A DNA stretch of 64,000 bases. Source: Fibrobacterales bacterium (GTDB taxonomy: Bacteria > Fibrobacterota > Fibrobacteria > Fibrobacterales > JAOPTW01). Of the stretch, positions 1 through 64,000 are shown one piece after another; the first letter of the stretch is position 1; each line of letters begins with the position of its first letter. Location: contig JAOPTX010000003.1 in NCBI GenBank assembly GCA_051532055.1, positions 153,064 to 217,063 of the forward strand. The letters are read 5' to 3'. The notes below the pieces were generated by a model, which worked only from the letters and a program-made list of their open reading frames with translations, was not told the origin of the DNA and did not search any database. The position numbers and the translations under genes were made by a program.

Positions 1-1
1 A

Positions 2-244
2 TTAACACTTGAGGAATACCAATCGGGAATAGGCTGGGTTTTTGTAGAAGAAAAAAATGTAGCAAATGAAGTATCGGATATATGGGGGTTGACCAGTTTC
101 CAGCCGACGACAGGTAAACATGGAATTATACAATTTCCTGTACAAATACAGCCAATTAATGAAATTAAATGGCGATTGAATGGTTCTCAATATGATATAC
201 CTGTGACCACAAACTCAATGAACACTTATAACTTAACTCAATAG
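2..244 (+). CDS. 3' end of an upstream gene cut by the window edge (hypothetical protein)
   Basis: Frame +2 is open from the window edge to TAG at 242-244 (own translation LTLEEYQSGIGWVFVEEKNV...NSMNTYNLTQ*). It ends 7 nt before the next same-strand start at 252. It is absent from the supplied track, presumably because it has no start codon. The antisense ORF 2..190 is probably its shadow. Confidence 0.4.
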   Translation, partial: LTLEEYQSGIGWVFVEEKNVANEVSDIWGLTSFQPTTGKHGIIQFPVQIQPINEIKWRLNGSQYDIPVTTNSMNTYNLTQ

Positions 245-251
245 GTAAAGT

Positions 252-728
252 ATGAAAATTTTATTAATTATGCTATTAAGTTTATTAGTTCCCTGTTTCT
301 CGAATAGTCAGGAATCTAAAAGCTTGGCATCCCTCATTGAGGCATTAGAGCTATCAGATAAAATGAAACAGGGTATGGAACTTCAACTTATTGAAACATT
401 GAAGAGCGTTAATGAGCCTAATCATAACGCTGTTGAAGAGGCCTATCAGTATATTAAATATGTTGATATTACGAGTGAATTTGTAGAAAGTTGGAAAGGT
501 AAATTCACGATTAATGAGATTCAAGAATTGGTCATTTTTTTCAAAACTAAAACAGGCAAGAAGTTATTCTATCAATTGCCCGAGATAAGATCCCACATGA
601 CAAATATTGGTAGTTTTTTAGGGCTTAAAGTATATGAAACATTAAATAAATACGACCCATCAAACTTTCCAATTAATGTAACAACATCAGAATATAAACA
701 AAAACTAAAAACACTTTTAAAAAGATAA
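252..728 (+). CDS. exported DUF2059-like protein
   Basis: N-terminal signal peptide (MKILLIMLLSLLVPCFSNSQ). The segment FTINEIQELVIFFKTKTGKKLFYQLPEI resembles the DUF2059 core (F-t-x-x-E-l-x-x-l-i-x-F-y-x-t-p-x-G-k-K-l). It abuts the giant gene directly. Confidence 0.6.
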   Translation: MKILLIMLLSLLVPCFSNSQESKSLASLIEALELSDKMKQGMELQLIETLKSVNEPNHNAVEEAYQYIKYVDITSEFVESWKGKFTINEIQELVIFFKTKTGKKLFYQLPEIRSHMTNIGSFLGLKVYETLNKYDPSNFPINVTTSEYKQKLKTLLKR

Positions 729-3700
729 TTGTCTATGAATGTAAATGCTCTTTATACAATCTTAATTCTTTTCATTTTTTCTATCAATGCGTACTCGGCC
801 TCTACTATAGGCAATTATGCGGAAATAGGTGATTATATAACTGTTTCGGAGTGGGGTGAGGTGTCTGCTTTGAATGCAGCAAAAACTAAACACTCTAATT
901 CATTTAACTACACCTGTTCTTTAGATGATAGTGAACGTGTAATATCACAGCCATACTTTTTTATTGAGGGAGGCTTTAAATATCTGTTTTTTTTCACTTA
1001 TGATGGGTCCAATAAATATGTGAGACTATATAATGCCACAACTCCAGGGAGTCTATTACCTGTTTTATCAAAAGAGGCTTTAGGCAATGGCCCTCATATT
1101 GTTATTGATACACACCTGTATATCTTTGATACTGATCATATTTCAGCATATACCTTAGCAGACCTTGCGAGTGGGGCTTTGAATGCTACTACAGTTACGG
1201 GGTATACATATTTAAGTCAAGCTCCAAATTTCTTTAAATATTATGAAAATGGCCAATTGGCTGATAAGTTTCAAATGAGTTATCCCAATGGTAAAATTGA
1301 AATATTCACCTTTTCAGATGCATTTACACTAGATGGAAAAAAGACCTATGGGGTAGATCTTGGAGTACGTTCTATTAAAAGTCGCCCAGAATATATTGTC
1401 GAAAAATCATCAAGTAATTCATACTTTGTGTCCATAGATAATTTAGGCGATATCATTACCACAAGTGCAGATGTTCAAGATGAAATTTGGCTTACAGAGC
1501 CATATAATAGTACATCTTTTGATGCAATTGATGTATACCCAGTTGGCGTTGATAACGAAGTTATTCAAATATTATCAAAGGATAATAAACTCTATAACTA
1601 TAACATTTCTTCCAATAAAATAATTGGACAAGAGCATACGTTTCTAATTGCTCCACAAGTAGTTAAAAACATAACAGGGAATACTATCAATTCTAGCACA
1701 ATCGAGTACTCTTCACCAAGCACTGCTTTTGCTTCATACACGTTTGGTGGGTTTAATAGACTTTGGGGGTATTTCCATCATGATGGCTCCTTTAGTTTAT
1801 CTCAATTTAAGGTGACTCCAGAAAAATATTCCCCCACTCTAAATGGACCTCTAATTACAAGTTTCCCCGCATCAGGAAATATAAATGTTACCTATGATCT
1901 TCTAATAAAAGATGCTGTTGGAACTATAGTTAAAACCTGGCCGAAGGCGCCCTTAGCATATGGACAGAATACAATAGATTGGGATGGAATTGACGATAAT
2001 GGAGTTGCAGCAGTCAGTAATAATTATATAATGTCTGCCTTATTTACTATTCCTGGTGGAACAACAGAGCAAGTGGATAAAAATTTCATTCTTGATAGAG
2101 ACCCTGTAACAGATGTTTCCTTAGATTTAATGAAAGGTATTCCAGATATTGAGGTAACAAGTCCTCAATTAGGATTAACAATTAATAATAACCGAGTATT
2201 TGTCTCTTCTATACATAAAATTAATCTTGATTTTTCAAATGTTATTGATGTTGCACCATTTACACAATCTGATCTCTCAGTTGAGCTAACATTACAAGAT
2301 ATAAATCAACCCGTTAAATCATATACCTATAGGTGGGATAAAACAACATTAAATCCTGTAACCCATAGTTTGACTTTAAATGGTAAAACACAAGGTGGCG
2401 TGAATATTCCTGATGGAATATATGATTTGAGTTATAAAGTCATTGATCAAGCAGGAAATGAGTCAACTCTACATTCAGGTTTTAAACTTGAAAATGATCC
2501 AAATCTATATGAAGGTATATATATACTACAAAATGATGTTTCAATTAGTGCAAGAGTTAATCCATTTTTTATTACCGCAAGCGATGCCTATACTGCTAAA
2601 GTTGATATAACGTTGACAGCCCCTCAAGATAAAGTGTATACATTAAATATGTATCTTATTGACGCCCAAGGCAACCAGCAAAGCCTTCCTGGTTTTGTTG
2701 CACAGCAAATCACGTTGTCTTCTGGTTCTGCTACCTATGCACAGACATTCGATTTCTCATCTATTACTCAAACGGGGATGAATCAAATAGTAATAGAGGT
2801 ACTTAATGAAACGTTTAATAAACAGGCAAAAAGTATTCCATTAATTCGTGACCGAATTGAGGCCACCATTATAAGCCCAGAGAATAATGAAACCATATCT
2901 CATAGGTTAGTTGAGATATCTGGTGTTGCAACGGCACCAACATTTGGAACAAAAAATTCAAATAGTATTACTTTTTATAAAGCATATTATTCAGAAGGTG
3001 CCCATACATTAAGTAGTTCGATTACGGAGAAATATAAATTATTCGAGAACATAGCTTGGAAGGCGTTGCCAGTACCATTAAGCCAACAGATTCGAAGTAC
3101 TGATCCTGTTTATAAGCAAATTAAACGGGAAATAGATGCAGAATTTCCAAATTCTAATATATCGGCAGTTGATGTTTCCACAAATGGTGTTTTAGCACTT
3201 TTTGAAAAAAACGAAATATTGAATCAGGAACAATTTACTGTCTTAATAATTTCATCTGAGTTGTTTTCTAATAAGTTGGATTCAGATGGTGATAATATTC
3301 CAGATGCAGTGGACAATTGTCCTTATTTAATTAATAGTGAGCAATTTGATTTGACTAATGATGGGATAGGTGATAAATGCCAGAGCCCTGTGAATAACCT
3401 TCTTGATTCTGATGGTGATGGAAAACTTGATATAGAAGATCTCTGTGTGTATCTAAGTACTGATGTAAAAAAAGATGATGATAATTCAGGACGGGGTGAT
3501 CAATGTGAGTTTATGAATTTACCTGATGATGATGGCGATGGGGTAGAAAATAGTATAGACAATTGTGTTTATCTACCAAATGAACCTCAAATGGATAATA
3601 ATAAAGATGGGATAGGTGATTTATGCCAAACAAATAGCGAAATATTTTCTTATGATTCTAAAGTTTTTAATTATGGCCCTTTTGAAAAAATAAATGCTGA

Positions 3701-6700
3701 ACTCATATTGATGGCAACTCAAGTTTCAAAAAATGTTGATCAGATGAGCCCAATAATCGTAAATCTTGACCCTAGTCATATTGATGCAGAACCAGAGTTC
3801 ACTCAATTGTCACTCACAGCTGATATTATTGGATTTACCACAGATATAGATATGACTGTAGTAAAAGGCCATGTTTCTGATGATAAAAATGGAGGTGAAA
3901 GCCATGAAGTTGTATTTGTACATCCTAAAGTTACGAACAGTACAGGCCCTGCTTCGCTTCTATTTTTGGGCAAAGACTATACTGATAGAACTGTTGATGA
4001 AGGAAACTACACTGCAATTATTGAAGCAAAAAGTAGTGAAATTGGTTTAATGAGACATTATTATCACTTTAGTGTGAGTATCCCTGAGCCTCCGACTAAT
4101 GATGATACACAACTACTTGTTGAACCAGGTCGTATACCTCTTGATTATACTGAAGGCTCCAAACCAAGAATTGATATTGAATTTGATATAAACAAAAAAT
4201 CAGATGTTAAAATTAAAATATTTCACAGTGCTGATTTAGTCAACCCAATCAGAAAATATTCTTTTACCAATAGCAGAACTGAACAATTATCATGGGATTT
4301 TTTAACTGAGCAAGGAGTATATATTGTTGATCAGTTAAATACTGATTCGCCTTTAGTTAATGAAAAAACTTTTGTAGTACAGCTCGTTAAAGGAACAGAT
4401 GTATTAGCAACCCAAAATGTAGTTATAGAAGAAGCAATACCTGAGATTACTTATGCACCAAGTATTTTGGAATACACTCCTAATGCTGCAGGAGTTTGGG
4501 AGGCGGGTATCCATTCAGGTTACAAATTTAAGGCACTCGCAAAAGGTGATCTTCAATTTATACCTAATAAAAATCTTAAACCGGGCATGGAGGTGAGTGC
4601 TAACCAAAAAGTAAGAGTATTTCCAGAAGTTCCTTATCGGATGACTTATTCAAAATACTATAATACTGCATCAATTTTTGCAAATTATGAAATAACTGCA
4701 GAGGGTAGACATGCTGGATATGGTGTATGTTGTTCGGGATCATGGACGTCGGAATTGGCAAAGGATAGTGAAAAAAATCTAATTAAAACTATCGATGGTA
4801 GTGGGCGCTTTGCTTCGACTAATGATGTGACTCCCCAATTTTCTAAAGACCCCAGTTATGTAGCAGGGGAATCAAGCCCTATCTGGTATGGTGATATTGA
4901 ACCATGGTTTGATCAAAGTCAACTGAGTTCTTATGATAAATGGTCTGAGTGCTTAGAGTTTCACCAAGAAGCGTTTGTTATGAACAAAAATAGTTTATCA
5001 ATTAATGAATTGTTATTCCAAGCACGTGTAATGGGGCAAGATGGAGAAGGTGATGATGCTTTTAAAGAAAGAAAAGGGTCGTTACAGCTAGGGGTTAATT
5101 TTGGAAAACTTAACGCTGGTTGTGGTCTAGATTTGGCGCAAGGATATCCAATACCACGATTAGAAAATGAAATGAAGACATGGGGAGCAGTAGGCTACGG
5201 TCCATTTTGGATGGTAAGATCAAATAATTGGAGTACCGACACGTATCATTCTCATAAATTTAATTATAGTAATTGGGATAGAGACGCTGGAGACCCACCA
5301 AGAAATCACGCGTTTTATCCCATGAAATATGTAAATGATTCAATTGACTTTACTCATCCTACCTTATATAAAAGAGATCTTATCATTGATGAACCAATAA
5401 GTTATCAAAATTATTTGAATTATTTGGATGGTGTTGCTGGGAATGATGAAACACTTTTACCTACAATCCCTGATGATTATCCTTGGGACGATGGTATATC
5501 ATTGGGTATGAGATTTGGAATGCGTGGATTTGCTTATACGCACAAAGATGATACTTATTTAAATGGTGGGTCGGGTAATGATGGCTTTACACATTTATTG
5601 CCTGTTATATACCCAAAGGATTTCATAGAAAACTACTATGTAATAGATCGACCTGATAAAGGAGAAACTTTAATTAATAAAATAGGCCATATGTATTGGT
5701 CCAATGAGCAGTTTAGTACCAATAACAGAGATAATATTGGAATATTCCCCATATTGAAAATTGACCTCTCAACTAAAGGGTATACGTGGGATGATATTGA
5801 AGTAGGTTATCCAATTGGTGATGGTACGGGTTTAAATATAGAAAGAAGAAATAATGAACCTGTTGTTGTTACCTATCGTAATGTCTACGAAGAGAGTGAA
5901 ATTGTCGGCAACGATATTGTTATGAGTGTACCTACAAATTTTCAATCAACAGGAGATGCTGCTGACGATGAAATACTCTGTTTTCCTATAAACCAGTGGA
6001 TTAGTGGGACAGAAGGTCTTTTTGAAGAGTTATTACGTAATGTGAAATCAAGAAGTGATGTCGTTCCACCCGATGAATACCCATATGTATTAAAAGAAAC
6101 GTTGCAATTTTCTGCAATTCGACCCTTATCAACCTATATCAATTATGATCAAACTATTGAAACATTGGACCCGAATGATTTTGCGCTCCATTTTAATGAA
6201 GATATTTTTTATAACTTCACCCAATCAGAGATTAATAATTCTGGGTGTCCCAATCCATCCCAATACTCATTAGATGATGTGGTTTATAAACTTACTAATA
6301 GAAATGCACCTATGACCGCTAATTATTGGAGTTCTAAAGATGATCCAGCTTTTGCTGTATATGATGGGTATCTCTATGGTTCAGGTAAATTTAACGAGCA
6401 TGGCTTCAAAACTCAACAAAATGCAATGTCAGAAAATGGTAATGGCTACCGAGGCCTTGTACAAGAGCTCATAAGTAATGTTAATGTAAACTTGGCAATC
6501 CCAACAGAGCAAGGGCCTCAAATTGTATCACCTTTTGTGAATAATAATGGAGCTGTAGAATTTAACTCAAATATTTTACCCTCAAGTCTTGAATGGGTTA
6601 TTGATGTATATCATCATGATGGGGAACAACTTAATGACGCTCTTGAAGTTAAGAATCAAAATGAGGAGGAAATGTTCAATCTAGGATTGGCACTTGATAT

Positions 6701-9700
6701 TACACCCAAGAATTTTGTTGAAATTAGAGGTGCTATACCTAATGCTATTCCTGTGGCTGAATCTGGTTTAAGTAATGATATACACTTTAAGTCTTATCAA
6801 CTTTTTGCTTATGTACCTGTAAAAGAAAAAAATGAAGCGGAAGAAAATTATTCAGAGGCTGAGTATCGATATGAACAAATCTCAGTAAATAAATACTTTC
6901 GGTCTGACCTAGCACTGGATAAATTTGAAGGTGATATCCTCCCACAACGAACGTTAGACTTATGGGACAACAGTGAAACTGGTTCAGTGAATCCCGTATT
7001 AGGATATTGGGATGTGACTCATTTAAATGGTCTTTATGATATTGTATTAAGGATTACGTATGTTGACAATAATAGTGGTAGTACCTATCTCGTAAAAAAA
7101 CCAATTAAAATACAAGTAGGAACAGAATTAGTTGCTGGACTAGAACCAGTAGTTCAGTCTACTTATAAACGTGCTGAATTAAATATGCCAGATGGCTCAT
7201 TTACTTCAGGAGATGTACTTTCAATGTATCCTGTTTCGTATAAGGATTTGTCATTGGGTGATGATTTACCTGATGTTAAACCAATTGGTCCAGTAATAGA
7301 AATTAAAACCACTGGTAGTACTAAAAAGTTCGAAGGTACATCGAAGCCGGTAATAACCTATCAATATAGTGCTCGTGAAATTTTTCAAATGAATGGTCGA
7401 TTGGCGGACTTTGAATTGTACAAAAGTACTAGCGACATCTCTGCATTACGAACTGAATTGCTCACATTTATTAGTACCTATAATGTCTATATGTTGAATG
7501 AAGAGGGGCAATTGGATGAAATGCCAACAATTGGAACACTATCTTCTCATGATTTACCTTCAGAGATTGAAGAACTATCAGTACTACTCACTGCGCCAGT
7601 TTCACACTTTTCTTGGGCTGTTGTGCTTGAAAGTTCAACTCTACCAACATTAACTCATGCCATTATCGAAGGTACGGATGTAATTGTAAAAGGTACGTAT
7701 GGGACACCTATAGTAGGTACCATTCCAACGGATTTGGAACTATATATTCATAAGTTCAATTCTCGTTCTGAGAGCCCAACATATATTAGAGGTATATGGA
7801 GTCCGGTGATCAACAAAACAGGTACTTTTGAATTAAGAATTCCTATTTCGGAATTCTATCCTGGTGATAATTATATATATGCGTCTTATGCAGTGCCAGC
7901 ACCTCAGGTAGCTCAAAATTCAGCTAAAATAAAAGTTGAGATCGAAACTGCACAATTACTAGTAGAAGATATTAAAGCGTACCCATCAGTTTTTGAACCC
8001 CATTGTGAAAAGAATAATTACTCGCTTTCATTTGCTGCGTCTAAATCAGGCATTGCAACACGGTATATACTTGATAACTTTGATAATGTAGTTTCTAAAG
8101 AAGTAGTTGCTATAGACTATGGTATTAATAGATTTAAATGGGATGGGTGTGTAGAGCAATCAACATTAAATTATGGTGAGTATTTAGTTAAATATATTTT
8201 TGAGGGTGCCGGCAGTCAAAACTTTGTCATGGGATTAAAGTTGACAGCATCTGATCAAATTAAATCCGTAAAGAGTATTAATGTAAAGTATTCGAGGTTT
8301 TTGCCTTCAGTCACAAATTCTCGACATTTACAGCACTTTAAAATTTATACACACGGTATTGATGCTGCTTCTGATTTAACCATTAATCTGAGTAGAGAAA
8401 GTGATGCCACTAGTTGGACGCTCACACCAGAATTATGGGAAACAAAAAACAATGAGTTTGTCTATCGTGCTACTTGGAACGGTCTCAATGGAAATACTAT
8501 TGAAGTAGATGATACCTACAAGGTAACTGTTAGCCATTCTACTCAAGGCGTGGTTACTCCATTAAAAAAGGAATTTGAATTATATAGCTCCATTCCCCCA
8601 AGTGTAGCTGTTACCCATAATTTTGGATCAGGTGATGTGCCAAGTACGGTACCAGCAATAGAAGTGCTCTTAACAAATAGTGTGAAAATGGGTGTTGTAC
8701 TTTGGTTAGAATACCTTAATGGTGATATTTTCTCAACTGAATTAGGCAAGAAAGGAACTGCAACAACAAGTGATCGCTATGACGTTGTAAATTCTGGTTC
8801 CAAAAGATATACTGTTAAAATGAAAAATAGCGAATTTCCAACAAGAATATTTGCACAATGGGAAACCGAAGAAGGAGAGTCTGGTTTAGTATCTTCTACA
8901 ATATCGGTAAATTATAATCCTGTTTTAACCGGGATCAATCATGGTAGCCTTGAGATTCAACCTCAAGTGTCTGATGTTTTTAGGTCACATTTTGAAAATA
9001 GAGGTCGGTTTACCGCATATAGCAGATCCACGTATGTTGAGTTTACGAGCTCTCGAGCTGGCGAGGTCCGGTATGTTGTAGAACGTAATGGACAAGTCTA
9101 TCGTAACGACAATTTAGCAATTAGAAGAGGACCGAATAAACTGTTTTGGGATGGAAAAGATGACCAAGGAAACTATGTACCTAAATCAGGGATATATACA
9201 ATTAAGGTCTTTACTCAACCAAGTGACCCAAGTGGTACTGAACAACTAGTTTCATCGTGTACTTATTCAGTTGATGTATATATTGTTCCAGATATAGCTA
9301 TATGCAAAAGTTCTGATCCGATATACACTCAAAATAAAATTACAGATCCCAATAGATTTGTAACTGGATTAATCACAAAATTATCTCAACCATTAGTTGG
9401 GATTACCAATGTTATGGAGTTATCACCCGAAGAAACAGTGGGGTATATGCAATATAATCCTAATGGAATGGTGGTGATTGTAAATGATATTACGCCAAAG
9501 GAGATATTTGATGGTACTCGAGATAATCCTCTATTTAGCTATATAAGGTCAGGCGGTAATGCAGTATTTATCAATTCTTTTCCATTTGCTCACTATGTAG
9601 ATCAATTCGGTAATATTCAAAGTAGCTTAGAACTTTCTCTACTCTTATTAGGTGAAAATGAACAGCAAGGACTTACAGCATTACAAGATAGAATGAATGC

Positions 9701-12700
9701 ATTGTATGCATTGTCTGAAGGTGTCACTCAGTTTGATGGGGCACAAGTTGATGACCTTTCTGCTGTGGTGACCAGCGGAATTTTGAATGCTGGGTTAATA
9801 GGTACAGGTGTACCTCAAAGCTACTTAGTTGAAAATGGTGGTTTGTTTAGTCCTCAATTATTTACTGATCAACAAACATTACCCAATGGTGCTCTCGAAA
9901 CATTTATTCATTCAGGTTACTTTAAGCCAAAGTTTAAAGCTACTGAATTACATAAATCTGGCGCATTTCTAATTATGCATCCATTTGGTTTTGTGATGGA
10001 TAATAGTACTGCAGGGATTCAAAAAGAACAAGAAGTTACTGAGGATGTAGCAAACTCAGTATACAGAAATTTCTTTGCAAATGATTTATATATCTTGTCT
10101 AGAGATGTGAAAATTACTCATAATGATGACAAAATTTTACATAGCGAATCTATTGATATATCAGTAACAATAAACTATAAGGGCAAACACACAATACCTT
10201 CAGTGGAGGTCGTGTTAACAGACCTCAATAACAGCAATTGGACTCAAACACTAAACTATTCTAATATATCTATGGGTAGCAGTGAATCTGAAAGAACACA
10301 AACTATCACCGTTCCAATAGATGCATTAGCAAGTTTTGATAGACATATAGTTACTGTAGATATTACACCGTTTTCTATTAATGTACCTCCTCTGGTGATT
10401 AATGAAGAAGTAGTGTATAATAATCAAACTCAGGCGGTGTATTATGTACAATCAAATATAGCGCCTACTCTTACTATTAATAATATTACTAGTGGATACT
10501 TTGATGGCTTAATCACAGGCCTCGCAACGGGGCTCCCATACGAAGTAAGTGGCTCAATTGTAAATAGTCACGGGCAAGGTGATATTAAGCTAACTACAAT
10601 TCTCAAAGATAATGCCGATAATGGTATTAAATTTTATAGTAGTACTCTTGTAACTACACCTAATTTTACACAAGAAGTATCACCAACTGTAGATCTAGAC
10701 CCTACACATAATTACTCAGTATCTATATCAGCCAAGGATAAATATGATAATCAAACAGATGTTGAATATCTTATCAATATTGATGGTGAACTACCCGTAA
10801 TTACCCAATTGACGTGTGACAATTCACATGTTACCAAAATATTTGGCACTGAAGCGGTACATTATGTCATTGATGATATTGCACGATTTACCTTTGAAGT
10901 ATCTGATAATTTAGGGTTAAAATCTTACACACTAAAACGAGGGCCTGCAGTATTAGTTGATGAGGTATTAAGTGGTGTAACTTCTGGCATTCAGACTTTT
11001 ACATTTCCTACAACTGAAGGAGACTTTACATTTATTACCACTGATAATGCTGGTAATGAAATGAAACGAAACTTCACTATAGTCAATGATGTGGAGAAAT
11101 CTGTGGTTCGTATTTTAAATGTTGGAAATACCTTAATGCATCAAGTCGTTGATGGTACCATAACAATTTCTGAGGATGCATTTATGTATGATGAACCTCT
11201 ATTTGAACATTTCCCATTAGTTGTGAGAGGAACAGATGAAGAAAATGAGTTTATTGAAACAGCACGAAATGATTTCGCTACTATTGGTGTAAATGTCGAT
11301 GAACTTCCAGGATTCAAAATTGGTGACTATAGTACTCATTTTATGCATACTACGACAAAGGCAATGTTCCTAATAGATATTTTTGAAGAACATTTAAATT
11401 CTGTAAAAGTGAAAATTAATGATGATCCAGCTGTTGATGCGAGTACTTTAGATCCATTTCAATCATTATTACCAGCCTCGATGCTCCCAATGTATACTAA
11501 TCATAAATATCATAGATATATTGAATTCGATGGGCTTATTGTAGGGGAAGAATATAACATTAAAGTCATGGTTGAGGATGAATCGGGTAATGTCACTACA
11601 ATAGATTTAAAGTTGGGTAATGCAATAAATAAATCTTATGTTGAAGACCCTCAAGGAGATAGAAGCTCTGCTATAGGTCCCGATTTTGGTGAAGTGTACG
11701 TTTCAACCGCTGAGCATACAGGATTTGGCTCACAAGAAGGTGGAGCATGGGTGTACTTTATGATTTATAGTTACAACAGTGACTTTGCTAACCAAATAAC
11801 TGACAACTATCTGTACATTGATGCTGATAAACTTGAAGTAACTGGCGCACAAGATGTAGGGAGAAACAGTCAAAACTTTGATGGGTTTGAATATCGAGTT
11901 ACATTTGGTTCTGTCGATGTACTTGATAGTGGAAAAGCTACAAATGTTACCCTTGAAGAATGGAATGGAACTGCTTGGGCTGCTTTAAGAGCTACAACAG
12001 AATGGAATGTAAATGCCTCTATACAAATAGATGCTAATCAAATTAATGATGTATGGACTCCACCACGTGGGGAGGGGCATCAGGTGACTCCATCAGATAA
12101 AATAGCGAAAGCACCAGGATCTGTTATAGAAATTGGGGTAAGATTAAATAACATGTATGCAAAAAATGACATCCGTTGGTTTTTAGATGGTGAGTATGAT
12201 GATGTATATAATACAAATACAACCCAGCCTTTCTTGTTTAAGTATATAACAGACGGGTCAAAATATATTGATGGTATCACTAAAGATTGGTATACCGATA
12301 CTCCATTTAATGCATTGAGATCAGATATACTTGTGAGTGCTAAACCTTCAGAAAAAGATATACCAATTCAAAACACATGGGAAGAACAGAAAATATCATT
12401 CTCTATTCTGAATAATGGTTTTACAGATGTTGGTAATGTTTCCTTACGCTATTTTATAAACCTTGGTGGTTGTACAGATGTACGAACATATTTAGATAAT
12501 GTTAATGAAACATTTTGGAAGATAACAACTGATGCCCCAATTCAGGCTAATACACTGGGTAGATATAAAGGATTAGATGATGATATCTATTTTGTTGAAT
12601 TGGAATTTATTACCCGTGTATTAACACCAGGTGCTGAGTTGAAAGGGATCCCTTACTTTACTCTTAAAGGGAATGGTTGTACGACTAGATTCGAAGATAA

Positions 12701-12782
12701 TTTTAACAATCAACTTCCAAACAATGTTGAACTCGTTAATGAGCATAACCGTTCATTATTAAATTCTCAAATTACAGAATAA
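729..12782 (+). CDS. giant secreted multidomain protein (about 4015 aa) with FlgD-Ig-like modules, thrombospondin type-3 Ca-binding repeats and Ig/CARDB-like modules
   Basis: Uninterrupted 12-kb ORF. The likely real start is ATG 735 ([23 protein letters not shown] signal peptide). At least four 'x-W-D-G-x-D-x-x-G-x-x-v-x-x-G-x-Y' FlgD-Ig-type signatures are present ([50 protein letters not shown]). TSP3 repeats [15 protein letters not shown] / [14 protein letters not shown] / [14 protein letters not shown] lie at nt 3279-3629. 'D-x-AGN' Ig-like modules also occur. Confidence 0.9.
   Translation: [4017 protein letters not shown]
3279..3629 (+). repeat. thrombospondin type-3-like calcium-binding repeats (coding, inside the giant protein)
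   Basis: DxDxDGxxDxxDNC(P/V)Y motifs with paired Cys recur over about 115 aa: [35 protein letters not shown] ... [35 protein letters not shown]. Confidence 0.75.
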
Positions 12783-12793
12783 GATATCATATT

Positions 12794-15700
12794 ATGAAAG
12801 ATTATAAAACTATGAAAAATGTAAATAATATCAGTGCTTCAATATTAACTGTTCTACTCGTTGTCATATTAGCAGTCCAACTTGGATTTTCAAGTATCAT
12901 ACGATCTAATGAGCAAGGTATAAACGGAAACCACAATTTTACTTCTGGTGGCCCTGGTGCCCAAATTAGCACTCTGAATGGAAATATGGTTATTACTTCA
13001 ACTGCTGCTGATATTTCTAGGGCTCCCTTAGGTATCCAAGTAAGTCGAAGTTATAATTCTGGGTGGAGAAATGCAACTCAGGCCCACCTAATGGATGTAC
13101 AAAAAGATGGAAAATTTAAAGATGTTGACCGTACTCCTGATGCATTTGATTTTGCACCAAATTTTCTTCAGAGAACATTCTATTATAGACCTGACGTAAC
13201 AGAGAATCCATCAGGATACCAAACATCAGCTCTACTTGCAGGAGCATCAGCTACGTATGCAATAGGTGGTTCGATATTAAACTATACTATAGCACAGCAA
13301 AAAGAGGCCGCCGGTACAACACCGCAACCTAAAACTGGATTAGATCACGCAGCGACAGCAATGACAATTATTAATACTGCTTTTAGCTTAAAAACTCTTG
13401 CAGAAAGCAATGGTGATTTTAATAATGTTCAATCATTTCAAGCAATTAATAATTTATCATCATTTGTTTTAAAGTCAGTGACCGAAAAAGCTACTAAAGA
13501 GACAATTGGTCAAATATCAGGTACTATCGGTGCTGCTCTTACCATGTATTCTGCAGCCAAAACTCTATCAAATGTAGAAGATGGCTCACCAGGAGATGAA
13601 GCTCAAAAGATAGCGGCTGTTACTCAAATTGTTGGTGCCATGGGTAGTATGATGGCAGCAGCGAGCGCGGCTTCTGCAGCTACAGGAGTGGGAATCGCCA
13701 TAACAGCGGCAGTTATAGTTGTTCAGATAACTGCTATGTTAGTAACAATTCAAGAAGTACTTGACGCAAATTTAGATATTGCAGAGTATCGACCTCACCC
13801 ATGGCTTTTTGGGGTTAATGGTTATGTGATGCTCGTGGGGACAAAGTATGAGGATGAAGAGGCTCAATATTCAAATATGTTCGGCGGATATTCGAGTAGA
13901 GAAACCTACCAACACTGTACAGCAAGAAATAAAAATGGTTGTTCTAACTACGAAACTCGTTGGAGAGGTGTTGGCGACCGTTCATCAGGTCATCCTATGA
14001 CTGATATGCAGCTGGTTAAGTCTGACGGTGGATCAACGCGGTTTGTTATGGAAAACCATCATTATCAAATACATAATGATGGCATGCAAGATATTAGATA
14101 TTATAATTATAAATCTTTATCAAATGCAAATTTTAAAGAAATATACTATGTGGATTACCCCCCGTATCAGACAAATGATTGGACTAATGGTATACCGGTT
14201 CATACATCAGATTTATTAGGTGTTGGTGACTATTATATGATAAAAGAACCTAATGGTACTGTAGCGAAATTTGGTGTCTCCAGTGATAAAGGAATATACA
14301 GGCATACTGCACGTAATTATCCAAGAGAAATGTATTGGTCTTTTATAGATGAAATTTCTCATACTATATCAGGACAAGTTATAACGGTTAACCGTGATGC
14401 AACGAGTAAACAAATTACGGAGGTCACACATAGTGCAGATACACGAAGGGTAACTATTGATAGGTCTCCAACTCAAGAAGTTGTTAAAGTAGTAGATGGC
14501 ACAACAGAGTTATCAAAAATTACCTATGATTTCGGCCTTATTGATTACACTTTTTTTAAAGAGACAAAGTATAGAAATGACCCTATCCTTGATGCTTCAG
14601 GAAATCCCGTAATAGATGATGAATCAGGAGAAACAGCAACGAAGACCGTTTCGTATGTATATGAACACAAAGCTCAAATGAAAATGATAACAAAAGAATC
14701 TCGCCAGGTTGATGCATCAAATAGTGCAAAAGATTTGATTAAAAATTATGTGTATGATGAATATGGTAATATGACACAGATAAGTACAACAAATGGTAAT
14801 ACTTACAATTATAGCTATTCCGAACTTGATACTCCTACTGAGGGATTTGTAATGAATGTACTCATGGAAAATGGCGCTAAAACAACATCGTTAAATAAAA
14901 AGTTTACGTATACTGGCTGGTCAATCGGATCAGCTGATGGTTATCAGGATGGTTTAAATGGAACTGTTATGACAACTGACATTGTGACAAGTCTCACACA
15001 CCCCGATCTACCAAATAGTGACTATCCAAATAAACATACTATCTTAGAAAAAACAACGTTTAGGGTATCGCAAGATACTTCAACAATTAGACAAATTAAA
15101 AATGCAACTGAATTTTTAGCAACGGGTACGTCGTCAGAAGAGGTAACGAAATATGGTACTGTGGGAATGCAATTATTGTCTCATCAACTTGGATCTTTTG
15201 GCATTGGTCCAATGATAAGTTACCGATATAATGGTGATTTGTTGACAACGACTATTAAGAGAGAACAATCAAACCTTAATATAGATCCAATAATAACCTC
15301 TTATCACTATGATCACTATGGTAATCAAATAGCAGTATTAAATTCTTCTAAAATAGATATGGATAACTACGATGCTGCCTTTTTTGCTATGCATGCAAAC
15401 CTAAAACCCTATGATTGTATAAACGAAATAGAAGTGTGCGAATGTGATAATCCAAATTATGACCCTGATATTCATCCAGTTTCAGAAAGATTTATGGAGT
15501 GCAAAAATCCTGATGTTCTCAATTGTTATAGTAATTTTCCTACTCTGGTCGACTGTAGATCGAGAGATGTAAACTTTTGTACCGATGTTAATTCAAACCC
15601 AGTAGCCTGTTTGGTTGTTGATCCTCTGTTAAGAAAATGTGAAGTTGTAGAAGAGCCTATTGTAGGGTGCACTGAAGATATATTCGAGCAGAATGTTGAG

Positions 15701-18700
15701 GCTAACAAACAAGCCATTTATACACAAATTAATACACAATTTGGAATCGATTATAACTTACTAACATTTGAAGTAGTAGATATTAACACCTACAGTTTTT
15801 ATGATAGTAAACAAATAGCGGGTAATTTTTATAGCAAACGGTCACTAACAACAACTGAAAGAACAGATCAACGTACAAAGTTTGAATCTAAGTATCCTGG
15901 TGAAATATTGACGGATGCAGATCTTGACATGAGTAACAAAGAGATCTTAAATCCATTGTTTGATCCTAATGCTCTTTATTTACCAGGGATTTTAAACGAG
16001 CAACATACCAGTAGACTTCATCCAGATGAAAATGAACTTCTGAGCTATTCTTTTGGTACTAAATATTCATTGAATACTGATTATCTTCCCATTTCTGAGC
16101 ATAGAATAATAAATGGAAATAGCGCTGATACTGCTCTTATTCTGGTAAAAGAAACAGCATATAATGATCCGGCTAATAGATTTGCTCCAACAGGGAAAAA
16201 AACGTATATAGATGATGGCATGTATGCATATGACTCAACAAAATACGACGCTAAGTATCATCAATACCCTGTAGAAAATCATGTTTATAAAGGTGTTTTT
16301 GATATAAATACAACACCAGCTGCGGTGGGTGATTTTGTTACTACCTTGGTATATAACCCAAAAAACTTTCTTGAGACACAAACTAATCCCAATTTGCAAA
16401 CCACTTCTTTTACTTATGATGATGTAGGGAGGGTTGTCAGCACCTTAAACCCAAATGGTACTACTATTATTACAGAACATAACGATGCTCAAAATTATGT
16501 TATGCAGATCAATTCAACAGGTCAAAAATCAAAAATTGTACAGGATGGGCTCGGTGTTGATAGTACTTTTATTACATACGATAATACTGGTACTCTCACA
16601 CAAACATCAAAAAAAGTCTATAATCAATCAGGTCTTATTTATCAACAAGACAATGATGGACGTGAACTTTTTAATTATTATAGTGACGCTGGCAGATTAT
16701 ACATATCTCAGGTACCAGAAGTAAAGGGAGAGTATACCCGATATATTCAAACAAACTTTGAGTATGATTTTTTAAATAGAACAAAAACTACTATTGATCC
16801 TTTACTTAGAAGAACAATAGAGCACTCTAATAAAAACGGCCAGGCAATTAAAATAGAGTCTGAAAAAACGGGTGGAGGCTTTATTACAACCCAATATATC
16901 TATGATAATTTTGGAAATTTAGTCGAGACAATTGATCCTAATGGCAATAGTGAAACTATGGTATATAATCACATGCAACAACCGACTACGGTGGAGTATG
17001 CTGATCAATATAAAATCGAGTATTTTTACACAAATCAAGGGCGTCTAAAGCGTTTTGATAAAACAGACCTTTCACAAACACCTACAGTCACTACATCTAT
17101 CAAGTACGGTAGGGACGGACTTGATAGAGTTATTGCCGATACCGTTGTGTCAGGGTTAGAGCAGTTGGAAACTTATTACACCTATGATAATGCAACGTTT
17201 AATACTACTACTTATGCATACCCACAAAAACTAGTAGATATCACACGTGATAGTTTAAAGGTTAATTTTAGTTATGATAATTTTGGGAATTTGACTGAAA
17301 AGGTAACCCGTATTTACCCAGGGGCAATTTTTACTTCAGGCCCAACCTATTATGGGTCAATTGGTTATGGTTATAGAGATGATTTTAGTGTTGAAACAAT
17401 GACTATAAATGGTGACCTCGCACTAACATATGGTCGCGACCCCTATTTTAGAAATAATACTATTTCTGGTTCATACAAAAGTGGGGCACTGTTTGATATT
17501 ATTAAATCGGTGACTTTTACGCCTAATAACATGGTGGACCAAGTCGTGTATGGGAATAATATTACCACTACCTATGGGTATGATTCCAATAGGCCTATTT
17601 TAAAAAGTATTGAAGCGACAATGGATAATGCCCATGAGCCATTTTATAAACATATAATTACTAATTTAGGAAAGACAGGAAACATAGAGAGAATACAACG
17701 CCACAATGGGACTGAGGCGGCTTATGAGTATGATAAGTTAGATCGCCTTATATCAGTTGGCTATCCTGATGGTGGTGTTGGGGGGAATAATCTTGTAATG
17801 GCCTATGATAATAATGGTAATATTGAGAGTTTTACCCATGATTTTGGTCAGATAGATTACTTTTATAATACTACAGGAAGTGGCGCTACTATTAAACAAC
17901 AAAATACTCTTATCAAATCACATTCGGCACTAAATGGTTGGGCAGTATATGATTATGATAAAAATAAAAATCGAACGTCAACAAGTTATTACAATAAATC
18001 GAGTGACTTAATAGCCGGCAACACTAATTGGCATGTACGACATGAATATGGATTTGACCTACTGAATAGAATGAAAACCTATGTTAAAAAAACTAAGTCA
18101 GGGCAAAGTGGCATTGAGGCTGTAAGTGAGTATCTCTATGATTATGATATTGATGGAGCTAAATTGGTAACCCATAGAAAAAATGGTGCAGGTTTATACG
18201 AAAAACAAAAAGAGTTTGTCTATGAATGGCCTAATGTAGTGTACGAAGCAGATACAGTTTCTGGCGATAGTTCTTATTTTGTATTCTGGGGTAACGAGCG
18301 TATTGCTGAAGTTAAGATAGAGAGTGAAATGCCGGAAATCTATTTTTACCATAATGATCACCTTGGTACTGTTAACCAGATAACTACAAATGAAGCAATA
18401 CCTTCAGTTGTTGCACGATATACTTTTGATCCTTATGGAAATTTAGAGTCATATCAGGGAAGTTATCACACAAATTATTTTTATACCACCAAAGAATGGG
18501 TTCCTGAAATGGGTATGTACTATTTTGGCGCTCGGTATTATGATCCGCATACATTGCAGTGGATGAGTACAGACCCTCTATTTGAATTTAATTCTCCTTA
18601 TAGTTATGTTGGTGGTAATCCACTTAGATTAATTGATCCTGATGGTAAAGACGCCATATTAACGAAAAATGATGTTGATAATACAATTACTATTGAGTCT

Positions 18701-19222
18701 ACAATTTTTATATATGGGGATGAGGCTTCCGCTGATGTTGCAGAACAGATACAGGGTAATATTATGGACGCTTGGGACAATAAAGAATACATGGATGAAG
18801 AAACAAAGGTAAAATATAAGGTAGTATTAAAATTAAAAGTTGTATCTATGGGGAAAGATAAAGATCCTCTAGCTGCTCATGTTGCAAAGAGAGATGGTAT
18901 TAATTTCATTAAGATAGCTGACCCCAATACTTCTTATGTGAATGCAGCGAATGGTAGAACTGGTGAATGGCGAGGCCCTTCTTCATGGGAAGACTATGAT
19001 AATCCTGCTGCACATGAATTTGGGCATTTGATAAGACTAGATGATAAATACTTTTCTAATAAAGCAGGGTATCCTGCTCATCCAGGGTGGAAAGGGACGA
19101 TTATGGGGGAATCACCAGGTGAAGGTGTTGTAACAGGAAAAGTAATGTGGAATTTACTTAATAAAAGAAAATATGATGTAAATAATCAATTTTTTATCAA
19201 TTCTACAACAACTTATAGGTAA
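12794..19222 (+). CDS. RHS/YD-repeat polymorphic toxin with N-terminal membrane anchor and C-terminal zinc-metallopeptidase-like toxin domain
   Basis: Many YD repeats are present (YDEYGNMTQIS, YHYDHYGNQIAV, FTYDDVGRVVST, YIYDNFGNLVETIDPNGN, YEYDKLDRLISV). The RHS-associated core reads YFYHNDHLGTVNQIT...YTFDPYGN...MGMYYFGARYYDPHTLQWMSTDP...NPLRLIDPDGKD. The N-terminal hydrophobic helix is ISASILTVLLVVILAVQLGF. The gene starts 11 nt after the giant gene. Confidence 0.95.
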   Translation: MKDYKTMKNVNNISASILTVLLVVILAVQLGFSSIIRSNEQGINGNHNFTSGGPGAQISTLNGNMVITSTAADISRAPLGIQVSRSYNSGWRNATQAHLMDVQKDGKFKDVDRTPDAFDFAPNFLQRTFYYRPDVTENPSGYQTSALLAGASATYAIGGSILNYTIAQQKEAAGTTPQPKTGLDHAATAMTIINTAFSLKTLAESNGDFNNVQSFQAINNLSSFVLKSVTEKATKETIGQISGTIGAALTMYSAAKTLSNVEDGSPGDEAQKIAAVTQIVGAMGSMMAAASAASAATGVGIAITAAVIVVQITAMLVTIQEVLDANLDIAEYRPHPWLFGVNGYVMLVGTKYEDEEAQYSNMFGGYSSRETYQHCTARNKNGCSNYETRWRGVGDRSSGHPMTDMQLVKSDGGSTRFVMENHHYQIHNDGMQDIRYYNYKSLSNANFKEIYYVDYPPYQTNDWTNGIPVHTSDLLGVGDYYMIKEPNGTVAKFGVSSDKGIYRHTARNYPREMYWSFIDEISHTISGQVITVNRDATSKQITEVTHSADTRRVTIDRSPTQEVVKVVDGTTELSKITYDFGLIDYTFFKETKYRNDPILDASGNPVIDDESGETATKTVSYVYEHKAQMKMITKESRQVDASNSAKDLIKNYVYDEYGNMTQISTTNGNTYNYSYSELDTPTEGFVMNVLMENGAKTTSLNKKFTYTGWSIGSADGYQDGLNGTVMTTDIVTSLTHPDLPNSDYPNKHTILEKTTFRVSQDTSTIRQIKNATEFLATGTSSEEVTKYGTVGMQLLSHQLGSFGIGPMISYRYNGDLLTTTIKREQSNLNIDPIITSYHYDHYGNQIAVLNSSKIDMDNYDAAFFAMHANLKPYDCINEIEVCECDNPNYDPDIHPVSERFMECKNPDVLNCYSNFPTLVDCRSRDVNFCTDVNSNPVACLVVDPLLRKCEVVEEPIVGCTEDIFEQNVEANKQAIYTQINTQFGIDYNLLTFEVVDINTYSFYDSKQIAGNFYSKRSLTTTERTDQRTKFESKYPGEILTDADLDMSNKEILNPLFDPNALYLPGILNEQHTSRLHPDENELLSYSFGTKYSLNTDYLPISEHRIINGNSADTALILVKETAYNDPANRFAPTGKKTYIDDGMYAYDSTKYDAKYHQYPVENHVYKGVFDINTTPAAVGDFVTTLVYNPKNFLETQTNPNLQTTSFTYDDVGRVVSTLNPNGTTIITEHNDAQNYVMQINSTGQKSKIVQDGLGVDSTFITYDNTGTLTQTSKKVYNQSGLIYQQDNDGRELFNYYSDAGRLYISQVPEVKGEYTRYIQTNFEYDFLNRTKTTIDPLLRRTIEHSNKNGQAIKIESEKTGGGFITTQYIYDNFGNLVETIDPNGNSETMVYNHMQQPTTVEYADQYKIEYFYTNQGRLKRFDKTDLSQTPTVTTSIKYGRDGLDRVIADTVVSGLEQLETYYTYDNATFNTTTYAYPQKLVDITRDSLKVNFSYDNFGNLTEKVTRIYPGAIFTSGPTYYGSIGYGYRDDFSVETMTINGDLALTYGRDPYFRNNTISGSYKSGALFDIIKSVTFTPNNMVDQVVYGNNITTTYGYDSNRPILKSIEATMDNAHEPFYKHIITNLGKTGNIERIQRHNGTEAAYEYDKLDRLISVGYPDGGVGGNNLVMAYDNNGNIESFTHDFGQIDYFYNTTGSGATIKQQNTLIKSHSALNGWAVYDYDKNKNRTSTSYYNKSSDLIAGNTNWHVRHEYGFDLLNRMKTYVKKTKSGQSGIEAVSEYLYDYDIDGAKLVTHRKNGAGLYEKQKEFVYEWPNVVYEADTVSGDSSYFVFWGNERIAEVKIESEMPEIYFYHNDHLGTVNQITTNEAIPSVVARYTFDPYGNLESYQGSYHTNYFYTTKEWVPEMGMYYFGARYYDPHTLQWMSTDPLFEFNSPYSYVGGNPLRLIDPDGKDAILTKNDVDNTITIESTIFIYGDEASADVAEQIQGNIMDAWDNKEYMDEETKVKYKVVLKLKVVSMGKDKDPLAAHVAKRDGINFIKIADPNTSYVNAANGRTGEWRGPSSWEDYDNPAAHEFGHLIRLDDKYFSNKAGYPAHPGWKGTIMGESPGEGVVTGKVMWNLLNKRKYDVNNQFFINSTTTYR
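18647..19219 (+). other. C-terminal toxin tip of the RHS protein (about 190 aa, metzincin/snapalysin-like HExxHxxxxxD)
   Basis: It begins right after the core-terminating DPDG motif (nt 18635-18646). HEFGHLIRLDDKY lies at nt 19013-19051. A candidate Met-turn (GTIMGE) follows downstream. Confidence 0.7.
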
Positions 19223-19705
19223 TTGGTGGCCTCTAGTTTACATTTCCTAGTAGTGATAGCTTTTCTATTTATTATTGGGTGTAATCATAAATCCAATGTT
19301 TGTGAAAGTGATGTTAATAAAAAAAACATTGACCACGAATATTTAGGTGGTGGCTTTATAAAGTGCTCTTATCAGGTAATAAATGATAGTAGTCATTTTG
19401 AAAAGTATTACCTTTCTTCCGAAACTTTTTACCACAGTAAAAATCTGGGTGGTCTTTCGGCATTTTATAAATCTCCTCGACGTGACTATGCTATATTTGT
19501 TAAAAATGAGGATGCTCAGCTATATGTATTTGATTTGGAAAGTGGTGAGGAAAAAATTGTAGATTTTGATGTAGCTATTTTCCCTGTTGAAGTGAAGTGG
19601 TCACAAAATAGCAAGCATGTAGTTGTTCATTATCGAAATGATGATAAATTTTTGGTAACGAAAACAGTTAGAATTGATTTATCAACAGGGGATGCAGAAA
19701 AGTAG
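19223..19705 (+). CDS. putative cognate immunity lipoprotein of the RHS toxin
   Basis: It sits immediately after the RHS stop (TAA 19220-19222). The frame contains no ATG at all, so the start must be TTG 19223 or GTG 19226, with an AGGT Shine-Dalgarno-like element at 19217-19220. A lipobox is present (LFIIGC, Cys20). Size (160 aa) and position are typical of toxin-immunity pairs. Confidence 0.7.
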   Translation: MVASSLHFLVVIAFLFIIGCNHKSNVCESDVNKKNIDHEYLGGGFIKCSYQVINDSSHFEKYYLSSETFYHSKNLGGLSAFYKSPRRDYAIFVKNEDAQLYVFDLESGEEKIVDFDVAIFPVEVKWSQNSKHVVVHYRNDDKFLVTKTVRIDLSTGDAEK

Positions 19706-20075
19706 GAGTATGAGATGCTAAAATTATTTCCCTGATTTTAAAAACTCTCTCCCTTGAGGGCTTTTTATGTCTCTATTTACTTAAAAAGTCCTGACCAAAA
19801 CTTAGGAATTTCAATATTATCAAACTATTCAATATCAGACTCTTTGGCTGTTTCAGAATTATATAGAGGGTTGATAGTAATATATCTACAGCGCCAAAGG
19901 CTATGATTGCCGATAGATGACTGTGTAATGGCTGAACATATGTCTTACCGTTTTTTTAGCATCATAAGTATTACTGAATTTTTCAGTTATCATTAAGAGT
20001 TTGTTCCTAACCGTTTAAATAGTTATTGTCTTATTATTGCTTAATGTTACAGGATGTCAAACAGGTATTTAAAAC

Positions 20076-20852
20076 ATGAAATTGAATGGATATATTAGTT
20101 ACTTATTTACAATCTGTTTTGTCTTTATGACATTACTCACAAATAATTCATACGCCCAATCAGGATCACTTGTTTTTGATGGCACATACGGGTTTTCTAA
20201 AGAGCTGTTCCCCATATCAATTGGCAATATCAAAGTAAAAACGCCGGTTGGTAAAGCGTATGAAGCGTTGCAAGAGGATAATGAATTTCATTACCAGCTT
20301 CATTTACACGGTTATTATTTCCCTTTTGATCATTTGGGTGTCGGGGCTTCATATTTCTCCTCTCAATCCTCAAGTAATTCAGTAGGTATGGATTCAATAG
20401 GATATATACAAACATCCTGGAACCATACTCGGTATGTTGAACACACTCTATTCATAGGATTAGTATCTGCAAGGTATTCAAATGAGATCGGAGCTTCACA
20501 GATAGATGTCGGACTAGGAGTTACTCAACTCAGTGTAAATGGTGTTTACAAAATGAATTCTGAAGGCTCGTTCATGAGTGTTAATGCACATATCTTACGC
20601 GCTACAGAAAAAAAATCTTTTACCTTGCTGTTAGTATATTCAAAAGCATTTCATATCTACTCAAAAATAGCACTGGTGCTTAAAGCACAACTTATCTATA
20701 GTGACTTTGGAAAAATTAATTTCCCCATAGTCAATTTAGATGTTGAAGGCAATCCTGAGGTAGATGATTCTGGTGAGGGTGAAGAGAATGACTCCGTTAA
20801 ATATACCTATTTGCAGGGCAACCTTTCAGCTGGTTTAAGAGTTCAGTTTTAA
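20076..20852 (+). CDS. putative outer-membrane beta-barrel protein
   Basis: Signal peptide ending ...NNSYAQ. Alternating hydrophobic beta-strand pattern throughout. The C-terminus ...SAGLRVQF ends in Phe, as in OMP sorting signatures. Confidence 0.55.
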   Translation: MKLNGYISYLFTICFVFMTLLTNNSYAQSGSLVFDGTYGFSKELFPISIGNIKVKTPVGKAYEALQEDNEFHYQLHLHGYYFPFDHLGVGASYFSSQSSSNSVGMDSIGYIQTSWNHTRYVEHTLFIGLVSARYSNEIGASQIDVGLGVTQLSVNGVYKMNSEGSFMSVNAHILRATEKKSFTLLLVYSKAFHIYSKIALVLKAQLIYSDFGKINFPIVNLDVEGNPEVDDSGEGEENDSVKYTYLQGNLSAGLRVQF

Positions 20853-20960
20853 TTTTTTTTTGAAAAATATCATATCTATATATCGGTAATAAATAAACTT
20901 ATTTGAACAGAATGTATGTTGATTTTTTATGTTTATAAGATACGAATTGGAGGTCAATAA

Positions 20961-22031
20961 ATGAAATATTATGCTGTAGTACTACTTCTACTTATCGCGA
21001 TGCTTTATAGTGGATGTGATCTTTTAGATGAACAAGAAACGACTTCTGACGTTATTCCGGAACAGACATATTGTTATATCATCGACAGTAATACAGACTC
21101 TGAGCAAGCTTCATCATTTTTAAAACAGCAAAAATGTGATTCTATTCTTTGTGAATCTATGAATGAAAAAGGTTTTTATTATTGCGAAGCAAGTACCATT
21201 GATTCCATCCTTCTTTTTCAAGAATATTTAGTTGAAAAGGTGAATGATAACCCCGCTAAATTTGAAGGTTTTTATATAAGAAATAGATTAAGCAGAGATG
21301 AAGTGACAACTGAAAATATTATAAACGATCATATATCATTCCAGAAAGATGGATTTCTCTCTTGGAAATCTTTTTCGCTAGACTACGATCAGTTACGCTC
21401 CGATTTAGAATTATATACCACACATGAAAGCCGTAAAGATATACCAGAATTTCAGTTGGATAAATATATGTTGTTAGATGAGGGTGATGGAGTTCAGAGA
21501 ATTATCGGGTATGACACAAATCATACTAATTCTTATGGTCTCAGTGATCTTAGGGGGTATCGTTGGGTATCTTTTCAACTGCGTGATCTATCTGATAATG
21601 GATTTACTGTTTATAATACAAGAAGTGATTTAAATGAAGTTGAAGAGATAGACTATATTAATGCCGAACCAGCAAAAATATATTTGAGCGGTAATTGGAG
21701 AGCTGTTGAAGAGATTTGGGAAAAAGATCTTGGTAAAGCATATGATATCTCTTTTGATGAAGATGGTACTCTTGAGTCTGATGACTGGTTTACTGAATAT
21801 GATGAGTATTATATTACCAAAAGTCCAAGAGAAGGAATGGTTTATCAGATGCATCTTCAGAGAGGCGATGTTGTACGAGCTTCTCAAATTGCAGAGTTTA
21901 AACAAGATAGTGTAATGGTGATTTTAAGGAACTTTTATGACAGAGATAAACCAATAGGGCTTGTTGACTCAGATAATAATGGCACAGCACATGGCGGATT
22001 TCCACTATACTTTTATAAAGTCTCTGAATAG
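20961..22031 (+). CDS. hypothetical lipoprotein
   Basis: Lipoprotein signal LLLLIAMLYSGC. No family motif recognised. Confidence 0.6.
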   Translation: MKYYAVVLLLLIAMLYSGCDLLDEQETTSDVIPEQTYCYIIDSNTDSEQASSFLKQQKCDSILCESMNEKGFYYCEASTIDSILLFQEYLVEKVNDNPAKFEGFYIRNRLSRDEVTTENIINDHISFQKDGFLSWKSFSLDYDQLRSDLELYTTHESRKDIPEFQLDKYMLLDEGDGVQRIIGYDTNHTNSYGLSDLRGYRWVSFQLRDLSDNGFTVYNTRSDLNEVEEIDYINAEPAKIYLSGNWRAVEEIWEKDLGKAYDISFDEDGTLESDDWFTEYDEYYITKSPREGMVYQMHLQRGDVVRASQIAEFKQDSVMVILRNFYDRDKPIGLVDSDNNGTAHGGFPLYFYKVSE

Positions 22032-22128
22032 TGAGATTAAGGGACATTGATTGTAAACACACGTTTACCTTAAAAATATTTTAGAATTTCTAAATTTAAC
22101 ACCTTAAATTTAACCAAGTGAGAGTGGT

Positions 22129-22626
22129 ATGGTATCTATCAAATTATTAATTCGTTGTACGATCGTTGTAGCTGTATGTTCAGGTATTTTATTTGCGGGA
22201 GCATATAAAAAACCTGAAGGGTGGATAAAAAATAAGAATCCGCGTGAAGAAGTATTCAAGCAGTTTATTGCTCCTTCATCTCAAGGATATAGTGCAAATA
22301 TTACTGTTCGTAAAATTGAACGAAAAAAGAAACAGCGTGATCAAAAATTTCGACTTATTCTTGATGACTATATTAAAAAACAATCAAAGCGTAAATCTCA
22401 ATACACTATGCTTGTTAAACGTAAAGACAAAATTGGTGGAAACAAAGGAGTTTGGTGGAAGTTTAGTCATGTAAATAAGTCTACCGGTCAGAAAATTATT
22501 CAGCTAAATTTTGCAATAAAGGATAGGAAAGATTTTATTTTACTTTCCTTAGAATGTTCTAAACAAGACCTAAAACTCTTTAGAAAAACTTTTAAAAGTT
22601 TCTTGAATGATGTTAAAATAAAATAG
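22129..22626 (+). CDS. hypothetical exported or anchored Lys-rich protein (possibly PsbP/DcrB/DUF1795-like fold)
   Basis: N-terminal hydrophobic segment LIRCTIVVAVCSGILFAGAY. The layout 'P-E-G-W ... ANITV ... IGGNKGVWWKF ... LNFAI ... FILLSLEC ... F-x-x-F-L' loosely resembles PsbP/DcrB-type sandwich proteins. The fold assignment is speculative. Confidence 0.45.
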   Translation: MVSIKLLIRCTIVVAVCSGILFAGAYKKPEGWIKNKNPREEVFKQFIAPSSQGYSANITVRKIERKKKQRDQKFRLILDDYIKKQSKRKSQYTMLVKRKDKIGGNKGVWWKFSHVNKSTGQKIIQLNFAIKDRKDFILLSLECSKQDLKLFRKTFKSFLNDVKIK

Positions 22627-22786
22627 ATCTCAGGGGGCGTTGGATCTTGTGATATTTAAGAATCATAAAGATGTAGTATAGTGGCTGAACATATGAGACA
22701 ACCGAGACAACAATAGCTGGTTAAATAGAGAGCTATTAATTATAGTATTCCAAAAACAAGACAGATCACTTCGATCTATTTCCTAA

Positions 22787-25036
22787 TCAAATACCCTTAT
22801 GATACTGAATATGAGTCGTTGGCTTAATTGAGCCGTAGATATCATTGATAGCCGATGCGTCACCGGTAATAACCTTCCTAAAATTTTCAATGAGCACAGG
22901 GAGGGGTATGGAAATATTCGTCTGAGTATCTTTATAACGAAGATCAATCATAAAGCCAGAAAACGTATTTGGAAGGTCTGTGACAATATCGGTATTGAGA
23001 TAATTATGAGCACTCAACACCGAATGATAATTTCCCTTTGATTTTTCAATGACAAAGGAGACCTCTTTGAGGTTGGTAATTGTAGCGTGCTTGGTACATG
23101 ATGAAATACAGGTTCCATCAATCACCTGTTTCTCACACCCACTGACGGGGTGAAAAAGACAAAGCCTGCTGGTCATGAGTTGAATAGGATGATAGATACT
23201 AAAGAAGAGATTAAAATCAGTGGGTTTAGTAAGGGAACTGATCTGTTTTTTATTCAACTCATTTGAGACAAAGGCACCCACACAATTGAACTGCTCCTTT
23301 AGGCATTGTAAGCTATAGGAGTTCACGCAATGAATATCGGGTCCCGCAACCCAAGGGATTCCAAGGCGATGCGCTTCAAAGCCGATACCGGTATTATTCG
23401 TAACGATCAATTGAGGTTTTAATTGTTCTAACAGTGCTACCGCCTGAGTATACTCTTCATTGATGAGCACAGAAGGGAACCACGGAGTCAAGAAGTCATT
23501 TTTTTTAAAGAGATCAATATACTTGTCACAACCGTTACTCATAGAGTTGGGTAGTAGAAAATAGATTCTGTCACCCGAATCAGCGTAGAGCTTAACATCC
23601 TCCATTGAATCAATGAGTATTGACAGTTGGGGTGGGGGACTTTTCTCTTTGGTGGCGGTACGTACAACTGTTGGTAGAACAACAGGATCGACGCTCTCTC
23701 TCTTGTCGTTTAACAGGTAGAGGAGCTCATTTTTTAATACGGTAATCTCTCTGAAGGGGAGAAATAGGTTGGGATGTAGTCCGGCGATATCCAGTTCTTC
23801 AAGTGAGTACTCGGTTTCTGCTATGGATTTAAATCGTGTGAGTAACACCTCTTTAGTCAAAGACTGTTTCACCGTCTCAACGAGTACGCTCGACGACTCC
23901 AGAGTAAACGAGCGATTACCCGTTACAACTGTTACCTGTAGCTGTGTCCCTACATCACCCAAAACATTCAGTGTGAGAGGTGCTGGCTGAGCACTCATTG
24001 AGGCAATCTGTCTCTCTATAGCTGTTGTACGGGTCTCTTTATGTGCATAAAACGCACGCACTCCAATCTCTTCGGCCTCTGGTGTCGCAAACTTCTCTGT
24101 TTTAGAAAGGTGCTTCAACGAGTGATCGCGCGGGTTATCAATAAAGAGGTCACTGCTGATAGTACCGGACAGTAGATCACTGGTAAAATCCCGATTAAAA
24201 ACGTTGTAGAGGTCACTATGGTCGTTACTTAAACATTGGTTATCATAGAATTTTTGGAGCTCCCTCCGCCAAGTATCCACCACCGTGTACACATACTCAA
24301 ACTTCTTTATTCTACCCTCAATCTTAAATGAATCTACCCCGGCATTGGCCAATGCTTTGAGGTCAGAGAATAGAGAGGTATCTTTAATGTTGAGGGGGTA
24401 GCTATTTCCTTGTGCGGTGGTAGTGCAGGCATCTCTGCAGGGCTGACTACAGCGGCCTCGGTTTCCGGATTGGCCCCCATGAAGTGAGCTCATAGTACAG
24501 AGACCAGAAAAAGAAATACAATTTGAACCGTGAACAAATACCTCTGTCAGTAATCCATGATCATGGGCGATACCCGTAAGGTGAGATACTTCATCGAGGT
24601 TGAGTTCCCGTGATAGATTGACCCGAGTAGCATTGAGTTTAGCTATAAATGCAATTTGTCCGGCATTATGGGTGGTCACTTGAGTTGAGGCGTGTACTTT
24701 GAGGGTCTTAAAATGCTGAGATAGAATGTAGAATAGGCCGATATCCTGTACGATAATCCCGTCGATACTCGTATTAACCAGTCGGTTCAATAGCGTTATA
24801 AGAGAAGGAATTTCACTCTGGAGTATAAGTATATTGAGGGTGAGGAACACTTCACATTTATGAGAATGGGCAAGATGCAGAACGCCTTGTAATTCATCAA
24901 AAGAGAGGTTTGTTGCACGGTTTCGTGCATTAAATGAACTCAGTCCACAATATACGGCATTCGCACCAGCTACAATAGCTGCTTTAATAGAATCCAGGTC
25001 TCCACCAGGTGCCAGTAACTCAATTTCTCTCTTCAT
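22787..25036 (-). CDS. peptidase U32 family protein, long form with C-terminal extension
   Basis: The N-terminus ELLAPGGDLDSIKAAIVAGANAVYCG...FNARNRA is typical of U32. The U32 signature region is EVFVHGSNCISFSGLCTMSSL...GNRGRCSQPCR. EGRIKKFEYV is also present. Confidence 0.88.
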   Translation of the reverse strand: MKREIELLAPGGDLDSIKAAIVAGANAVYCGLSSFNARNRATNLSFDELQGVLHLAHSHKCEVFLTLNILILQSEIPSLITLLNRLVNTSIDGIIVQDIGLFYILSQHFKTLKVHASTQVTTHNAGQIAFIAKLNATRVNLSRELNLDEVSHLTGIAHDHGLLTEVFVHGSNCISFSGLCTMSSLHGGQSGNRGRCSQPCRDACTTTAQGNSYPLNIKDTSLFSDLKALANAGVDSFKIEGRIKKFEYVYTVVDTWRRELQKFYDNQCLSNDHSDLYNVFNRDFTSDLLSGTISSDLFIDNPRDHSLKHLSKTEKFATPEAEEIGVRAFYAHKETRTTAIERQIASMSAQPAPLTLNVLGDVGTQLQVTVVTGNRSFTLESSSVLVETVKQSLTKEVLLTRFKSIAETEYSLEELDIAGLHPNLFLPFREITVLKNELLYLLNDKRESVDPVVLPTVVRTATKEKSPPPQLSILIDSMEDVKLYADSGDRIYFLLPNSMSNGCDKYIDLFKKNDFLTPWFPSVLINEEYTQAVALLEQLKPQLIVTNNTGIGFEAHRLGIPWVAGPDIHCVNSYSLQCLKEQFNCVGAFVSNELNKKQISSLTKPTDFNLFFSIYHPIQLMTSRLCLFHPVSGCEKQVIDGTCISSCTKHATITNLKEVSFVIEKSKGNYHSVLSAHNYLNTDIVTDLPNTFSGFMIDLRYKDTQTNISIPLPVLIENFRKVITGDASAINDIYGSIKPTTHIQYHKGI

Positions 25037-25113
25037 GATGGCAATTGTAGCATTTTGATTGATAATTGTGATGGGTTACCTGGGTAAGTACCCTTGTATT
25101 TCGTGAGTAACGC

Positions 25114-26862
25114 CTAAATACGAGCCTGATAGGTAAAGAGCTCATGATATCGGCCTTCCAAAGCGATAAGCTCGTCATGAGTACCGCGCTCAGCAACGGA
25201 GCCCCGCTCAATAACCAGGATTTGGTCCGCTTTGCGAATAGTACTCAACCGGTGAGCAATAACAAACGTTGTTCTCCCTTTCATCAATTCAGTTAAACTT
25301 TTCTGAATCATTGATTCACTTTCGGTATCAAGATTCGAGGTGGCCTCATCAAGGATCAGGATTTTCGGGTCCGCTAACAGTGCTCGAGCTATGGCAATTC
25401 TTTGACGCTGACCTCCAGAAAGTTTCACTCCCCGTTCACCGATAACGGTTTCTAAGCCTTTTTCAAATCGGTCAGTAAATTCGTTCACATAGCCTGCTGC
25501 TACTGCTGCAAGAACTTCATCTTCACTGGCGTCAGGGCGAGGGAAACAGATGTTTTCTCGTATGGTACCTTCAAAGAGGAAGTCATCCTGTAAGACGACA
25601 CCAAGGTGTTTCCGATAACTTTCGAGCGTGACCTTAGACAGATCAGTTCCGTCTATAGTTATGGTTCCGGTCTCTGGGTTTAGAAATGAAGAAACCAGAC
25701 CTGCAATGGTACTCTTGCCTGATCCGGAAGAGCCAACAAGGGCAGTGACTGAGCCAGCTGGTGCTTCAAGTGAGACATTATTGAGCACTGTTTTCTCTTC
25801 GTGATAGTGAAAGGAAACATCATCAAATAGGACATCACCTTCAACTTTTCCGAGGGCAATAGTGCGGTGCTCTGAGTCATGCTCAGATTCAAAATTCATG
25901 AGTTCTTCGGTGCGATCAAGACCGGCAAAGCCTTCAGTAAGTTGACTCCCAATATTACTCATCTGAACAATGGGGGCTATGAGAAAGCCTAGATAAATGG
26001 TGAAGGCAATAAAATCCCCAACGGTCAGTTCATTATGCATCATCATATAGCCTCCGATACCCATAATTCCAGCAGATGCGGTACCGAGGAGTAGGGCAGA
26101 GGAACTGGTGACAATTGCAGTGGAGGTCAAACTCTGCTTGATGTTATTGTAAAGGGCAAAGACCCCTTTCTCGAAGGTGAGGATTTCATGGGCTTCTGCA
26201 TTAAACCCTTTTATGACTCTGATGCCGTTCAATGTTTCGGTGAGTCGACCAGTTACTTCTGCATTGATTTTACCGCGTTCCCGAAAGATTGGGCGGATAA
26301 ACGCAAATGCCTTCATGGCGATAAATCCAAAGATTGCTATAGGTATCAAAATGTATGCAGTCATGGTAGGACTGATACTTATAAGGAGCCCCAATGATAT
26401 TATTGAGGTTAAAGTACCCCCAACTAATTGGACGAGACCGGTGCCGACAAGGTTACGCACCCCTTCAACATCGGTCATTATGCGGGAGACGAGCTCGCCT
26501 GATTTACTATTGTCAAAAAAGTGAACAGGGAGACTCAGTACTTTTTGCTGAACCTTCACACGGAGTTGGGCTATAAGCCGCTGTGCTTCAACGCTCAGTA
26601 AACGGGTGAGCAAAAAAGAGGTGATTGACTGAATGATAATAGCAGCGCCCACCCAGGTTATGATAGTGACGAGCTTTTCAAAGTCTTTCTGCATAACCAC
26701 TTCATCCATAAGGTATTTTGTGGCGCCGGGAAGTACGAGGCCGGCCAATCGACTAATAATGATGAGGATAAGCCCCACAAAAAGAAGCTTTCTTCTGGGC
26801 CAGATAATTGTTTTGAACACACTGCCGATACTTACCCGTTTATTACTCATACTTGCTCCCAA
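25114..26862 (-). CDS. ABC transporter, fused permease/ATPase (MsbA-like type I exporter)
   Basis: Six-helix N-terminal TMD. Walker A is GSSGSGKST, the ABC signature is LSGGQRQRIAIARA, Walker B is ILILDEATS, and the H-loop is AHRL. Confidence 0.95.
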   Translation of the reverse strand: MGASMSNKRVSIGSVFKTIIWPRRKLLFVGLILIIISRLAGLVLPGATKYLMDEVVMQKDFEKLVTIITWVGAAIIIQSITSFLLTRLLSVEAQRLIAQLRVKVQQKVLSLPVHFFDNSKSGELVSRIMTDVEGVRNLVGTGLVQLVGGTLTSIISLGLLISISPTMTAYILIPIAIFGFIAMKAFAFIRPIFRERGKINAEVTGRLTETLNGIRVIKGFNAEAHEILTFEKGVFALYNNIKQSLTSTAIVTSSSALLLGTASAGIMGIGGYMMMHNELTVGDFIAFTIYLGFLIAPIVQMSNIGSQLTEGFAGLDRTEELMNFESEHDSEHRTIALGKVEGDVLFDDVSFHYHEEKTVLNNVSLEAPAGSVTALVGSSGSGKSTIAGLVSSFLNPETGTITIDGTDLSKVTLESYRKHLGVVLQDDFLFEGTIRENICFPRPDASEDEVLAAVAAGYVNEFTDRFEKGLETVIGERGVKLSGGQRQRIAIARALLADPKILILDEATSNLDTESESMIQKSLTELMKGRTTFVIAHRLSTIRKADQILVIERGSVAERGTHDELIALEGRYHELFTYQARI

Positions 26863-27158
26863 AAGTTGTTATACACATAATAGTTGTTATGCCGTATCCT
26901 ATGTAGCAAGTGTAACCCCAAGATGACGCTCTTTTGGATAATAATACAGTTTGTTACACTTTATGATGCCAACAGGTATGATGAACTGGTGGATGGGGTA
27001 TGAATGAGTAAGCACGCTTGATGCGTTAAATTCATGTTTGCCAGGTCTGAATTACAAATGTGTAATTTAAACTATTTGAGTGAATAAACAGATGGTGGGC
27101 AGTACGATGAGCTGTGAAAATTTTACAATTGACCTAGACACATAAATAAGGCATTAAA

Positions 27159-29522
27159 ATGGTACAATATATTTTACGGTTAAGCTCCATCTCTATGTTA
27201 ATAGCTCTCGGTGCATGTTCTGCTATTACCGATGCAACTTCAGGCGAAGAAGATGAAGAATCTGTAGTGGATATCGCGGTATCGAGCTCTCAAATCGTGC
27301 TCTCTTCGAGCGCGCTTAATGGGGGGAGTACTACACCAAGTTCTTCATCGATGAGTACTCCAGGTACAACCGTCGTCCACTCAATACCCACAGCTGTCGA
27401 TCTTGCGATACGAGTGAATACCACTGAACACCATCTTATTGGATCGTTCACGTATCGTGATTCTGATGGTAAACAACAGGGAGAGAGTAAAATCAAGTGG
27501 TTTCGTGACGGAATCCTGATTGACAGCTCAAATACTCTAGATAGCATCTACCGCGCTAATCGTGTGTTTTTGTATCCTCTTACTATGGTAGATAGTAATG
27601 CTACCATAACGTTTGAGGTAACGCCTGCTGGCGTTTCACTTCCTGATAGTAGTATTGTTGTTGGGGTAATGGTTTCTACTACAACAATGGTGAGCTCAGG
27701 TTTTTCTGCTCCCACCGCATTAGTTACTCTTACGGGAAGCGCTCAAGAAGGGGATACTCTTGTTGCTGGGTATCGCTATAGGGATACAGAGAATGATCCT
27801 GAAGGACAGTCCCTGCTACAATGGTATCGTGATTCTGTACCAATTGTTGATGCAACAGAGCTTTCATATAGGATAAGCAAAGCTGATAGTGGCAGTGTTA
27901 TTTGGATAGAGGTGACACCGGTTGCCACACAAGGAAGTAATCTGGTCGGGGCTGTCGCTCGATCAACAAGCATGCACGTAAAAGGATTTAACCCTCCCAT
28001 TGCTCGAGGGGTTGTAGTAAATGGTGACATTAAACAAAACAGCATGTTGACTGTCGGCTATAATTTTTTTGATCCGGATGGCGACCTAGAGGCTGTGTCT
28101 CCTATACAATGGTATCGTGACTCCCTCGCAATAGATGGAGCGACTGATTCAAGTTATACTATTACCTATGCAGATAGCGGTAGAGCGATCACAGTAGGAG
28201 TAACTCCAACGGCGGTTTCTGGTCATAATGCTATTGGGTATGAAGTGCGAGCCACTAAAAAATGGGTAACGAATACGTATCACTATCCTCATATTACGCT
28301 TATAGACGTTTCAAACAATAGCACACAGGATTCGACCCTAATAGGGAGTTATACCTATAATGATGGGGATGGTGATGAGGAAGGCCTTTCAACATATCGG
28401 TGGCTCAGAGATGGGGTTGCTATTGATGGTGCAGTTGATACAGCCTATACTATAACGTATGCAGATAGTGGTGCCGTTTTGAGCTTTGAAGTGACGCCAG
28501 TGGCTCTGACGGGTCATAACCTCATAGGCAAAAGTTCGAAAAGCTCTATCAATGCAATCAGTGGATATAATGCTCCAGTGTTTCATGGGCTCGACTTGGC
28601 TGGCACTCCTCACCCTGGTGACACCCTCACAATGTCTTATAGTTATTATGATCATGATGGTGACGCTGAAGGTGTCTTTCAGTATCAATGGTTACTCAAT
28701 AACGCACCCATAGCAGGGGCAGATAGTAACACGTATATTGTCAAAGTAAGTGACCTTACCAATGCACTCTCTCTGGTGGCTGTTCCGGTTGCTGCAACGG
28801 GAACTACGGTTACGGGGCTTCCCGATACTACGGATCAAGTGAATGCCGTGTTTATGAATCGCAGGGTTGCTGATTCATTAGTTGATACTCGTGATGGCAC
28901 TACACAAAGCTACGATGTGGTGTTTATTGGCACCCAGATTTGGATGGCAGAGAATTTACGCTATCTTCCTGCTGTGAATAGTGTGACCGATGGGTCTGAA
29001 GATTATGTTTTCGATCCGTTTTATTATATCGATGGATACACTCTTTCAACGGTAAATGGTAATACCGAAGAGGAAAATGGCCGACTTGAATCAACCTTTA
29101 CTAAAGGTGTATTGTATAACTGGTATGCCGCTGAGACTGCCTGTCCTACTGGTTGGAGAATACCAACAGAGAGTGACTGGGATCAATTAGGCGCATTTAT
29201 TTCTGATGAAAAAACAGGGCTTCCAAAAAATGGGTCAGCATGGAAGGGAGTTGGTTACTACTTGAAAGCGAATAAGGGTTGGGCCTACTCTGGCTGGGGT
29301 AATGATACTTATAAGTTTACGGGAAATGCAGCGAGTTATCGTGATACAACAAAAACATTTGTACAGTATTCTACCAAGGCTCATTGGTGGACCGCTGAAG
29401 AGGAAAGTTTGCACGTTGGTAAAGTACAATTAATGAGCTATGCTTCGCAAGACCTGTACTCATCGGTCCTTGATAAATCGGTAGGGACATCGGTTCGATG
29501 CCTGAGTGATGATTCTCTATAA
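27159..29522 (+). CDS. lipoprotein with five tandem Ig-like repeats and a C-terminal TIGR02145 (Fibrobacter succinogenes major paralogous) domain
   Basis: Lipobox LIALGAC. Five repeats of about 95 aa occupy nt 27384-28844. The C-terminal domain starts LVDTRDGTTQSYDVVFIGTQIWMAENLRYLP and ends ...GTSVRCLSDD. This matches the 'f-x-D-x-R-D-G-x-x-Y-x-x-v-x-I-G-x-Q-x-W-M-A-e-N-L-n ... vRC' pattern. Confidence 0.88.
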   Translation: MVQYILRLSSISMLIALGACSAITDATSGEEDEESVVDIAVSSSQIVLSSSALNGGSTTPSSSSMSTPGTTVVHSIPTAVDLAIRVNTTEHHLIGSFTYRDSDGKQQGESKIKWFRDGILIDSSNTLDSIYRANRVFLYPLTMVDSNATITFEVTPAGVSLPDSSIVVGVMVSTTTMVSSGFSAPTALVTLTGSAQEGDTLVAGYRYRDTENDPEGQSLLQWYRDSVPIVDATELSYRISKADSGSVIWIEVTPVATQGSNLVGAVARSTSMHVKGFNPPIARGVVVNGDIKQNSMLTVGYNFFDPDGDLEAVSPIQWYRDSLAIDGATDSSYTITYADSGRAITVGVTPTAVSGHNAIGYEVRATKKWVTNTYHYPHITLIDVSNNSTQDSTLIGSYTYNDGDGDEEGLSTYRWLRDGVAIDGAVDTAYTITYADSGAVLSFEVTPVALTGHNLIGKSSKSSINAISGYNAPVFHGLDLAGTPHPGDTLTMSYSYYDHDGDAEGVFQYQWLLNNAPIAGADSNTYIVKVSDLTNALSLVAVPVAATGTTVTGLPDTTDQVNAVFMNRRVADSLVDTRDGTTQSYDVVFIGTQIWMAENLRYLPAVNSVTDGSEDYVFDPFYYIDGYTLSTVNGNTEEENGRLESTFTKGVLYNWYAAETACPTGWRIPTESDWDQLGAFISDEKTGLPKNGSAWKGVGYYLKANKGWAYSGWGNDTYKFTGNAASYRDTTKTFVQYSTKAHWWTAEEESLHVGKVQLMSYASQDLYSSVLDKSVGTSVRCLSDDSL
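27384..28844 (+). repeat. five tandem coding repeats of about 285 nt (about 95 aa each)
   Basis: The core Y-x-Y-x-D-x-(D/E)-G-D-x-E-G-x-x-x-(Y/Q)-x-W-x-R-D-x-x-x-I-x-G-A-x-x-x-x-Y-x-I-x-x-x-D-S-G-x-x-I-x-x-x-V-T-P-x-A recurs. Examples are VAGYRYRDTENDPEGQSLLQWYRDSVPIVDATELSYRISKADSGSVIWIEVTPVA and IGSYTYNDGDGDEEGLSTYRWLRDGVAIDGAVDTAYTITYADSGAVLSFEVTPVA. Confidence 0.8.
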
Positions 29523-29537
29523 TTAAACGTTAACAAT

Positions 29538-29588
29538 GATCTATCCTCGACCGGGTTTATTACTTGGTTGAGGGTAGATCTATTTACT
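29538..29588 (+). terminator. putative rho-independent terminator
   Basis: The arms GATCTATCCTCGACC (29538-29552) and GGTTGAGGGTAGATC (29566-29580) form a 15-bp stem, including two G:U pairs that work only in the + strand transcript. The loop is 13 nt and a weak T-rich tail (TATTTACT) follows. The hairpin begins 16 nt after the stop codon. Confidence 0.45.
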
Positions 29589-29627
29589 GTGGGAGAAGTC
29601 TTTCTCTCACTTATCTAAGATGCAGTA

Positions 29628-30995
29628 TTACCCTAAAAGCCATTTAAGTACTTTTAACTTTGTTTTTGTATAAGGAGCATATTTTAAGGGGAATTCAAAC
29701 CAAGTAGGCTTATGTAATATACCCTTATAATGGGTGAAAGTATCAAAACCAAATTTTCCATGATAACTGCCCATACCACTTGTTCCTACTCCGCCAAAGG
29801 GGAGGTTGTTGTTGGCAAGGTGGTGTATACTTTCATTAATAGCACCCCCACCAAATGAAACGCGATGTACTATAGTGTTAATGGCCTTCTTATTATTTGA
29901 GTACACATAGCAGGAGAGTGCTTTTGGCTTTGCGTTGACCTGAGCAATGGTAGCATCCAGGTCAGAAAAACTGATAATAGGGAGAATCGGTCCGAAAATT
30001 TCATCTTTCATTATGTCGTGATCAAAGGTAATGTTAGTTAGGATAGTAGGGCTAATGAAGCGGTTCTCTGTATCGGTGTGGCCACCACAATAGAGGTGGT
30101 TTGAATCAATCAACCCTTGTAATCGCTTAAAATGTGAATCGTTGATTATTTGTACAGAGTTCTCATTCTGTTGATCAGGCGTGTAATAGGTGTCAAATTC
30201 AGCTTTGAGTGCAATAAGAAATGTTTCTTCAATGGCCTTATCGACTACAATATAGTCCGGGGCAACACAGCTTTGGCCGCTGTTTATTAATTTTGCCCAT
30301 GCAATTCGTTTTGCTGATATCGCTATATCTGCGTCTGCAAGCACAAAGGTTGGACTCTTACCACCCAGTTCAAGAGTGACCGGTGTGAGGTGTTTTGCTG
30401 CGGCCTGATAGACAATTTTTCCTACCTGAGTACTGCCCGTAAAGAATATTTTATCAAACCTCTGAGTTAATAACTCGGTTGTCGTATGTACATCGCCTTC
30501 TACCACATGAAAATAGTTGCTGGGGAAGGTGTTGTTGATGAGGCGAGCCATTATATTTGATGTTCTGGTGGGGAGTTCACTGGGCTTGAGTATGACGGTG
30601 TTGCCAGCGCCAATTGCTGATATTGCGGGTAGCAACGAGAGGGCATAGGGGTAGTTCCATGCGCCAATGATGAGTGTAGTACCGAGGGGTTCCGGCATAA
30701 TGTAACTTCGGGCTGGAAGATTAGCGAGGTTAGTAGGTACCCGTTTCTTAGTATTCCATTTTTTTATGCGCTTGATAAAGGTATGGATCTCATGATATAT
30801 CTGAGAGATCTCTGCTATGTAGGTTTCAAACTCAGATTTACCAAAATCAGCATAAATAGCTTCATAGAGCTCTGTTTCATTCTCTTCAAGCATTTTTTTT
30901 AATGCGCGCAATTGTTTAATTCTAAAGGGTATTTCTTTTGTTGTGTGAGTACCAAAGAAATCTCTTTGAGTGCTAATAAGCTCTGTTACGTTCAT
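29628..30995 (-). CDS. aldehyde dehydrogenase, class-3-like (NAD(P)+)
   Basis: ALDH motifs: catalytic Glu in LELGGKSP, catalytic Cys in NSGQSCVAPDY, plus DEIFGPILP and FGGVGTSGMGSYHG. The 455-aa length is typical of the ALDH3 type. Confidence 0.92.
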   Translation of the reverse strand: MNVTELISTQRDFFGTHTTKEIPFRIKQLRALKKMLEENETELYEAIYADFGKSEFETYIAEISQIYHEIHTFIKRIKKWNTKKRVPTNLANLPARSYIMPEPLGTTLIIGAWNYPYALSLLPAISAIGAGNTVILKPSELPTRTSNIMARLINNTFPSNYFHVVEGDVHTTTELLTQRFDKIFFTGSTQVGKIVYQAAAKHLTPVTLELGGKSPTFVLADADIAISAKRIAWAKLINSGQSCVAPDYIVVDKAIEETFLIALKAEFDTYYTPDQQNENSVQIINDSHFKRLQGLIDSNHLYCGGHTDTENRFISPTILTNITFDHDIMKDEIFGPILPIISFSDLDATIAQVNAKPKALSCYVYSNNKKAINTIVHRVSFGGGAINESIHHLANNNLPFGGVGTSGMGSYHGKFGFDTFTHYKGILHKPTWFEFPLKYAPYTKTKLKVLKWLLG

Positions 30996-31224
30996 GAGTA
31001 TACTTTTTTATCAAGGCTGTTATAGAGCGAAAGTAGTAAGATTCCTGTGGCATGTCAGATATTATACCTTCAAAATTGATGGTATCCCTTTCATTTAAAA
31101 TTCTTGCGTTAGAGGGCAGGTGCTGATTGCATCCTCTTTTTGGTATATGGATTTCGTCTATACTGGTCACTTCTGAAAAAGATATTTTACCTTTAACCCA
31201 AAAGAATATTAGGTATATGTAGAT

Positions 31225-31569
31225 ATGATTAAACAAGAGACGATGGATGCAATATTAAAATTCAGAAACGATCGTGATTGGGAACAATTTCACACGATTA
31301 AAGATCAATGCCTCGGGTTGGGAATTGAGGTGGCTGAATTACAAGAGCTATTCCTCTGGAAGAACAAGGAAGAATTATCTGATACAATAGAAAACAAAGC
31401 TGAAGCCATTAGTGATGAGTTGGCTGATATTTTTGTCTATTTAGCCTATATAAGCAATGATTTAGGGATTGATCTCAATGACGCTGTGAAACGAAAAATG
31501 GATAAAAACAGCAAAAAATACCCTGTTGATAAAGCGAGAGGGTCCAATAAGAAGTATAATGAACTGTAA
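31225..31569 (+). CDS. MazG-like nucleotide pyrophosphohydrolase (small all-alpha NTP-PPase)
   Basis: FRNDRDWEQFHT...LGIEVAELQELFLWK...ELADIFVYLAYISNDLGIDLNDAVKRKMDKNSKKYP matches the dimeric MazG/YpjD-type pattern, including the E-x-x-E and E-x-x-D metal motifs. Confidence 0.8.
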   Translation: MIKQETMDAILKFRNDRDWEQFHTIKDQCLGLGIEVAELQELFLWKNKEELSDTIENKAEAISDELADIFVYLAYISNDLGIDLNDAVKRKMDKNSKKYPVDKARGSNKKYNEL

Positions 31570-31697
31570 TAGAGGCCTCACTCGCTGTTCTATACCTAGA
31601 ATGGCCTTTAAAAAAGCGATTTCATCTAGAATATTTTATCTTTGATACCGTTCTGCATACTGAAGCATACAGTGGTAGCAGTGTACATAATCAAGAT

Positions 31698-32672
31698 ATG
31701 CAACTACGGTACATTATGGCTTTACAAAAAAAACAACAAGAAAAAGCAAGACTCCATTCTCGAAATAAAAACCGAGAAAACTATGATTTAAACGCATTAA
31801 TTACTGCTGTTCCTGAACTGGCACAGTTTATAATACCAAATAAATTTGGGGTAAAATCAGTTGATTTTGCAAATCCAGTTGCAGTTAAGCTTTTGAACCA
31901 AGCATTACTTAAATATTATTATGGCATAAAGAACTGGGATTTCCCTGATGAAAATTTGTGCCCACCAATACCAGGCAGAGCTGATTATATTCATCATGTT
32001 GCTGATTTACTCGGCGAAAAAAATGGGGGGAGTATTCCAACAGGTAATGCAATCACGTGCCTTGATGTTGGAGTAGGGGCAAGTTGTATTTACCCTATTA
32101 TTGGTGCTACTGAATATAAGTGGAATTTTATTGGGTCTGACACTAATCCAAGGTCTGTTGCGTCAGCCCAAAAAATTGTGCAATCAAACGCATCAATAAA
32201 AGATAAGATTCAATGCCGATTACAAGATAATCAACGCAACTTTTTTCATGGCATAATAAGTAAATTTGATTCCATAGATATGGTGGTCTGTAATCCTCCT
32301 TTTCATTCTTCTATTGAAGAAGCGCAGAAAGGGACACGAAGAAAAGTTCATAATTTGTCGGGCAGAAAAGAAGTCATGCCTGAGCGCAACTTTTCTGGAT
32401 TAAGCAGTGAACTTATTTATGCAGGTGGCGAATATAAATTCGTTAAAAACATGATTGGAGAAAGTGAAAAGTTCTCTACAAACTGTTATTGGTTTTCGAC
32501 CTTAGTATCTAAGCAGTCAAACCTGAAAGGATTCTATAAATTACTTGATAGAGTAGGGGCTGTTCAGGTCAAAACGATCCCTATGGGTACGGGTAATAAA
32601 TCGAGCCGCATCGTAGCATGGTCATTCCTTTCTGAAGATGAACAGGCAGAGTGGCGTAGAGCAAACTGGTAA
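31698..32672 (+). CDS. rlmF: 23S rRNA (adenine1618-N6)-methyltransferase RlmF-like
   Basis: LHSRNKNRENYDLNAL...SVDFANPVAVKLLNQALLKYYYGIKNWDFPDENLCPPIPGRADYIHHVADLL...LDVGVGASCIYPIIG...VCNPPFHSSIEEA closely follows the RlmF/YbiN family, including the NPPF catalytic motif. The start could instead be the Met at 31716. Confidence 0.85.
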   Translation: MQLRYIMALQKKQQEKARLHSRNKNRENYDLNALITAVPELAQFIIPNKFGVKSVDFANPVAVKLLNQALLKYYYGIKNWDFPDENLCPPIPGRADYIHHVADLLGEKNGGSIPTGNAITCLDVGVGASCIYPIIGATEYKWNFIGSDTNPRSVASAQKIVQSNASIKDKIQCRLQDNQRNFFHGIISKFDSIDMVVCNPPFHSSIEEAQKGTRRKVHNLSGRKEVMPERNFSGLSSELIYAGGEYKFVKNMIGESEKFSTNCYWFSTLVSKQSNLKGFYKLLDRVGAVQVKTIPMGTGNKSSRIVAWSFLSEDEQAEWRRANW

Positions 32673-33083
32673 GTAGCCTTTCGGCAGTATAGCCTTTTCA
32701 ATGTTCATTCAATAGTTTAAGACTGTTACCCCTTATTTTCAATGGCGTAGCTGTCTTAAGCTTTCCTTTACACAATTGCATATTAAGCAACCTCTATCAT
32801 CATATTCCGTTGGATTGTATCCACCGGTATCGGTATCGTGCGTATATAGATGAGAATTAAGTCTTCTACTCATGCTTACTTAAAGTAAATAAATATAAGA
32901 TTGTCGTCCAGGGTGTGTTCTAGGTGGCTTTATCCTCGTTATTCACTTATATTGCCCAAATTGGATGATAATAATGTAGGTGAAAATAGCTATAGCTTAC
33001 TAATAGTAATGATAAAAATACCTAACTTTAGTTTTTTATGTCGTATATTTAAACATGAACTATTTGGATTGGGAAATCTAGTT

Positions 33084-34757
33084 ATGATTAAACGAATAAC
33101 CTTATTAGGATTAGCACTGAGTATCTTTAATTGTCAAATTATCGATGTAAGAGAAGGAGAGGAGGTTGGTACAGAGAGTAGCAACTATTCCTCAATAGAG
33201 TATGAAAGTTCCGAATCAAGTACCTTAGAGGACTACTCATCTGATGAACAGTGGTCTTCGGAAAATGAAGAGGACCATTGGAGTTGTGATATATCTTCTG
33301 AAGAGTGGTCATCGTATAGCGAAGAATCTTCAGATGAATGGGTTTCTTCATCTATTGATATGTCTTCATGGCTCCCACCAATGTCTTCTTGGGTGCCTCC
33401 AACATCATCGTGGATACCTCCTATGTCATCATGGGTACCGCATTCATCAAACGTATCATCTTCATCTATTGTTGTGTATTCATCGGATATTTCATCATCA
33501 TCGATTGATCCAGGGCTGGCAACGTTTGTTGACCCTCGGGATGGTGAAGTATATCCTCTAACGACTATTAATGAACAGGTGTGGTTTGCTAAAAACCTGA
33601 ACTATAGTGGCGATAATGGCCAGGGTGGCAAAGAAGATCGTATTGGTAAATGCTGGGGTTCAGATGATCAGAGTGATACCGAATATTGTGATCGCACTGG
33701 TAGACTCTATATGTGGGCGGAGCTCAGCAACGAAAACCTTTGTCCTGTTGGATGGCATGTTCCTGAGCCTAAAGAGTGGCTTACTATGACTGATTATGTC
33801 TATTTAAACAGTAATGGTGACATCGTAAATGCACTTAAAGCTGGATGGGGTTGGGATTCTCCTTATGATTCTACAGGTGCTGATCTCTACGGATTCAGTG
33901 CAGTCGCTAATTCTGAATTGGGCAGACTTGAGCCAAGAGGTGCAGAGTTTTGGGCGGGTTATCTTGAAAGCGCTCCTCAAAATTCACTTGTTCGTGTCGC
34001 TTTGGCTTATTATCAAAATGACCATATCGCTTATTTTGGTGCAAACCGAAGCTCTTCAGAATATGGTATTCGTTGTCTGCAAGACGGCATTACTATCATA
34101 GATGAGCCAGCAGTTATTAATCATGATCCAGGTTTTGTCTATCAGTCAGTTGACCATTTAACCGGTGAATTTGTCGATGCACGTGATGGGCAAGAATATC
34201 CTTTTACACAGGTTGGTTCTCAAACATGGATGGCGGCAAACCTAAATTATTCAGGAGATGATGGCGAGGGGAATAAAACGGTAGATGTTGGTAACTGTTT
34301 TGGTTCTGATGATACTGAAGAGACTGAGAATTGTGATCTGTATGGACGATTGTATGTGCATGATACCGCAATGGGAAGAGGGTATACTACGGTTCCAGGT
34401 CAAGGGCTCTGTCCTGAAGGATGGCGCGTTCCTCTTTGGGAAGACTGGGAAGAACTTGAAGAGTATGTTGATGCCCGCAATGGTTCGCATGTTGGAGCGC
34501 GGTCACTTAAAGCAACAACGGGCTGGAGTTCAATCTATAATCGCTATGCTAACGGTACGGATGTAGTGGGTATGAACTTACAATCATATGATAAAACAAA
34601 TGGCATGGCCCATTTCTGGATGAAATCATTGAATAGCAATAGAAGCTCTACCGTGGTAGTAGGATATTATGGTACTCATTCATTGGGTCCTCATACGGGA
34701 AGCCAGGGTCCCGCTGTAATGCGGTGTATTTATGCAGCAGAGTCATTTGCTCAGTAA
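33084..34757 (+). CDS. lipoprotein with acidic Ser/Trp-rich repeats and two TIGR02145 domains
   Basis: The track ORF opens at 32901, but ATG 33084 gives a clean lipoprotein signal (MIKRITLLGLALSIFNC). There are two domains, FVDPRDGEVYPLTTINEQVWFAKNLNY...YGIRCLQDG and FVDARDGQEYPFTQVGSQTWMAANLNY...AVMRCIY. Confidence 0.85.
   Translation: MIKRITLLGLALSIFNCQIIDVREGEEVGTESSNYSSIEYESSESSTLEDYSSDEQWSSENEEDHWSCDISSEEWSSYSEESSDEWVSSSIDMSSWLPPMSSWVPPTSSWIPPMSSWVPHSSNVSSSSIVVYSSDISSSSIDPGLATFVDPRDGEVYPLTTINEQVWFAKNLNYSGDNGQGGKEDRIGKCWGSDDQSDTEYCDRTGRLYMWAELSNENLCPVGWHVPEPKEWLTMTDYVYLNSNGDIVNALKAGWGWDSPYDSTGADLYGFSAVANSELGRLEPRGAEFWAGYLESAPQNSLVRVALAYYQNDHIAYFGANRSSSEYGIRCLQDGITIIDEPAVINHDPGFVYQSVDHLTGEFVDARDGQEYPFTQVGSQTWMAANLNYSGDDGEGNKTVDVGNCFGSDDTEETENCDLYGRLYVHDTAMGRGYTTVPGQGLCPEGWRVPLWEDWEELEEYVDARNGSHVGARSLKATTGWSSIYNRYANGTDVVGMNLQSYDKTNGMAHFWMKSLNSNRSSTVVVGYYGTHSLGPHTGSQGPAVMRCIYAAESFAQ
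33360..33443 (+). repeat. four tandem 21-nt coding repeats (MSSW-x-PP heptads)
   Basis: The units are atgtcttcatggctcccacca / atgtcttcttgggtgcctcca / acatcatcgtggatacctcct / atgtcatcatgggtaccgcat. They encode MSSWLPP MSSWVPP TSSWIPP MSSWVPH. Confidence 0.85.
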
Positions 34758-34779
34758 TAATTGATCTATAGTTTAACAT

Positions 34780-34807
34780 GGCCATCTCTTTGAGGTGGCC
34801 TTTTTTT
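34780..34807 (+). terminator. rho-independent terminator
   Basis: GGCCATCTC (34780-34788), a TTT loop, and GAGGTGGCC (34792-34800) form a 9-bp stem with one G:U pair. It is followed by TTTTTTT (34801-34807) and lies 23 nt after the stop codon. Confidence 0.7.
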
Positions 34808-34854
34808 GTGCAATGAATACTATGGTGAGTCTTTAATACAGAAACACGGTTCCA

Positions 34855-35706
34855 CTACTTTTTAATGAGAGTGGAAAGCGGAAAAAGCTGAATGTTTGTT
34901 TGATATACTTTATTAGTTTTACCTTCACACTGATCAGCAATTTTGATCATTTTGTTCTTGAAATCACGAATAAGTTTATTCATGTCTGATACCCCCTGCT
35001 CATTGAGGGCTAATGTTGCAGAAAGTATATTGCGCTCTTCTTTTTGAAACCGTTCAATTGCTTGCCCGCCCAGTTCAATAAACTTTTTTTGGTTATTTCT
35101 TATAGAAATGGACTTGGGGAGATAGGGAGGTGTTTCAATAGAACTCTCTTTTTGAGTATAATAGCAGCGAGCGCCTTTCTCGTGTCGTTCTATTAGGTTG
35201 AGCTTTAAAAGGAGATTAATTGCATTTTTAGCCTGTTGCACGGTTAAGGCAGGTTTCAAGCTTGAACCCAATAATTTGAAATCATCATTGAAATCGAGCA
35301 TGGTTATTATTTCACGAATTGGTGCGACGAACCAGTTTTCATGGTATTCTGTATACAATCGTTCGAGTATATAGGGAGTTCGTGCGGGCTTTAATGATAG
35401 GAGTAAATCTCGGTAATACTCCTGGTCTGTATCGGTCGTTACTGTGCTATACTGAATTAAGACCTCAAAATAACGAGTTTCTTTAGTGTTTAAGCTGAGT
35501 AGTTTTGCCCACTTGAGAAGTGACTCTATCGTGATATTTCTTTTTCCGGTAAGTACGTTGGAAATTATCGAGCGTGATCTAAAGCCACCTTTATTCGCAA
35601 AAAACTGAAAGGAAAAAGAAGGGCTGTTCTTTTTTTTATCATCAAACCAATCTTTAATGAATAGTTGACTTGACCAATAGTCATAAATATTGATGGTGCT
35701 TGACAC
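34855..35706 (-). CDS. TIGR02147-family protein (Fibrobacter-type putative HTH regulator, DUF4423-like)
   Basis: INIYDYWSSQLFIKDWFDDKKKNSPSFSFQFFANKGGFRSRSIISNVLTGKRNITIESLLKWAKLLSLNTKETRYFEVLIQY follows the family's N-terminal pattern (Y-x-D-Y-r ... K ... FS-x-r-x-fa-x-x-x-G-f-x-S ... G-K-R-N-l ... L-x-L-x-x-x-E-x-x-YF-x-x-L-v). Confidence 0.8.
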   Translation of the reverse strand: MSSTINIYDYWSSQLFIKDWFDDKKKNSPSFSFQFFANKGGFRSRSIISNVLTGKRNITIESLLKWAKLLSLNTKETRYFEVLIQYSTVTTDTDQEYYRDLLLSLKPARTPYILERLYTEYHENWFVAPIREIITMLDFNDDFKLLGSSLKPALTVQQAKNAINLLLKLNLIERHEKGARCYYTQKESSIETPPYLPKSISIRNNQKKFIELGGQAIERFQKEERNILSATLALNEQGVSDMNKLIRDFKNKMIKIADQCEGKTNKVYQTNIQLFPLSTLIKK

Positions 35707-35810
35707 AGTACATACTCTTTTAGAATGATGGGGTCCTTAAAACATAAATGTATTAAATTCCCACTCTTAAATTCAATACGTTCAGTAAATTAAAATTTAC
35801 ACAATTCAAA

Positions 35811-37883
35811 ATGATCATGGCCTTAGTTTATTCTAAATTGTGGGGCATGATTAAAAATACTATTACACTTATATTTATACTTTCTATCACAACGCTTTTA
35901 ATGTATTGTGACTCAAACAGCTCTAGTGTTGATCCAAATGTCGGTATCTCTATAACAGGAAATAATACTGCCATACAAGCAAAAATTGCAACCAATGCTG
36001 ATTCTGACACTACCAAATTGTTAAATGGTGTCGCGTACCTTTACCGGAATGGTAGTGATTCACTCCTGAGGTCGTTGCCCGTAACTATAGGGGAAACCAT
36101 TCTTTTTGACACCCTCGCTGTTGGTATGTATGATGTCCTCATTAAGGATGATACGACTATAGTAGGCGAAAGTCTTTCAATACAGACAATAGATAGTAGT
36201 ACAACTGAAGTTACGGTGTATGTTATGATTATTACCAATATAGCGGGCGACAATGCGCAACAGGTACAAGGAGATGGTAATAGCATAGAGCAACATAATG
36301 GTGATGGGACCATTGGTGGTGATCAAATTATGGGTGATAAAATTATTGGTAACAAAATAGTTGGGGATGTAACAATTATTCAGACAGGTTCTGATACTAT
36401 CGTAATTAAACATCAGCCAGTAGTAACGCAACCAATCAGTAGTGATTCACCGACTGCAATGAGCAGTACACCATTGTCTGCCACCACTGTATCGAGTGCT
36501 CTTCAATTGAATAGTTCTGTAGCAGAAGTTTCAAGCAGCTCACAGCTCTTTAGTAGTTCACTGAGTACACCGAATACACCAGAAATAGTTTCCAGTTCAG
36601 AATCTCTTATTGTATCATCCAGCTCTTCAGTTCCCGCATCTTCTGAAATAATCATTAGCTCTGGAGAAGTATCAAGCTCAAGTATAGTGCTTGATTCGAT
36701 TAATACGATAGAGAGTTTTTCCCTCCACGATCCATTGTATGCTTTTTCATATAATGGCGTTATTGATACGACTTTAAATGAAGTGAGTATTACCATTCCT
36801 TCAATGACTGACCTCACAACGTTACTACCGAATATTGTCGCGAAAGGTACTGCGTTGTTATATGATTCTACAAATATTTTAGAAAACCTTTCTTTTGAAA
36901 TGAGTGCAGAAAATGGTGTAACACGTGAGTACCGTGTAACGATTGCTCGTGATTCAGTCTACTTTATTGAGCAGGCTTATAAGCAAGGACAGTACATCTC
37001 TGTTATGAATGACTCGGTCATTGCTCTCGAGAAGTATTATGCCAACAGTGTAGAAGAAGAGTACAGTTTTACCGTTATGCAAGGATTATTCGATAGCGAC
37101 TGTACTTCTTTTCGTGCACGCACTAATACACAGAAGTTTATAGCACGGAGGGATTTTCTGTTTCAAATTTATAATTATGATTACACTGAAGAATTTAAAA
37201 AGGATGCTACATTCTGTATTGAACAATCATTTGAAACACCAGGAGCTATATACTTATACGGAAAAAATACTGACAGTTTTATGCATGTGATTGATTCTAA
37301 TATTGTGACTTTGGCAAAATTCTATAATTATAGAGCAGATAAAGAGGCGTTTCAGTTTTATTTTAAACCACGCGTCACTGTTGAGGCTGAATCTGATCCT
37401 TACATTCCTCCAACATATACTGTTCAGAATTCACCAGTACATGAGTCAGCTGATCTACTCGGTAGCTTTTCCTTTGAAGTGTATGGTAAAGAAGGGTATT
37501 ATATTGCAAATGATTATGGTATATTAAAAATTATGCATGAATCCGAGCTTGAGTCGTATGATCAAGCAATATTCAATGTTGAAGAGGGGCTGTATGATGC
37601 ATCCTGCGTCTCTTTTAACTCACAATTTCAGCCAGGCTATTATTTTCGACATTACAAGGCGGTTGTTGTCGTACACCCTGAAGAGAGTTCATCTAGTTAC
37701 CAATCTGATGCTACGTGGTGTTATGAAACAGGAATCGAAGATTCAGATCTCATAAGTTTCAGAGCACATAATACATCTGGGTATCTCACCTTTATTGACA
37801 TGGTAGGATATTGGGCAAGTTCGACCCATTCAAGTTACTGGAGAGAATCAGCGACATTCATTCGTAAAAACCCATTACAATAG
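35811..37883 (+). CDS. lipoprotein with Ser-rich linker and two AbfB/CBM42-like beta-trefoil domains
   Basis: The likely start is ATG 35847 (MIKNTITLIFILSITTLLMYC lipobox). A Ser-rich stretch lies at about 36440-36700. C-terminal trefoil motifs are CVSFNSQFQPGYYFRHYKAVV...SDATWCYETG...ISFRAHNTSGYLTF...ESATF, with an earlier copy CTSFRARTNTQKFIARRDF...KDATFCIEQ. Confidence 0.75.
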   Translation: MIMALVYSKLWGMIKNTITLIFILSITTLLMYCDSNSSSVDPNVGISITGNNTAIQAKIATNADSDTTKLLNGVAYLYRNGSDSLLRSLPVTIGETILFDTLAVGMYDVLIKDDTTIVGESLSIQTIDSSTTEVTVYVMIITNIAGDNAQQVQGDGNSIEQHNGDGTIGGDQIMGDKIIGNKIVGDVTIIQTGSDTIVIKHQPVVTQPISSDSPTAMSSTPLSATTVSSALQLNSSVAEVSSSSQLFSSSLSTPNTPEIVSSSESLIVSSSSSVPASSEIIISSGEVSSSSIVLDSINTIESFSLHDPLYAFSYNGVIDTTLNEVSITIPSMTDLTTLLPNIVAKGTALLYDSTNILENLSFEMSAENGVTREYRVTIARDSVYFIEQAYKQGQYISVMNDSVIALEKYYANSVEEEYSFTVMQGLFDSDCTSFRARTNTQKFIARRDFLFQIYNYDYTEEFKKDATFCIEQSFETPGAIYLYGKNTDSFMHVIDSNIVTLAKFYNYRADKEAFQFYFKPRVTVEAESDPYIPPTYTVQNSPVHESADLLGSFSFEVYGKEGYYIANDYGILKIMHESELESYDQAIFNVEEGLYDASCVSFNSQFQPGYYFRHYKAVVVVHPEESSSSYQSDATWCYETGIEDSDLISFRAHNTSGYLTFIDMVGYWASSTHSSYWRESATFIRKNPLQ

Positions 37884-37961
37884 TAGGGTGACTTATTGAG
37901 GCATCTGTTCTATTGTACCATGTCCCAAATTAATATGAGTTAACCTTGGGAGCATTGAGGA

Positions 37962-38483
37962 TCACACACGTTTTTTACGCTTTCTCTTTTTCATAAAGAG
38001 TACAAACAAATATATACCGGTCAAGAGTTGGAATACAAAGAACATTTCAGCAACAACGAAGAGGGCATATTTGGTGGTATCTCCAAAATAGGAGCCATCA
38101 TGAATATTTTCTATGAAATCGGAGTTGCGCTCTTGAATATGTAGAATAGCACCTGTAGATGCATCAATTTGTACTTCAATATTTTCAGGCCCGAGAATTT
38201 TAATGATTCCCTTTTGGGGGCGTACATCAAGTCGATCAATATGGGTCCATTCTGTTATTGTTGTACGGGAATCTAACCTACAGGCTTCAATAATTTGTTC
38301 AGGGGTGAGGGTAAATAACTGAGTTGATCCTTGATGTGTGGGTGGCTGAATCCATTCTATCTGTTTTTTGAACATGAGAATCAGGCCCGTTGTTGAAACG
38401 ATAATCAGAGGGACCATAACAATGATCGATAACCAAATGTGTATCTTTCTGATGGTCTTGAACGTATTCTTATTTTCTGCCAT
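37962..38483 (-). CDS. PepSY-domain membrane protein
   Basis: The N-terminal 'PepSY-associated TM helix' is FKTIRKIHIWLSIIVMVPLIIVSTTGLILMF. A central PepSY-like segment and a C-terminal TM helix follow. The gene lies 27 nt downstream of the BNR protein on the same strand. Confidence 0.7.
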   Translation of the reverse strand: MAENKNTFKTIRKIHIWLSIIVMVPLIIVSTTGLILMFKKQIEWIQPPTHQGSTQLFTLTPEQIIEACRLDSRTTITEWTHIDRLDVRPQKGIIKILGPENIEVQIDASTGAILHIQERNSDFIENIHDGSYFGDTTKYALFVVAEMFFVFQLLTGIYLFVLFMKKRKRKKRV

Positions 38484-38510
38484 GGGTATCTCTATTCTCT
38501 CATTTTTTAT

Positions 38511-41500
38511 CTATGGGTAGCATTGTATAAAGAGGGTTGCTTGTGGTGTGTTTTCCGAAAGAGTTAGTAAACCATCATGAACGATTCCAGAATTAATACG
38601 CTCTCCATGAATGGTAAACGTCACATAGGTTTTGGCAGATTCTGGGACTCTAAAGGTTCGGTTTGTATTATCAACGGTATTAATGATCATTGAATACGAA
38701 TTCTGATGGGTTAAGGAGTTAAGGGGCGCAGGGTCATCGGAACTTTCTTCTCTATATAAATAGTCTTCACTGCTTGATGAGAGGTCATCTTCAGAATATG
38801 CTATAGAGCTTGAAGAGAGTGAAGAAGATATGTTGGAAGATTCTTCCTCTTCAGATGATGAAAGGGGAAGTGGGGGATTGAGATTTTCGTACACACGGAT
38901 TTCGTGGACCGTAAGTTCATTGCTGGTGCTGTGAAGGCGTATTTTATTGGTAAAGCCAGTATCGAGAGTAATTACATCTACGGGAGTCACGGGCTCTAAT
39001 AGGGGACTGAGTGTAATCCAATTATTTGAATCGTTAAACATTTCAATAGTATAGGTTTCGGGGGTAATTGCTCCCCACTCAATAGCCACCACTCCAATGT
39101 GATATGAGTCTGCGAGATCAATTGCTATCCAGTGGTCAGTATCTATTGCATCACTACGCCAATAGGTATCTGAATCGCCATCATTTACAAAGGTATTGCT
39201 GTCAGCGGCATAGGTGGATGAAGCGTCACTCTCTTTGTTAAGGGCAATATTTGTCTGAGGAGGGATAATTGTGTAAAGACCCGTTTCATCAGAAGTGAGG
39301 GTTGTACTGTGTTTGATATGGAGTGTGAATGAATCACCGTTGTCAAGTGAGTCGGGTATAGGCCACGAAAAGAATCCCGTCTGAGTTGCTACAATACCAA
39401 TGGTATCTGTTGGTGTGTCAGAACGCCTGAGGGTTACGATAACGTACTCTAATTGATTAGAGTGCCATTGCACCGTAATAGAGTCTTGGCTGGTAATGAG
39501 GGCTTTTTGATTGGAGTTGAGAAGATCAAGTGTGGGAATGACTTTACCGAGTGTGAGATCCCAAATACCTTGCCCCCATGTAGAGAAGCGTATGATCTCG
39601 GTATCTCCTTTTTTGACCGTGTTGGCTACGTGGCCTGAGAAAATAGGGACTGATCCTTGGAGAGCAAGGGGGTACCAGCGTTCTTCCGATACAATAAATA
39701 CATAGGGTCCTGCTGAAGTTGATGCAAAAATTAGTGATCCTGTCTCATTGGCAGTCATTCCGTTTACCGGAGATGCAGGGAAGAGGTTACTTCCACTCCC
39801 CGTAACATTAGTCCAAGTAGAGCCACCATCTTTTGAGAATATAGAGCGTACTCCGCTACCCGATTCGGTTGCGAAGAGAATCCTTTGATTGTCGATTGCC
39901 CAGCCCATACCAAAGTTACCTCGGGCAACGCCAAAGGTACCTGTAATCCCTGTTACATTGTTCGAAGCAACTTCACTCCATGAATTACCACGGTTTGTAG
40001 AAGTATAAACGAAACCGTTTTCCATAGCAAATACAATGTCAGGATTCTCATGGGATTGGGCGACTCCTTGTACGAAGTACTGACTATTATTGAGGTCATG
40101 TTCTGTACTAGAAATAGAGCCTCCATTGTATTCAAATTTTCTAAGTCTATGACTCATAGTCCATATACGATCACCATTAGACCAGTCTCCGACGCCAGGG
40201 GTAAAGTAGGCAGCGCCTTTAGAATACCCAGGGTTGTAAATGCTTGACCCAGCTCCACTGAGTCCTTTGTAGGTGCCATCAGAATCATAGAGCTCAATAC
40301 GTTGAAAATTGTCGCTGGCTTGATAATTATATTTCCATGCAATAATTCCATCACCTGATATGCAGTTTGGTCCATCACCACCACCCACTTGATCCCATGA
40401 AAGAAGGTCTGTTCCATAGGTCGAGGCACGGGTATTTTGCCAGCCTTGGTCTTGGGTACACGCAGTCATATCATCTGAGTTGTGTTTGCCCGAAATTAAA
40501 CCGCCGCGGTATGCTTCTTGGGTAGGGGCATTAAAGAGGGTTATATTGTAAAAAATATCTTCTATTGACGCTAGGGATGGGTATGAGGTTTTGGTCCACT
40601 CATTGTATGATTTAAATACCCCTCCATCAGTAGAACGCAATGAGAGAAGAGTACCCGATGCATCATAAAAAAATTGAGATGCTTGGTGGTCGGGGTGAAA
40701 GTGAATGCGAACACGATGATCATTTCCTACGGAATTTTGATAGTGCCCCCACCAGTTTTTTGCATCAGAGTTAGTTGTTGCACCAGCATTGCGTGAAGTG
40801 AGTGGAAATGCATAGCCCCCTATTATTATGTCGGGGTTTTCTGGGTTAATACCGGGATACTGGCCTTGAGCCATGTCAGCTTTCATGCTACTGTACCACC
40901 AATTTTCAGTTGCTTGGTACTGCCAGGTAGCTCCGCCATCGACACTATGATACCACTGTCTACTATCTTGAGTCATCCACAGTCGGCGTGAGTCACCGCC
41001 AAGACCAATTTCTGCGCCACTGGCTATGGTCCCTGATTGTACAAAAGATGTTTTCGCACTATTGAGTGTGTAAAAAGTATTTCCATGAGCAAAATAGACC
41101 GCCGCAGCATTGGGTTGTGTTTGCCAGCGCGGCGTGTAGAGTCTCGCATAGGTGTTGGTGGTAAATGATTGAAAGAGGCTAAATGATGACCCGAGGTCAT
41201 AGGATACATAGACAGATTCGCCATCAGTAGTATAGATGGTATGATTGTCTTGTCTATTTATAATTGTGCTGATGATCCCGTTTGAAACCCCTGCAGAGAA
41301 GGACCAGGTTGCACCTGCATTGTCGGAATACATGATAGAACCTTGCTCTTCACCTGCAATAATTCTCCTTTGTGAACCATTGGGCACAACCATGAGGTCT
41401 TCGAATCGTGAGGGGTGTTTCGGGTTGATTATTTTCCAATCGTCATCAGAAAGAGTCCCTTTCCAGATAAACTGTACACCACCATAATGACCCATACTTA

Positions 41501-41945
41501 CCGCATAGACGGTATCAGTTCCTTCGTCCATTTCACAAAATTGAAAGGCTCCCGGCATATTCGCAGGGCCTCTACTGGTCCATTTACCAGAAAATGTGTT
41601 GTTAGCCAGATTGTAGAATCCATTTTTTTCTACTGAGGGAAGGATCTCTGAAGTGGGGACTGGAGCAGGAGCACCGAGTGTAAGGGTTGCTTTGGGTGAC
41701 CTGATATCGGCATAGCGTTTTTTATTAAAGGCAGCTTCTTCTTTTGTCCAGAGACGACGTTTATGATCACCATAGCGTTCACTCTCTTCGTCTGTTTTAA
41801 TGATAACAGGTTTAGGCCAGTTCGATTCTGTGGCTTTGGATACGCCATCGACCGCTGGATTTGCAGTATAAATAAAGTAATAGCCAATTGAAAGTGCAAC
41901 AGCACAAGAATAGATCACCCAAAAAGAGATGGATTTTTTCTTCAT
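38511..41945 (-). CDS. BNR/Asp-box beta-propeller protein with F5/8 type C (discoidin) domain, Ser-rich linker and C-terminal sorting-like domain
   Basis: Asp-boxes are SVDGGATW, SKDGGSTW, SDNAGATW, STNRGNSW and STDGG. The discoidin-like block is NIALNKESDASSTYAADSNTFVNDGDSDTYWRSDAIDTDHWIAIDLADSYHIGVVAIEW...YTIEMFNDSNNW. The linker contains SSSEEEESSNISSSLSSSS. The N-terminus has a TM/signal anchor. Confidence 0.85.
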   Translation of the reverse strand: MKKKSISFWVIYSCAVALSIGYYFIYTANPAVDGVSKATESNWPKPVIIKTDEESERYGDHKRRLWTKEEAAFNKKRYADIRSPKATLTLGAPAPVPTSEILPSVEKNGFYNLANNTFSGKWTSRGPANMPGAFQFCEMDEGTDTVYAVSMGHYGGVQFIWKGTLSDDDWKIINPKHPSRFEDLMVVPNGSQRRIIAGEEQGSIMYSDNAGATWSFSAGVSNGIISTIINRQDNHTIYTTDGESVYVSYDLGSSFSLFQSFTTNTYARLYTPRWQTQPNAAAVYFAHGNTFYTLNSAKTSFVQSGTIASGAEIGLGGDSRRLWMTQDSRQWYHSVDGGATWQYQATENWWYSSMKADMAQGQYPGINPENPDIIIGGYAFPLTSRNAGATTNSDAKNWWGHYQNSVGNDHRVRIHFHPDHQASQFFYDASGTLLSLRSTDGGVFKSYNEWTKTSYPSLASIEDIFYNITLFNAPTQEAYRGGLISGKHNSDDMTACTQDQGWQNTRASTYGTDLLSWDQVGGGDGPNCISGDGIIAWKYNYQASDNFQRIELYDSDGTYKGLSGAGSSIYNPGYSKGAAYFTPGVGDWSNGDRIWTMSHRLRKFEYNGGSISSTEHDLNNSQYFVQGVAQSHENPDIVFAMENGFVYTSTNRGNSWSEVASNNVTGITGTFGVARGNFGMGWAIDNQRILFATESGSGVRSIFSKDGGSTWTNVTGSGSNLFPASPVNGMTANETGSLIFASTSAGPYVFIVSEERWYPLALQGSVPIFSGHVANTVKKGDTEIIRFSTWGQGIWDLTLGKVIPTLDLLNSNQKALITSQDSITVQWHSNQLEYVIVTLRRSDTPTDTIGIVATQTGFFSWPIPDSLDNGDSFTLHIKHSTTLTSDETGLYTIIPPQTNIALNKESDASSTYAADSNTFVNDGDSDTYWRSDAIDTDHWIAIDLADSYHIGVVAIEWGAITPETYTIEMFNDSNNWITLSPLLEPVTPVDVITLDTGFTNKIRLHSTSNELTVHEIRVYENLNPPLPLSSSEEEESSNISSSLSSSSIAYSEDDLSSSSEDYLYREESSDDPAPLNSLTHQNSYSMIINTVDNTNRTFRVPESAKTYVTFTIHGERINSGIVHDGLLTLSENTPQATLFIQCYP

Positions 41946-42241
41946 TAGTTCCCCAACTATGTATGTCTGTCATTAGGTGATTGTGTGAAAATCACATAAT
42001 GTATGTCCCCGCTGGTAAATGTAGGTTATTTTGACTCGTAGAGTTCAGGGAGTTGGTTGATTTTTGGGGATAATTTGTGTTTATTGAGAGTATATTGATA
42101 TCAATCATTAATGTAGTAAGTACAGTACAATCATTATTAAGCTGGTATAGGTTAATGCTTACCCTTGGTAAACATTAACAAATGTCCCTTAAAATCTATA
42201 TTTGGGCTCATACATTATTTACCTATAGAAGTCACTATTAG

Positions 42242-45200
42242 ATGGCTGTATCAAATACATCTATTATTGAAAGAGAGTTTGATTTGAAATATTTTCATGT
42301 GTTTATTTTGGTTTTTACATTAGTTTCTACTGTTTTTAGTCAAACAGCAATTGCACCATCTTTTGGGGATGGAAGCGAAAAAAGCCCCTATCAGATAGCG
42401 TCTCTTGAAAATCTCTACTGGCTCTCTCAAAATCACACTAAAAAAGACGTTGGTTTTTATGTGCAAACAGCTGACATAGATGCAGCTGCGTCACAACATT
42501 GGGACGGGGGTAAAGGGTTTTATCCCATTGGAAAAGATGATACTAACCCATTTAGTGGTGTATATGATGGTAGTGGCTTTAGTATTGATAACCTCACTAT
42601 TAGCACAGCAAACGCTGTATTTGTTGGGCTCTTTGGCGTCGTACAATATTCACATATTATAAATCTGAGCGTTACCAATGTATTGCTCACAGGTAATCAC
42701 TCGGTAGGTGCTGTTGCGGGAATGTCTATTGGAGGCAGTATTTCTAACTGTTCATCATCAGGGACGGTAAACGGTTCTTATGCTGGGGGGCTTGTAGGGG
42801 TCATTCAAAATACAAGTATTTCTAATAGCTCTGCTATTGTTGAGGTCAGTGGTGTTACTAATGTTGGTGGACTTATTGGGTATATAGAATATGAGGGGAG
42901 TATAATAAACAGCTATAGCAGAGGGGAGGTTACAGGGACTGCGGTCGGTACAGGTGGACTTGTGGGTTTTAATGAAGGTGGAACGATTAAAATGTCTTAT
43001 AGTACTGGTAAAGTAATTGGTGTTGTTCAGGCAGGTGGATTGGTTGGGTTAACGAGAAATGGCAATATTACCAATTCTTTTTGGGCATATGATAGTTCAG
43101 GTCAAACAATGAGTAGCGGTGGAACCGGTGTAATTGCTGATGATCTAAAAAATATACATACCTTTACGGATACCTCAACAGTTGGACTGGATAGTGCTTG
43201 GGATTATATTGGCCACACCAATCAAGATACTGTAAATGGTGATATCTGGATAGTAGGTACCGATGAATACCCCGAGCATACAGTGCGTTTGACATATGAA
43301 ACCAATGATCAGTATAGTATACAGGGAGATACGGTACAGATGCTTAAAAAGGGCGGCAACGCTCGTGAAGTTTTAGTGGTTCCTAATTTTGGATTTCGTT
43401 TTGTTCAGTGGTCTGATGGAAATACAGAAAACCCAAGAGAATATGGCACTGTAAACAGAGCTACAAGAGTATCTGCTATGGTTGTTCTAAAAGATATCTC
43501 ACTCTATAAACCCGATGGAGTAGGGTCGCTAGAGAACCCCTATCAGATTGCATCTCTTGTAAATCTTTTTTGGCTCTCCCAGTCTGATACTGCCTGGGAT
43601 AAGAACTTTGTACAAACAGAGGATATCAATGCGTCAGATACAAAAATTTGGGGCAGTGGGTTTAAGCCAATTGGTAATGACACCATCTCTTTTACTGGAG
43701 CGTACTCAGGGAGTGATCACACTATCGAAGAACTTACAATACAGAGATTTAAGGACTCTTTCGTTGGTATGTTTGGAAAAGTAACCGATGCCGTGATACG
43801 TGATGTGCATTTATTAAATGCATTAATAGAAGGGGGAGAATACAAAACGGGTGGTATTGCAGCAGAAATTAATAATAGTGTTATTTCAAATAGTCACGTA
43901 TCGGGTGTAGTTACTGGAGTAGGAATTGTAGGTGGACTTGTTGGTTATGCTCATTATGGAACTATAATTAATTGTTCTAATAGTGGGGCTATTACTACTA
44001 GTGGGAATCGTTTCAATATTTCCGTTGGTGGTGTCGTAGGCAAAAACGAAAGTGGAACAATTTCAAATTGCTTCAATTCAGGGAATGTGGTGATTTTAGA
44101 TAGTACAACTCAAGGATCATCGAGTTCTGCTGGAGGAGTTGTAGGAAATAATTTATTTGGCTCCATAACGTCAAGTTATAATTCGGGATCTGTAAGTGGA
44201 CATACAAACACTGGAGGAATTGTAGGGACAAACTTTTTTGAGAGTATAATTCAAGAAAGCTATAATACAGGAACCGTTACCGGAAAAGAAAAGGTAGGAG
44301 GGGGTGTGGGACTCAATAATGGCGAAGTGTTTAATAGCTATTCTACAGGAGCAGTGATGGGTACCAATGGAGTCGGTGGCTTTATTGGTAAGTTAGACCA
44401 AGGTGTATTAGTCAATAGTTATAGTGTCGGTTTAGTACAGAGTACGGGTACTGTTGGTGGCTTGGTAGCAGATACGAGTAAGGCAGTAATCATACAGTCA
44501 TTTTGGAATACAGAAACATCGGGTCATAGTGTAAGTAGTGGTGGAACGGGTAAGTCGATTATTCAACTGCAAGCTCTAGAAACGTTTACTGATATATCTA
44601 GCGAGGGGCTTGATAGTGCCTGGGATTTTACTGGTACCGTTGCAGATGACCTTCAATCTGATGATATTTGGAGTATGAATTCAGGGACGTATCCTGAACT
44701 TTCACCTACTTTAACGTACAGTTCCGGCCTGAACTATACCGTTATTGGTGATACCATACAAGTATTCGGATCCGGGAAGACTGTTACGCCTGTAGAAGTG
44801 AAACCACAGTTGGGCTACGCATTTGTTCAGTGGTCGGATGGTAAAAAAGATAACCCTCGCATGGATACTACTGTACAGTCTGAAAGAGCAGTAAGTGCAC
44901 TTGTTATAAAAAGAGATATATCACTGTACAAACCTACCGGAACAGGAACGGCAAATGATCCTTATCTGATAGCAAATTTGGGCAACCTCTATTGGCTTTC
45001 TGAGGTTGATACTGCTTGGCATAACTATTTTCTTCAAACTGCTGATATTAATGCGGCCAAAACCCGCTATTGGTATGGCGGTGCAGGTATTAATTCTATT
45101 GGTAATAGCACTATAAAAACCTTTACAGGAGTGTATGATGGAGGGGGCCATGTTATAGATAGTGTATATTCTTTCTTTAGTTATGGTATAAGGCTTTATG

Positions 45201-47083
45201 AAAAGGGACTCTTTGGTGCTCTTGAAGGGGCGGAAATTAAAAACGTTGGTTTGACCAATGTATATATCGCAGGACACGAAAAAATCGGGGCTCTAGTTGG
45301 CAGAGCAGATAAGGGCAGCACTATTAGGAATAGTTATTCAACGGGGGAAGTAATGGGCTATGCTGATGTCGGAGGATTAGTAGGACGTATGGAAGGAGGG
45401 AGCATTAATACGAGTTATAGTAGATGTGCTGTCACCAATTATTTTAGGGATTTCAGTGGTGGGCTTGTTGGCTCGGGTTATACTGTCGGTATATATAATA
45501 GTTATGCTGCAGCTACTTTAGGTGCAGAGTCAGGCGGTTTAGTGGGGCACTTTACTGATGGACAAATAATAAACAGTTATAGTGTATCTCGCTTTATTGA
45601 CATTACAGGTTCAGGCGGTTTGGTTGCAAGCAATGTAAATAGCATTGTGAAAAATTCATTCTGGAATACCGACTCTGCTCATGGTATTATTGGTGGTGAT
45701 GGTATTGGTAAAACCAGTACAGAAATGCAAGACATTTCGCTGTATACCAATACTGGGAGTCCTGATCTTGATTCAGCATGGGATTTTATTTCAAATCCTC
45801 ACAATGACACAGGCAATACTGACGTTTGGACATTTGAAATGGCTGGAGGGTATCCGGTAATAACTGCACAACTCTTCACTTTCCGCTACAATGCTGAAGT
45901 CAATGGACAGATATCTGGCTTAACGATTCAGAAAGTTGAGTTCGGTACTCAGGGGACAGAAGTTGTCGCTATTCCCGATGAAGGATACCATTTTGTGGTG
46001 TGGAGTGATGGTGTCTTAGATAGTGCTCGTCAGGATACTATAGCAACAAAAGATAGTACAGTAACTGCTCAATTTGAAATCAATAAATACCCTGTAAGCT
46101 ATAGTACAGATACTGGGGGAATAGTCAATGGAGATACCGTTCAATCAATTGAGCATGGCTCAAATGCAACACCAGTAACTGCGGTGGCGAGTACCGGTTT
46201 TAAGTTTTTGCAGTGGTCTGACGGAATTCTAGATACCTTACGTACCGATGTTTCAATTACCAAGACTCTTACTGTTAGTGCAGAGTTTGAAGTAGCTTAT
46301 TTTTCAGTAGAATACCATGTGGGTGATTTTGGAACAATTATTAAAGGAGATACCAATCAACGTATTGCCTTTCAGTCACGAGGTACAGAAGTCACAGTGG
46401 AACCAGATTCAGGATATATTTTTACGGGTTGGACGGATGGTAGTACTGCTAATCCACGGCTGGATACTGGTGTTACTACTACTTTCTCAGTAACGGCTCA
46501 GTTTGAGGTGGTAGGTACTATCATTGTTGATACTATAGGTCAGGATACTACACTCGGAGCGATCATTGATAGTATCTCAATGGTTGATATAGATACGCTT
46601 TCAAATACCAATCCTGATACTGTTCTAGACAACGATTTAGATTCAAATATCACAACTATTGCAGAAGATGAGTTAGTTTCATCATCTGAAAATGAGCTCA
46701 GTAGTGTTGGTGAACAAGAACCTCTCGTTGATTCACTTGAGCAACCCGAAGACAATTCTGATCAGGATAGGGTAGAGCTTTTATTTACGGATAACATGTT
46801 GAATAAGCACAGAATGTCTATAGCAGCTCATAACAGAGATTACATAGAGGTGTTTGTATTTACTCCGGAAAAAAATGCTGAAGTTGTTTTTTATGATTTC
46901 AGAGGGCAAAAGATTGGATATGCCAAAAACTCACTATACTCAGATGGCATACATTATTTTACAATGGAAACAGGAGGGCAAGGAGTGGGACAATTACACG
47001 CTGGTCATTATATAGCTGTCACCCAGTTAGGCATTGGTGCTCAGAAAAAGTATTTGAAAGCAGTTTTTACTGTGACTCATTAG
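42242..47083 (+). CDS. giant GLUG-motif surface protein with Listeria-Bacteroides (InlB B-type) repeats and C-terminal sorting-like domain
   Basis: Dense GLUG motifs (AGGLVGV, VGGLIGY, TGGLVGF, AGGLVGL, NSYSxGxVxG). Three large modules each open with G-x-G-x-x-x-x-P-Y-x-I-A-x-L-x-N-L-x-W-L-S. B-repeat units include GYHFVVWSDGVLDSARQD...VTAQFE, GFKFLQWSDGILD...VSAEFE and GYIFTGWTDGSTANPRLD...VTAQFE. Confidence 0.9.
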   Translation: MAVSNTSIIEREFDLKYFHVFILVFTLVSTVFSQTAIAPSFGDGSEKSPYQIASLENLYWLSQNHTKKDVGFYVQTADIDAAASQHWDGGKGFYPIGKDDTNPFSGVYDGSGFSIDNLTISTANAVFVGLFGVVQYSHIINLSVTNVLLTGNHSVGAVAGMSIGGSISNCSSSGTVNGSYAGGLVGVIQNTSISNSSAIVEVSGVTNVGGLIGYIEYEGSIINSYSRGEVTGTAVGTGGLVGFNEGGTIKMSYSTGKVIGVVQAGGLVGLTRNGNITNSFWAYDSSGQTMSSGGTGVIADDLKNIHTFTDTSTVGLDSAWDYIGHTNQDTVNGDIWIVGTDEYPEHTVRLTYETNDQYSIQGDTVQMLKKGGNAREVLVVPNFGFRFVQWSDGNTENPREYGTVNRATRVSAMVVLKDISLYKPDGVGSLENPYQIASLVNLFWLSQSDTAWDKNFVQTEDINASDTKIWGSGFKPIGNDTISFTGAYSGSDHTIEELTIQRFKDSFVGMFGKVTDAVIRDVHLLNALIEGGEYKTGGIAAEINNSVISNSHVSGVVTGVGIVGGLVGYAHYGTIINCSNSGAITTSGNRFNISVGGVVGKNESGTISNCFNSGNVVILDSTTQGSSSSAGGVVGNNLFGSITSSYNSGSVSGHTNTGGIVGTNFFESIIQESYNTGTVTGKEKVGGGVGLNNGEVFNSYSTGAVMGTNGVGGFIGKLDQGVLVNSYSVGLVQSTGTVGGLVADTSKAVIIQSFWNTETSGHSVSSGGTGKSIIQLQALETFTDISSEGLDSAWDFTGTVADDLQSDDIWSMNSGTYPELSPTLTYSSGLNYTVIGDTIQVFGSGKTVTPVEVKPQLGYAFVQWSDGKKDNPRMDTTVQSERAVSALVIKRDISLYKPTGTGTANDPYLIANLGNLYWLSEVDTAWHNYFLQTADINAAKTRYWYGGAGINSIGNSTIKTFTGVYDGGGHVIDSVYSFFSYGIRLYEKGLFGALEGAEIKNVGLTNVYIAGHEKIGALVGRADKGSTIRNSYSTGEVMGYADVGGLVGRMEGGSINTSYSRCAVTNYFRDFSGGLVGSGYTVGIYNSYAAATLGAESGGLVGHFTDGQIINSYSVSRFIDITGSGGLVASNVNSIVKNSFWNTDSAHGIIGGDGIGKTSTEMQDISLYTNTGSPDLDSAWDFISNPHNDTGNTDVWTFEMAGGYPVITAQLFTFRYNAEVNGQISGLTIQKVEFGTQGTEVVAIPDEGYHFVVWSDGVLDSARQDTIATKDSTVTAQFEINKYPVSYSTDTGGIVNGDTVQSIEHGSNATPVTAVASTGFKFLQWSDGILDTLRTDVSITKTLTVSAEFEVAYFSVEYHVGDFGTIIKGDTNQRIAFQSRGTEVTVEPDSGYIFTGWTDGSTANPRLDTGVTTTFSVTAQFEVVGTIIVDTIGQDTTLGAIIDSISMVDIDTLSNTNPDTVLDNDLDSNITTIAEDELVSSSENELSSVGEQEPLVDSLEQPEDNSDQDRVELLFTDNMLNKHRMSIAAHNRDYIEVFVFTPEKNAEVVFYDFRGQKIGYAKNSLYSDGIHYFTMETGGQGVGQLHAGHYIAVTQLGIGAQKKYLKAVFTVTH
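42355..45880 (+). repeat. three tandem coding modules of about 1.2-1.4 kb inside the GLUG protein
   Basis: Module heads are at about 42355 (GDGSEKSPYQIASLENLYWLSQ), 43510 (GVGSLENPYQIASLVNLFWLSQ) and 44930 (GTGTANDPYLIANLGNLYWLSE). Each is followed by GLUG tracts, then FW(N/A)(T/Y)(E/D)(T/S)SG...DSAWD(F/Y)...D(I/V)W...YPE(H/L), then a B-repeat. The divergence is at protein level, not near-identical DNA. Confidence 0.75.
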
Positions 47084-47089
47084 GTCCTA

Positions 47090-47734
47090 TTGTATCCTAT
47101 GAAAATCTATACACAGAATCGAACGTACATTGTGACTATCAGCATATTATTCATACTCCTTGTACAAGTGAGTTGGGCAAATGATGCTATACCTCAATCA
47201 GCAGAAAATATAGCACCTCTTACCATAGGGGATACCGTTTCAGTTGATACCTGGAATGCACTCACCACAACTTTAAACGCCAAAGAATCTAAAAAACCAT
47301 TGGTCGTTATTTTTTATAGAGGTGGGTGGTGTCCCTATTGCAATAGCCATCTTAAAGAACTTCAAGCTATTGAGTCTGATATTATCAAAAAGGGATATAC
47401 TTTACTGGCAGTGAGCCCCGATAAACCTTCTACGGTAGATGCTCATAAATCAAAGAAAAAGTTACCCATCACCTTAGTCTCTAATAGTGATATGAGTCTC
47501 GCCCTCGATTTCGGTATTGCTTTTCAGGTACCTAAGAGTTTAGTTAACAAGTATTTGAAATCCTATAGTATTGATCTTGAAGGTGACTCAGGAAAAAAAC
47601 ATAATCTTCTTCCAGTGCCTTCAGTTTTTATAATCGATCGGACTCGAGTGATTCACTATGTCTATACCAATGCAAACTATAAGGTGCGCTTAAGTGGTGT
47701 GGAGCTTTTGAAGGTATTGGATACCATCAAATAA
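47090..47734 (+). CDS. exported AhpC/TSA-family peroxiredoxin-like thiol-disulfide oxidoreductase
   Basis: The probable start is ATG 47099 (signal peptide ...VQVSWAND). The thioredoxin-fold motif is VVIFYRGGWCPYCNSHLKELQ. The gene begins only 6-15 nt after the GLUG gene. Confidence 0.8.
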   Translation: MYPMKIYTQNRTYIVTISILFILLVQVSWANDAIPQSAENIAPLTIGDTVSVDTWNALTTTLNAKESKKPLVVIFYRGGWCPYCNSHLKELQAIESDIIKKGYTLLAVSPDKPSTVDAHKSKKKLPITLVSNSDMSLALDFGIAFQVPKSLVNKYLKSYSIDLEGDSGKKHNLLPVPSVFIIDRTRVIHYVYTNANYKVRLSGVELLKVLDTIK

Positions 47735-47976
47735 AGTGTAGGGGAGCATTATGTTATTATGCGCATTATCTGATCATACTCTATCTCCATTCGTAGGCAA
47801 TAGGTAATACTATCTATATAATGTAAAGTCTTGAACAGACTTTAATCATAAATACTATGGAACAATAGATACAAGATAAATCCATCTCTGGACCGCTCTA
47901 CAGCCCCTAATAAGTCTATAATGCTATTCTTGTGTTTATTCTATACATTCATAAATACATACAAAGGGGGAAAGGG

Positions 47977-50900
47977 ATGAAATTCAGCTGCGTATTGGGG
48001 TTTTTACTGATTTTACTATTAAATACGGTATTTGCAGGTCCAGTTACTGATCATGGAGACCTACAGGTGCTCAATAAAGGGGGAGAGTACGGGTATACAA
48101 TCTGTGATATTCATGGTACCCCTTACCAACTTAAAGGTTTTAGTGCCCTCGATCTCAAAAACTGGGATACCGAATGGGTAGTGGGTCATACAATCCCTAA
48201 TATCGTTTCACTTACCGGATCTAACGCAGTGCGTGTCGCTATGTATACCTATGAAGCGGCTCATGGGTATATGAACCAAGATGCCACGGGAAAGGCTCTG
48301 TATCGTCAAAAAATGAAGGATTTGATACAAGATGCAATCTTGTCTGATATCTATATCCTGGTTGATTGGCATATATTAAATGACCCCAATCCTTGGAGTA
48401 CAGAGTATTATAATGAAGCCTATAGCTTTTTTACTGAGATTGCTCAGGAGTATGGTGCCTTTGATAATGTACTCTTTGAACTCGGAAATGAGCCTCTCGC
48501 GGTGAGCTTCCCTCATACCATTAAACCATGGGCTGAACATGTGCTCAGTGGTATCAGACTCTACTCAGATAACCTTGCCACAGTCGGTACTCCAAATTGG
48601 AGTCAATCGGTAGGGGATGTGATACATAATCAAATCACCACTAATGTTGGTCGGGGTGTCCTCTATAACATTCACTTTTACGCAGCAACTCACGGTCAGT
48701 GGTTGAGAGATGCAGGGAACAGTGCTCGTTTAAATAATGTGCCGCTTATCATCTCAGAGTTTGGAACCGTCGATGCCAGTGGTAATGGTACACTCGACTT
48801 GTATCAATCGGGACTCTGGCTTGATTGGGCTCAGAGTCATAATTATAGTTGGTTTAACTGGTCCCTCAGTGTTCGCGACGAAACATCAGCAGCGCTCATT
48901 AATAATGACCTTGCAGGCCCATGGGTTCCGAGTGACTTTTCAACCTCAGGTCGTTGGATTCTTTCGCGCCTCGGGCAGACTTTTGTTGATCATTCAAATA
49001 TTGCATTCGGTAAGACGGCTTATATGAGTAGCACCTATAGTGATTATTACGCATCAAGAGCCGTTGATGGTGTTGTAACTGGTTATAATCCTCAGTTGGC
49101 TCACAGTGCTGGAGGCCCAGCAGAGTGGCTTATGATTGATCTTGGGGCTGCATATGATATTACTGAAACCGAGTGGTTTAATAGACTGGACTGCTGTAGT
49201 GATCGCATGGATAGCTATAGTATTCAATATTCTCTTGATGGTTCTCAGTGGGTGACCGCGAGTGTACAGACTGAAGAGATGGCTTTTCCAACACGTATAG
49301 CTCTTAATGTAGCGGCGCGTTATGTACGAATAGTTTTGAATAAAGCAACGGCTATCAATCTAAGTGAAGTACAAATTTTTGGAACATTAGCACCGATAGA
49401 TACTGATGGCGATGGAATTGAAGATCATGCTGATCAATGTCCAGAAACACCAATAGATGAAATTGTTGATGGCGTTGGTTGTGCGCAGTCCCAGCTTGAT
49501 GATGATAATGATGGCGCTATGAATGATGCAGATGTATGCCCGAGTACTCAATCAGGTGTGTTAGTTGACGCCTTTGGTTGTGGCATTGACAGCGATAGTG
49601 ATGGAGTCTTTGATGGCCTTGACCAGTGTCCAGAAAGTCCAAGAGACTTTCCGGTCGATGTACAGGGGTGTGTTGTTGGGGTGACCAATGTTTCGTACGG
49701 AAAACAAGCCACTCAAAGCAGTACACATCCTTCTTACCCCAATTTGAATGCGAGTGTAGCTGTTGATGGAAACACGTCAGGTGGCTATCCCGATATTGCA
49801 CATAACTATAATGGTACTGCGGGCGAGTGGTGGCAGGTCGATCTTGGGGCGGTTTATTTTATTACATCGAGTAATTGGTGGAATCGTTCTGATTGTTGTT
49901 CGGATCGCATGAGTAACTACACTATTCAAGTTTCTTTGGATGGAGGCGTTTGGACCACAGTATCTGATCAGAATACAATTATGGGTCGCCCCTCTACAAT
50001 TGTTATTAATACAGAGGCACGCTATGTGCGAATGATCATGAATAGTAATACAAACTTTAATTTTTCTGAAGCACAAATCTTTGGGGTACTATCACCACAA
50101 GATCACGACAATGATGGTGTGTTGGATAGTGAAGACCTCTGTGTAAATACTCCTGAAGGTGAAATCATTGATGAAAATGGTTGTGCCGACTCTGAGAGAG
50201 ATAGTGATAATGATGGTGTCATTGATTTAGTTGATATATGCCCTTCAACAGAAACGAATGTAGTTGTTGAGGAGACGGGATGTGGAGTCGACAGTGATAG
50301 TGATGGAGTTTTTGATGGACTCGACCAGTGTACCGATACACCAACGGGCATAGCGGTTGATGTGCAAGGGTGTGTAACGGGAATAACCAATGTTTCTCAA
50401 GGGAAACACGCTACTCAGACCAGCACGTATGCATCGCTCACGGCTTCTCGCGCAGTGGATGGTGACTTAAGTGCTCATCACAATGGTGCAAACCTTGCCC
50501 ATACCAATGAATACAACGCCGGACACTGGTGGCAGGTTGACCTGGGTGATCTTTTCTACGTGACCAACAGTGTGTGGTATAACCGACTTGATTGTTGTAG
50601 TGACCGTATGAATAACTATTCTGTGCAAGGTTCACTTGATGGTGTTGTATGGTTTACTATCTCACTTCAAACGACACAAATGGGATATGGCACTACTATA
50701 CCTGTAGAGAGTCAGGCACGCTATATACGCTTGGTACAAAATAAAGCTGATGCAATCAATTTTGCAGAAGTGCAAATCTTTGGAGTAGTCGTACCTCAAG
50801 ACGCTGACCTTGACGGTGTTATGGGGTCACAAGACCATTGTCCAACAACGCCGATTGGTGAGGTTGTTGATAGTAATGGATGTACAGATGATGAGCGCGA

Positions 50901-51507
50901 TAGTGATTTCGATGGGGTGTATGATATAAACGATCAGTGTCCTGAAGCGGTAATTGGTGCATTAGTATCTCTCCATGGTTGTCCGAGTGATAGTGACGGT
51001 GATGGAGTGTTTGACGGTATTGATCAATGCGTGTCGACTCCCACAAGCGTTCCCGTAGATGGTACAGGGTGTATAACAGGTGTCGGTCTTGTTTCACGAG
51101 GGAAGAGTGCTATGCAGACGAGCACCTATCAAAGCCTTACAGCATCTCGCGCAGTCGATGGGGATTACTATGGTCGGCATAATGGCTATAACCTTGCGCA
51201 CACTGATGGCGCGGGGATTGGTGCATGGTGGCAGGTTGACCTTGGAGCACTCCATTATGTTACCAGTACCTACTGGTGGAATCGTACTGATTGTTGTGCA
51301 GATAGAATGAACAACTATATCATTCAACGGTCTGTTGATGGCACAACGTGGATTGATGTGTCTTACCAAACAAGTCAGATGGGGAGTGGCACAGAGATAT
51401 CGATTAATGGTGACGCACGTTATATTAGACTTATGATGAATAAGCATTCTGATATCAACTTCGCAGAAATGGAAGCGTGGGGAGTTGAGACGTTCTCAGA
51501 GATTTAA
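47977..51507 (+). CDS. GH5 glycoside hydrolase fused to four F-type-lectin (CBM47-like) domains separated by TSP3 calcium-binding linkers
   Basis: The track ORF opens at 47932, but ATG 47977 follows a GGGGGAAAGGG RBS and gives the signal peptide MKFSCVLGFLLILLLNTVFAGP. GH5 motifs are HGDLQV...QLKGFS, VDWHILNDPNP, FELGNEP (acid/base) and IISEFG (nucleophile). Four domains carry AH-x26/27-NR-x-DCC-x-DR. Confidence 0.9.
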   Translation: MKFSCVLGFLLILLLNTVFAGPVTDHGDLQVLNKGGEYGYTICDIHGTPYQLKGFSALDLKNWDTEWVVGHTIPNIVSLTGSNAVRVAMYTYEAAHGYMNQDATGKALYRQKMKDLIQDAILSDIYILVDWHILNDPNPWSTEYYNEAYSFFTEIAQEYGAFDNVLFELGNEPLAVSFPHTIKPWAEHVLSGIRLYSDNLATVGTPNWSQSVGDVIHNQITTNVGRGVLYNIHFYAATHGQWLRDAGNSARLNNVPLIISEFGTVDASGNGTLDLYQSGLWLDWAQSHNYSWFNWSLSVRDETSAALINNDLAGPWVPSDFSTSGRWILSRLGQTFVDHSNIAFGKTAYMSSTYSDYYASRAVDGVVTGYNPQLAHSAGGPAEWLMIDLGAAYDITETEWFNRLDCCSDRMDSYSIQYSLDGSQWVTASVQTEEMAFPTRIALNVAARYVRIVLNKATAINLSEVQIFGTLAPIDTDGDGIEDHADQCPETPIDEIVDGVGCAQSQLDDDNDGAMNDADVCPSTQSGVLVDAFGCGIDSDSDGVFDGLDQCPESPRDFPVDVQGCVVGVTNVSYGKQATQSSTHPSYPNLNASVAVDGNTSGGYPDIAHNYNGTAGEWWQVDLGAVYFITSSNWWNRSDCCSDRMSNYTIQVSLDGGVWTTVSDQNTIMGRPSTIVINTEARYVRMIMNSNTNFNFSEAQIFGVLSPQDHDNDGVLDSEDLCVNTPEGEIIDENGCADSERDSDNDGVIDLVDICPSTETNVVVEETGCGVDSDSDGVFDGLDQCTDTPTGIAVDVQGCVTGITNVSQGKHATQTSTYASLTASRAVDGDLSAHHNGANLAHTNEYNAGHWWQVDLGDLFYVTNSVWYNRLDCCSDRMNNYSVQGSLDGVVWFTISLQTTQMGYGTTIPVESQARYIRLVQNKADAINFAEVQIFGVVVPQDADLDGVMGSQDHCPTTPIGEVVDSNGCTDDERDSDFDGVYDINDQCPEAVIGALVSLHGCPSDSDGDGVFDGIDQCVSTPTSVPVDGTGCITGVGLVSRGKSAMQTSTYQSLTASRAVDGDYYGRHNGYNLAHTDGAGIGAWWQVDLGALHYVTSTYWWNRTDCCADRMNNYIIQRSVDGTTWIDVSYQTSQMGSGTEISINGDARYIRLMMNKHSDINFAEMEAWGVETFSEI
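48994..51504 (+). repeat. four tandem coding repeats of about 700 nt (lectin domain plus TSP3 linker)
   Basis: Lectin units start at about 48994, 49681, 50381 and 51083. The linkers at 49396-49670, 50101-50375 and 50800-51075 each carry three DxDxDGxxDxxDxCP motifs (for example DTDGDGIEDHADQCPETP, DDDNDGAMNDADVCPST, DSDSDGVFDGLDQCPESP). Confidence 0.85.
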
Positions 51508-51533
51508 ACTATTTCTTTTAATTAATAATTACT

Positions 51534-51570
51534 AAAGGCACGAATTGACATAGAGTCTATTCGTGCCTTT
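51534..51570. terminator. bidirectional terminator-like hairpin between convergent GH5 and GH30 genes
   Basis: The arms AAAGGCACGAAT (51534-51545) and ATTCGTGCCTTT (51559-51570) form a perfect 12-bp inverted repeat with a 13-nt loop. The A3/T3 flanks are part of the stem. The hairpin sits in the 67-nt gap between the two stop codons. Confidence 0.6.
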
Positions 51571-51574
51571 ACTG

Positions 51575-53803
51575 TTAACGCACTCTATTTATTTGAACGA
51601 TATATGCTCTACCATTGGTTTCGAGGTGGGAAATATCAATTGTTTTCGTCCCCACAAACTCCGTGTTTTCATAAAAAGTTCCCAGCAGTTCACCTGACAC
51701 ATTAAAGAGCGAAATAGTATACTCGCCTGGCTCTTGAATTGAAATCACTGCATGTGAACCTGTTTGCATTGAAGTATTTGCTGCTAATTGAGTATCAACT
51801 TCTGTTACCCCAATAGTTAATGTATCGGTATAGGGCATTGAACTACTCGAAAGTGCTGACGATGAAAGCTCCATACTACTTGAACTTTCAATGGAACTAC
51901 TCAAAGAAGAGCTCGATGAAATAATAATTGAACTCGAGCTTTGCATTGCTGCTTCTTCTATAACCACTGTTTGGATGGCATGTCCTTCAATAGTTCCGGT
52001 AAATGAGTATTCACCAAGGGTAATGCTGTATTCCGAAGTACTCTCTTCATCATTGAGGATTACTACTGCAATACTCCCATCACTGTTTAAAGCAGCGGTT
52101 ACCTCTAGTTTTTCTTCACCCGAAATATTTACCTCTCGGGTAACACCTTCAAAAGTTGATTTTTTATCAGTATCCATCTCAGAATCATTTCCCTCTGTAG
52201 AAACTTCAAGTACTGTAGCGCCCGGACGAATAAATTTGCTGAAATGACCAAAAAGATAAAAAGTAGGATTGTAGTGTATCACAGCATCACTCCCACTCCC
52301 TTTAACCATTACTGGCGCTGCGCACCAATTTCCAACATGATTGGGCCCGCCTTGATCATCTAAGACAATGTTCCAGTCAATCCAACCCGTTACCCAGTGA
52401 TTCAAGCTTGAGATGATATCTCGACCATAGCGGTAGACGCCTTCAACAGCAGGTTGATGATAATACGGGTCAATGCCGAGTCCCTCACGGAGATAGTTAT
52501 AGCCTTCACCATCATCATATCCCCATGAGCCGTGATTGCGTTCCCACCACCATTTCCACCAGTCACTTCTCTCAAACCATGGGTTCTCCATGTTATTAGG
52601 GTGGGCATCACTTGCTTGACAATTATCACCACACTTGTCTGGGTCATCAAAGCCAATACCTTCTCCAGGACTATCTCCCCTCAGCTGATCAATGGTAGCT
52701 TCTGTTGCCAATAACTTGAGGTGGGGATATTCTGTATGAAAAAATTCGAGTTCATCAATATAGGTGTTCCAGGTGCTCCAATACCAGTGGAGGCCAATAC
52801 CATCAAAGTCACCTTTGTCAGATTGGTCTTCCATACCTTTTACAAATTGCTTTGCATGGTCACCTTTGTTTTGGTCGAATCCATATATTTCAATGCCTCC
52901 ATAGCCAGCTTTTTCAAGAGCAGGAACGAGTGCATCATGCACATACTCGCCCTCTTGATCACCTTCAAAATGCATGCTTTCCCAGTTAGCGCCATTTCCA
53001 TAAGGTTCATTCACAGGGGTTAGCCCCCAGATATCTATGCCTTCGTTTTTATAGGCATCAAGGTAGGCAACTATGTAGTCGGCAAACGTTGGGTAATGTT
53101 CTTTTTTAAGAACACCACCAAAATAGCCATCACTGTCGGTATATTTTTTAATGACATCAGCATCTTTTTCACCTTCAATCTCTTTCATCCAAGGGGGAGC
53201 GGTCCATGGCGATGCGAGTAATTTCAAATGATCATCACCGGCTAATTCAAGTGCCTGCTTGATCATTGGAACAACATCATACTCCTCTTCTGTATCTTTT
53301 TTTATGGTAAAATCCGATAGATCTTCTTTCATTGCGTAGGTGTACTTGCCGGGCTCAGAAAAATCACAGCTTGCTATGTGAATTCGTGCGAGAGAATAGT
53401 GATTACCTTTAGGGCTAAAAAACGCCTCCATTATTTCATTACGTTTTTTCAGGGGTAATTTGTTGAGTACGATTGCTGATGACTCGGTGAGCGCGCCCCC
53501 AATGCCTGTAATCGTTTGTCGATAACTACTCGGATTAAGGTTTATAGAAATAGTAACAGCGCCATCTGGTGCACTTTTAGTGATAGCCGGGGAATCATCA
53601 AGTGGTGTAAGTTTTTTACCCTTTTTTGATGTTTCATAGATGGTGACGAGTTCGGGAATATAACCGGAAGATTCATTGGTACTGGATGAAAGCTCAGCAT
53701 TGCTGGTAGTGAGCCCAAGGGTTAAAATAAAACTGATTACACTGACCAGTAGTGTAAGATTGTGGGTGTAGAGAGAAAAATAGATTGTATGTGAAAATAT
53801 CAT
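51575..53803 (-). CDS. GH30 glycoside hydrolase (glucosylceramidase-like fold) with Ser-rich linker and C-terminal sorting-like domain
   Basis: GH30-type motifs are QTITGIGGALTESSA, ARIHIASCDFS, LLASPWTAPPWMK, WGLTPVNEP (acid/base Glu), GIGLHWY and LLATEA (nucleophile Glu). The linker is SSSSIIISSSSSLSSSIESSSSMELSSSALSSSS. Confidence 0.88.
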   Translation of the reverse strand: MIFSHTIYFSLYTHNLTLLVSVISFILTLGLTTSNAELSSSTNESSGYIPELVTIYETSKKGKKLTPLDDSPAITKSAPDGAVTISINLNPSSYRQTITGIGGALTESSAIVLNKLPLKKRNEIMEAFFSPKGNHYSLARIHIASCDFSEPGKYTYAMKEDLSDFTIKKDTEEEYDVVPMIKQALELAGDDHLKLLASPWTAPPWMKEIEGEKDADVIKKYTDSDGYFGGVLKKEHYPTFADYIVAYLDAYKNEGIDIWGLTPVNEPYGNGANWESMHFEGDQEGEYVHDALVPALEKAGYGGIEIYGFDQNKGDHAKQFVKGMEDQSDKGDFDGIGLHWYWSTWNTYIDELEFFHTEYPHLKLLATEATIDQLRGDSPGEGIGFDDPDKCGDNCQASDAHPNNMENPWFERSDWWKWWWERNHGSWGYDDGEGYNYLREGLGIDPYYHQPAVEGVYRYGRDIISSLNHWVTGWIDWNIVLDDQGGPNHVGNWCAAPVMVKGSGSDAVIHYNPTFYLFGHFSKFIRPGATVLEVSTEGNDSEMDTDKKSTFEGVTREVNISGEEKLEVTAALNSDGSIAVVILNDEESTSEYSITLGEYSFTGTIEGHAIQTVVIEEAAMQSSSSIIISSSSSLSSSIESSSSMELSSSALSSSSMPYTDTLTIGVTEVDTQLAANTSMQTGSHAVISIQEPGEYTISLFNVSGELLGTFYENTEFVGTKTIDISHLETNGRAYIVQINRVR

Positions 53804-54195
53804 TAGTGTCCTCTTAAAGTGTGTGTTCCTCTTATTAATATATGGAGGATAGCACCAGTAAATGAACGACTAAGTATTACTCAAAGTAAAAAATGCCTTT
53901 GTTACTCTTCGTAATATCTTTTTGTCCACAAAAAAGTGAACAATGGTAGTTGCTGTGTATGATCGAAAAACGCACTATTTCAAAAGAGTGGAGGTCTAGA
54001 GTAACTGTATTTATGGGCTGTATCGCGGTATTGATAAAATTATTATTTTACTATAAGTAAAAATTAACTGATGAAGTACTACAGTTTAAGTAAGTGGTTT
54101 CAAGAAAGTATACTTCAAGTATTCGTAATTGATGAACATTAATTTAATTTGTATACTGTTACTCCGTACTATTTTCCATCTAAAAAGAGGACATA

Positions 54196-54336
54196 ATGAA
54201 ATATATTGTAACTTTTGCCTTAACACTTTTACTCTTGTCGTTCATTGGCTGCTCTAACTCTGATATGACTCATGTTGAAGGATGTGGCTGTATCAAATTG
54301 AGTTCAGATGATTATCTATCTTCATCTGATGATTAG
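54196..54336 (+). CDS. small (46 aa) putative lipoprotein, not in the supplied track
   Basis: AAGAGGA RBS lies 6 nt upstream of ATG 54196. The translation is MKYIVTFALTLLLLSFIGCSNSDMTHVEGCGCIKLSSDDYLSSSDD*, with a canonical lipobox (SFIGC). The stop is TAG 54334-54336. Confidence 0.35.
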   Translation: MKYIVTFALTLLLLSFIGCSNSDMTHVEGCGCIKLSSDDYLSSSDD

Positions 54337-54384
54337 GTTACATTTGTAGTAAAGACACATTCTAAACATCTCAAGGCATACACT

Positions 54385-54720
54385 ATGATTGAATTCTGTT
54401 TACCTATATTCACTACCTCGAACCTTGAAACAGCCATGGAGTTATATCAAGACCTGTTTAAGTTTAGTATTGACTCACAAGGGGAGGGGTTTGCCCAAAT
54501 GAGTCGTGATGGGGTGAGTATAATGTTACAGGAAACAGAGAACCCTATTATACAGCAGGTGTTATTTGGAGTATCAAGCTTTCGGGAGTTGTTCAAAGAG
54601 TTTAACATGAATGGCGTCATATTCATTCAACTCCCTGAAAATAGCGATAATGGTAATGAATTTAGAGTAAAAGATTACGATGGAAATATTCTTTGGTTTG
54701 TAGACTCTAAAAACTTGTAG
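54385..54720 (+). CDS. glyoxalase/bleomycin-resistance (VOC) family protein
   Basis: The pattern P-I-F-x-x-x-N-L-E-x-A-x-x-x-Y-x-D-L-F-x-F ... RDGVSIMLQE ... FRVKDYDGNILWF matches single-module VOC/bleomycin-resistance-like proteins. Confidence 0.6.
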   Translation: MIEFCLPIFTTSNLETAMELYQDLFKFSIDSQGEGFAQMSRDGVSIMLQETENPIIQQVLFGVSSFRELFKEFNMNGVIFIQLPENSDNGNEFRVKDYDGNILWFVDSKNL

Positions 54721-54832
54721 GAATTACTCACTCAATTAAAATAGATGAGCTCGATTCACTCCTGTTTATCTAACTTGTAGGCGTCAGCAATTCAGTAATT
54801 CAGCTGTTGCATACGGTAGGTATCGAGTCATT

Positions 54833-55291
54833 ATGATCTCAACAAAAAATAGAGAGATATTTCACATAGATGGGACCCTTCGTGATCTTTTTGTAAAAAA
54901 TACAGGAAAAGTTGAGTGGCAATGTCTTATGCGTTTCCTTATGGACTCTGACCATGAGGTATCGCTCTTAAAGAATCATGAAAAAATTGCTATTACATCA
55001 TTTAGGTTTAAAGATATTTTTGAAACCGACGAGTTGTTTGAACTCGAAATATTTCTTGATGCTGTAAAAGTAAACTGTCAGTTTTTTATTTCTACAGAAA
55101 TAGAGCTCGATATTGATCCTGCAGATATCAAAACAGATTCAGATGCCCAAAATGTTTTCACCTTCATGGAAGCAATTGGTACTGCATTGCTTCGTAATGT
55201 TTTACTGACCGAAGAAAACTCTGAAAATCAGGTGATTGTGGAATATGATCATGAGTCTAATCAGATGGTGTATCGCTCAATTCGAAATTAA
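54833..55291 (+). CDS. hypothetical cytosolic acidic protein
   Basis: Clean 152-aa ORF with no signal peptide and no motif recognised. Confidence 0.5.
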   Translation: MISTKNREIFHIDGTLRDLFVKNTGKVEWQCLMRFLMDSDHEVSLLKNHEKIAITSFRFKDIFETDELFELEIFLDAVKVNCQFFISTEIELDIDPADIKTDSDAQNVFTFMEAIGTALLRNVLLTEENSENQVIVEYDHESNQMVYRSIRN

Positions 55292-55469
55292 AAGATTACT
55301 TGATTACAGATAAAAGCCTATATAGTGATAGTATGGTAATATTCATTTTACATAAGCTTGTGCAATAGGTGATTCCTATCACTACTACAAATCAATAATT
55401 CTATTATTGGCTGAAATAGTTATTATTTGCCTTACAAGTTAAATAGAGAACCTTTAGTTGGGGGGATTA

Positions 55470-57974
55470 ATGAAACAAATCGTTATAATATATAGTGTTA
55501 TAGTACTGAGTTTACTATCGATTTTGAGCTGTGAAAACACTGTTTCTTCTAATCAGCAACGAGATTATATTGTCAGTGTTAATAATGCCTCAAAATTAAA
55601 AATTGATAGTGTCGTTCTTACTGAAATAGTAGTGACTGGCACTGTGGTTGATTCTATCAAAAAAACATATTTAGCACATGAATTGGGGACAGTGGATCAT
55701 GGCGAGGCAGGATATTCGCATGAAATCAACTTGGTCTTACAGGGGGATGAATCATCGTTAGTTACCATCGAATATACAATGTATTCTTATGGAGTACCTT
55801 TCTATTCCAAAAATAAACATTTCACTTTAGGGGGAGCTGTACAAAAGACTGATGTATCACAGTATAAATTGTTGGGAGCTGCTATGGGGGATTATCAGAT
55901 CGAAAGCGGTGGAGCTGATACTACTAATATTGTACTCCTCAGAGAAATATTTGTGAGATATATGGTACGTGTTGATAACGAAAACCCTGATGTTTTTTAT
56001 GTAGCTTATATTAATACACCTAATACTTCAGCATCTGAATTAGTAAATGATTTGGTTTTAAAAAAGGGTGGAGGATTTCTTGCAATGGTAGAAGTCACTA
56101 ATATGTTGCCAGAAGGGATAGATATTGAAGCGCTTCTTAATGGTACTTCTGTTGCAGGAACTGGGGTACCTGAAAATAATTCGAGTAGTAGCACTATTCC
56201 TGTGAGCAGTATTGCTCAACTAGATATTTCAAGTAATGGAGTCATTAGTTCATCAAGTAGTGCTCTGGTAGTATCATCGAGTAGTACTGATCCTGATACT
56301 CTCTCTAGCAGTAGTATGAGAATCGTTTCATCAAGTAGTAGTACGCTTGTGGCACCGTCAAGTAGCAGTGTCGATGAATCGTCGAGCAGTGTTTTGACTT
56401 TTAATGTAAGTATGGAGTTTGCTATAGGGGGCTTTGTTATTGCTGATGGCTCTACCTATACCAATGGATCACAATTAGAACTGGCACCATTACAAGCGGC
56501 GACCATAATTGCGGTTCCTGAAACAGGCTATACCTTTAGTCATTGGGAGGCTTCGGTAGCTGAATTGACAATAGGAAATACGAAATTGACTACAACGTCC
56601 TTAGTTGCAAGTGCACATGGGGTGCTTAAGGCTGTATTCATGCCCATCAATAGAAAAATTATATTTCTTACTACTGATAACTATGGTGCCGTATCATTAG
56701 ATGGTACAGAGTTAACGAGTTCATTTGACTTTATATTTGGAACATCTGTAATTTTACAATCAACAGCAGACTTTGGGTATGCATTTAGTTCTTGGGAGTC
56801 ATCCAATATTACTATAACCAATGATAAACATGCTGTTACGGAAATAACTAATGTGACTGCGGCAAGTAGCACTTTGAAAGCGATATATGAGCCGGTAACC
56901 TACGCTGTACCTTCAGATGTCGTAGGCGGAGAAGGGACAATAAATTTTAGTGGTAACTATACCTTTGGAACCACAGAGACTTTGAGTGTTATTCCAGATT
57001 TTGGCTATACTTTTTCTAATTGGAATGTTGTCGGGGTAGTTATAGCAGCAAACACTGAAAGTACAACAATTACAGGGATCACCTCTGAAATTGCTTCGGT
57101 ATCTGTCGAATTGCTCCCGTTGGTATATTCCATCCCAACTACAACTGTAGGGGTGGATGGTACTATTGACTTCGATGGTTTGTATACCTATGGTACTACA
57201 GAACAAATTGTCGCGAAGCCAGCAGAAGGGAATGTGTTTGTGCGTTGGGAGGCATCCAATGTAATTATCGATGACTCTACGCGAGAAACGGCGAATATTA
57301 CCTCAGTGAGTACTGGAAGTGATTCTTGGGATATTAGAGCTGTTTTTGAAGATGCTATTGGTACTTTTACTGATGTACGAGATGGTCAAAAATATAAATC
57401 GACCATTATAGGCGGTCAGACCTGGATGGCGGAAAACCTTAACTTCACTACGGCTGCTTCTGTGTGTTATGATAATCTACCCCTCAATTGTGATCAATAT
57501 GGTGCACTCTATTATGCAGATGATGCTGAGACAAATGCATGTCCTGCAGGCTGGACAGTACCGACCTATGACGATTGGAATATTTTTAGTGATTATCTAG
57601 AAGAATATGGAGGTGGGTATGATTATGATAATCATGACAATGACTGTATAAATAATTTCGGTGAACCAATTAAATCAACTACAGGGTGGAGTAAATTTAA
57701 TTATAATATGGAGTGCTTGCGTGACTTTGATGAATCAAATATGGTAGATGGCAATGGCACTAATTCATTGGACTTTTCAGCGATACCTTCAGGTTGGAAA
57801 CACAGTGCCCAGGCAGACTATTATATAAGAAAAGGCAGTGAAGCTCACTATTGGGCATCAACAGAAATTGGAAATAATTTTAATCGCACTTTTATAGTCA
57901 GAGAATCACATTATGCTCGTGGTAGCTCTGGTTCTAGAGATTATGCATTATCAGTGCGCTGTATAAAAGAATAA
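55470..57974 (+). CDS. lipoprotein with Ser-rich linker, four Listeria-Bacteroides-type repeats and a C-terminal TIGR02145 domain
   Basis: The track ORF opens at TTG 55458. ATG 55470 follows a GGGGGGA RBS and gives MKQIVIIYSVIVLSLLSILSC (lipobox). B-type repeats are GYTFSHWEAS...LKAVFMP, GYAFSSWESS...LKAIYEP, GYTFSNWNVVG and GNVFVRWEAS...RAVFE. The C-terminal domain runs FTDVRDGQKYKSTIIGGQTWMAENLNF...LSVRCIKE. Confidence 0.85.
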   Translation: MKQIVIIYSVIVLSLLSILSCENTVSSNQQRDYIVSVNNASKLKIDSVVLTEIVVTGTVVDSIKKTYLAHELGTVDHGEAGYSHEINLVLQGDESSLVTIEYTMYSYGVPFYSKNKHFTLGGAVQKTDVSQYKLLGAAMGDYQIESGGADTTNIVLLREIFVRYMVRVDNENPDVFYVAYINTPNTSASELVNDLVLKKGGGFLAMVEVTNMLPEGIDIEALLNGTSVAGTGVPENNSSSSTIPVSSIAQLDISSNGVISSSSSALVVSSSSTDPDTLSSSSMRIVSSSSSTLVAPSSSSVDESSSSVLTFNVSMEFAIGGFVIADGSTYTNGSQLELAPLQAATIIAVPETGYTFSHWEASVAELTIGNTKLTTTSLVASAHGVLKAVFMPINRKIIFLTTDNYGAVSLDGTELTSSFDFIFGTSVILQSTADFGYAFSSWESSNITITNDKHAVTEITNVTAASSTLKAIYEPVTYAVPSDVVGGEGTINFSGNYTFGTTETLSVIPDFGYTFSNWNVVGVVIAANTESTTITGITSEIASVSVELLPLVYSIPTTTVGVDGTIDFDGLYTYGTTEQIVAKPAEGNVFVRWEASNVIIDDSTRETANITSVSTGSDSWDIRAVFEDAIGTFTDVRDGQKYKSTIIGGQTWMAENLNFTTAASVCYDNLPLNCDQYGALYYADDAETNACPAGWTVPTYDDWNIFSDYLEEYGGGYDYDNHDNDCINNFGEPIKSTTGWSKFNYNMECLRDFDESNMVDGNGTNSLDFSAIPSGWKHSAQADYYIRKGSEAHYWASTEIGNNFNRTFIVRESHYARGSSGSRDYALSVRCIKE

Positions 57975-57977
57975 TCT

Positions 57978-58304
57978 ATGAAAAATAAGCTAGTAATTTT
58001 AGTCATCACACTACTGCCACTACTATACATAGTGACTCATATTGCATTGACCATTATACTCTACAGCCTGAGTGAGAACCTTTATGATTCATACGAATCA
58101 TTTATGAGCAGCTTTGACCCCGCAATACTCTATTTTATATTGTGGATTATACCAGTGCTCTTTTATAGTAACCACGCATTTAAAAATGATCAACTATCGA
58201 TACTGTCAAAGTCGAGCATAACTTTAGCCTTTCTGTTTTTCAACATTTTTGCAATGCTCCCGTATTATTACTTTTTCATATTTAAAAAGGCCACCCCGGA
58301 GTAG
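57978..58304 (+). CDS. small integral membrane protein (about 3 TM helices)
   Basis: Three hydrophobic helices (LVILVITLLPLLYIVTHIALTIILY, ILYFILWIIPVLFY, LAFLFFNIFAMLPYYYFFIF). The start is 3 nt after the preceding stop. Confidence 0.55.
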   Translation: MKNKLVILVITLLPLLYIVTHIALTIILYSLSENLYDSYESFMSSFDPAILYFILWIIPVLFYSNHAFKNDQLSILSKSSITLAFLFFNIFAMLPYYYFFIFKKATPE

Positions 58305-58376
58305 CCTTTTGTATGTGCATCAGTTGTCTAATAACTATGCACCATCCTGTATCGTATCACCTGTCCGATACTTGTT

Positions 58377-59876
58377 TTATTCAGAAACTTTCGTAATATT
58401 CCACTGTTGATTGGCTTCTCCTACATACTCCCATTGGTGAATTGATGCGCCATTCCAATAGGCATACTCAGAAACATCAAGTACTTTTCCACTGAGAACA
58501 TTCATAATAATATATGAACCATTTTCGATTTGTGTAAGAATCCACTGTTGATTAAGGCCATTAACCCAGTCCCACTGATGGGCATTACCACCATTCTCTT
58601 TTGACCACTCGGCAACATCGAGAACTTTTCCACTTGCTACATTAGTAATTGCATGACCAAAAGTACTTGCAGTGATAGTCCATTGTTGGTTGAGTCCACC
58701 ATGAAGGTCCCATTGCTGTATGTTTGAACCATTGTCACCACCTGCACCATCGAGTGCTTTGCCACTATGACGTGCAGTAAGAAAGAAACGTTCAGATGGA
58801 TCCCAGCCAGTTATTTCCGCGATTTTAACAAGATCACCATCTACAGTTAATTGAGTCCAGCCAATATACGAGCCATTGATAACAGGGTATCCTTCATTAG
58901 ATTCAGTATTGGTGACTTGGTTAATGACTGCCCCGTTGTAATGATATACATCAAAGTTTCCACCAGAGATTTGTTTACTCAGGTATACGATGTTACCATT
59001 GTCAATGCGGATATCTTTAACCGTTTCATCATGACTACTGATAGAGGTTGTATTCGTTCCGTCAAAAAGAACCACTTCATAGTGATTAAAGTTATACGGA
59101 GGGTGACCACCGAAGTCGTAACGTGATTTCCAAACGACTTGTCCGTTAGAGATAGCAAACTCGTCATCGGATTGAGGACTGTTACTGATGTTGGTTGTTA
59201 CACCGTTTGAGTGCATAAATACTTCACGATCACTTCCTGGAATATATTCACCCCAAACAATGATGTCATTTTCAACAATAGGGTCCATTGCGCCAATTCC
59301 AGAAGGGATTTGTGTAATAATCCCATCTTTCCAGCTATAGACTTCATGTATTCCGAGCTCTCCACCAACCCAAACAATGTGTCCATTGTGTATACTTGGA
59401 TTGTTATCTCTGATGTCATTGTCAGTAATTTGAACAAGTTCTGAGCCGTTGTAGAAATAAACTTCTGAATCGTTGCCGTCCCACATTGAGAACACCACTT
59501 GGCCGTTGCTGAATGAGAGCCCTTCCCAGCCGAGAGATGCTTCAGGTGCAACGTTGTTTGTTTCTGTACCATTATATATGTGTACACCCGGTTCGTTAGG
59601 AACGTGATAGGCGTACCGACCATTTTCAACTCCTGCAAAACGATCCATAAGGGTGTTTTCCGTTATTTGAGTTGCTTCTATACCGTCAGTGATGAAGAGT
59701 TCTTGGCGCTCTCCATATGCCCATGCCGCTCCAATATATGCGCTGCCATTTTCTACACTAAATAGAATTTTCGACCCTGCTGTTGTTGGGTAGGTTACAT
59801 CGGTAATAGTGTATTTTGCTTGTGCAATAGTAGCAGTGAGCCCTAATGCAATTACTAAATGTTTAAATGCTTTCAT
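58377..59876 (-). CDS. secreted protein with N-terminal beta-propeller-like repeats and a C-terminal ricin-B (CBM13-like) beta-trefoil lectin domain
   Basis: Signal peptide MKAFKHLVIALGLTATIAQA. 'NG-x-(V/I)-(V/I)-W' blades repeat (SNGQVVFSMWDG, HNGHIVWVGG, ENDIIVWGEY, SNGQVVWKS, DNGNIVYLS). The C-terminus has three QxW subrepeats (NIQQWDLHGGLNQQWTI, NAHQWDWVNGLNQQWIL, SIHQWEYVGEANQQWNI). Confidence 0.85.
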   Translation of the reverse strand: MKAFKHLVIALGLTATIAQAKYTITDVTYPTTAGSKILFSVENGSAYIGAAWAYGERQELFITDGIEATQITENTLMDRFAGVENGRYAYHVPNEPGVHIYNGTETNNVAPEASLGWEGLSFSNGQVVFSMWDGNDSEVYFYNGSELVQITDNDIRDNNPSIHNGHIVWVGGELGIHEVYSWKDGIITQIPSGIGAMDPIVENDIIVWGEYIPGSDREVFMHSNGVTTNISNSPQSDDEFAISNGQVVWKSRYDFGGHPPYNFNHYEVVLFDGTNTTSISSHDETVKDIRIDNGNIVYLSKQISGGNFDVYHYNGAVINQVTNTESNEGYPVINGSYIGWTQLTVDGDLVKIAEITGWDPSERFFLTARHSGKALDGAGGDNGSNIQQWDLHGGLNQQWTITASTFGHAITNVASGKVLDVAEWSKENGGNAHQWDWVNGLNQQWILTQIENGSYIIMNVLSGKVLDVSEYAYWNGASIHQWEYVGEANQQWNITKVSE

Positions 59877-60292
59877 GTATGATTTTCCTTTATCCTATAA
59901 ATAATTATGTGTAGAGCCTACCGTTATTCTAGATAACGCTTGCTGCATACTTGTATAATTTGATGAAGATTCGACATATGAATCATAGGGTTTTGTTTGA
60001 AAACCAATATAAGATACGACCTCTGAATATCTCTGTAAGGGAGATATGCCCGTTCAGATGTGTCTATTTGTGCCCCATCAGCACTACAAATGTACTATAG
60101 ATATCCGACTTCCTTCATTTTGTAAATAGAAAGTTTTCCTATAAGAAAAGAGTTGTACAACCTTGTGTTAGATGTTTTAGTGAGGAATCAGCTCTAAGGT
60201 GAGAGACTGTATTGTATTAATAAGTGAAATGTTTAGATTTATACTTTTAAACCTACCAACTCTATTTTAGAGCTAATAAACGAGATTATACT

Positions 60293-60763
60293 ATGGAACT
60301 CTATCAATTTTACATTGAACTTATACCGACACGCTGGCTCAGAGACAATGATATTGCCTATCTTTACAACGATGTTCAAAAATTGGATACCTACGAAGCG
60401 TGGGAATTGAATCAACCAAAATTTGATTTCGAACCGATGATTTCAAAAATGTTACCGAAGGGTCCATCATGGTGTAGTGATATTAAAATCTGGGGTGATG
60501 AGAAGGAGTCTGATGTCCAGGTTATTAGAGAGGGCAGTAAAATTGAATCAATTTCAATTCGCATTGATATGCGAAGAGAAGTTATGCCGTTGTTGATTGA
60601 TGTACTAGACCTCGCTTCTGAAATGAAGTGTCAGTTGCTTATTCCAGAGGTAAAGACCTGTATTGCTCCTTCGTTAACGGAGATTAAACCGTTTATACTC
60701 GGGGCTGCTTCTTTTGAATATTGTGGCAATCCTGAAGATTTTGCCGAATGTAAAACCTTATAA
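60293..60763 (+). CDS. hypothetical cytosolic protein
   Basis: 156-aa ORF flanked by long intergenic regions, with no signal peptide and no motif recognised. Confidence 0.5.
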   Translation: MELYQFYIELIPTRWLRDNDIAYLYNDVQKLDTYEAWELNQPKFDFEPMISKMLPKGPSWCSDIKIWGDEKESDVQVIREGSKIESISIRIDMRREVMPLLIDVLDLASEMKCQLLIPEVKTCIAPSLTEIKPFILGAASFEYCGNPEDFAECKTL

Positions 60764-61006
60764 TCATCCTTAAATTATCTAGGGTATTTGGTTCTAAATA
60801 TGGGATCATTAGAGCTATCGTTTGTCACTATTTGAAGCGGTTTAGGGGCTCAAGCAGGTGCTTCCTAAAAGAAAGCTGAATATTTTGGTGTTTCCGGGGT
60901 GTCGTTAGTTATGAGCTAATAATTACTATCTTTTGTAACCATTGCAATTGGTCTATACAGTGCTTTCTACACCTATTTAACTGTATACCATACTAAAGGA
61001 TTTACA

Positions 61007-63802
61007 ATGAAATACACCAGACTACAACAAATTATTCAGAGCACCTTGCTGCTAGTAGTGGCGGCTTCAATGACCGCCTTCAGCGCTTTTTCTGGAATGG
61101 GTGATGGCACTGAAGCAAGTCCTTATCAGATATCGTCGATTGAACAATTACAAGAAATGCAGAATGAACTAAATAAGCATTATATCTTAATTGATAACAT
61201 AAATGCTGAGGGTACTTTAACTTGGAATAATAGCGCTGGATTTGTTTCTATAGGCACTGAAGAATCACCTTTTGAGGGTACTTTTGATGGTCAAGAGTTT
61301 ACCATACATAAATTAGTGATTAAAGATGAGACACACTATAAACCACTTGGCCTTTTTTCAGTAGTAGGCGAAAATGGCACAGTGAAAAATGTGACGGTGA
61401 GTGGTTCAGTAACGGGATATAACACTGTTGGTGGAATCGTGGGGGAACTTAATGGCACCCTAATCAATGTACATAACCGTTCGTCAGTTATTGGAAGTGA
61501 GAATGTAGGAGGGGTTATCGGTAGACTTACTGCTACAGGACACATATCTCAGCTCATGAATAGTGGAACGGTCTCTGCATTTAGAGGTGCTGCGGGGGTT
61601 GTTGCTTTTGCTTATGAGGCAACCATAGCAGATGTAATGAATATGGGGTCAATAACAGCTGAAATCAGTGCTGCAGGAATTTGTTATCGTTCTTCAAAAG
61701 GAACCATTACGCGGGTAGTAAATATTGGACCGGTGTTGGCAAAACGTTCTGGTTCGTATGGGGTATATGGAGGAGGAACTCAGAGTGGGCCCGCAGTTAT
61801 TACTCACGCCTATTGGGATAGTAACATCGTAAATGGTAAATGGGATAATTATGGTGAAAGCCTTTCTACTCTTAATATGAAATTAAAAGAGTCGTATAAA
61901 ACATTTGATTTTGACAACATATGGGCAATAGATGAAGGACATACCTATCCTTATTTTAAAGATAGGTACCACCCTATACAACCATTTTCAGATGTGAGTG
62001 AGACAACGTCAATTACAGATAGCTCAACGTTATTGGACAATGATATAACATTTAATGATCAATTTACTGGTGTGGTTAAAATAGAAGATGCATCGTTTCT
62101 TAATGAAACTCGGGATACGCTGTACAGAAGGTATCGCGCTGGTGAAATTGATTTACAGAATGATACCCTATGGGGAGGGTATTCACACATAATGATTCCT
62201 TGGGACTCTATTATTCCTCTCGCCACTCTTGGTGATCTATTAACCATAGGGAAGAAGTGGGATACACCACGTGAGGGTTCGTATATTTTAACTAATAATA
62301 TTGATGCATCGCAAAATACCGAACAAGCATCAAACTCTAATGCCTTTCCCATCGATTATCATGACAGGCCTTTTTCGGGAATCTTAGATGGGAATAATTT
62401 CACTATTTATAATATTAACCTTACTACAGATTTTGATTACTTGGCATTGTTTCAAGAAATTGATAGTCTGGGGGTCGTTAAGCGATTAGGAGTCTCAGGT
62501 GATAGTGAATGTGAAAGTAACTGTGCGGGAATTGCTCATGAAAACTATGGTACTATATCACAATCATTTGTGAGTATGGATATTTTACTTGAAACAAATC
62601 GTGCAGGGGGTATTGCGGTTTATAACTATGGTACTATTGAAGAATCATATTTTGCTGGAACTATTTACGCACCTTGGGGGCAATCAAGTGGAATTTGTTA
62701 TCAAAATACCGGTCTTATCGAAAATAGTTATTCTGTGGGGACGGTATATACCTCCAGTTGGACAGGTGGTATTGCTTTTGAAAACAGAGGGTACCATAGA
62801 CCAACCGCGGTTCATAATAAACAAGGAACTATTCGGAACTCTTATACTACAATGTCTCACCTAACGGCCGATAAAACCAAAGGAATATATGGGTTAAATG
62901 CGGGTACCATTGAGTACTCTTTTTATAATAGTGACTGGGCGCAACAGACGACTCAATCGATTGGGGCAAAAAACACACAGGAGTTAATGACTTTAGAGAC
63001 CTTTGCTGAGTGGGATATGGCCACTATTTGGAGGCTAGACTCTCAGAGTGCTTTTCCCATTCTGCGAAACGTGACCAATGTTCCCATTGGGTTTCCTGAT
63101 TATAGAGCGGATCACAGCGATAGACATGACTCATTAAGCCTTTTGACTAATGACTTTAATAGTACCGAGAACAAGCTCACTTTTGTGATACTTGATAGTA
63201 ATCAGTTTTCCGCAGATAGTTTACTTCAATTTTCCTTTTATAAGCCTGGTATCATTATGGATCATGATGATACCTTGTGGGGTGGTGCTGTTCCGATAAC
63301 AATGCCCGCACCTATGGGGATTGTACTTTCATCTTCAGTATTCATTAGCTCTTCAAGTTTAGCCGTTTCAGAGTCTTCAGAGTCCATTGTGAGTAGTTCC
63401 TCTGTAGTGAGTAGTAGTTCCGTTGAGCCAAAAAGCAGCGCACTTGAGAGTAGTAGTGTTGTTTTTAAATTTAGCAGTAGTTCGGATGAGGACGACGATG
63501 AAGAATCTGAGGAATCGTCAAGTGATGACCCGTCTCCTGAACGTTTTTCGAGTAGTATTACGACCTCATTGTATAAAAGTCTTACTCATGGACTTAATGT
63601 GTATAGACCAAATTATATACAGATTGACCATCAAGCACCGTATATAGTCACCATTTATACAATTTTTGGACAGAAACTAAGAGTCATTAAAGGAAGTAAT
63701 TCGGGGGAACATTATTTGAAAACCCCTTTACCGTCAATGCCACTCCTTTTTGTTTTACAACAAAATGGAGTCGTGAATCATTTTTTGTTTACCGTTCAAT
63801 AA
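61007..63802 (+). CDS. GLUG-motif surface protein with acidic/Ser-rich linker and C-terminal sorting-like domain (paralog-type of 42242..47083)
   Basis: A signal peptide is followed by GMGDGTEASPYQISSIEQLQEM, the same module head as the 42242 protein. GLUG-type tracts include VGGIVGEL, VGGVIGRL, AGGIAVYN and TGGIAFEN. YWDSNI also occurs. The linker is SSSVVSSSSVEPKSS...SSSSDEDDDEESEESSSDD. The C-terminal beta-rich tail is IVTIYTIFGQKLRVIKG...LFVLQQNGVVNHFLFTVQ. Confidence 0.9.
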   Translation: MKYTRLQQIIQSTLLLVVAASMTAFSAFSGMGDGTEASPYQISSIEQLQEMQNELNKHYILIDNINAEGTLTWNNSAGFVSIGTEESPFEGTFDGQEFTIHKLVIKDETHYKPLGLFSVVGENGTVKNVTVSGSVTGYNTVGGIVGELNGTLINVHNRSSVIGSENVGGVIGRLTATGHISQLMNSGTVSAFRGAAGVVAFAYEATIADVMNMGSITAEISAAGICYRSSKGTITRVVNIGPVLAKRSGSYGVYGGGTQSGPAVITHAYWDSNIVNGKWDNYGESLSTLNMKLKESYKTFDFDNIWAIDEGHTYPYFKDRYHPIQPFSDVSETTSITDSSTLLDNDITFNDQFTGVVKIEDASFLNETRDTLYRRYRAGEIDLQNDTLWGGYSHIMIPWDSIIPLATLGDLLTIGKKWDTPREGSYILTNNIDASQNTEQASNSNAFPIDYHDRPFSGILDGNNFTIYNINLTTDFDYLALFQEIDSLGVVKRLGVSGDSECESNCAGIAHENYGTISQSFVSMDILLETNRAGGIAVYNYGTIEESYFAGTIYAPWGQSSGICYQNTGLIENSYSVGTVYTSSWTGGIAFENRGYHRPTAVHNKQGTIRNSYTTMSHLTADKTKGIYGLNAGTIEYSFYNSDWAQQTTQSIGAKNTQELMTLETFAEWDMATIWRLDSQSAFPILRNVTNVPIGFPDYRADHSDRHDSLSLLTNDFNSTENKLTFVILDSNQFSADSLLQFSFYKPGIIMDHDDTLWGGAVPITMPAPMGIVLSSSVFISSSSLAVSESSESIVSSSSVVSSSSVEPKSSALESSSVVFKFSSSSDEDDDEESEESSSDDPSPERFSSSITTSLYKSLTHGLNVYRPNYIQIDHQAPYIVTIYTIFGQKLRVIKGSNSGEHYLKTPLPSMPLLFVLQQNGVVNHFLFTVQ

Positions 63803-63815
63803 CTTTGAGGGATCT

Positions 63816-64000
63816 GTGAATAATCTGGCCTTTGTACTTTTCTTGTTATCATTTTTAAGTTCAGCTATTGGGGCTAATGCGAATTTGACAGTGAATATAT
63901 TTTTTAAGGAGAATGGATACGTAGTCTATGGTCCGGAAGGGAGTCTTCCTGTAGTATTCTATAGGAATTCACCGCATTTTGATCAAATGTTTATTACCGA
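63816..64000 (+). CDS. 5' end of an exported protein cut by the window edge
   Basis: GTG 63816 is preceded by GAGGGA (63807-63812). The own translation VNNLAFVLFLLSFLSSAIGANANLTVNIFFKENGYVVYGPEG... looks like a signal peptide. The frame stays open to the window end. Confidence 0.35.
   Translation, partial: MNNLAFVLFLLSFLSSAIGANANLTVNIFFKENGYVVYGPEGSLPVVFYRNSPHFDQMFIT

Follow-up and report, generated by a model that had tools for sequence, protein, structure and literature searches.

Conserved pairing of a giant exoprotein gene with an RHS polymorphic toxin gene in Fibrobacterota

Comparison of related loci shows that the RHS toxin gene studied here is consistently paired with a gene for a giant exoprotein. 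In each of 18 further distinct loci the RHS gene is directly preceded, on the same strand, by a homologue of the giant gene, and all eight matches in GTDB reference genomes are to Fibrobacterota MAGs. We propose that the two genes form a two-gene, Sec-exported polymorphic toxin module, seen so far only in Fibrobacterota and followed by a cognate immunity gene, in which the giant acts as a partner in trans. This is the reading we prefer, and we hold it with middling confidence.

The analysis is based on a window of 64,000 nucleotides from a Fibrobacterales contig (positions 1 to 19,770 are covered by Table 1). An earlier note on this DNA had described five tightly packed genes on the (+) strand, including a giant protein, an RHS protein and a lipoprotein. 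Its coordinates and gaps (7, 0 or 6, 11 and 0 nt) were reproduced from the ORF calls, and the three main products are indeed a giant of 4015 aa with a signal peptide, an RHS protein of 2142 aa and a product of 160 aa with a lipobox-like FIIGC. The open frames of the giant and the RHS gene (4017 and 2142 codons) cannot be due to chance given their lengths in DNA of 34-36% GC and the homologues of both found elsewhere. The first two ORFs are no more than possible members of the conserved unit. They have no match in the related loci, but the sequence of these loci does not extend 5' of the giant genes, where a dedicated exporter may also be encoded. The product of the second stays below the Pfam cutoff for DUF2059 (E 2.8e-4, 21.3 bits against 23.6) and has no record elsewhere in a protein search. 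A hairpin with T-run behind the last gene is the probable end of the operon; terminator-like matches over the whole region are not more numerous than in shuffled sequence, and this one is suggestive by its position only.

Table 1. Features of the toxin cassette and their positions in the window
Feature	Position	Strand	Remarks
Upstream ORF, 3' end	1..244	+	Partial, 80 codons visible; no Pfam match
158-aa signal-peptide protein	252..728	+	Hydrophobic N-terminus; DUF2059 sub-threshold
Giant gene	729-12782 (TTG 729) or 735..12782 (ATG 735)	+	4017 aa or 4015 aa
FlgD_ig Ig-like domain, giant aa 388-431	1896..2027	+	Pfam PF13860, E 1.1e-12, two stretches
TSP3 calcium-binding repeat region, giant aa 846-969	3270..3641	+	Pfam TSP_3, E 3.6e-11
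Giant-family conserved block A2, aa 1856-2240	6300..7454	+	phmmer against other giants, best E 2e-59; alignments A2, A4
FlgD_ig second copy, giant about aa 2782-2847	9078-9275	+	NCBIfam FlgD-type
Giant-family conserved block A3, aa 3583-4015	11481..12779	+	phmmer, best E 1e-54
RHS polymorphic toxin gene	12794..19222	+	2142 aa; RHS_repeat, Rhs_assc_core
Predicted cleavable Sec signal peptide, RHS aa 1-34	12794..12895	+	...LGFSS/IIRSNEQG, cleavage at slash
DUF6531-like 'seal' strands, mature N-terminus, RHS aa 37-101	12902..13096	+	NEQG..H..(x)..SNLNGNL..PLG..R.YNS.WR
Family-specific helical insert, RHS aa 140-325	13211..13768	+	Six helices, low-confidence AF2
Hydrophobic segment/hairpin closing the helical insert, RHS aa 289-325	13658-13768	+	Kyte-Doolittle 2.45
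Family-specific beta-rich region, RHS aa 329-579	13778..14530	+	PWxxxVNGY, SxHPMx[ED], GG, YYLVKEPxGT, YWA
Cys-rich insert in cocoon, RHS aa 875-959	15416..15670	+	This copy only
RHS-associated core with aspartyl autoprotease motifs, RHS aa 1878-1951	18425..18646	+	...YYDP...STDP...NPLRLIDPDG; TIGR03696, E 1.1e-15
C-terminal toxin domain, 191 aa	18647..19219	+	Zincin HEFGH aa 2074-2078, window 19013-19027
Putative cognate immunity lipoprotein	19223..19705	+	160 aa; lipobox-like FIIGC; starts TTG 19223, GTG 19226
Terminator-like hairpin and T-run	19745..19770	+	Single consensus match

A search of 1.84 billion representative proteins with the N-terminal 600 aa of the RHS protein yielded only 22 relatives. 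Synteny of the two large genes, on which the earlier note had made its proposal depend, is conserved in both search directions. The 18 loci mentioned above come from searches with the RHS protein and with the giant; all four informative loci of the giant-side searches hold an RHS gene whose product has the family N-terminus (hmmsearch, E between 1e-92 and 1e-212), and every giant copy found in this way is RHS-linked. The pairing is kept despite divergence of both proteins to 20-30% identity. Of the 16 other loci with junction sequence, 14 have overlapping stop and start codons (ATGA, GTGA, TGATG or TAATG). The genes abut without a gap in L022, and spacers of 11, 15 and 18 nt are seen in the window, L021 and L002, respectively. 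Two MAGs contain two pairs each, every RHS copy having its own giant, and zero matches to the RHS module were found on viral contigs. Identities between giants and those between RHS N-termini show no more than a loose correlation (Pearson 0.70, Spearman 0.28; some pairs are discordant, for example L003/L004 with 57% against 30%) and so do not establish strict co-evolution.

The giant starts with a signal-peptide-like N-terminus, as judged by hydrophobicity, and is apparently a long beta-rich array of FlgD_ig/PKD, TSP3 and CBM3-like modules. Of its earlier description as a multi-Ig/TSP3 protein the second half holds: the TSP3 region also matches COMP (3fby, E 6.6e-16) and thrombospondin-2 in the PDB, and DxDxDG..D..D.C motifs can be seen by eye. 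'Multi-Ig', however, comes down to two detectable FlgD_ig domains (NCBIfam FlgD-type matches at aa 389-444 and 2782-2847). Block A2 has no Pfam or PDB match and belongs to no known family. Block A3 was detected by HMM in 17 of 17 loci tested and has 21 invariant columns in its alignment; its C-terminal part (roughly window positions 12380-12740) is CBM3-like, the profile matching the CBM3 module 2wnx with E 4e-4. The window giant is collinear with the upstream genes of L002 (2528-aa alignment, 25% identity, E 6.5e-180) and L021 (E 3.6e-153). Only binding-type modules were detected, and no enzymatic domain was found. A crude propensity scan gave zero helix-favouring 100-aa windows, and an AF2 model of a giant block reached a pLDDT of just 33.

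The RHS protein had been called Sec-anchored, and here the family alignment leads to another conclusion. Small residues at -3 and -1 occur at a fixed distance from an invariant NEQG across 11 homologues, the canonical signal-peptidase site lying five residues ahead of this motif, and both Sec signal and site recur in every family member whose N-terminus was aligned. With its hydrophobic segment at aa 8-39 (hydrophobicity scan) the protein probably carries a cleavable signal peptide, and hence would not be anchored. The invariant columns N39 to D101 all fall within the segment of aa 37-101, DUF6531 is weakly matched in 4 of 11 family members (best E 1.2e-3), and strands 49-88 were modelled by AF2 with a pLDDT of 63-84. 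In 13 of 14 homologues a hydrophobic segment precedes the invariant PW..VNG by 10-60 aa. The beta-rich region that contains this motif (pLDDT 70-93, AF2) is the probable plug with the first turns of the cocoon. Foldseek searches with the N-terminal model gave SpvB-N (6p0x, E 1.6e-3) as best match, followed by YenB (5kis_A, E 1.8e-3) and 9c4k_P. These matches are weak (TM 0.18/0.32, none below E 1e-3), with RhsP, Tse15 and teneurin only marginally worse; the weak resemblance of the modelled fold is nevertheless a caveat to the statement that the RHS protein has no Tc-type domain. The A1 profile matched nothing in the PDB.

RHS repeats (PF05593, E 7e-11) and a core with aspartyl autoprotease motifs, in which D1927, D1948 and G1951 are invariant in alignment A5, class the protein on its motifs as an Rhs/YD-repeat cocoon protein. 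Against the PDB the A5 profile matches T6SS-type Rhs cores best (7q97, E 1.5e-46; range to 1e-38). TLP structures (9pt5, 9ifo) are matched over the C-terminal core only (E 9e-30), TcC with just 1e-16, and TcB was not found. The family aligns over about 1950 aa and diverges past the DPxG motif; the C-terminal domains are unrelated in at least 8 of 10 scanned and include HExxH zincin, Ribonuclease (E 4e-13), Ntox43 (E 7e-16) and hydrophobic types. The domain in the window, a putative metallopeptidase by its zincin motif, is unrelated to those of the homologues and has no Pfam or PDB match. Next to the RHS stop there is always a small ORF, abutting or overlapping it (window and 10 of 10 further loci examined). 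In the further loci the products of these genes are predicted to be variously cytosolic, multi-TM or lipoproteins; in one relative with a barnase-type domain the next gene downstream encodes Barstar. The immunity candidate in the window has no family match in Pfam or NCBIfam. The toxin/immunity logic suggested before is thus borne out by polymorphic C-terminal domains with downstream genes of their own. Judged by this sequence pattern of conserved N-terminus and core, swappable C-termini and downstream putative immunity gene, the family is one of polymorphic toxins.

No delivery marker had been recognised by the earlier note, and the domain searches agree with it. PAAR, VgrG, Hcp, Tc, TPS and transposase signatures are absent from the 29 non-overlapping window ORFs of at least 100 aa (Pfam); outside this set, the intergenic regions hold only five ORFs of at least 50 aa. 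HMM searches of all five cassette products gave no PAAR, VgrG, Tc, SpvB or TPS domain, and no delivery marker appeared when the cassette and the ORFs behind it were scanned with NCBIfam. PAAR, DUF4150, prePAAR and Eag are unmatched in the RHS protein and 11 family N-termini (E up to 1 for PAAR/DUF4150), and T6SS, VgrG or Eag genes were found neither in the 64-kb window nor in the retrieved flanks of related loci. For the RHS protein, the giant and three homologous giants there is no HMM match to SpvB, FG-GAP propeller, TcdB_mid, VRP1 or TcA_TcB_BD, and for the four giants no Pfam, NCBIfam or PDB sequence match to TcA domains (VRP1, receptor-binding, neuraminidase-like, TcB-binding). Likewise a TPS domain, an Omp85-type CdiB/TpsB and FHA repeats are absent from the giant, the RHS protein and the scanned window ORFs. 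NHL and FN-plug have no Pfam match in the RHS protein, and adhesion domains in cis did not turn up in Pfam/HMM scans of this protein and the family N-termini. For a T2SS secretin, a folded Rhs cocoon would be large. The T9SS is the route proposed for surface enzymes of F. succinogenes; its C-terminal sorting domain (TIGR04183/TIGR04131) was found in neither giant nor RHS protein at NCBIfam E up to 0.01.

Among known systems the T6SS Rhs effectors (P. laumondii Rhs1 7Q97, RhsP, Tse5, Tse15 and S. bongori Rhs) have the cores that match the family profile best. They share with it the RHS-associated core with double aspartyl-protease motif, a DUF6531-like cocoon start, an encapsulated polymorphic C-terminal toxin and an adjoining immunity gene. 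This likeness would suit a T6SS cargo effector with VgrG, PAAR or Eag partners encoded elsewhere in the genome, as would the N-terminal helical 'clade' domains known among such effectors (Tse15 is a precedent) and the joint occurrence of T6SS and Rhs toxins in Chitinispirillum, a Fibrobacterota; a T6SS is known in at least one member of the phylum (PMC4814513), so that this genome may have one as well. Still, we regard this explanation as very improbable. All N-terminally aligned members have a cleavable Sec signal rather than prePAAR, TMD or PAAR, a helical hydrophobic insert is present within the plug, and the conserved neighbour is always the giant, never vgrG or eag. A protein with a Sec signal cannot be loaded onto a T6SS from the cytoplasm. 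Moreover, PAAR, prePAAR, VgrG and Eag are unmatched in the proteins and the window, and the N-terminal autocleavage site of T6SS Rhs proteins, PVxxxxGE (PMC8636562), is degenerate in this family, its P and E being lost. Improbable, too, is a Tc-like (ABC) toxin, with the RHS protein as a TcB-TcC-like fusion cocoon and the giant as an A-component analogue for target binding and a translocation channel. The large partner gene immediately 5' of the RHS gene and the autoproteolytic toxin release recall Tc complexes (TcA + TcB-TcC; YenTc), as does the weak SpvB-N/YenB likeness of the N-terminal beta region. The RHS proteins measure about 2,000-2,300 aa, against about 1,100-1,900 aa for T6SS Rhs chains in the PDB, and this is comparable to TcB and TcC combined. 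Zhang et al. (PMC3482391) listed for Fibrobacteres a TcdB/TcaC class that has signal peptides. However, the Foldseek matches hardly surpass those to RhsP, Tse15 and teneurin, no Tc family or beta-propeller was detected in the pair, and the family profile scores T6SS-type Rhs cores above TcC by 30 orders of magnitude. Sec signals are present on both proteins, the giant resembles a beta-sandwich array without helix-favouring windows in the crude scan, and putative immunity genes accompany the RHS genes. Tc toxins have, to our knowledge, no immunity genes.

Sec-dependent RHS/YD toxins 'without delivery machinery' have been described before, namely WapA, the teneurin-like proteins (TLPs; PMC13018210) and a T2SS class (PMC3482391). 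TLPs and B. subtilis WapA are likewise polymorphic toxins with a YD/RHS shell, a variable C-terminus, an immunity gene and no recognisable delivery machine; according to the TLP authors, who reported them from six phyla (Fibrobacterota not being one), their delivery mechanism is unknown (PMC13018210). They differ in that the toxin polypeptide itself includes domains for adhesion or anchoring (BIG, TTR, TIP, FN-plug, NHL, wall-binding repeats), whereas the window RHS protein has none of these, does not show by family matches the TLP superfold of FN-plug, NHL beta-propeller and YD-shell, and is invariably linked to a separate giant gene. It could be argued that this linkage joins two independent functions, the giant being an ordinary adhesin or fibre for polysaccharide particles and the RHS cassette, encoding a secreted or vesicle-borne toxin, sharing its operon. 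The generic binding modules of the giant, with the CBM3-like domain included, and the loose concordance of the identity matrices fit such independence. So do the TLPs, which operate without known machinery, and the signal-peptide-only (T2SS-class) RHS toxins, also from Fibrobacteres, listed by Zhang et al. (PMC3482391). We consider it rather unlikely: the 18 of 18 pairing at 20-30% identity, with mostly overlapping codons, is difficult to account for unless the two genes are functionally coupled, both two-copy MAGs have one giant per RHS copy, and the giant-side searches gave RHS-linked copies only. In function and logic the cassette resembles CdiB/CdiA, which also combines a giant exoprotein, delivery of a polymorphic C-terminal toxin, downstream immunity and cassette swapping. 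Here, in contrast, the toxin is part of a separate RHS protein rather than of the giant's C-terminus, and TPS, FHA repeats and an Omp85 partner were not found.

According to the two-gene module that we favour, the RHS protein would be made with a cleavable signal peptide, exported by Sec and folded as a classical Rhs cocoon enclosing the C-terminal toxin, which the aspartyl autoprotease motifs would release. The toxin would here be an HExxH zincin and, as its immunity protein is a predicted lipoprotein, would probably act in the envelope. The signal peptide would replace the secretion-specifying N-terminal region of T6SS Rhs proteins, so that the mature protein would begin at the DUF6531-like plug 'seal', and the plug would have as an insert the helical domain peculiar to this family, with its conserved hydrophobic segment. 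The giant, also exported by Sec and in most cases coupled in translation to the RHS gene, would be the obligatory partner that gives in trans the adhesion or targeting which in WapA and teneurin-like toxins is provided in cis. It may associate physically with the cocoon, keep or display it on the cell surface, vesicles or polysaccharide substrate, and carry it to neighbours. Such a division of labour is suggested by the domain content of both proteins, the one without adhesion domain and the other with binding-type modules only. Going by the linkage, the giant may be a scaffold or translocator as the earlier note proposed, and the toxin would have to cross the outer membrane. For membrane interaction or toxin translocation the hydrophobic helical insert appears the most suitable candidate, but its hydrophobic segment could also merely retain the RHS protein in the inner membrane of the producer.

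The cocoon itself also varies within the family. A variable insert measures 73-213 aa, which is too small for a propeller. The Cys-rich insert of the window RHS protein has 10 Cys, against 0-2 between the corresponding anchor columns of 11 homologues.

Contig look-ups for seven homologues of the 2142-aa RHS protein revealed a same-strand giant gene directly upstream in all seven cases (3760, 5083, 5095, 4975, 4290, 3796 and, for a partial protein, at least 1117 aa). When the RHS N-terminal alignment was run against GTDB, each species being represented by one genome, eight loci were obtained. All lie in MAGs of Fibrobacterota/Fibrobacteria sampled in lakes, a river and a wastewater plant, with two loci in each of two MAGs. 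At each of the eight, a long same-strand ORF extends through all upstream sequence that is available and terminates where the RHS gene starts. All these upstream products are truly homologous to, and collinear with, the window giant: the alignment with the giant of the related locus L002 spans 2528 aa at 25% identity (E 6.5e-180), and the E-values amount to 3.6e-153 for L021, 9e-135 for L009 and approximately 1e-15 to 3e-99 for all others. The reverse search, with the C-terminal giant block against JGI metagenomes, gave five loci (one duplicating a GTDB locus), and an RHS protein with the family N-terminus lies downstream in 4/4 of those with a reachable gene (hmmsearch E 1e-92 to 1e-212). The earlier note had regarded the two large genes as the core of one cassette; their synteny holds among homologues, the pair being kept in 18 of 18 other distinct loci.

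Among the 16 other loci with junction sequence, 14 have a giant stop that overlaps the RHS start (ATGA, GTGA, TGATG or TAATG). L022 abuts with zero gap, and spacers are found in the window (11 nt), L021 (15 nt) and L002 (18 nt). The giant start first seen in L020 proved to be internal. The loci show the predicted giant exoprotein to be invariably paired with RHS, and so far this pair has been seen in Fibrobacterota only. Viral contigs contained no relatives, and a phage-borne cassette was rejected on this ground.

Some observations concern single loci. The two MAGs with two pairs each hold L015 (JADKBN010000029.1) with L010, and L008 with L012 (DAOPYN01). In L015 the giant is broken up into two ORFs (1236 and 2154 aa) and the RHS is fragmentary; the locus is a pseudogene or else contains frameshift errors from long reads. 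Past the immunity gene, L002 (17102-25383) and L021 (19105-25961) have two further large genes in common, the first encoding 1183 and 1162 aa (32% identity) and the second 1577 and 1459 aa (30%, with Flg_new_2). The window lacks these genes, which may extend the module in one subfamily only.

Domain matches mark the 2142-aa product as a genuine RHS protein: it matches RHS_repeat in Pfam (E 7e-11) and carries Rhs_assc_core at aa 1878-1951 (E 1e-15), where the core ends in YYDP...STDP...NPLRLIDPDG. When the family core profile (12 full-length members) was compared with the PDB, the top match was to T6SS-type Rhs cores (7q97, E 1.5e-46), followed by RhsP (7e-40), the S. bongori Rhs core (8e-39) and Tse5 (2e-38). 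Teneurin-like proteins reached 9e-30 and TcC only 1e-16, and TcB was absent from the matches. A phmmer search with RHS aa 1-600 against 1.84 billion representative proteins gave 22 proteins at E <=1e-3, including the window's own; most of the rest are RHS proteins 1,950-2,330 aa long with the entire N-terminal module at 31-39% identity. A word-indexed search with RHS aa 1-560 returned no matches and missed the protein itself and its relatives though the exhaustive search found them, so that negatives of this tool with low-identity or low-complexity queries do not equal absence.

The N-terminal alignment opens with a hydrophobic leader with small residues at -3/-1 (SWA|G, AFA|N and AQA|G in the family, GFS|S in the window), and exactly five residues separate its end from an invariant NEQG. 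This is followed by ...H.Y..GP.EVVSNLNGNL...PLGI.LER.YNSHWR, then by some 230 weakly conserved residues, the last of them forming a hydrophobic segment in 13 of 14 homologues, and finally by the invariant motifs PW...VNGY, S.HPM.[ED], GG, YYLVKEP.GT and YWA. The SNLNGNL segment weakly resembles Pfam DUF6531 (4/11 members, best E 1e-3). It aligns with PVxxxxGE, minus the P and the E; PVxxxxGE is the N-terminal autocleavage motif opening the plug 'seal' of T6SS Rhs proteins (PMC8636562). We read this as a swap, in which a cleavable Sec signal peptide would stand in place of the region specifying secretion in T6SS Rhs proteins, and the plug would come first in the mature protein. The label 'Sec-anchored', attached to the RHS protein earlier, is therefore probably wrong. 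An AF2 model of the N-terminus (11-sequence alignment, mean pLDDT 57) has strands at 49-88, six low-confidence helices at 140-325 and a confident beta-rich part at 329-579. Foldseek against the PDB gave nothing below E 1e-3 for this model; the best matches, to SpvB-N (6p0x) and YenB, are weak (E ~2e-3, TM 0.18/0.32), and RhsP, Tse15 and teneurin come next (E 0.04-0.07).

Two local features of the RHS protein may be added. Within the family-specific beta-rich part, the motif S-x-H-P-M-x-[ED]-[ML]-x-L plus GG is invariant or near-invariant, including a conserved acidic residue. Inside the cocoon, a 10-Cys insert occurs in the window copy only; inserts at the same place in homologues measure 73-202 aa and have 0-2 Cys.

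Past the DPxG motif the C-terminal domains of the family are unrelated to one another. The window toxin domain (191 aa) contains a zincin-like HEFGH at aa 2074 and has no Pfam or PDB relative. The homologue P0006 ends in a barnase-type Ribonuclease domain and is followed by a Barstar gene, the C-terminus of P0014 is Ntox43, several others are glycine-rich and hydrophobic, and several are without assignment. In 10 of 10 other loci, the RHS gene is followed by a small gene that adjoins its stop or overlaps it; depending on the locus, the predicted product is cytosolic, a multi-pass membrane protein or a lipoprotein. This range fits toxins that would act in cytoplasm, membrane and periplasm. Since the window's immunity candidate is a lipoprotein (lipobox-like FIIGC), its zincin domain probably acts in the envelope; neither this domain nor the immunity gene has a counterpart in the other loci. 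Overall, the comparison shows the cassette to be a predicted polymorphic RHS toxin/immunity cassette. P0006 (L006) and P0007 (L003) have a common pre-toxin linker, LPDPG..PPISMPSVD..ESP.NTLLFG.PAD.KTAFSYASQGRTKDW, followed by different toxins (a barnase-type RNase and an unassigned domain), which is direct evidence of cassette swapping.

In the giant itself, FlgD_ig domains occur twice, and a calcium-binding region of the thrombospondin type-3 kind resembles COMP/thrombospondin structures. For the giant and three homologues Pfam found nothing past FlgD_ig, PKD, TSP3 and a weak CBM30 match, and the conserved blocks A2 and A3 belong to no Pfam family. Best kept are aa 1856-2240 and 3583-3984, and the C-terminal block profile resembles the family-3 carbohydrate-binding module 2wnx (E 4e-4). 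With the word-indexed tool the A3 profile recovered one fragment only, and giant aa 1850-2600 recovered nothing, the query itself being missed. An AF2 model of A3 from two sequences was unusable (pLDDT 33). A Chou-Fasman scan of the giant called no helix-favouring window, though it is insensitive, the AF2-helical RHS control region not being called helical either. No enzyme, TcA, TPS or T9SS sorting domain was recognised in the giant. The most fitting description is a putative secreted protein of many modules, calcium-binding and rich in beta-sandwiches, whose domains are of the binding type. By these searches, the giant blocks and the RHS N-terminal module are two protein families without a Pfam model. 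About 1,300 additional residues follow A3 in the 'long-form' giants (L003, L004, L006, L008, L010, L012-L017 and L020), which mostly end in a conserved ...NANAPxGxxxxVDNLRWxP right before the overlapping RHS start (variant in L012 and L013); the window, L002, L007 and L009 have giants without this extension.

The earlier note saw no PAAR, VgrG, Hcp, Tc, TPS or transposase signature, and Pfam bears this out for the 29 non-overlapping window ORFs of at least 100 aa; between these, the intergenic regions contain only five ORFs of 50 aa or longer. NCBIfam, run on the cassette and downstream ORFs, likewise returned none of these delivery or transposase families. The scans show an RHS protein with a predicted Sec-type signal and without any known delivery adaptor. 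Evenly balanced, in our judgement, is the proposal that the two proteins act together as partners: the giant would provide in trans the adhesion/targeting modules that WapA and bacterial teneurin-like proteins (TLPs) hold in cis, and the helical hydrophobic plug insert would serve membrane interaction or translocation of the released toxin. Such a function would be required, since toxins of the RNase type have to enter the cytoplasm, and there is a precedent in Tse15, where an N-terminal helical domain accompanies the toxin. A more far-reaching reading, which we hold tentatively and consider rather doubtful, is a new dedicated T6SS-independent system for contact or close-range delivery, confined to Fibrobacterota. 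In this reading, the family-specific plug and helical insert at the cocoon's N-terminus would serve for docking to the giant, which would bring the cocoon to target cells; there the insert would pass toxins, including cytoplasm-acting RNases, across the target membrane. If true, this would be a distinct trafficking class beside T6SS-Rhs, Tc, WapA/TLP and CDI. Surface enzymes of Fibrobacter have been proposed to use T9SS; no C-terminal T9SS sorting domain was detected in giant or RHS, and vesicles or lysis are possible ways past the producer's outer membrane.

The two genes could also be linked but functionally independent. The generic modules of the giant would agree with this, as would identity matrices that are only loosely concordant (Pearson 0.70, Spearman 0.28, some pairs discordant); a Mantel-type co-divergence test was mixed, its result being partly driven by near-identical loci. 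Linkage in 18/18 loci and overlapping junctions, despite 20-30% identity, nevertheless make independence unlikely. A Tc-like ABC toxin, suggested by the gene arrangement and the weak SpvB-N/YenB fold matches, is quite improbable: the profile comparison points elsewhere, the propeller and TcA domains are missing, and immunity genes are present. Least credible of all is T6SS cargo. The RHS core does resemble T6SS-type Rhs and a T6SS is present in Chitinispirillum, but the RHS protein has a signal peptide and no PAAR, and its conserved neighbour is the giant.

Fibrobacterota are polysaccharide degraders of environmental and agricultural importance, and to our knowledge their competition mechanisms are almost unstudied; the cassette extends interbacterial toxin warfare to this phylum. 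Signal-peptide-only RHS toxins were already in a 2012 in silico catalogue (PMC3482391), and Sec-dependent YD-shell toxins without machinery have been structurally characterised as TLPs, reported from six phyla, Fibrobacterota not among them (PMC13018210). The lack of a delivery marker is therefore not new in itself. What appears new is the obligatory giant partner, the family-specific N-terminal module (signal peptide fused straight to the plug, helical hydrophobic insert) and the restriction to one phylum; we found no description of the pair, the module or the restriction in the literature searched. How RHS/YD cocoon toxins without T6SS or Tc machinery reach their targets was a stated open question in 2026 (PMC13018210). 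The module offers a concrete handle on it: an invariably linked and usually translationally coupled giant, a signal peptide directly before the plug and a conserved hydrophobic helical insert.

The five-ORF map of the earlier note was reproduced (see table), with intergenic gaps of 7, 0 (or 6), 11 and 0 nt. The terminator-like hairpin is one consensus match whose position alone is suggestive. For the partial ORF and ORF158 (158 aa) there is no counterpart in the related loci, whose sequence never reaches upstream of the giants, and the ORF158 protein is not on record elsewhere. Three cassette-strand ORFs sit beyond the hairpin. They match nothing in Pfam or NCBIfam and are kept outside the unit because a counterpart was found in no related locus.

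Coordinates of the cassette and of other features in the window
Feature	Window position	Strand	Remarks
Partial ORF	1-244	+	
ORF158	252-728	+	
Giant	729/735-12782	+	4015 aa from ATG 735; signal-peptide-like N-terminus
RHS	12794-19222	+	2142 aa
S-x-H-P-M motif plus GG	13985-14032		RHS aa 398-413
10-Cys insert	15416-15670		RHS aa 875-959
Fifth ORF, immunity candidate	19223/19226-19705	+	
Terminator-like hairpin	19745-19760		3' of fifth gene
258-aa ORF	20076-20852	+	signal peptide; ends ...LSAGLRVQF, typical of outer-membrane beta-barrels
356-aa ORF	20961-22031	+	lipoprotein-like (LYSGC)
165-aa ORF	22129-22626	+	
Fib_succ_major-domain protein	27159-29522		
Fib_succ_major-domain protein	32901-34757		
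GLUG/Flg_new_2/M26-N-like protein	42242-47083		1613 aa
Fib_succ_major-domain protein	55458-57974		

The remainder of the window is Fibrobacterota-like by Pfam (three Fib_succ_major proteins, GH5 and GH30). The 1613-aa GLUG protein and the three Fib_succ_major proteins appear to be large secreted proteins, typical of Fibrobacterota and unrelated to the cassette. GC content is 0.34-0.37 in window 1-22700 (cassette plus the three unassigned ORFs) against 0.38-0.45 in 22700-64000, a composition which suggests that the first 22.7 kb are an island or acquired region.

Follow-up and report, generated by a model that had tools for sequence, protein, structure and literature searches.

A giant protein with a predicted signal peptide, conserved beside RHS/YD-shell toxins, as a candidate accessory scaffold in Fibrobacterales

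The 64,000-nt stretch of Fibrobacterales DNA analysed here (the window) carries near its start an open reading frame for a protein of some 4,000 residues, which raises the question of what such a protein does and whether its central part holds a novel functional domain, as a preliminary description of the sequence had proposed. An open frame of 12 kb at 34% GC is not explicable by chance, and the uninterrupted ORF from 729 to 12782 is real, as had been claimed, and intact. Its start codon is probably the ATG at 735, which gives a protein of 4015 aa. The NCBI collection contains calls of 4015 aa and of 3970 aa; NCBI lists the product from the Fibrobacterales MAG as MGL1900704.1, 'thrombospondin type 3 repeat-containing protein'. 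The N-terminus (MNVNALYTILILFIFSINAYSA, followed by S) resembles a signal peptide, in line with the earlier reading, and a Kyte-Doolittle scan (19-mer mean 1.9) found it to be the sole segment of this kind, with no further stretch of transmembrane-level hydrophobicity in the protein. Neither NCBIfam nor Pfam returned a T9SS sorting domain (TIGR04183/Por_Secre_tail) at E up to 0.1, and since this defining C-terminal domain is absent, the giant protein is ruled out as T9SS cargo. No outer-membrane export route is evident for it or for the RHS protein encoded downstream, and a scan for promoters and terminators gave a number of sites not above chance. The features of the locus are collected in Table 1.

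Table 1. Features of the giant gene and its neighbours, in window coordinates
Feature	Nucleotides	Strand	Residues	Remarks
3' end of upstream ORF, cut at window start	2..241	+		frame 2, open to stop at 242-244
DUF2059-like signal-peptide protein	252..728	+	158 aa	Pfam DUF2059 E 2.8e-4, below gathering score
Giant ORF	729..12782	+	4017 codons from TTG	single unbroken frame
Predicted Sec signal peptide	735..803	+	3-25	read from sequence
N-terminal family-specific domain	804..1793	+	26-355	no library match
FlgD Ig-like module 1	1806..2078	+	360-450	Pfam FlgD_ig E 1.1e-12, NCBIfam FlgD, PDB FlgD profile
Ig-like module, invariant D-x-x-G-N	2226..2528	+	500-600	weak DUF4625/OmpL47 matches
Thrombospondin type 3 calcium-binding repeats	3270..3635	+	848-969	Pfam TSP_3, COMP/TSP-2 PDB matches
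FlgD-Ig-like module	3876..4148	+	1050-1140	profile comparison only, hhalign 95% to aa 2770-2850 module
Central family-specific core	4461..6533	+	1245-1935	conserved in 15-16 family members
Conserved beta-sandwich domain	6534..7118	+	1936-2130	closing motif WDVT..NG; family's most conserved block
Beta-sandwich module with helical insert, H-F-S at end	7119..7664	+	2131-2312	AF2 pLDDT ~90
H-F-S tripeptide	7605..7613	+	2293-2295	predicted self-cleavage site between F2294 and S2295
Three further FlgD-Ig-like modules	7926..9278	+	2400-2500, 2540-2620, 2770-2850	hhalign 93-98% among themselves
Alpha/beta-looking conserved region	9276..10118	+	2850-3130	read from sequence only
Ig-like module, invariant D-x-A-G-N	10836..11108	+	3370-3460	Big_13 matches in 5/10 relatives
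~200-aa module common to C-termini of other cassette proteins	11676..12290	+	3650-3854	BLAST
Signal-peptide RHS/YD-shell polymorphic toxin	12794..19222	+	2142 aa	Pfam RHS_repeat E 7e-11; NCBIfam Rhs_assc_core E 1e-15
Lipoprotein-like-leader ORF	19223..19705	+	160 aa	no family match
Terminator-like hairpin	19745-19760			after 160-aa ORF

An exhaustive phmmer (HMMER) search of 1.84 billion representatives with residues 1240-2130 returned 18 matches, 16 of them 2,784-5,124 aa long and two of them fragments (275 and 1,939 aa). The resulting family is rare and without an existing name; it comprises about 17 giant proteins from metagenomes, which BLAST aligns collinearly from the N- to the C-terminus (P0002, for example, at 31% identity over aa 24-4006), and its 221 near-invariant columns are spread along the full length of the alignment. 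Patterns derived from the conserved core matched no relatives in two scans of GTDB species-representative genomes, and a metagenome scan matched only proteins with the module of residues 2087-2312, with no full-length relatives; by this narrow pattern search the family looks confined to metagenomes and MAGs. The picture of an unassigned island within a generic adhesin had to be given up, as nearly all 4,000 residues are family-specific and collinear with the relatives. The MAG source, the low-GC island and the rarity of the family might be taken to point to a decaying or mis-assembled adhesin with no current function, but the unbroken 12 kb frame, the intact collinear ORFs of 2.8-5.1k aa in 16 independent clusters and the near-invariant columns along the whole length leave this reading a negligible probability. 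Decay of the gene in close relatives had been named as an observation that would speak against the proposal; instead, the gene is intact in all of them, and a pseudogene is ruled out by this family-wide intactness.

Outside its central region, the modules of the giant protein that are known to sequence libraries are only of the FlgD-Ig, Big_13 and TSP3 types, and recognisable repeats make up only about a quarter of it. Self-BLAST detected no internal repeats, and a PHROGs search with the protein gave no match. The N-terminal domain closes with an invariant F/Y-H-H (aa 349-351, nt 1773-1781), H350 and H351 being present in all 15 aligned members. PF13860 is matched above the Pfam gathering score (48.2 bits against a cut-off of 27) and is likewise found in eight of ten relatives. 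Pfam, NCBIfam and PDB profiles agree on the FlgD-Ig modules that had been read at about 1880-2060 and 9050-9215, the latter group including an NCBIfam FlgD match at residues 2782-2847 and a PDB FlgD profile match. A third, at 7975-8215, is recovered by profile-profile comparison only (98% to the 9050 module), and no module lies exactly at 4200-4330, where another had been placed; the nearest is that of residues 1050-1140. The module of residues 2400-2500 holds an invariant Cys pair (C2426/C2474).

The thrombospondin type 3 repeats, previously placed at 3279-3629, stand on a PF02412 match (E 3.6e-11, 43 bits against a cut-off of 25) with D-x-D-x-D-G calcium-binding motifs and on COMP/thrombospondin structures in the PDB (COMP/TSP-2, E 7e-16). 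This stretch is an insertion, present only in the giant protein and its closest relative P0002 (occupancy 2-3/17 in the alignment). The D-x-AGN motifs noted earlier are invariant family features: D573, G576 and N577 in the module of residues 500-600, which hhalign relates to the FlgD-Ig modules at 41-84%, and D3439, A3441, G3442 and N3443, kept in 15-16 of 16 sequences. Residues 2850-3130 match nothing in Pfam, family and PDB profile searches and retain G2942/G2943, P2952, P3067, P3085 and D3119. The labels 'CARDB-like' (10084-10380) and 'CBM-like' (C-terminus) find no Pfam or NCBIfam match in the giant protein or in nine relatives. Near the C-terminus, residues 3650-3854 resemble the C-termini of the upstream genes at two further loci, L002 and L003 (BLAST E 2e-7 to 5e-4) and may serve as an assembly or sorting module; D3640, D3652, Y3657, W3745, W3750, R3816/W3817 and W3854 are invariant in or near this stretch.

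The central core, with its motifs KFYNS (aa 1309-1313), GGxKxGxRGFxY (aa 1593-1603) and GVTWDT (aa 1684-1689), was searched as a single sequence and as a family profile and matched nothing in Pfam, NCBIfam, PHROGs or PDB sequences, in agreement with the earlier impression that it fits no motif. Its AF2 model is weak (pLDDT 60, pTM 0.57, mixed beta/alpha), and Foldseek with this model found nothing significant in PDB and BFVD. The richness in W, Y, G, N and D that had drawn attention to the region is present and modest, with 6 W per 200 aa at residues 1401-1600 compared to 0-5 elsewhere. Comparison by hhalign of the core with the protein's own Ig modules, and of core segments among themselves, stayed at or below 6% probability, which rules out the degenerate Ig repeats that would have made the region uninteresting. 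Judged by its sequence, the core is a conserved, family-specific stretch without detectable relatives or fold.

Whether this stretch might be a novel enzyme (a glycoside hydrolase, lyase or peptidase, for example) that attacks an extracellular polymer can be judged from the family alignment, in which a search for conserved residues, suggested at the outset, yielded near-invariant polar positions (Q1293, K1309, Y1311, N1312, D1582, K/R1595, N1635 and D1688) and no catalytic signature. The size of the domain, its conservation, its non-repetitive sequence and its invariant D, K, N, Q and Y residues would fit an enzyme, and hydrolase domains often occur on ZU5-bearing surface proteins (Zhang et al., PMC3482391). 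However, no family or PDB match appears even with a 15-sequence profile, residues 1245-1935 lack a conserved His/Ser/Cys/Glu constellation, and among the conserved residue types (G/W/P/D/N/K/Q/Y) G, W and P account for most of the invariant positions, so that we regard an enzyme as very unlikely. Of the novel domain proposed earlier, the conserved stretch without relatives thus stands and the enzymatic reading does not; receptor binding and RHS docking, also suggested for it, are not assignable to residues 1245-1935.

Conservation of the family peaks just downstream of the core, at residues 1850-2350. In the AF2 model the beta-sandwich domain of residues 1936-2130 reaches pLDDT values of mostly 70-96, and its C-terminal part also occurs in other large proteins (L010-L015). 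The module that follows, residues 2131-2312, is found again in unrelated large proteins and keeps R2148, P2185, G2187, P2188, F2201 and H2293 in 17 of 17 sequences. It ends in the tripeptide H-F-S (H 17/17, F 16/17, S 16/17; the one family member P0003 has HYG instead), which the AF2 model places in the turn between two strands of a beta-hairpin at pLDDT 88-90. Since related modules carry HFC (L010), GFS (L013) or DFS (L011) at the position of the HFS that is invariant here, we propose a self-cleavage site, and the pattern suggests a cis-autoproteolytic site of the ZU5/Nup98 type. As in ZU5, Nup98, PIDD and FIIND, the H-F-S lies in a strand-strand turn where a beta-sandwich ends, and the third position is either Ser or Cys in related modules; ZU5 autopeptidase domains have been described in RHS toxins and in further large surface proteins of bacteria (Zhang et al. 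2012, PMC3482391), and here, too, the module sits in a large, putatively surface-located protein tied to an RHS system. Unlike ZU5 domains, it has a 35-residue helical insert and gives no match to Pfam ZU5 (PF00791) at E up to 10, and its cleavage is a prediction. A PDB profile search with the module found no ZU5, hhalign against the ZU5 domains of ankyrin, UNC5B and ZO-1 reached 2% probability (P 0.02-0.03), its register being as expected only over the first half, and Foldseek with the multi-domain model against the PDB gave nothing significant and no ZU5 among the best 50 matches listed. Both the strongest conservation and the mechanistically most suggestive feature, the HFS, sit just outside the range that had been flagged as the best place for a novel domain.

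The genes around the giant gene bear on its role. Upstream, the earliest conserved cassette gene that the window shows encodes the DUF2059-like protein, whose stop codon abuts the start of the giant ORF. The ORF truncated by the window edge matches giant residues 3740-3835 weakly (E 1e-3), as it does the C-termini of the upstream genes at L002 and L003 (E 0.03-0.06), and may bear the C-terminal module common to cassette proteins. The RHS protein downstream consists of a DUF6531-like N-terminus, a hydrophobic segment (aa 290-326) that is conserved among orthologues, an Rhs core, a DPDGK motif (aa 1948, nt 18635-18652) and a variable C-terminal domain containing HEFGH (nt 19013-19027). Of the FN-plug, NHL-propeller and YD-shell superfold that marks bacterial teneurin-like proteins, Pfam detects TEN_YD-shell in the RHS orthologues of L005 and L007 and, faintly, TEN_NHL in the upstream gene at L008; neither was detected in the RHS protein of the window. 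By position only, the 160-aa ORF is a candidate immunity protein; non-homologous small ORFs take the same place at L003 and L004.

We read eight further loci (L002-L009, of which L008 and L009 carry an identical protein), and in all eight an orthologous RHS gene lies directly downstream of the giant gene, its start no more than 20 nt from the giant stop codon or overlapping it, as in a tight operon; the link to RHS drawn earlier is thereby strongly upheld by synteny. Six of the eight (L002-L007) have a DUF2059 or DUF2059-like gene upstream, directly so in L002-L006, with a scored DUF2059 in L003-L006, and further upstream in L007. The RHS partners are orthologous over their full length up to the DPxG motif, after which their C-termini are unrelated. 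Operon structure and orthology of the RHS partners are thus established.

The module content would also suit a stand-alone giant adhesin or matrix protein that binds, for example, plant fibre or other cells, with the core as a novel binding domain and the RHS gene a mere companion in the same genomic island and under the same regulation. FlgD-Ig, Big_13, D-x-AGN and TSP3 modules are typical of adhesins, CBM, GH9 or Glucodextran_B domains are encoded nearby at some loci, Fibrobacter-type carbohydrate-active genes abound in the window, and the core has conserved D, N, K, Q, Y and W residues of a kind that would fit the binding of sugar or calcium. Against this, the RHS adjacency is kept at 20-30% identity in all eight further loci, with overlapping or abutting codons, and the RHS partners are themselves orthologous. 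A chance neighbourhood is not expected to persist through such divergence, and we consider a stand-alone adhesin unlikely. The giant protein resembles the LapA/SiiE/Bap adhesins in size, signal-dependent export, Ig-like modules and calcium-binding repeats, but differs from them in having no tandem array and no T1SS signal or retention module, and in its strict RHS pairing.

The arrangement calls to mind the Tc (ABC) toxins, in which a very large 'A' gene likewise lies directly upstream of an RHS/YD-shell gene, the shell encloses a variable C-terminal toxin that is set free at an aspartyl autoprotease motif of the DPxG type, and the two partners stay together although the toxin domain changes; fibrobacteres have been listed among the TcdB/TcaC-type RHS systems (Zhang et al. 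2012, PMC3482391). Unlike Tc subunits, all cassette components here carry Sec signal peptides, and SpvB or a beta-propeller was not detected in the RHS partner. TcA is a pentameric alpha-helical shell with a pore channel, whereas the giant protein is beta-rich in both partial AF2 models. By Pfam, VRP1/ABC_toxin_N, neuraminidase-like, TcA_RBD and TcA_TcB_BD domains are absent from the giant protein and nine relatives, and without these defining domains it is ruled out as a TcA member. The immunity-like ORF downstream suggests that bacteria, and not insects, are the target.

A functional TcA analogue, whose core would insert into or fuse with the target envelope and pass on the RHS cargo, would agree with the order of A-like giant and RHS cocoon that mirrors tcdA-tcdB/tccC, with long beta-hairpins in the central model and with the conserved hydrophobic segment of the RHS partner. 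Class III viral fusion glycoproteins were repeatedly the top Foldseek matches in two libraries; none of these matches, however, reaches significance (E 0.07-5, probability no higher than 0.14, TM ~0.1), and all come from the pLDDT-60 model. Moreover, TcA domains were not detected, the giant protein lacks a long central helix as well as any amphipathic or hydrophobic segment, and its relatives do not conserve the aromatic hairpin tip, all of which makes such a translocation machine distinctly improbable.

The RHS partner itself is close in design to WapA and the bacterial teneurin-like proteins (PMC13018210), with which it shares a signal peptide, a YD shell, a polymorphic C-terminal toxin and an adjacent small ORF, as well as a rare and patchy distribution. 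Those proteins have adhesion or anchoring domains at their own N-terminus and no dedicated partner has been described for them, whereas here the adhesion modules reside in a separate protein of 4,000 aa; Fibrobacterota are not among the phyla reported for bacterial teneurin-like proteins (Raoelijaona et al. 2026, PMC13018210). A functional analogy also exists to CdiA/CdiB, where a surface filament of great length presents a polymorphic toxin at its C-terminus and an immunity gene follows downstream, but the present cassette has no TPS domain, FHA repeats or CdiB-type transporter, and its toxin is part of the separate RHS protein.

Guilt by association in the gene neighbourhood leads us to couple the giant protein to the RHS toxin, and it is probably a helper that displays or delivers this toxin. 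Our main reading, to which we assign a probability of roughly 0.5, is that of an accessory adhesin-like scaffold for the Sec-exported RHS toxin, self-cleavage at H-F-S included; what we infer is that the protein is coupled to RHS, physically or functionally, that it lies at the surface and that it cleaves itself, along with any role of residues 1245-1935. The giant protein would be a Sec-exported, mostly beta-structured signature component of a rare conserved cassette, ordered as large proteins with the common C-terminal module, DUF2059-like periplasmic protein, giant protein, RHS/YD-shell toxin and immunity-like ORF. As an 'A-like' accessory partner of the toxin it would form an extended surface or extracellular scaffold, to which the Ig-like, D-x-AGN and calcium-binding TSP3 modules would contribute reach and adhesion, with residues 1245-2350 serving a system-specific function, for instance to hold, orient or release the RHS cocoon at the target cell. 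Cis-autoproteolysis at H-F-S, of the ZU5/Nup98/FIIND kind, would leave two halves joined through a common beta-sheet until force or contact parts them. A more far-reaching version, in which DUF2059, giant and RHS genes make up an unrecognised apparatus for delivering Sec-exported RHS/YD-shell toxins in diderms without T6SS, with a TcA-analogous giant protein, a membrane-engaging or cocoon-docking core and HFS-armed release, appears to us rather improbable.

The delivery machinery of Sec-targeted YD-shell toxins is not known (Raoelijaona et al. 2026, PMC13018210), nor is the route by which Sec-exported RHS/YD-shell toxins, including bacterial teneurin ancestors, reach or enter target cells (PMC13018210). 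A 4,000-residue partner that is conserved beside such toxins despite only 20-30% identity is a concrete candidate for the missing machinery, and the cassette provides a defined gene set in which toxin delivery can be tested. The family further offers about 1,100 conserved residues without a known fold, and its H-F-S module probably adds a new bacterial case of HFS-type self-cleavage. Should the association with RHS prove coincidental, the giant protein would simply be another large adhesin of an uncultured Fibrobacterales bacterium. On our main reading, the giant protein and its RHS partner represent a new variation on polymorphic-toxin systems, with a putative mechanism.

The giant gene occupies an open frame of 12 kb in DNA of 34–36% GC, which rules out chance, and its description as a giant ORF with an unassignable central region proved essentially right. 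The exact protein is present in NCBI as MGL1900704.1 on a 262-kb contig, with the title 'MAG: thrombospondin type 3 repeat-containing protein [Fibrobacterales bacterium]'. Its N-terminus from the ATG at 735 (MNVNALYTILILFIFSINAYSA, then S) reads as a Sec signal peptide, and whole-protein hydropathy revealed no second segment hydrophobic enough for a membrane span. Fib_succ_major, DUF4423, GH5 and GH30 genes elsewhere in the window fit the Fibrobacterales origin; with several Fib_succ_major-domain proteins, the DUF4423 regulator and AbfB genes, the set is typical of Fibrobacterales genomes. The GC content is 0.34–0.37 over the toxin cassette and three orphan ORFs (1–24000) compared to 0.38–0.45 over 24000–64000, which suggests an island gained horizontally. 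The three ORFs possess signal- or lipoprotein-like N-termini and gave no match in Pfam or PHROGs.

An exhaustive HMMER search with aa 1240–2130 against 1.84 billion representatives yielded 18 matches, sixteen of 2,784–5,124 residues and two fragments. BLAST aligned the relatives collinearly, end to end, with the window protein: the relative P0002 shares 31% identity across aa 24–4006, the remaining ones 20–26% in three or four long blocks each. A 17-sequence alignment contains 221 near-invariant columns along the full length, and conservation is strongest at aa 1850–2350. The family clusters are tiny (1–5 members) and metagenome-derived throughout, and no relative turned up when 185,579 GTDB species genomes were scanned with two sets of patterns.

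The strongest result of our analysis is the gene neighbourhood. For seven relatives (P0002, P0003, P0005, P0006, P0007, P0015 and P0016) we looked up eight loci, and in all eight an RHS gene starts no more than 20 nt from, or overlaps, the stop codon of the giant gene, while a DUF2059(-like) gene lies upstream in six. Since this pairing is kept despite divergence of the giant proteins to 20–30% identity, a functional link between the giant protein and the RHS toxin is likely (probability about 0.8). That the giant protein instead acts as a stand-alone adhesin, apart from its RHS neighbour, appears doubtful in view of this pairing.

The RHS partners are orthologous. They have in common a signal peptide, the N-terminal sequence R-H-N-E-Q-G-L-S and, around aa 300, a hydrophobic segment; they can be aligned as far as a DPxG motif, beyond which their C-termini are unrelated. 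The Ala/Gly-rich hydrophobic segment, located between the DUF6531-like N-terminus and the repeats, exceeds the hydropathy cut-off in the window protein as well as in six of the seven other cassette RHS orthologues; it could interact with membranes or be bound by a chaperone. Judged by its HEFGH motif, the C-terminal domain of the window RHS protein looks like a metallopeptidase toxin; it had no family match. At locus L004, the RHS C-terminus is very hydrophobic. Three loci (L002, L003 and L007) carry one or two more large genes upstream of the giant gene. The C-terminal region of the giant protein shares a module of roughly 200 aa (GP[DE]...Y.D.D...RW[YF]I.G...DG..DW) with the extreme C-termini of other large cassette genes; this module may serve assembly or sorting. 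The ORF truncated by the window start matches it weakly and may be another such gene. Locus L008 encodes, besides the downstream RHS protein, a 1134-aa YD-shell/NHL-type protein upstream of the giant gene.

Features of the window and of related loci (residues of the giant protein count from the TTG at 729)
Feature	Position (nt)	Strand	Remark
Truncated ORF	2–241		at window start
DUF2059-like signal-peptide protein, 158 aa	ends 728	+	giant gene begins 729/735
Giant ORF	729..12782	+	unbroken, 4017 codons counted from TTG
FHH, aa 349–351	1773–1781		
Central region as flagged, aa about 1235–1991	4430–6700	+	conserved in 15–16 family members
Modelled core, aa 1240–1860	4446–6308		
H-F-S, aa 2293–2295	7605–7613		
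aa 2850–3130	9276–10118		
Module of about 200 aa, aa 3650–3854	11676–12290		
RHS protein, 2142 aa	begins 12 nt past giant gene's stop codon	+	
RHS hydrophobic segment, aa 290–326	13661–13771		
RHS C-terminal domain	18635–19222		after DPDGK
HEFGH	19013–19027		
160-aa ORF	begins at RHS stop codon	+	terminator-like hairpin next
Three ORFs (258, 356, 165 aa)	20076–22626		between toxin cassette and U32 peptidase gene
Fib_succ_major, DUF4423, GH5, GH30, AbfB genes	27159–29522, 32901–34757, 55458–57974		
Other large cassette genes with C-terminal module	L002 63–7049; L003 1–9528; L007 6117–10004		
P0003	L003 10001–21970		
YD-shell/NHL-type protein	L008 137–3541		

In Pfam, the giant protein matched only FlgD_ig (aa about 390–433 and one more), TSP_3 (aa about 850–970) and, below threshold, DUF4625; NCBIfam contributed a second FlgD-like stretch (aa 2782–2847), PDB sequences matched with thrombospondin/COMP only, and a 10-member family profile against PDB with FlgD only. 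Scanning nine relatives added Big_13 and one RbmA-like FnIII match and nothing further new. These matches confirm the two FlgD-Ig modules previously placed near nt 1880 and nt 9050; those to TSP_3 and thrombospondin/COMP also confirm the TSP3 block, an insertion seen in the 17-sequence alignment in the window protein and P0002 only. A FlgD-Ig module at nt 7975–8215 was recovered by profile-profile comparison (98%) only; none lies exactly at nt 4200–4330, the closest being at aa 1050–1140, and neither the CARDB-like nor the CBM-like label found support in library scans. Across the family, the D-x-AGN motifs proved genuine and invariant. Where the N-terminal domain ends, directly before the first FlgD-Ig module, an aromatic-His-His motif (FHH in the window protein) is likewise invariant (15/15). 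Residues 2850–3130 form a conserved, alpha/beta-looking sequence (for example 'MVVIVNDITPKEIF...GGNAVFINSFPFAHYV') unlike the neighbouring sandwiches, which gave no match in library scans of the giant protein and its relatives.

The central region carries the motifs KFYNS, GGxKxGxRGFxY and GVTWDT, and its 15-sequence profile found no match in Pfam or PDB. When family sub-profiles were compared by hhalign, six Ig-type modules were mutually related (module pairs up to 98%) and seven segments within aa 1245–2312 reached at most 6% versus the Ig modules and versus one another; degenerate Ig repeats are thus ruled out as the makeup of this region. Near-invariant polar residues are Q1293, K1309, Y1311, N1312, D1582, K/R1595, N1635 and D1688, and a constellation of conserved His, Glu, Ser or Cys residues is absent from the central region, where nothing therefore points to catalysis. 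The preliminary description had proposed a novel functional domain, possibly enzymatic, receptor-binding or RHS-docking, and proved partly right: synteny supports the RHS link and the non-Ig character stands, while nothing points to an enzyme, and we regard an enzymatic central region as improbable. AlphaFold2 with the family alignment as input gave a weak model of aa 1240–1860 (pLDDT 60, pTM 0.57) with long beta-hairpins and short helices, for which Foldseek found no significant match in PDB or BFVD. The best matches in both libraries were class III viral fusion glycoproteins (gB, GP64, thogotovirus Gp, rhabdovirus G) at insignificant scores (E 0.07–5, TM about 0.1), a resemblance of a low-confidence model that we take as a hint without explanation rather than as evidence. 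The relatives do not conserve the aromatic tip of the hairpin in this model (HAGYGVCCSGSW).

The model of aa 1851–2330 is good (pLDDT 78.6, about 90 across aa 2050–2300; pTM 0.76) and comprises a beta-sandwich (aa 1936–2130) and, after it, another one that contains a helical insert (aa 2131–2312) and terminates in V-x-H-F-S-[WY]-A-x-V-L. Within the family, H is found in 17/17 and F and S each in 16/17 sequences, and the model places H-F-S in a turn joining two strands. In the relative P0003, HYG and a 10-residue insertion replace HFS, and this protein may be a non-cleaving variant. In a metagenome scan, large proteins unrelated to the family proved to carry this module with HFC, GFS or DFS as the tripeptide; exchange of Ser for Cys at one fixed position behind Phe is the pattern expected of a cleavage nucleophile. 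Nup98, PIDD and UNC5CL use HFS as their cleavage site. ZU5 autopeptidases have been discussed for RHS toxins and large bacterial surface proteins (Zhang et al. 2012, PMC3482391).

The most economical mechanism, which we infer at every step, is that of an accessory adhesin-like scaffold: self-cleavage at HFS would leave two halves held non-covalently, and the scaffold would present or release the RHS cocoon. The closest known arrangement to the giant and RHS genes is TcA with TcB-TcC; in contrast to this system, the giant protein possesses no TcA domain and all components carry signal peptides. A giant protein that is itself a true translocator of the toxin, as this likeness might imply, is unlikely. 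The closest known toxins to the RHS partner of the proposed scaffold are Sec-dependent YD-shell proteins, the delivery machinery of which is not known (PMC13018210). A conserved system of giant protein plus RHS toxin is of greater interest than a lone orphan domain.

What the first reader, a model, noticed from the sequence alone, without database searches (positions are those of the whole stretch)
13076..14008. About 310-aa helical insertion with an Ala/Gly-rich hydrophobic hairpin inside the first RHS repeats
The RHS protein begins conventionally (LNGNMVITSTAADISRAPLGIQVSRSYNSGW) and resumes conventionally (MQLVKSDGGSTRFV). In between sits a segment with helix-like amphipathic stretches. It also contains a roughly 48-residue uncharged Ala/Gly/Ile/Val run at nt 13610-13753 (IAAVTQIVGAMGSMMAAASAASAATGVGIAITAAVIVVQITAMLVTI). 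A buried hydrophobic helical hairpin inside a helical bundle is the design of colicin pore-forming domains and diphtheria-toxin T domains. This could therefore be a built-in membrane-insertion or translocation module. It differs from prePAAR/Eag-dependent TMDs because no AARxxDxxxH-type motif is seen.
Basis: inference. Interest (0 to 1): 0.62.

Follow-up and report, generated by a model that had tools for sequence, protein, structure and literature searches.

The report
Helical hydrophobic cap in Fibrobacterota RHS toxin
A secreted RHS toxin from an uncultured Fibrobacterales bacterium carries a previously undescribed six-helix, alanine-rich module with a greasy hairpin, spliced into the plug that closes the toxin capsule; the module is real and conserved in a small family, but whether it enters membranes is unproven.

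Summary
ORF 12794-19222 (2142 aa) is an RHS toxin with a signal peptide. After the first half of its N-terminal plug (DUF6531-like, aa 51-103) comes about 300 aa of foreign sequence. This includes six predicted helices (aa 140-325) and a 48-residue uncharged run (aa 273-320). Only about 190 aa are helical; aa 330-405 are strands and a Cys loop.

The module is not a one-off. An exhaustive search of 1.84 billion proteins found 16 relatives, and genome and metagenome scans added more. All genome-derived relatives are from Fibrobacterota, all are about 2000-aa RHS proteins with the module at the same position, and a giant (>3300 aa) secreted protein gene always lies directly upstream where flank is available.

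Conserved features are a Gly/Pro hairpin tip without Lys/Arg, an always-polar residue in mid helix 6, acidic flanks and low charge.

No sequence or fold link to colicin, diphtheria T or Bcl-2 domains was found, and the models are low-confidence. In 22 of 24 members the hairpin is too polar for a Sec-inserted anchor. Candidate immunity proteins are lipoproteins or membrane proteins, so the toxins probably act in the cell envelope.

Best reading (about 0.4): a conditionally membrane-active cap at the cocoon's exit. Main rival: a docking or gating adaptor for the giant partner.

The parts
729..12782 (+). Giant secreted partner gene (4017 aa), ending 11 nt before the RHS start
   Evidence: It has a signal peptide and FlgD_ig and TSP_3 domains. 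A >3300-aa ORF directly precedes the RHS gene in L003-L007. These giants are distantly homologous (E 3e-43 to 9e-21). The C-terminal 500 aa is conserved next to the RHS gene in L002, L003, L009 and L013. No TM-like segment exists apart from the signal peptide.
12794..19222 (+). RHS polymorphic toxin ORF (2142 aa)
   Evidence: Pfam RHS_repeat E 7e-11. TIGR03696 Rhs_assc_core at aa 1878-1951, E 1e-15. The sequence is identical to NCBI 'hypothetical protein OCC49_01125 [Fibrobacterales bacterium]'.
12794..12895 (+). Sec signal peptide (aa 1-34)
   Evidence: Kyte-Doolittle peak of 2.51 at aa 17-35. Homologues have small-x-small cleavage sites just before the conserved RHNEQG motif. Cleavage itself is inferred.
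12944..13102 (+). First half of the N-terminal plug (DUF6531-like, aa 51-103)
   Evidence: DUF6531 positions 2-37 match aa 56-92. hhalign against canonical DUF6531 gives probability 82.5%, E 9.8e-6. DUF6531 is the plug that caps the barrel aperture in Tse5 (PMC10684867).
13103..13204 (+). Variable linker (aa 104-137)
   Evidence: Poorly aligned and variable in length across the family. pLDDT is below 50.
13205..13768 (+). Six-helix, Ala-rich, charge-poor module (aa 138-325)
   Evidence: Six helices appear in both AlphaFold2 models. In aa 136-330, Ala is 18.5% against 4.0% in the RHS body and Arg is 0%. About 12% of residues are charged. The module is acidic in all 24 members. No Pfam, NCBIfam or PDB match was found.
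13595..13768 (+). Hydrophobic helical hairpin (helices 5-6, aa 268-325), including the 48-aa uncharged run at nt 13610-13753
   Evidence: The Gly/Pro turn has no Lys or Arg in any member. Both flanks are net acidic in nearly all members. pLDDT is about 70-75 for helices 4-6.
13724..13726 (+). Codon of Q311, an always-polar position in mid helix 6
   Evidence: This alignment column holds Q in 16, D in 4, N in 2 and E in 2 of 24 sequences.
13769..13840 (+). Conserved post-module strand motif (aa 326-349: D328, P336, W337, G343, Y344, G349)
   Evidence: It contains the only invariant columns of the family alignment, P336 and W337. Strands are predicted at 330-350.
13841..13987 (+). Second variable loop with a Cys pair (aa 350-398; C375, C383)
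   Evidence: Length varies widely, with about 140 extra aa in P0006. Cys pairs also occur in homologues. The hairpin at aa 366-396 has pLDDT around 85.
13988..14053 (+). Conserved re-entry into beta structure (aa 399-420: HPM..L.LV..DGG..RF)
   Evidence: Nearly invariant P401, M402, L407, G412 and G413. Strands are predicted. Equivalence to the second half of the plug was not demonstrable.
18425..18646 (+). RHS-associated core ending in ...LIDPDG
   Evidence: TIGR03696 and motif positions.
18647..19222 (+). C-terminal toxin tip with HEFGH (aa 2074-2078)
   Evidence: An HExxH motif is present but there is no Pfam match. C-termini differ among homologues.
19223..19705 (+). Putative immunity lipoprotein (160 aa)
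   Evidence: It begins directly after the RHS stop codon. A lipobox-like ...FLFIIGC is present. There is no Pfam match.

Best explanation
The segment is a family-specific helical cap domain spliced into the N-terminal plug of a Sec-exported RHS toxin cocoon. The plug closes the aperture through which RHS toxins are thought to leave.

The module has six helices of 19-34 residues joined by short loops. It is Ala/Gly-rich and poor in charge. It ends in a marginally hydrophobic hairpin with an uncharged Gly/Pro tip, acidic flanks and an obligatory polar residue in mid helix 6.

Proposed mechanism (inferred):
1. The module crosses SecYEG without being trapped, because it is too polar for stop-transfer in most members.
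2. It folds in the periplasm or outside the cell as a compact bundle on the plug.
3. On contact with a membrane, the hairpin and possibly further helices partition into the bilayer tip-first.
4. This tethers the exit end of the cocoon to the membrane and loosens the plug, so the cleaved C-terminal toxin is released into the envelope of the target cell.

Shown here: the anatomy, the conservation, the position in the plug, the export signals and the pairing with a giant gene. Inferred: bundle packing, membrane insertion, gating and which membrane is targeted.
For: - Helical content comes from two independent AlphaFold2 runs.
- The 48-aa uncharged run has a chance expectation of about 0.002.
- The module is present at the same site in all 24 non-redundant family members. 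Sequence identity to the window is low (9-21%), yet composition, the Gly/Pro tip and the polar mid-helix column (24 of 24) are conserved.
- The best 19-mer Hessa energy is below 0 only in the window protein (-0.53) and P0002 (-0.60). It is +1.9 to +4.4 kcal/mol in the rest. This is the pattern of post-translationally inserting hairpins, not of Sec-integrated anchors.
- The tip lacks Lys/Arg and both flanks are acidic. A tip-first insertion would therefore carry no charge across the bilayer.
- The module is the only hydrophobic helical element in the two-gene unit.
- It sits in the DUF6531 plug, which caps the barrel aperture (PMC10684867).
- In T6SS Rhs effectors, membrane helices next to the plug are proposed to assist toxin translocation (PMC8765631; PMC7773334).
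- The best Foldseek neighbours, although not significant, are polytopic helical membrane proteins.
Against: - No homology or significant fold match to any known membrane-insertion domain was found.
- The models are low-confidence: pLDDT 52 and 60, pTM 0.32 and 0.48.
- Helices 1-4 are neither clearly amphipathic nor hydrophobic.
- The module is acidic in all members, which disfavours binding to anionic bacterial membranes at neutral pH.
- In the subclade P0007/8/10/12/13, L005-7 and L010-11 the hairpin arms are short, Gly-rich and followed by an Arg.
- Putative immunity proteins are lipoproteins or membrane proteins. The toxins therefore need not cross an inner membrane, and a helical hairpin is not an obvious device for crossing an outer membrane.
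- The strict pairing with a giant secreted protein suggests the cap may instead be a protein-protein interface.
Confidence: 0.38

Rival explanations
1. The helical module is a docking and gating adaptor. It plays the role of the TcB beta-propeller in Tc toxins. It caps the N-terminal aperture of the cocoon and binds the giant upstream protein, which acts as the delivery scaffold. The hydrophobic hairpin is buried in that interface or in the plug, never in a lipid bilayer.
For: - The giant gene is always directly upstream, overlapping or within 11 nt, and its C-terminal domain is conserved next to the RHS gene.
- The RHS protein is about the size of a TcB-TcC fusion (size comparison from general knowledge, not tested here).
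- The module lies in the plug.
- N-terminal caps differ by Rhs class and are held by hydrophobic contacts (PMC8765631).
- The hairpin is only marginally hydrophobic in most members.
- A Cys pair between helices 2 and 3 in one subclade suggests a soluble folded domain.
Against: - The giant protein has no detectable TcA-type domains and no hydrophobic partner segment.
- Sequence conservation inside the helices is very low for a specific interface.
- No interaction could be tested.
Confidence: 0.3
2. The hairpin is an ordinary two-span anchor. During Sec export, helices 5-6 stop transfer and fix the RHS protein in the producer's inner membrane, with the cocoon in the periplasm.
For: - In the window protein, helix 6 reaches Kyte-Doolittle 2.45 and Hessa -0.53 kcal/mol, and the run is 48 uncharged residues.
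- Arm lengths of 20-24 residues would span a bilayer.
Against: - 22 of 24 members score +1.9 to +4.4 kcal/mol.
- Arm 1 is rich in Ala, Ser and Gly.
- The would-be cytoplasmic tip has no Lys or Arg in any member, against the positive-inside rule, and the flanks are acidic.
- Four further helices always accompany the hairpin.
- One subclade has short arms with an Arg.
Confidence: 0.1
3. The module faces the lumen. It folds back into the cocoon as a low-charge, greasy lining or holder for the unfolded toxin, like the anchor helix of RhsA.
For: - An N-terminal anchor helix binds the hydrophobic inner wall in RhsA (PMC8765631).
- The module has low charge and an Ala/Gly-rich composition.
- It emerges from the plug.
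Against: - About 190 aa of helices plus a toxin of about 190 aa would have to share the lumen.
- The location cannot be assessed, because no coordinates or confident full-length model are available.
- The strictly polar mid-helix residue and the Gly/Pro tip have no obvious role in this picture.
Confidence: 0.1
4. The segment is a low-complexity, functionless or disordered expansion in a loop.
For: Low AlphaFold2 confidence, very low sequence identity and biased composition.
Against: - It is retained at one site in all 24 members across deep divergence.
- The same six-helix pattern is predicted in two runs.
- The polar column, the Gly/Pro tip and the adjacent D328/P336/W337 motif are conserved.
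Confidence: 0.04

Closest known systems
T6SS prePAAR/TMD Rhs effectors (for example P. protegens RhsA; PMC7773334, PMC8765631)
   Same: Both are RHS cocoons with a cleavable C-terminal toxin and hydrophobic helices placed next to the N-terminal plug. Those helices are thought to engage the target membrane during toxin release.
   Different: This protein has no prePAAR motif, no PAAR domain and no Eag or T6SS context. It has a Sec signal peptide. Its helices are inserted inside the plug rather than lying N-terminal to PAAR. It has six helices, most too polar to be TM segments. Its immunity proteins are exported.
Tc (ABC) toxin BC cocoon with beta-propeller gate plus TcA (as described in PMC8765631)
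   Same: A large RHS cocoon of about 2000 aa follows a very large upstream gene. A non-RHS domain inserted near the N-terminal end caps the exit.
   Different: The cap is helical, not a beta-propeller. No SpvB, TcB-mid or TcA-type Pfam domains are found in either protein. The organism is from Fibrobacterota.
Colicin pore-forming domain and diphtheria toxin T domain
   Same: An uncharged Ala/Gly-rich helical hairpin of about 40-48 residues lies at the C-terminal end of a helical domain of about 190 aa. Acidic flanks are reminiscent of the diphtheria T domain.
   Different: No sequence match and no fold match in the top 50. The outer helices are charge-poor rather than amphipathic. The domain is acidic, unlike basic colicin domains. 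It is not a toxin in its own right but an insert in an RHS plug.
Tse5 (P. aeruginosa Rhs; PMC10684867)
   Same: [quoted passage not shown]
   Different: The Tse5 plug is contiguous (aa 48-124). [quoted passage not shown] In the protein studied here, about 300 aa are inserted after the first half of the plug.
Sec-dependent RHS/WapA toxins of Gram-positive bacteria (general knowledge; cf. PMC12704120)
   Same: An N-terminal signal peptide, an RHS body, a polymorphic C-terminus and a downstream immunity gene.
   Different: WapA-type proteins have a contiguous DUF6531 and wall-binding repeats. They have no helical hydrophobic module and no giant partner gene.

Membership tests
RHS/YD-repeat polymorphic toxin | RHS/YD repeats | tested here: met
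   Pfam PF05593 E 7.2e-11. TIGR01643 and NF041261 also hit.
RHS/YD-repeat polymorphic toxin | RHS-associated core with terminal DPxG motif before a variable toxin | tested here: met
   TIGR03696 at aa 1878-1951, E 1.1e-15, above its cut-off. The core ends in ...LIDPDG at aa 1948. C-termini differ among homologues.
RHS/YD-repeat polymorphic toxin | Contiguous N-terminal plug (DUF6531, 74 positions) | tested here: inconclusive
   Only positions 2-40 match, below threshold (16-23 bits against a cut-off of 24.1). hhalign probability 82.5% for the first half. The second half was not detectable.
RHS/YD-repeat polymorphic toxin | Adjacent immunity gene | tested here: inconclusive
   A 160-aa lipoprotein-like ORF starts at the RHS stop codon. 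Protection was not tested and no family match was found.
prePAAR/Eag-dependent TMD effectors (T6SS) | prePAAR motif AARxxDxxxH | tested here: not met
   A regex search of the whole protein found none.
prePAAR/Eag-dependent TMD effectors (T6SS) | PAAR domain | tested here: not met
   No PAAR family appears in the Pfam or NCBIfam scans.
prePAAR/Eag-dependent TMD effectors (T6SS) | Cytoplasmic effector without a signal peptide, with an adjacent Eag chaperone | tested here: not met
   An N-terminal signal peptide is present. The neighbouring ORFs show no DUF1795/Eag hit.
Colicin pore-forming domain / diphtheria toxin T domain / Bcl-2-like | Sequence membership in the Pfam families | tested here: not met
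   An hmmscan of the segment at E<=10 and of 17 members at E<=1 listed none of these families.
Colicin pore-forming domain / diphtheria toxin T domain / Bcl-2-like | Fold: hydrophobic hairpin buried in a bundle of amphipathic helices | tested here: inconclusive
Colicin pore-forming domain / diphtheria toxin T domain / Bcl-2-like | Membrane insertion or channel activity | not testable with these tools
   This needs liposome or planar-bilayer assays.
Tc toxin BC + A | TcB SpvB/mid domains and beta-propeller; TcA VRP1 and TcB-binding domains in the partner | tested here: not met
   No such Pfam families appear in the RHS protein or in the 4017-aa partner.
Ordinary Sec-integrated TM hairpin anchor | Both arms hydrophobic enough for translocon insertion, with a basic cytoplasmic loop | tested here: not met
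   Hessa 19-mer energy is above +1.9 kcal/mol in 22 of 24 members. The tip has no Lys or Arg in any member.

The most novel reading that the evidence does not exclude
These loci encode a new two-component, Tc-like toxin delivery system restricted to Fibrobacterota. A giant secreted scaffold is paired with a Sec-exported RHS cocoon of a fourth structural class. The N-terminal plug of this class is split by a six-helix, membrane-active gate, which forms the conduit through which envelope-acting toxins enter neighbouring cells.
Probability: 0.2. Interest if true: 0.8.

Novelty: new variant of a known kind. Interest (0 to 1): 0.52.

Why it matters
How RHS toxins that are not carried by T6SS, T7SS or Tc complexes leave the producer and enter a target cell is largely unknown. 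This is especially true in diderm phyla outside Proteobacteria.

Three cap types are known for the exit end of RHS cocoons: cork plug, beta-propeller and FN-plug. A helical, hydrophobic cap spliced into the plug, always paired with a giant secreted protein, would be a fourth solution. It would give a concrete handle on delivery in Fibrobacterota, an ecologically important group of fibre-degrading bacteria of guts and sediments. Candidate experiments are hairpin mutants, changes at the Q311 position, and pull-downs with the giant partner.

If the module is only a docking surface, the finding is still a new domain family but of narrower interest.

Tried and rejected
- **Word-index protein searches.** Searches with the N-terminus and with the family alignment returned nothing useful. 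The low-complexity words swamp the index.
- **First genome scan.** A scan with the window sequence found nothing. A five-sequence alignment then worked.
- **Pfam phi29_gp9_C hit.** E 0.052, 12.8 bits against a cut-off of 27, in one member only. Rejected as compositional.
- **Restoring DUF6531.** Deleting aa 93-398 or 93-328 did not restore a full DUF6531 match.
- **PDB sequence searches.** Two family profiles and a canonical DUF6531 region gave only chance hits.
- **Deeper alignment for AlphaFold2.** A 16-sequence domain-only run gave pLDDT 60.
- **Downstream genes.** They are not conserved between loci, as expected for polymorphic immunity cassettes.
- **RNA elements.** No Rfam family was found in the window.
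Full report
**1. What is at the coordinates**

ORF 12794-19222 (+) encodes a 2142-aa protein. The finding's range, nt 13076-14008, is aa 95-405. The quoted flanking peptides and the uncharged run (aa 273-320, nt 13610-13753) are present exactly as stated.

The protein is an RHS toxin. It matches Pfam RHS_repeat (E 7e-11) and TIGR03696 Rhs_assc_core at aa 1878-1951. It ends in a roughly 190-aa tip with an HEFGH motif. A 160-aa ORF starts at its stop codon.

It begins with a signal peptide (Kyte-Doolittle 2.51 at aa 17-35). It has no prePAAR or PAAR motif. The exact sequence is deposited as a hypothetical protein of a Fibrobacterales MAG. FISUMP-domain genes elsewhere in the window agree with that origin.

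**2. Is the feature more than chance?**

With 22.9% charged residues, a 48-residue charge-free run is expected about 0.002 times in this protein. aa 136-330 contain 18.5% Ala, against 4.0% in the RHS body, and no Arg, Trp or Cys.

Two AlphaFold2 runs gave the same six helices, at aa 140-173, 181-204, 212-230, 235-260, 268-290 and 296-323:
- aa 1-459 with 17 sequences: pLDDT 51.9.
- aa 136-335 with 16 sequences: pLDDT 60.0, pTM 0.48.

Helices 4-6 reach a pLDDT of about 70-75. Secondary structure is therefore reasonably secure, but the packing is not.

From aa 330 onward strands are predicted. A hairpin at aa 366-396 has pLDDT around 85. So only about 190 of the 311 residues are helical.

**3. 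It is a family feature, not a one-off insertion**

Word-indexed searches failed. An exhaustive phmmer search of 1.84 billion representative proteins with aa 60-440 found 17 proteins, including the query itself. Most are RHS proteins of about 2000 aa, and the match sits at the same N-terminal position.

Genome and metagenome scans added 13 loci. All seven genome loci come from Fibrobacterota MAGs. After removing duplicates there are 24 sequences.

The module is 9-21% identical to the window sequence, yet several features are kept:
- The flanks are conserved: RHNEQGLSPTHSY, NLNGNLV, NSHWRDPL, then D328, P336-W337, G343-Y344, G349 and HPM..L.LV..DGG..RF.
- The hairpin turn is Gly/Pro-rich and never carries Lys or Arg.
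- The column of Q311, in the middle of helix 6, is polar in 24 of 24 sequences (Q in 16, D in 4, N in 2, E in 2).
- Both hairpin flanks are net acidic in nearly all members.
- The module is acidic in every member.

The RHS body is itself very divergent. The next non-family RHS hits have E of about 1e-15.

**4. Where the module sits in the RHS architecture**

Pfam DUF6531 matches aa 56-92 through its positions 2-37 only (E 0.012), and 6 of 17 members hit the family at E<=1, all below threshold. A family profile aligned to four canonical DUF6531 regions gives hhalign probability 82.5% and E 9.8e-6. The alignment is confident only over aa 51-100.

[quoted passage not shown] The RhsA paper shows that this end carries class-specific caps: cork plug, beta-propeller, or FN-plug with NHL. 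It regards opening of this end as the likely route of toxin release (PMC8765631).

The helical module is therefore spliced into the plug. I could not demonstrate the second half of the plug after the insert. The C-terminal boundary rests on predicted strands and on resemblance by eye.

**5. Context**

In every locus with enough upstream flank (L003-L007) and in the window itself, the RHS gene is preceded by a giant ORF of more than 3300 aa. The giant ORF overlaps the RHS gene or ends within 11 nt of it.

- In the window the giant is 4017 aa, with a signal peptide and FlgD_ig and TSP_3 domains.
- The giants are distantly homologous (E 3e-43 to 9e-21).
- The C-terminal 500 aa of the window's giant is conserved next to the RHS gene in several loci.
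- None has a TM-like segment beyond the signal peptide.

The ORFs just downstream are lipoprotein-like in the window, L004 and L006, and polytopic in L005. If these are immunity proteins, the toxins act in the cell envelope. The window protein has 12 Cys in total, grouped as a pair (C375, C383) and a ten-Cys block. Homologues also carry Cys pairs in loops. These patterns fit folding outside the cytoplasm.

**6.

In favour:
- The segment is helical, not disordered.
- The hairpin has about 20-24-residue arms and a Gly/Pro tip, and is accompanied by four more helices.
- Across the family the hairpin is only marginally hydrophobic. The best 19-mer Hessa sum is below 0 only in the window protein (-0.53) and P0002 (-0.60), and is +1.9 to +4.4 kcal/mol in the other 22. 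Together with a tip that breaks the positive-inside rule, this argues against an ordinary Sec-integrated anchor. It fits a segment that passes the translocon and could insert later.

Against:
- No colicin, diphtheria T or Bcl-2 family appears in the Pfam scans.
- PDB profile searches gave only chance hits.
- Foldseek gave no significant match. The best hits were six-TM SatP channels (E 0.09, TM-score 0.40-0.43) and phage membrane proteins. The longer model gave only meaningless hits.
- Helices 1-4 are charge-poor rather than amphipathic. Moments are 0.07-0.32, and at family level only helix 1 beats shuffles.
- One subclade has a short Gly-rich hairpin followed by Arg.
- Envelope-acting toxins would not need a device for crossing the inner membrane.

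**7. Verdict on mechanism**

I favour, at about 0.38, a conditionally membrane-active cap on the cocoon's exit. In this reading it passes Sec, folds as a compact helical domain on the plug, and on membrane contact inserts its hairpin tip-first. That would tether and loosen the plug so that the cleaved toxin is released into a neighbour's envelope.

| Reading | Confidence | Main reason |
|---|---|---|
| Membrane-active cap | about 0.38 | Marginal hydrophobicity, uncharged tip, position in the plug |
| Docking or gating adaptor for the giant partner | about 0.30 | Strict gene pairing, analogy to the TcB propeller |
| Static inner-membrane anchor | about 0.10 | Fits only the window protein and P0002 |
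| Lumen lining | about 0.10 | Analogy to the RhsA anchor helix |
| Junk insertion | about 0.04 | Contradicted by the conserved features |

The anatomy, conservation, location in the plug and gene pairing are shown. Everything about membranes or docking is inferred.

**8. Novelty**

RHS toxins and hydrophobic helices near the Rhs plug are known. This module has no family assignment and splits the plug. It occurs with a Sec signal and a giant partner, and is confined to a small set of Fibrobacterota. I rate it a new variant of a known kind, of moderate interest.

Noticed in passing
window 729-12782 (+): A 4017-aa secreted protein (FlgD_ig, TSP_3) is tightly coupled to the RHS gene. Equivalent giants of more than 3300 aa precede the RHS gene in all related loci with upstream flank. 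They have no TM segments and no TcA-type domains. The function is unknown.
   Followed up: partly
window 19223-19705 (+); L004 16203-16781; L006 16135-16686; L005 16069-16725: The ORFs directly after the RHS genes are lipoprotein-like or, in L005, polytopic membrane proteins. They are unrelated to one another. This suggests exported immunity proteins and envelope-acting toxins.
   Followed up: partly
window 15404-15676 (+), aa 871-961 of the RHS protein: A 91-aa block within the RHS body contains 10 of the protein's 12 cysteines (KPYDCINEIEVCEC...IVGCTE). It looks like a second inserted, disulfide-rich element.
   Followed up: no
window 20076-20852 (+): A 258-aa protein with a signal peptide ends in ...LRVQF, an aromatic C-terminus typical of outer-membrane beta-barrels. 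It has no Pfam match and is not conserved in the related loci.
   Followed up: partly
window 1-24000 versus 24000-64000: The block holding the giant gene, RHS gene and neighbours has 34-38% GC. Most of the rest of the window has 38-45% GC. This may be an island or a compositional effect of the giant genes.
   Followed up: no
window 27159-29522 (+) and 32901-34757 (+): Two proteins carry the FISUMP domain (Fibrobacter succinogenes major paralogous domain). One also has ZirU-like repeats. They are useful as a taxonomic marker for the window.
   Followed up: partly
P0002 and P0015 C-termini (homologues, not in the window): Some family members end in strongly hydrophobic, Gly/Ala-rich tips rather than enzyme-like domains. 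These may be membrane-disrupting toxins.
   Followed up: no
window 12893-12943 (+), aa 34-50; homologues aa ~22-40: A motif directly after the predicted signal-peptide cleavage site is highly conserved in relatives (RHNEQGLSPTHSY; RSNEQGINGNHNF in the window). It could be a sorting signal, or a segment that threads into the cocoon.
   Followed up: no

Follow-up and report, generated by a model that had tools for sequence, protein, structure and literature searches.

The C-terminal tip of an RHS polymorphic toxin encoded in a 64,000-nucleotide window from the genome of an uncultured Fibrobacterales bacterium (the window being the whole stretch of DNA analysed) is a real metzincin-clan toxin domain of a new, uncurated family. 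With a probability of about 0.6, we propose that the protein is a Sec-exported RHS toxin whose metzincin-clan protease cargo cleaves periplasmic protein and is countered by a lipoprotein immunity protein. Metallopeptidase tips on polymorphic toxins are already known; almost none has a known substrate, and those that have been curated belong to other kinds of zincin. The features concerned are as follows:

12794..19222, + strand: RHS polymorphic toxin gene (ORF list; RHS_repeat, YD_repeat and Rhs_assc_core matches)
18425..18646, + strand: RHS-associated core domain, with the ...YYDP...NPLRLIDPDG end (TIGR03696, aa 1878-1951, E 1.1e-15)
18647..19219, + strand: toxin tip, 191 aa, Cys-free, predicted metzincin-type zinc endopeptidase fold (family search, AF2 model, Foldseek)
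19013..19051, + strand: putative zinc-binding/catalytic motif HEFGHLIRLDDKY (sequence and family alignment)
19088..19111, + strand: WKGTIMGE, candidate Met-turn (family consensus GWEGNIMAE; helix in the model)
19226..19705, + strand: candidate immunity gene, 159 aa, MGL1900706.1 (abuts the toxin stop; gene call in two sources)
19745..19770, + strand: terminator-like hairpin and T-run, ~40 nt past the candidate immunity gene (consensus match)

The toxin gene encodes 2142 aa (NCBI MGL1900705.1, a 'hypothetical protein' of a Fibrobacterales MAG), with an RHS_repeat match at E 7e-11 in a profile search and an N-terminal hydrophobic segment, read from the translation, that is predicted to be a Sec-type signal or anchor. 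The core ends in LIDPDG at nt 18629-18646; an earlier note on this DNA had recognised the ending but began it at 18632, the Ile codon, a slip of 3 nt. The tip of roughly 190 aa which that note placed after the core was borne out, lying directly past IDPDG. A variable C-terminal domain right behind the core DPxG junction is the arrangement of an RHS CT/immunity module, and a ...NPxxxxDPxG(K/R)D junction also stands upstream of the domain in most relatives. Published RHS/TcC work suggests that the IDPDG core end would be an autoproteolytic boundary at which the tip is freed.

As the earlier note had read it, HEFGH at 19013-19027, the sole HExxH in the whole RHS protein, is followed by Asp at +10 (19043-19045) and Tyr at +12 (19049-19051), with Arg2081 (codon AGA, 19034-19036) at the usual Gly position. 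From the metzincin literature, His2074 and His2078 would be ligands, Glu2075 the general base and Asp2084 the third ligand, with Tyr2086 a candidate 'tyrosine switch'. Met2104 (19103-19105) in WKGTIMGE lies 20 residues past the Asp ligand and precedes a predicted C-terminal helix. Given the composition of the RHS protein, 0.048 HExxH and 2.4e-4 HExxHx5DxY are expected by chance, and the longer pattern was present in 6 of 20,000 shuffles; conservation among relatives is, nonetheless, the stronger argument for the reality of the motif. An exhaustive HMMER search (E<=1e-3, 50% identity clustering) recovered 206 cluster representatives; members are ~170-190 aa long, and the tip scores 188 bits against a family HMM that was built with the tip included. 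Across a family alignment of 144 sequences the first His is conserved in 143, the Glu and second His in all 144, the Gly in 133 (92%), the Asp in 143 and the Tyr in 141. The Met of the candidate Met-turn, also proposed by the earlier note, is held by 137 of the 144 within GWxGNIM, the Trp of which occurs in 113, and the window copy retains 21 of the 22 columns with >=80% conservation.

The great majority of relatives sit directly behind an RHS core end, and one follows a DUF4157/PVC-like N-terminal region, a context that points to a mobile toxin cassette; some members are stand-alone secreted proteins without a small downstream ORF. The family spreads across diderm phyla and Saccharibacteria, its carriers being Bacteroidota, Fibrobacterota, Acidobacteriota, Gammaproteobacteria, Bdellovibrionota and Saccharibacteria. 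One Bdellovibrionales MAG carries two secreted stand-alone copies beside a gene whose product shows MepA-like murein-endopeptidase motifs.

The tip domain goes unrecognised by every Pfam, NCBIfam, PHROG and PADLOC model, the tip alone matches no peptidase model, and neither the consensus nor any of 47 members scores above threshold with a Pfam or NCBIfam model, which upholds the earlier note in placing the tip in no named group. The Tox-MPTase2-5 Pfam models gave no match to the tip, the 47 members or the consensus at E<=1-10; Tox-MPTase1 has, to our knowledge, no Pfam model. For Tox-MPTase1 the published account offers 'HExxH' and kinship to Wss1 (PMC3482391). The earlier note had also likened the spacing to that of M7 snapalysin. 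The spacing stands: the best solved-structure matches of the family profile are to snapalysin (1c7k/1kuh/4hx3, E 0.002), followed by M64 IgA protease; snapalysin HETGHVLGLPDHY aligns with the tip motif HEFGHLIRLDDKY; and the HExxHxxGxxDxY pattern with Asp ligand and Tyr is found across the family, the window copy having Arg for Gly. The likeness is not specific to M7, because His-His-Asp-x-Tyr is common to M6 thuringilysins and, loosely, M64 igalysins. Against the M7 alignment, hhalign gave probabilities of 92-95% (94% among them) over only the 23-24 columns of the motif, and relaxed alignments were colinear with near-zero confidence outside it, so that profile-profile homology did not extend over the whole catalytic domain. 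PF02031 matches 6 of the 47 members (best E 1.1e-3) and NF033628 14 (best E 1.9e-3), the tip itself matching neither, and the consensus reached 12.6 bits against a curated M7 cutoff of 300. With significant similarity confined to ~24 columns and curated thresholds missed, M7 membership was rejected; the tip is better described as having a snapalysin-like zinc site within the metzincin clan. Matches to M6 were likewise weak (TIGR03296 in 33/47 members, best E 2.3e-6; Pfam Peptidase_M6 in 9 of 47), the consensus scoring 16.8 bits against a cutoff of 110.8 (TIGR03296 / PF05547) over residues 132-156, a motif-length stretch, and further profile matches went to M10.

Metzincins, of which ~17 families are recognised, are defined by the extended motif HExxHxxG/NxxH/D (PMC12237041). 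The tip family carries this zinc motif, and its conserved Met (the candidate Met-turn) lies between the third ligand and the C-terminal helix. The window copy has H, E, H and D correctly spaced, with Arg2081 in place of Gly or Asn at +3 past the second His. An AlphaFold (AF2) model of the tip, built on the family alignment (pLDDT 87.2, pTM 0.85; block pLDDT 96 and 92 across the motif), predicts a five-stranded sheet with backing, active-site and C-terminal helices, the fold by which the literature recognises metzincins, in the order strand, backing helix, strands, active-site helix, Met, C-terminal helix (alignment positions 167-175). The top eight Foldseek matches of this model are all metzincins, namely fragilysin, ADAMTS4 and ADAM22 (best 7pol, fragilysin, E 2.5e-3, probability 0.98), and the remainder have probabilities <=0.2 except for the metzincin ADAMTS1 at rank 17 (0.33); the credible fold matches of the predicted structure are thus metzincins only.

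Among characterised enzymes, snapalysin (M7, the Streptomyces small neutral protease; PDB 1C7K/1KUH/4HX3) shares with the tip family an identical HExxHxxGLxDxY, an Asp third ligand with Tyr two residues on, and, as a very small single-domain metzincin, a downstream Met and C-terminal helix. The tip differs in the distance of the Met past the Asp (20 residues against 10), in being ~60 residues longer and Cys-free, and in being RHS cargo with a candidate immunity gene, whereas actinobacteria secrete snapalysin as a pro-enzyme. The M6 matches are confined to the length of the motif, and the M6 enzymes themselves are large secreted proteases of several domains. Thuringilysin/immune inhibitor A (M6) nevertheless resembles the tip in belonging to the other metzincin family with an Asp third ligand (PMC12237041). 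Fragilysin (BFT) and the adamalysin/ADAMTS catalytic domains are metzincins whose fold the AF2 model matches best (TM-score ~0.4, sequence identity 10-12%), but have a His third ligand and lack a toxin-immunity context. Mini-zincins (DUF1025/provisional M94; PDB 3E11) are likewise very small HEXXHXXGXXD domains; they are, however, cytoplasmic, end soon after the Asp and have no Met-turn (PMC3890501), whilst the tip family has a conserved Met, a C-terminal helix and the context of exported cargo. The polymorphic toxin domains Tox-MPTase1-5, Tox-HopH1 (M91) and PVC-metallopeptidase (Zhang et al. 2012, PMC3482391) also place HExxH C-terminally on RHS and other polymorphic toxins, but are described as Wss1-like or other zincins whose motifs have neither the GxxDxY extension nor the Met-turn, and are listed with no immunity family (PMC3482391).

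Evidence for the compartment of action comes from the downstream gene. The candidate immunity ORF begins 0-3 nt past the toxin stop on the same strand (GTG 19226 as annotated; TTG 19223 also in frame), and its position suggests an immunity function. The protein has a predicted lipoprotein signal with the lipobox IIGC (Cys codon 19280-19282), belongs to no Pfam, NCBIfam or PADLOC family and does not resemble the candidate immunity proteins found in relatives. The terminator-like hairpin beyond it (one found, 0.4 expected in shuffles) is a probable operon end. As befits an RHS CT/immunity module, a small same-strand gene lies directly downstream in the window and in ~20 related loci. Among 24 downstream ORFs of relatives' loci, 20 have an export-type hydrophobic N-terminus and at least eight a clear lipobox; among the other four are two matches by motif only and two loci that lack a plausible cognate ORF. 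Among relatives, the downstream genes encode small proteins of no fewer than four mutually unrelated families, the diversity that polymorphic immunity would lead one to expect; nearly all of these proteins begin with a lipoprotein signal or a signal anchor. Such exported proteins, in the window as in relatives, point to a periplasmic target, and the pairing suggests that the tip family probably kills rival bacteria from inside the periplasm. The strongest indication of where the tip acts is that the downstream ORF encodes an exported lipoprotein, which the earlier note did not mention. Metallopeptidase effectors that work in the periplasm and are countered by an immunity protein in the envelope have a precedent in the functional analogue VgrG2b of P. 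aeruginosa (C-terminal metallopeptidase, DUF4157), an HExxH effector that is toxic only in the periplasm, requires its catalytic Glu and His, and is neutralised by the envelope-located immunity protein PA0261, whose counterpart in Enterobacteriaceae is a lipoprotein; unlike the tip, it is a thermolysin-like gluzincin with Glu as the fourth residue and T6SS spike delivery, and has no sequence relationship to it (PMC6899460).

On the view that a Sec-exported RHS polymorphic toxin carries the tip as its toxic cargo, the tip would sit unfolded inside the YD-repeat shell, be cut after IDPDG by the aspartyl autoprotease of the core and be delivered to an adjacent diderm cell, all by analogy with other RHS/TcC proteins. 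In the target cell it may fold, take up zinc and cleave at least one envelope or periplasmic protein; its freedom from Cys fits a domain that has to refold after translocation. Zinc would be held by both HExxH His residues and the Asp six residues past the second, with Glu2075 activating water, Tyr2086 probably aiding transition-state stabilisation, and the conserved Met (GNIM in the family, GTIM here) packing beneath the metal site. The translationally coupled downstream lipoprotein would bind and block the protease in the producer's periplasm.

One must consider whether the same domain, in the same compartment, instead cleaves peptidoglycan (stem peptides or cross-links) rather than proteins. 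Effectors that attack the cell wall are typically accompanied by immunity proteins that are exported or lipoproteins, and the MepA-like gene beside the two stand-alone Bdellovibrionales copies fits such a substrate. We nevertheless consider this unlikely, as all credible fold and sequence neighbours (snapalysin, fragilysin, ADAMTS, M6, M10) cleave proteins or peptides, and the metzincin fold is unlike the LAS-type folds (M15, M23, M74) of the metallo-peptidoglycan endopeptidases known to us. No peptidoglycan hydrolase activity was seen with the periplasmic VgrG2b either (PMC6899460).

A second alternative concerns the window copy alone, which would be crippled or decaying within a family of proteases, Arg at the motif Gly blocking the turn to the Asp ligand and leaving the tip inactive. 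The replaced Gly is part of the metzincin consensus as well as the family norm, AGA is one transition from GGA, and Thr here replaces the GNIM Asn of 110/144 relatives. Decay seems distinctly improbable in a gene intact over 2142 codons, whose tip retains every other highly conserved column and whose candidate immunity gene is likewise complete and closely coupled. Ten other cluster representatives lack the motif Gly (C, S, D, K, N, Y or L instead), and all keep Glu, second His, Asp and Tyr, although Tyr replaces the first His in one and the Met is missing from two; the position therefore seems tolerant in this family, Asn is accepted there in lower pappalysins (PMC12237041), and the AF2 model stays confident over the motif.

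Thirdly, the protease might serve nutrition or be aimed at non-bacterial targets (host, protist or extracellular proteins), with the downstream lipoprotein unrelated to immunity. Fragilysin, InhA/thuringilysin and snapalysin are secreted metzincins acting on host or environmental proteins, and the stand-alone members without a small downstream ORF are compatible with such a role. RHS encapsulation with a tightly coupled small downstream gene is, however, a toxin-immunity signature, and the downstream gene, which in at least 17 relatives invariably encodes a small exported protein while varying in sequence, is difficult to account for unless it confers immunity, making this reading very improbable. 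A coincidental HExxH in a non-peptidase fold, which the earlier note had asked profile searches to check and for which the tip's lack of any peptidase model match and the chance expectation in a protein of such size might speak, is effectively refuted by the full motif conserved over 144 relatives, the profile matches to snapalysin, M6 and M10 and the metzincin fold matches.

The reading of the tip as periplasm-directed RHS cargo can be extended to its relatives: a new metzincin family with a rare His-His-Asp-x-Tyr site, forming a mobile antibacterial cassette mainly on Sec-exported RHS proteins, may cleave a conserved periplasmic or outer-membrane protein and be countered by inhibitors, lipoproteins or anchored proteins, from four or more unrelated families, a generalisation to which we give somewhat less than an even chance. 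If true, the metzincin clan would gain its first interbacterial effector, and new natural inhibitors of metzincins could be drawn from it: its various unrelated immunity families would be new protein inhibitors of these enzymes. The family is abundant and taxonomically broad but invisible to Pfam and NCBIfam, so that annotation goes no further than 'RHS repeat-associated' or 'hypothetical' for its members; naming and modelling it would help to annotate better the RHS loci of Bacteroidota from the gut and the environment. Its catalytic site is textbook-like and easily mutated, and its exported immunity proteins point to an envelope target, making the family a tractable route to what may be a new essential periplasmic vulnerability.

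The window falls within a 261,972-bp contig of a Fibrobacterales MAG, and its RHS gene encodes a protein in which everything beyond the RHS-associated core (C-terminal end ...YYDPHTLQWMSTDPLFEFNSPYSYVGGNPLRLIDPDG) constitutes a 191-aa tip. The HEFGH motif, Asp, Tyr and putative Met-turn from which the earlier note had proposed a snapalysin-like zinc site were all located in this tip at the spacing described; the LIDPDG closing the core is likewise present, starting at 18629, three bases before the coordinate first assigned to it.

Features of the RHS gene and of the ORF that follows it (window positions)
12794-19222, + strand: RHS protein MGL1900705.1, 2142 aa, annotated 'hypothetical', with RHS/YD repeats
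aa 1878-1951 of that protein: RHS-associated core domain (TIGR03696, E 1.1e-15)
18629-18646, + strand: LIDPDG, core end
18647-19219, + strand: tip, 191 aa (aa 1952-2142), rest of the protein after the core
19013-19027, + strand: HEFGH (first His 2074, Glu 2075), in tip
19034-19036, + strand: Arg (residue 2081) at the metzincin Gly position, in tip
19043-19045, + strand: Asp at +10, in tip
19049-19051, + strand: Tyr at +12, in tip
19088-19111, + strand: WKGTIMGE, in tip
19220-19222, + strand: toxin stop, with the downstream ORF directly 3'
19226-19705, + strand: downstream ORF MGL1900706.1, GTG start at 19226, 159 aa as annotated; TTG at 19223 also in frame

The tip contains no Cys, and no further tip copies or orphan tips were found within the window. 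Upstream, a 4017-aa ORF (729-12782, +) with a signal peptide, an FlgD Ig-like domain and thrombospondin type-3 repeats has its stop 11 nt from the RHS gene; the two are probably co-transcribed, and adhesin or delivery partner of the RHS toxin are candidate roles for its product. Within the first third of the RHS protein, a stretch rich in Ala and Gly that includes a TM-like helix (GVGIAITAAVIVVQITAMLVTI; aa about 200-330, window about 13400-13800) overlaps a local rise in GC content to 0.438, the flanks lying at about 0.34, and might serve for membrane insertion or translocation; its sole match was a non-significant one to Diphtheria_T (E 2.6). Another large surface or secreted protein, of 1613 aa and without relation to the tip, lies at 42242-47083 (+), with GLUG motifs, InlB B-repeat-like domains and an M26 IgA1-peptidase N-terminal region.

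Searched alone, the tip had no relevant match in Pfam, NCBIfam, PHROGs, PADLOC or PDB sequences, and a word-indexed homologue search returned nothing. Its relatives were detected only by an exhaustive HMMER scan: phmmer against 1.84 billion cluster representatives gave 206 proteins at E<=1e-3, of which 45 passed E<=1e-10, the top non-self match reaching E 4e-21 and identity to the tip ranging from 28 to 53% among the matches listed. Members retrieved with names have no annotation beyond 'RHS repeat-associated protein' or 'hypothetical protein', and a precomputed Pfam domain over the tip region was absent from all of them. The tip is part of a large family that curated libraries do not recognise. 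Over a 144-sequence domain alignment (consensus HEFGHLLGLxDRY...GWEGNIMAE), the Glu and second His are invariant (144/144 each), the first His and the Asp at +10 are each kept in 143/144, the Tyr at +12 in 141/144, the Met of GWxGNIM in 137/144 and the Gly at +7 in 133/144. The window copy matches 21 of the 22 columns of >=80% conservation, the mismatch being the Gly column.

As to protease class, the likeness to snapalysin drawn in the earlier note was followed up with profile searches, which led to metallopeptidase models, with matches of motif length only and none above threshold for 47 aligned members or the family consensus; Tox-MPTase models were matched by neither. Peptidase_M6 (TIGR03296) was reached sub-threshold in 33 of the 47 members (best E 2.3e-6; consensus 16.8 bits, cutoff 110.8), as were M7 (NF033628; consensus 12.6 bits, cutoff 300), M10, Reprolysin_3/4/5, M64 and M43, all below threshold. 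Against all PDB sequences, the family profile ranked snapalysin first (1c7k/1kuh/4hx3, E 0.002, HETGHVLGLPDHY), followed by M64 IgA proteases. Comparison by hhalign with snapalysin, or with a 17-sequence M7 alignment (drawn from the best 120 matches and of low diversity, at >=80% identity), gave 92-95% probability across 23-24 columns only, and relaxed alignments to M7 were colinear from first strand to C-terminal helix with next to no confidence outside the motif. M7 membership was rejected, both hhalign comparisons being motif-only; from these profiles, membership in M7, M6 or any Tox-MPTase Pfam family is not demonstrable.

Because a single-sequence AlphaFold model was uninformative (pLDDT 39.7), a model based on the 47-sequence alignment was used (pLDDT 87.2, pTM 0.85), in which a strand, a long helix, further strands, a short HExxH active-site helix, a Met loop and a C-terminal helix follow in order. 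The top eight Foldseek matches in the PDB were to fragilysin, ADAMTS4 and ADAM22 (best E 2.5e-3, probability 0.98, TM 0.41), lower matches having probability <=0.2 apart from the metzincin ADAMTS1 at 0.33. Proteins are assigned to the metzincin clan by HExxHxxG/NxxH/D, a sheet of five strands with a backing helix, an active-site helix, a Met-turn and a helix at the C-terminus; a third ligand that is Asp is 'rare' in the clan, being known from snapalysins and thuringilysins, and a Tyr two residues beyond the third ligand forms the 'tyrosine switch' of several families (PMC12237041). Mini-zincins (DUF1025) share HEXXHXXGXXD with the tip family but are cytoplasmic and lack a Met-turn (PMC3890501). 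Motif and model together predict that the tip is a domain of the metzincin clan whose zinc site is of snapalysin/thuringilysin type.

RHS proteins have been described before as bearing metallopeptidase toxin domains, namely Tox-MPTase1-5, HopH1 and PVC-MPTase; these were presented as Wss1-like or other zincins, lacking a GxxDxY/Met-turn signature, and no immunity family was described for them (Zhang et al. 2012, PMC3482391). That the family is already known as Tox-MPTase1, which was compared by its published description, is unlikely, though a serious prospect. No metzincin- or snapalysin-type interbacterial effector turned up in searches of the full-text literature.

The ORF directly 3' of the toxin opens with a predicted lipoprotein signal (...LHFLVVIAFLFIIGC) and is followed by a terminator-like hairpin at 19745. 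Beyond that site, three ORFs (20076-20852, 20961-22031 and 22129-22626, all +) have signal or lipoprotein N-termini and no significant Pfam match, and resemble neither the tip family nor the immunity candidates. Across related loci, the ORF immediately downstream encodes an export-type hydrophobic N-terminus in 20 of 24 cases, with a clear lipobox in at least eight; two of the four lacking an export segment lie at motif-only matches and two are implausible as cognate genes. The export of these proteins implies an encounter between toxin and inhibitor beyond the cytoplasm. As a functional precedent, VgrG2b of P. aeruginosa comes closest; it is toxic in the periplasm only, depends on its HExxH, has an undefined substrate and is neutralised by an envelope-located immunity protein, but is an unrelated gluzincin (DUF4157) (PMC6899460).

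Gene anatomy, family membership, catalytic-residue conservation, predicted fold and exported downstream proteins come directly from the analysis. By analogy with established RHS/TcC biology, the tip would be enclosed within the YD shell and released by the core aspartyl protease cutting after DPDG. Its context suggests that it would then be handed to an adjacent diderm cell, fold and acquire zinc in the periplasm and cut one or more envelope proteins, with the lipoprotein neutralising it. No secretion-system genes were found in the window. Peptidoglycan as the substrate, in place of envelope protein, seems to us improbable.

The Arg codon of the window copy, AGA, is a single transition away from GGA. 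The Arg could conceivably impair the activity of this copy. An identical protein occurs in the Logan assembly of SRR21695763, which may share reads with the MAG and is perhaps not independent. The Gly is replaced in 11 of the 144 aligned representatives (by R, C, S, S, D, K, K, N, K, Y and L), yet all 11 retain Glu, second His, Asp and Tyr; the first His is Tyr in one, and the Met is absent in two. Since lower pappalysins also accept Asn at this position (PMC12237041), these alignments suggest that it is tolerant to change within the tip family, and inactivity through Arg is decidedly unlikely.

The downstream proteins of related loci fall into at least four families, mutually without detectable similarity and without Pfam match, and the window's downstream ORF resembled none of its counterparts in 27 related loci. 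One nine-member lipoprotein family of ~117 aa, with conserved ...LYEYQS.LY...W..., follows the toxin in Bacteroidota loci (L005, L009, L010, L011, L013, L015, L016, L021 and L025) and is a promising candidate for a new family of immunity proteins or metzincin inhibitors. Diverse small exported proteins 3' of one conserved toxin domain are the expected signature of polymorphic immunity; a non-bacterial target, with the downstream gene having no immunity role, is very unlikely. A coincidental motif is scarcely credible. HEFGH is the sole HExxH of the 2142-aa protein, whose own composition gives chance expectations of 0.048 for HExxH and 2.4e-4 for HExxHx5DxY.

In the great majority of 150 listed representatives, many of them metagenomic gene fragments, the sequence ahead of the domain is the typical end of an RHS core (...YDFGARxYDxxxGRWxSxDP...SPYxYxxNNPxxxxDPxG(K/R)D). 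Full-length relatives (1172-3013 aa), like the window RHS protein, open with Sec signal peptides, and a few members stand alone as secreted proteins. The metagenomic relative P0048 (454 aa) joins an N-terminal HEAGHIVQQ region of DUF4157/PVC-metallopeptidase type to a C-terminal tip-family domain, and the cassette is therefore in use beyond RHS scaffolds too. A search with a 6-sequence alignment found clear members in 24 genomic loci, leaving out L024, L026 and L027, which match in the motif region only; Bacteroidota supply most, the remaining hosts being Gammaproteobacteria, Acidobacteriota (Acanthopleuribacter, Holophagae), Bdellovibrionales, Saccharibacteria and one unclassified MAG. Cultured strains that carry family members include Acanthopleuribacter pedis KCTC 12899, Persicobacter diffluens NBRC 15940, Mariniflexile ostreae CECT 8622 and Ascidiimonas aurantiaca. 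These architectures and hosts point to a mobile toxin cassette. The Bdellovibrionales locus (L020; JAFEAP010000006.1) has tandem stand-alone copies (3908-4600 and 4611-5315), each starting with a Sec signal peptide; RHS sequence and a small downstream ORF are both absent, and the gene upstream (2613-3890) has MepA-like motifs (HASHQIGLDADI...HADHMHV). These copies may represent predatory use of the protease, degrading the prey envelope.

The tip is a predicted metallopeptidase RHS toxin of a different clan, from an uncurated family and with exported candidate immunity proteins, a finding that is useful and testable, though unsurprising in principle.
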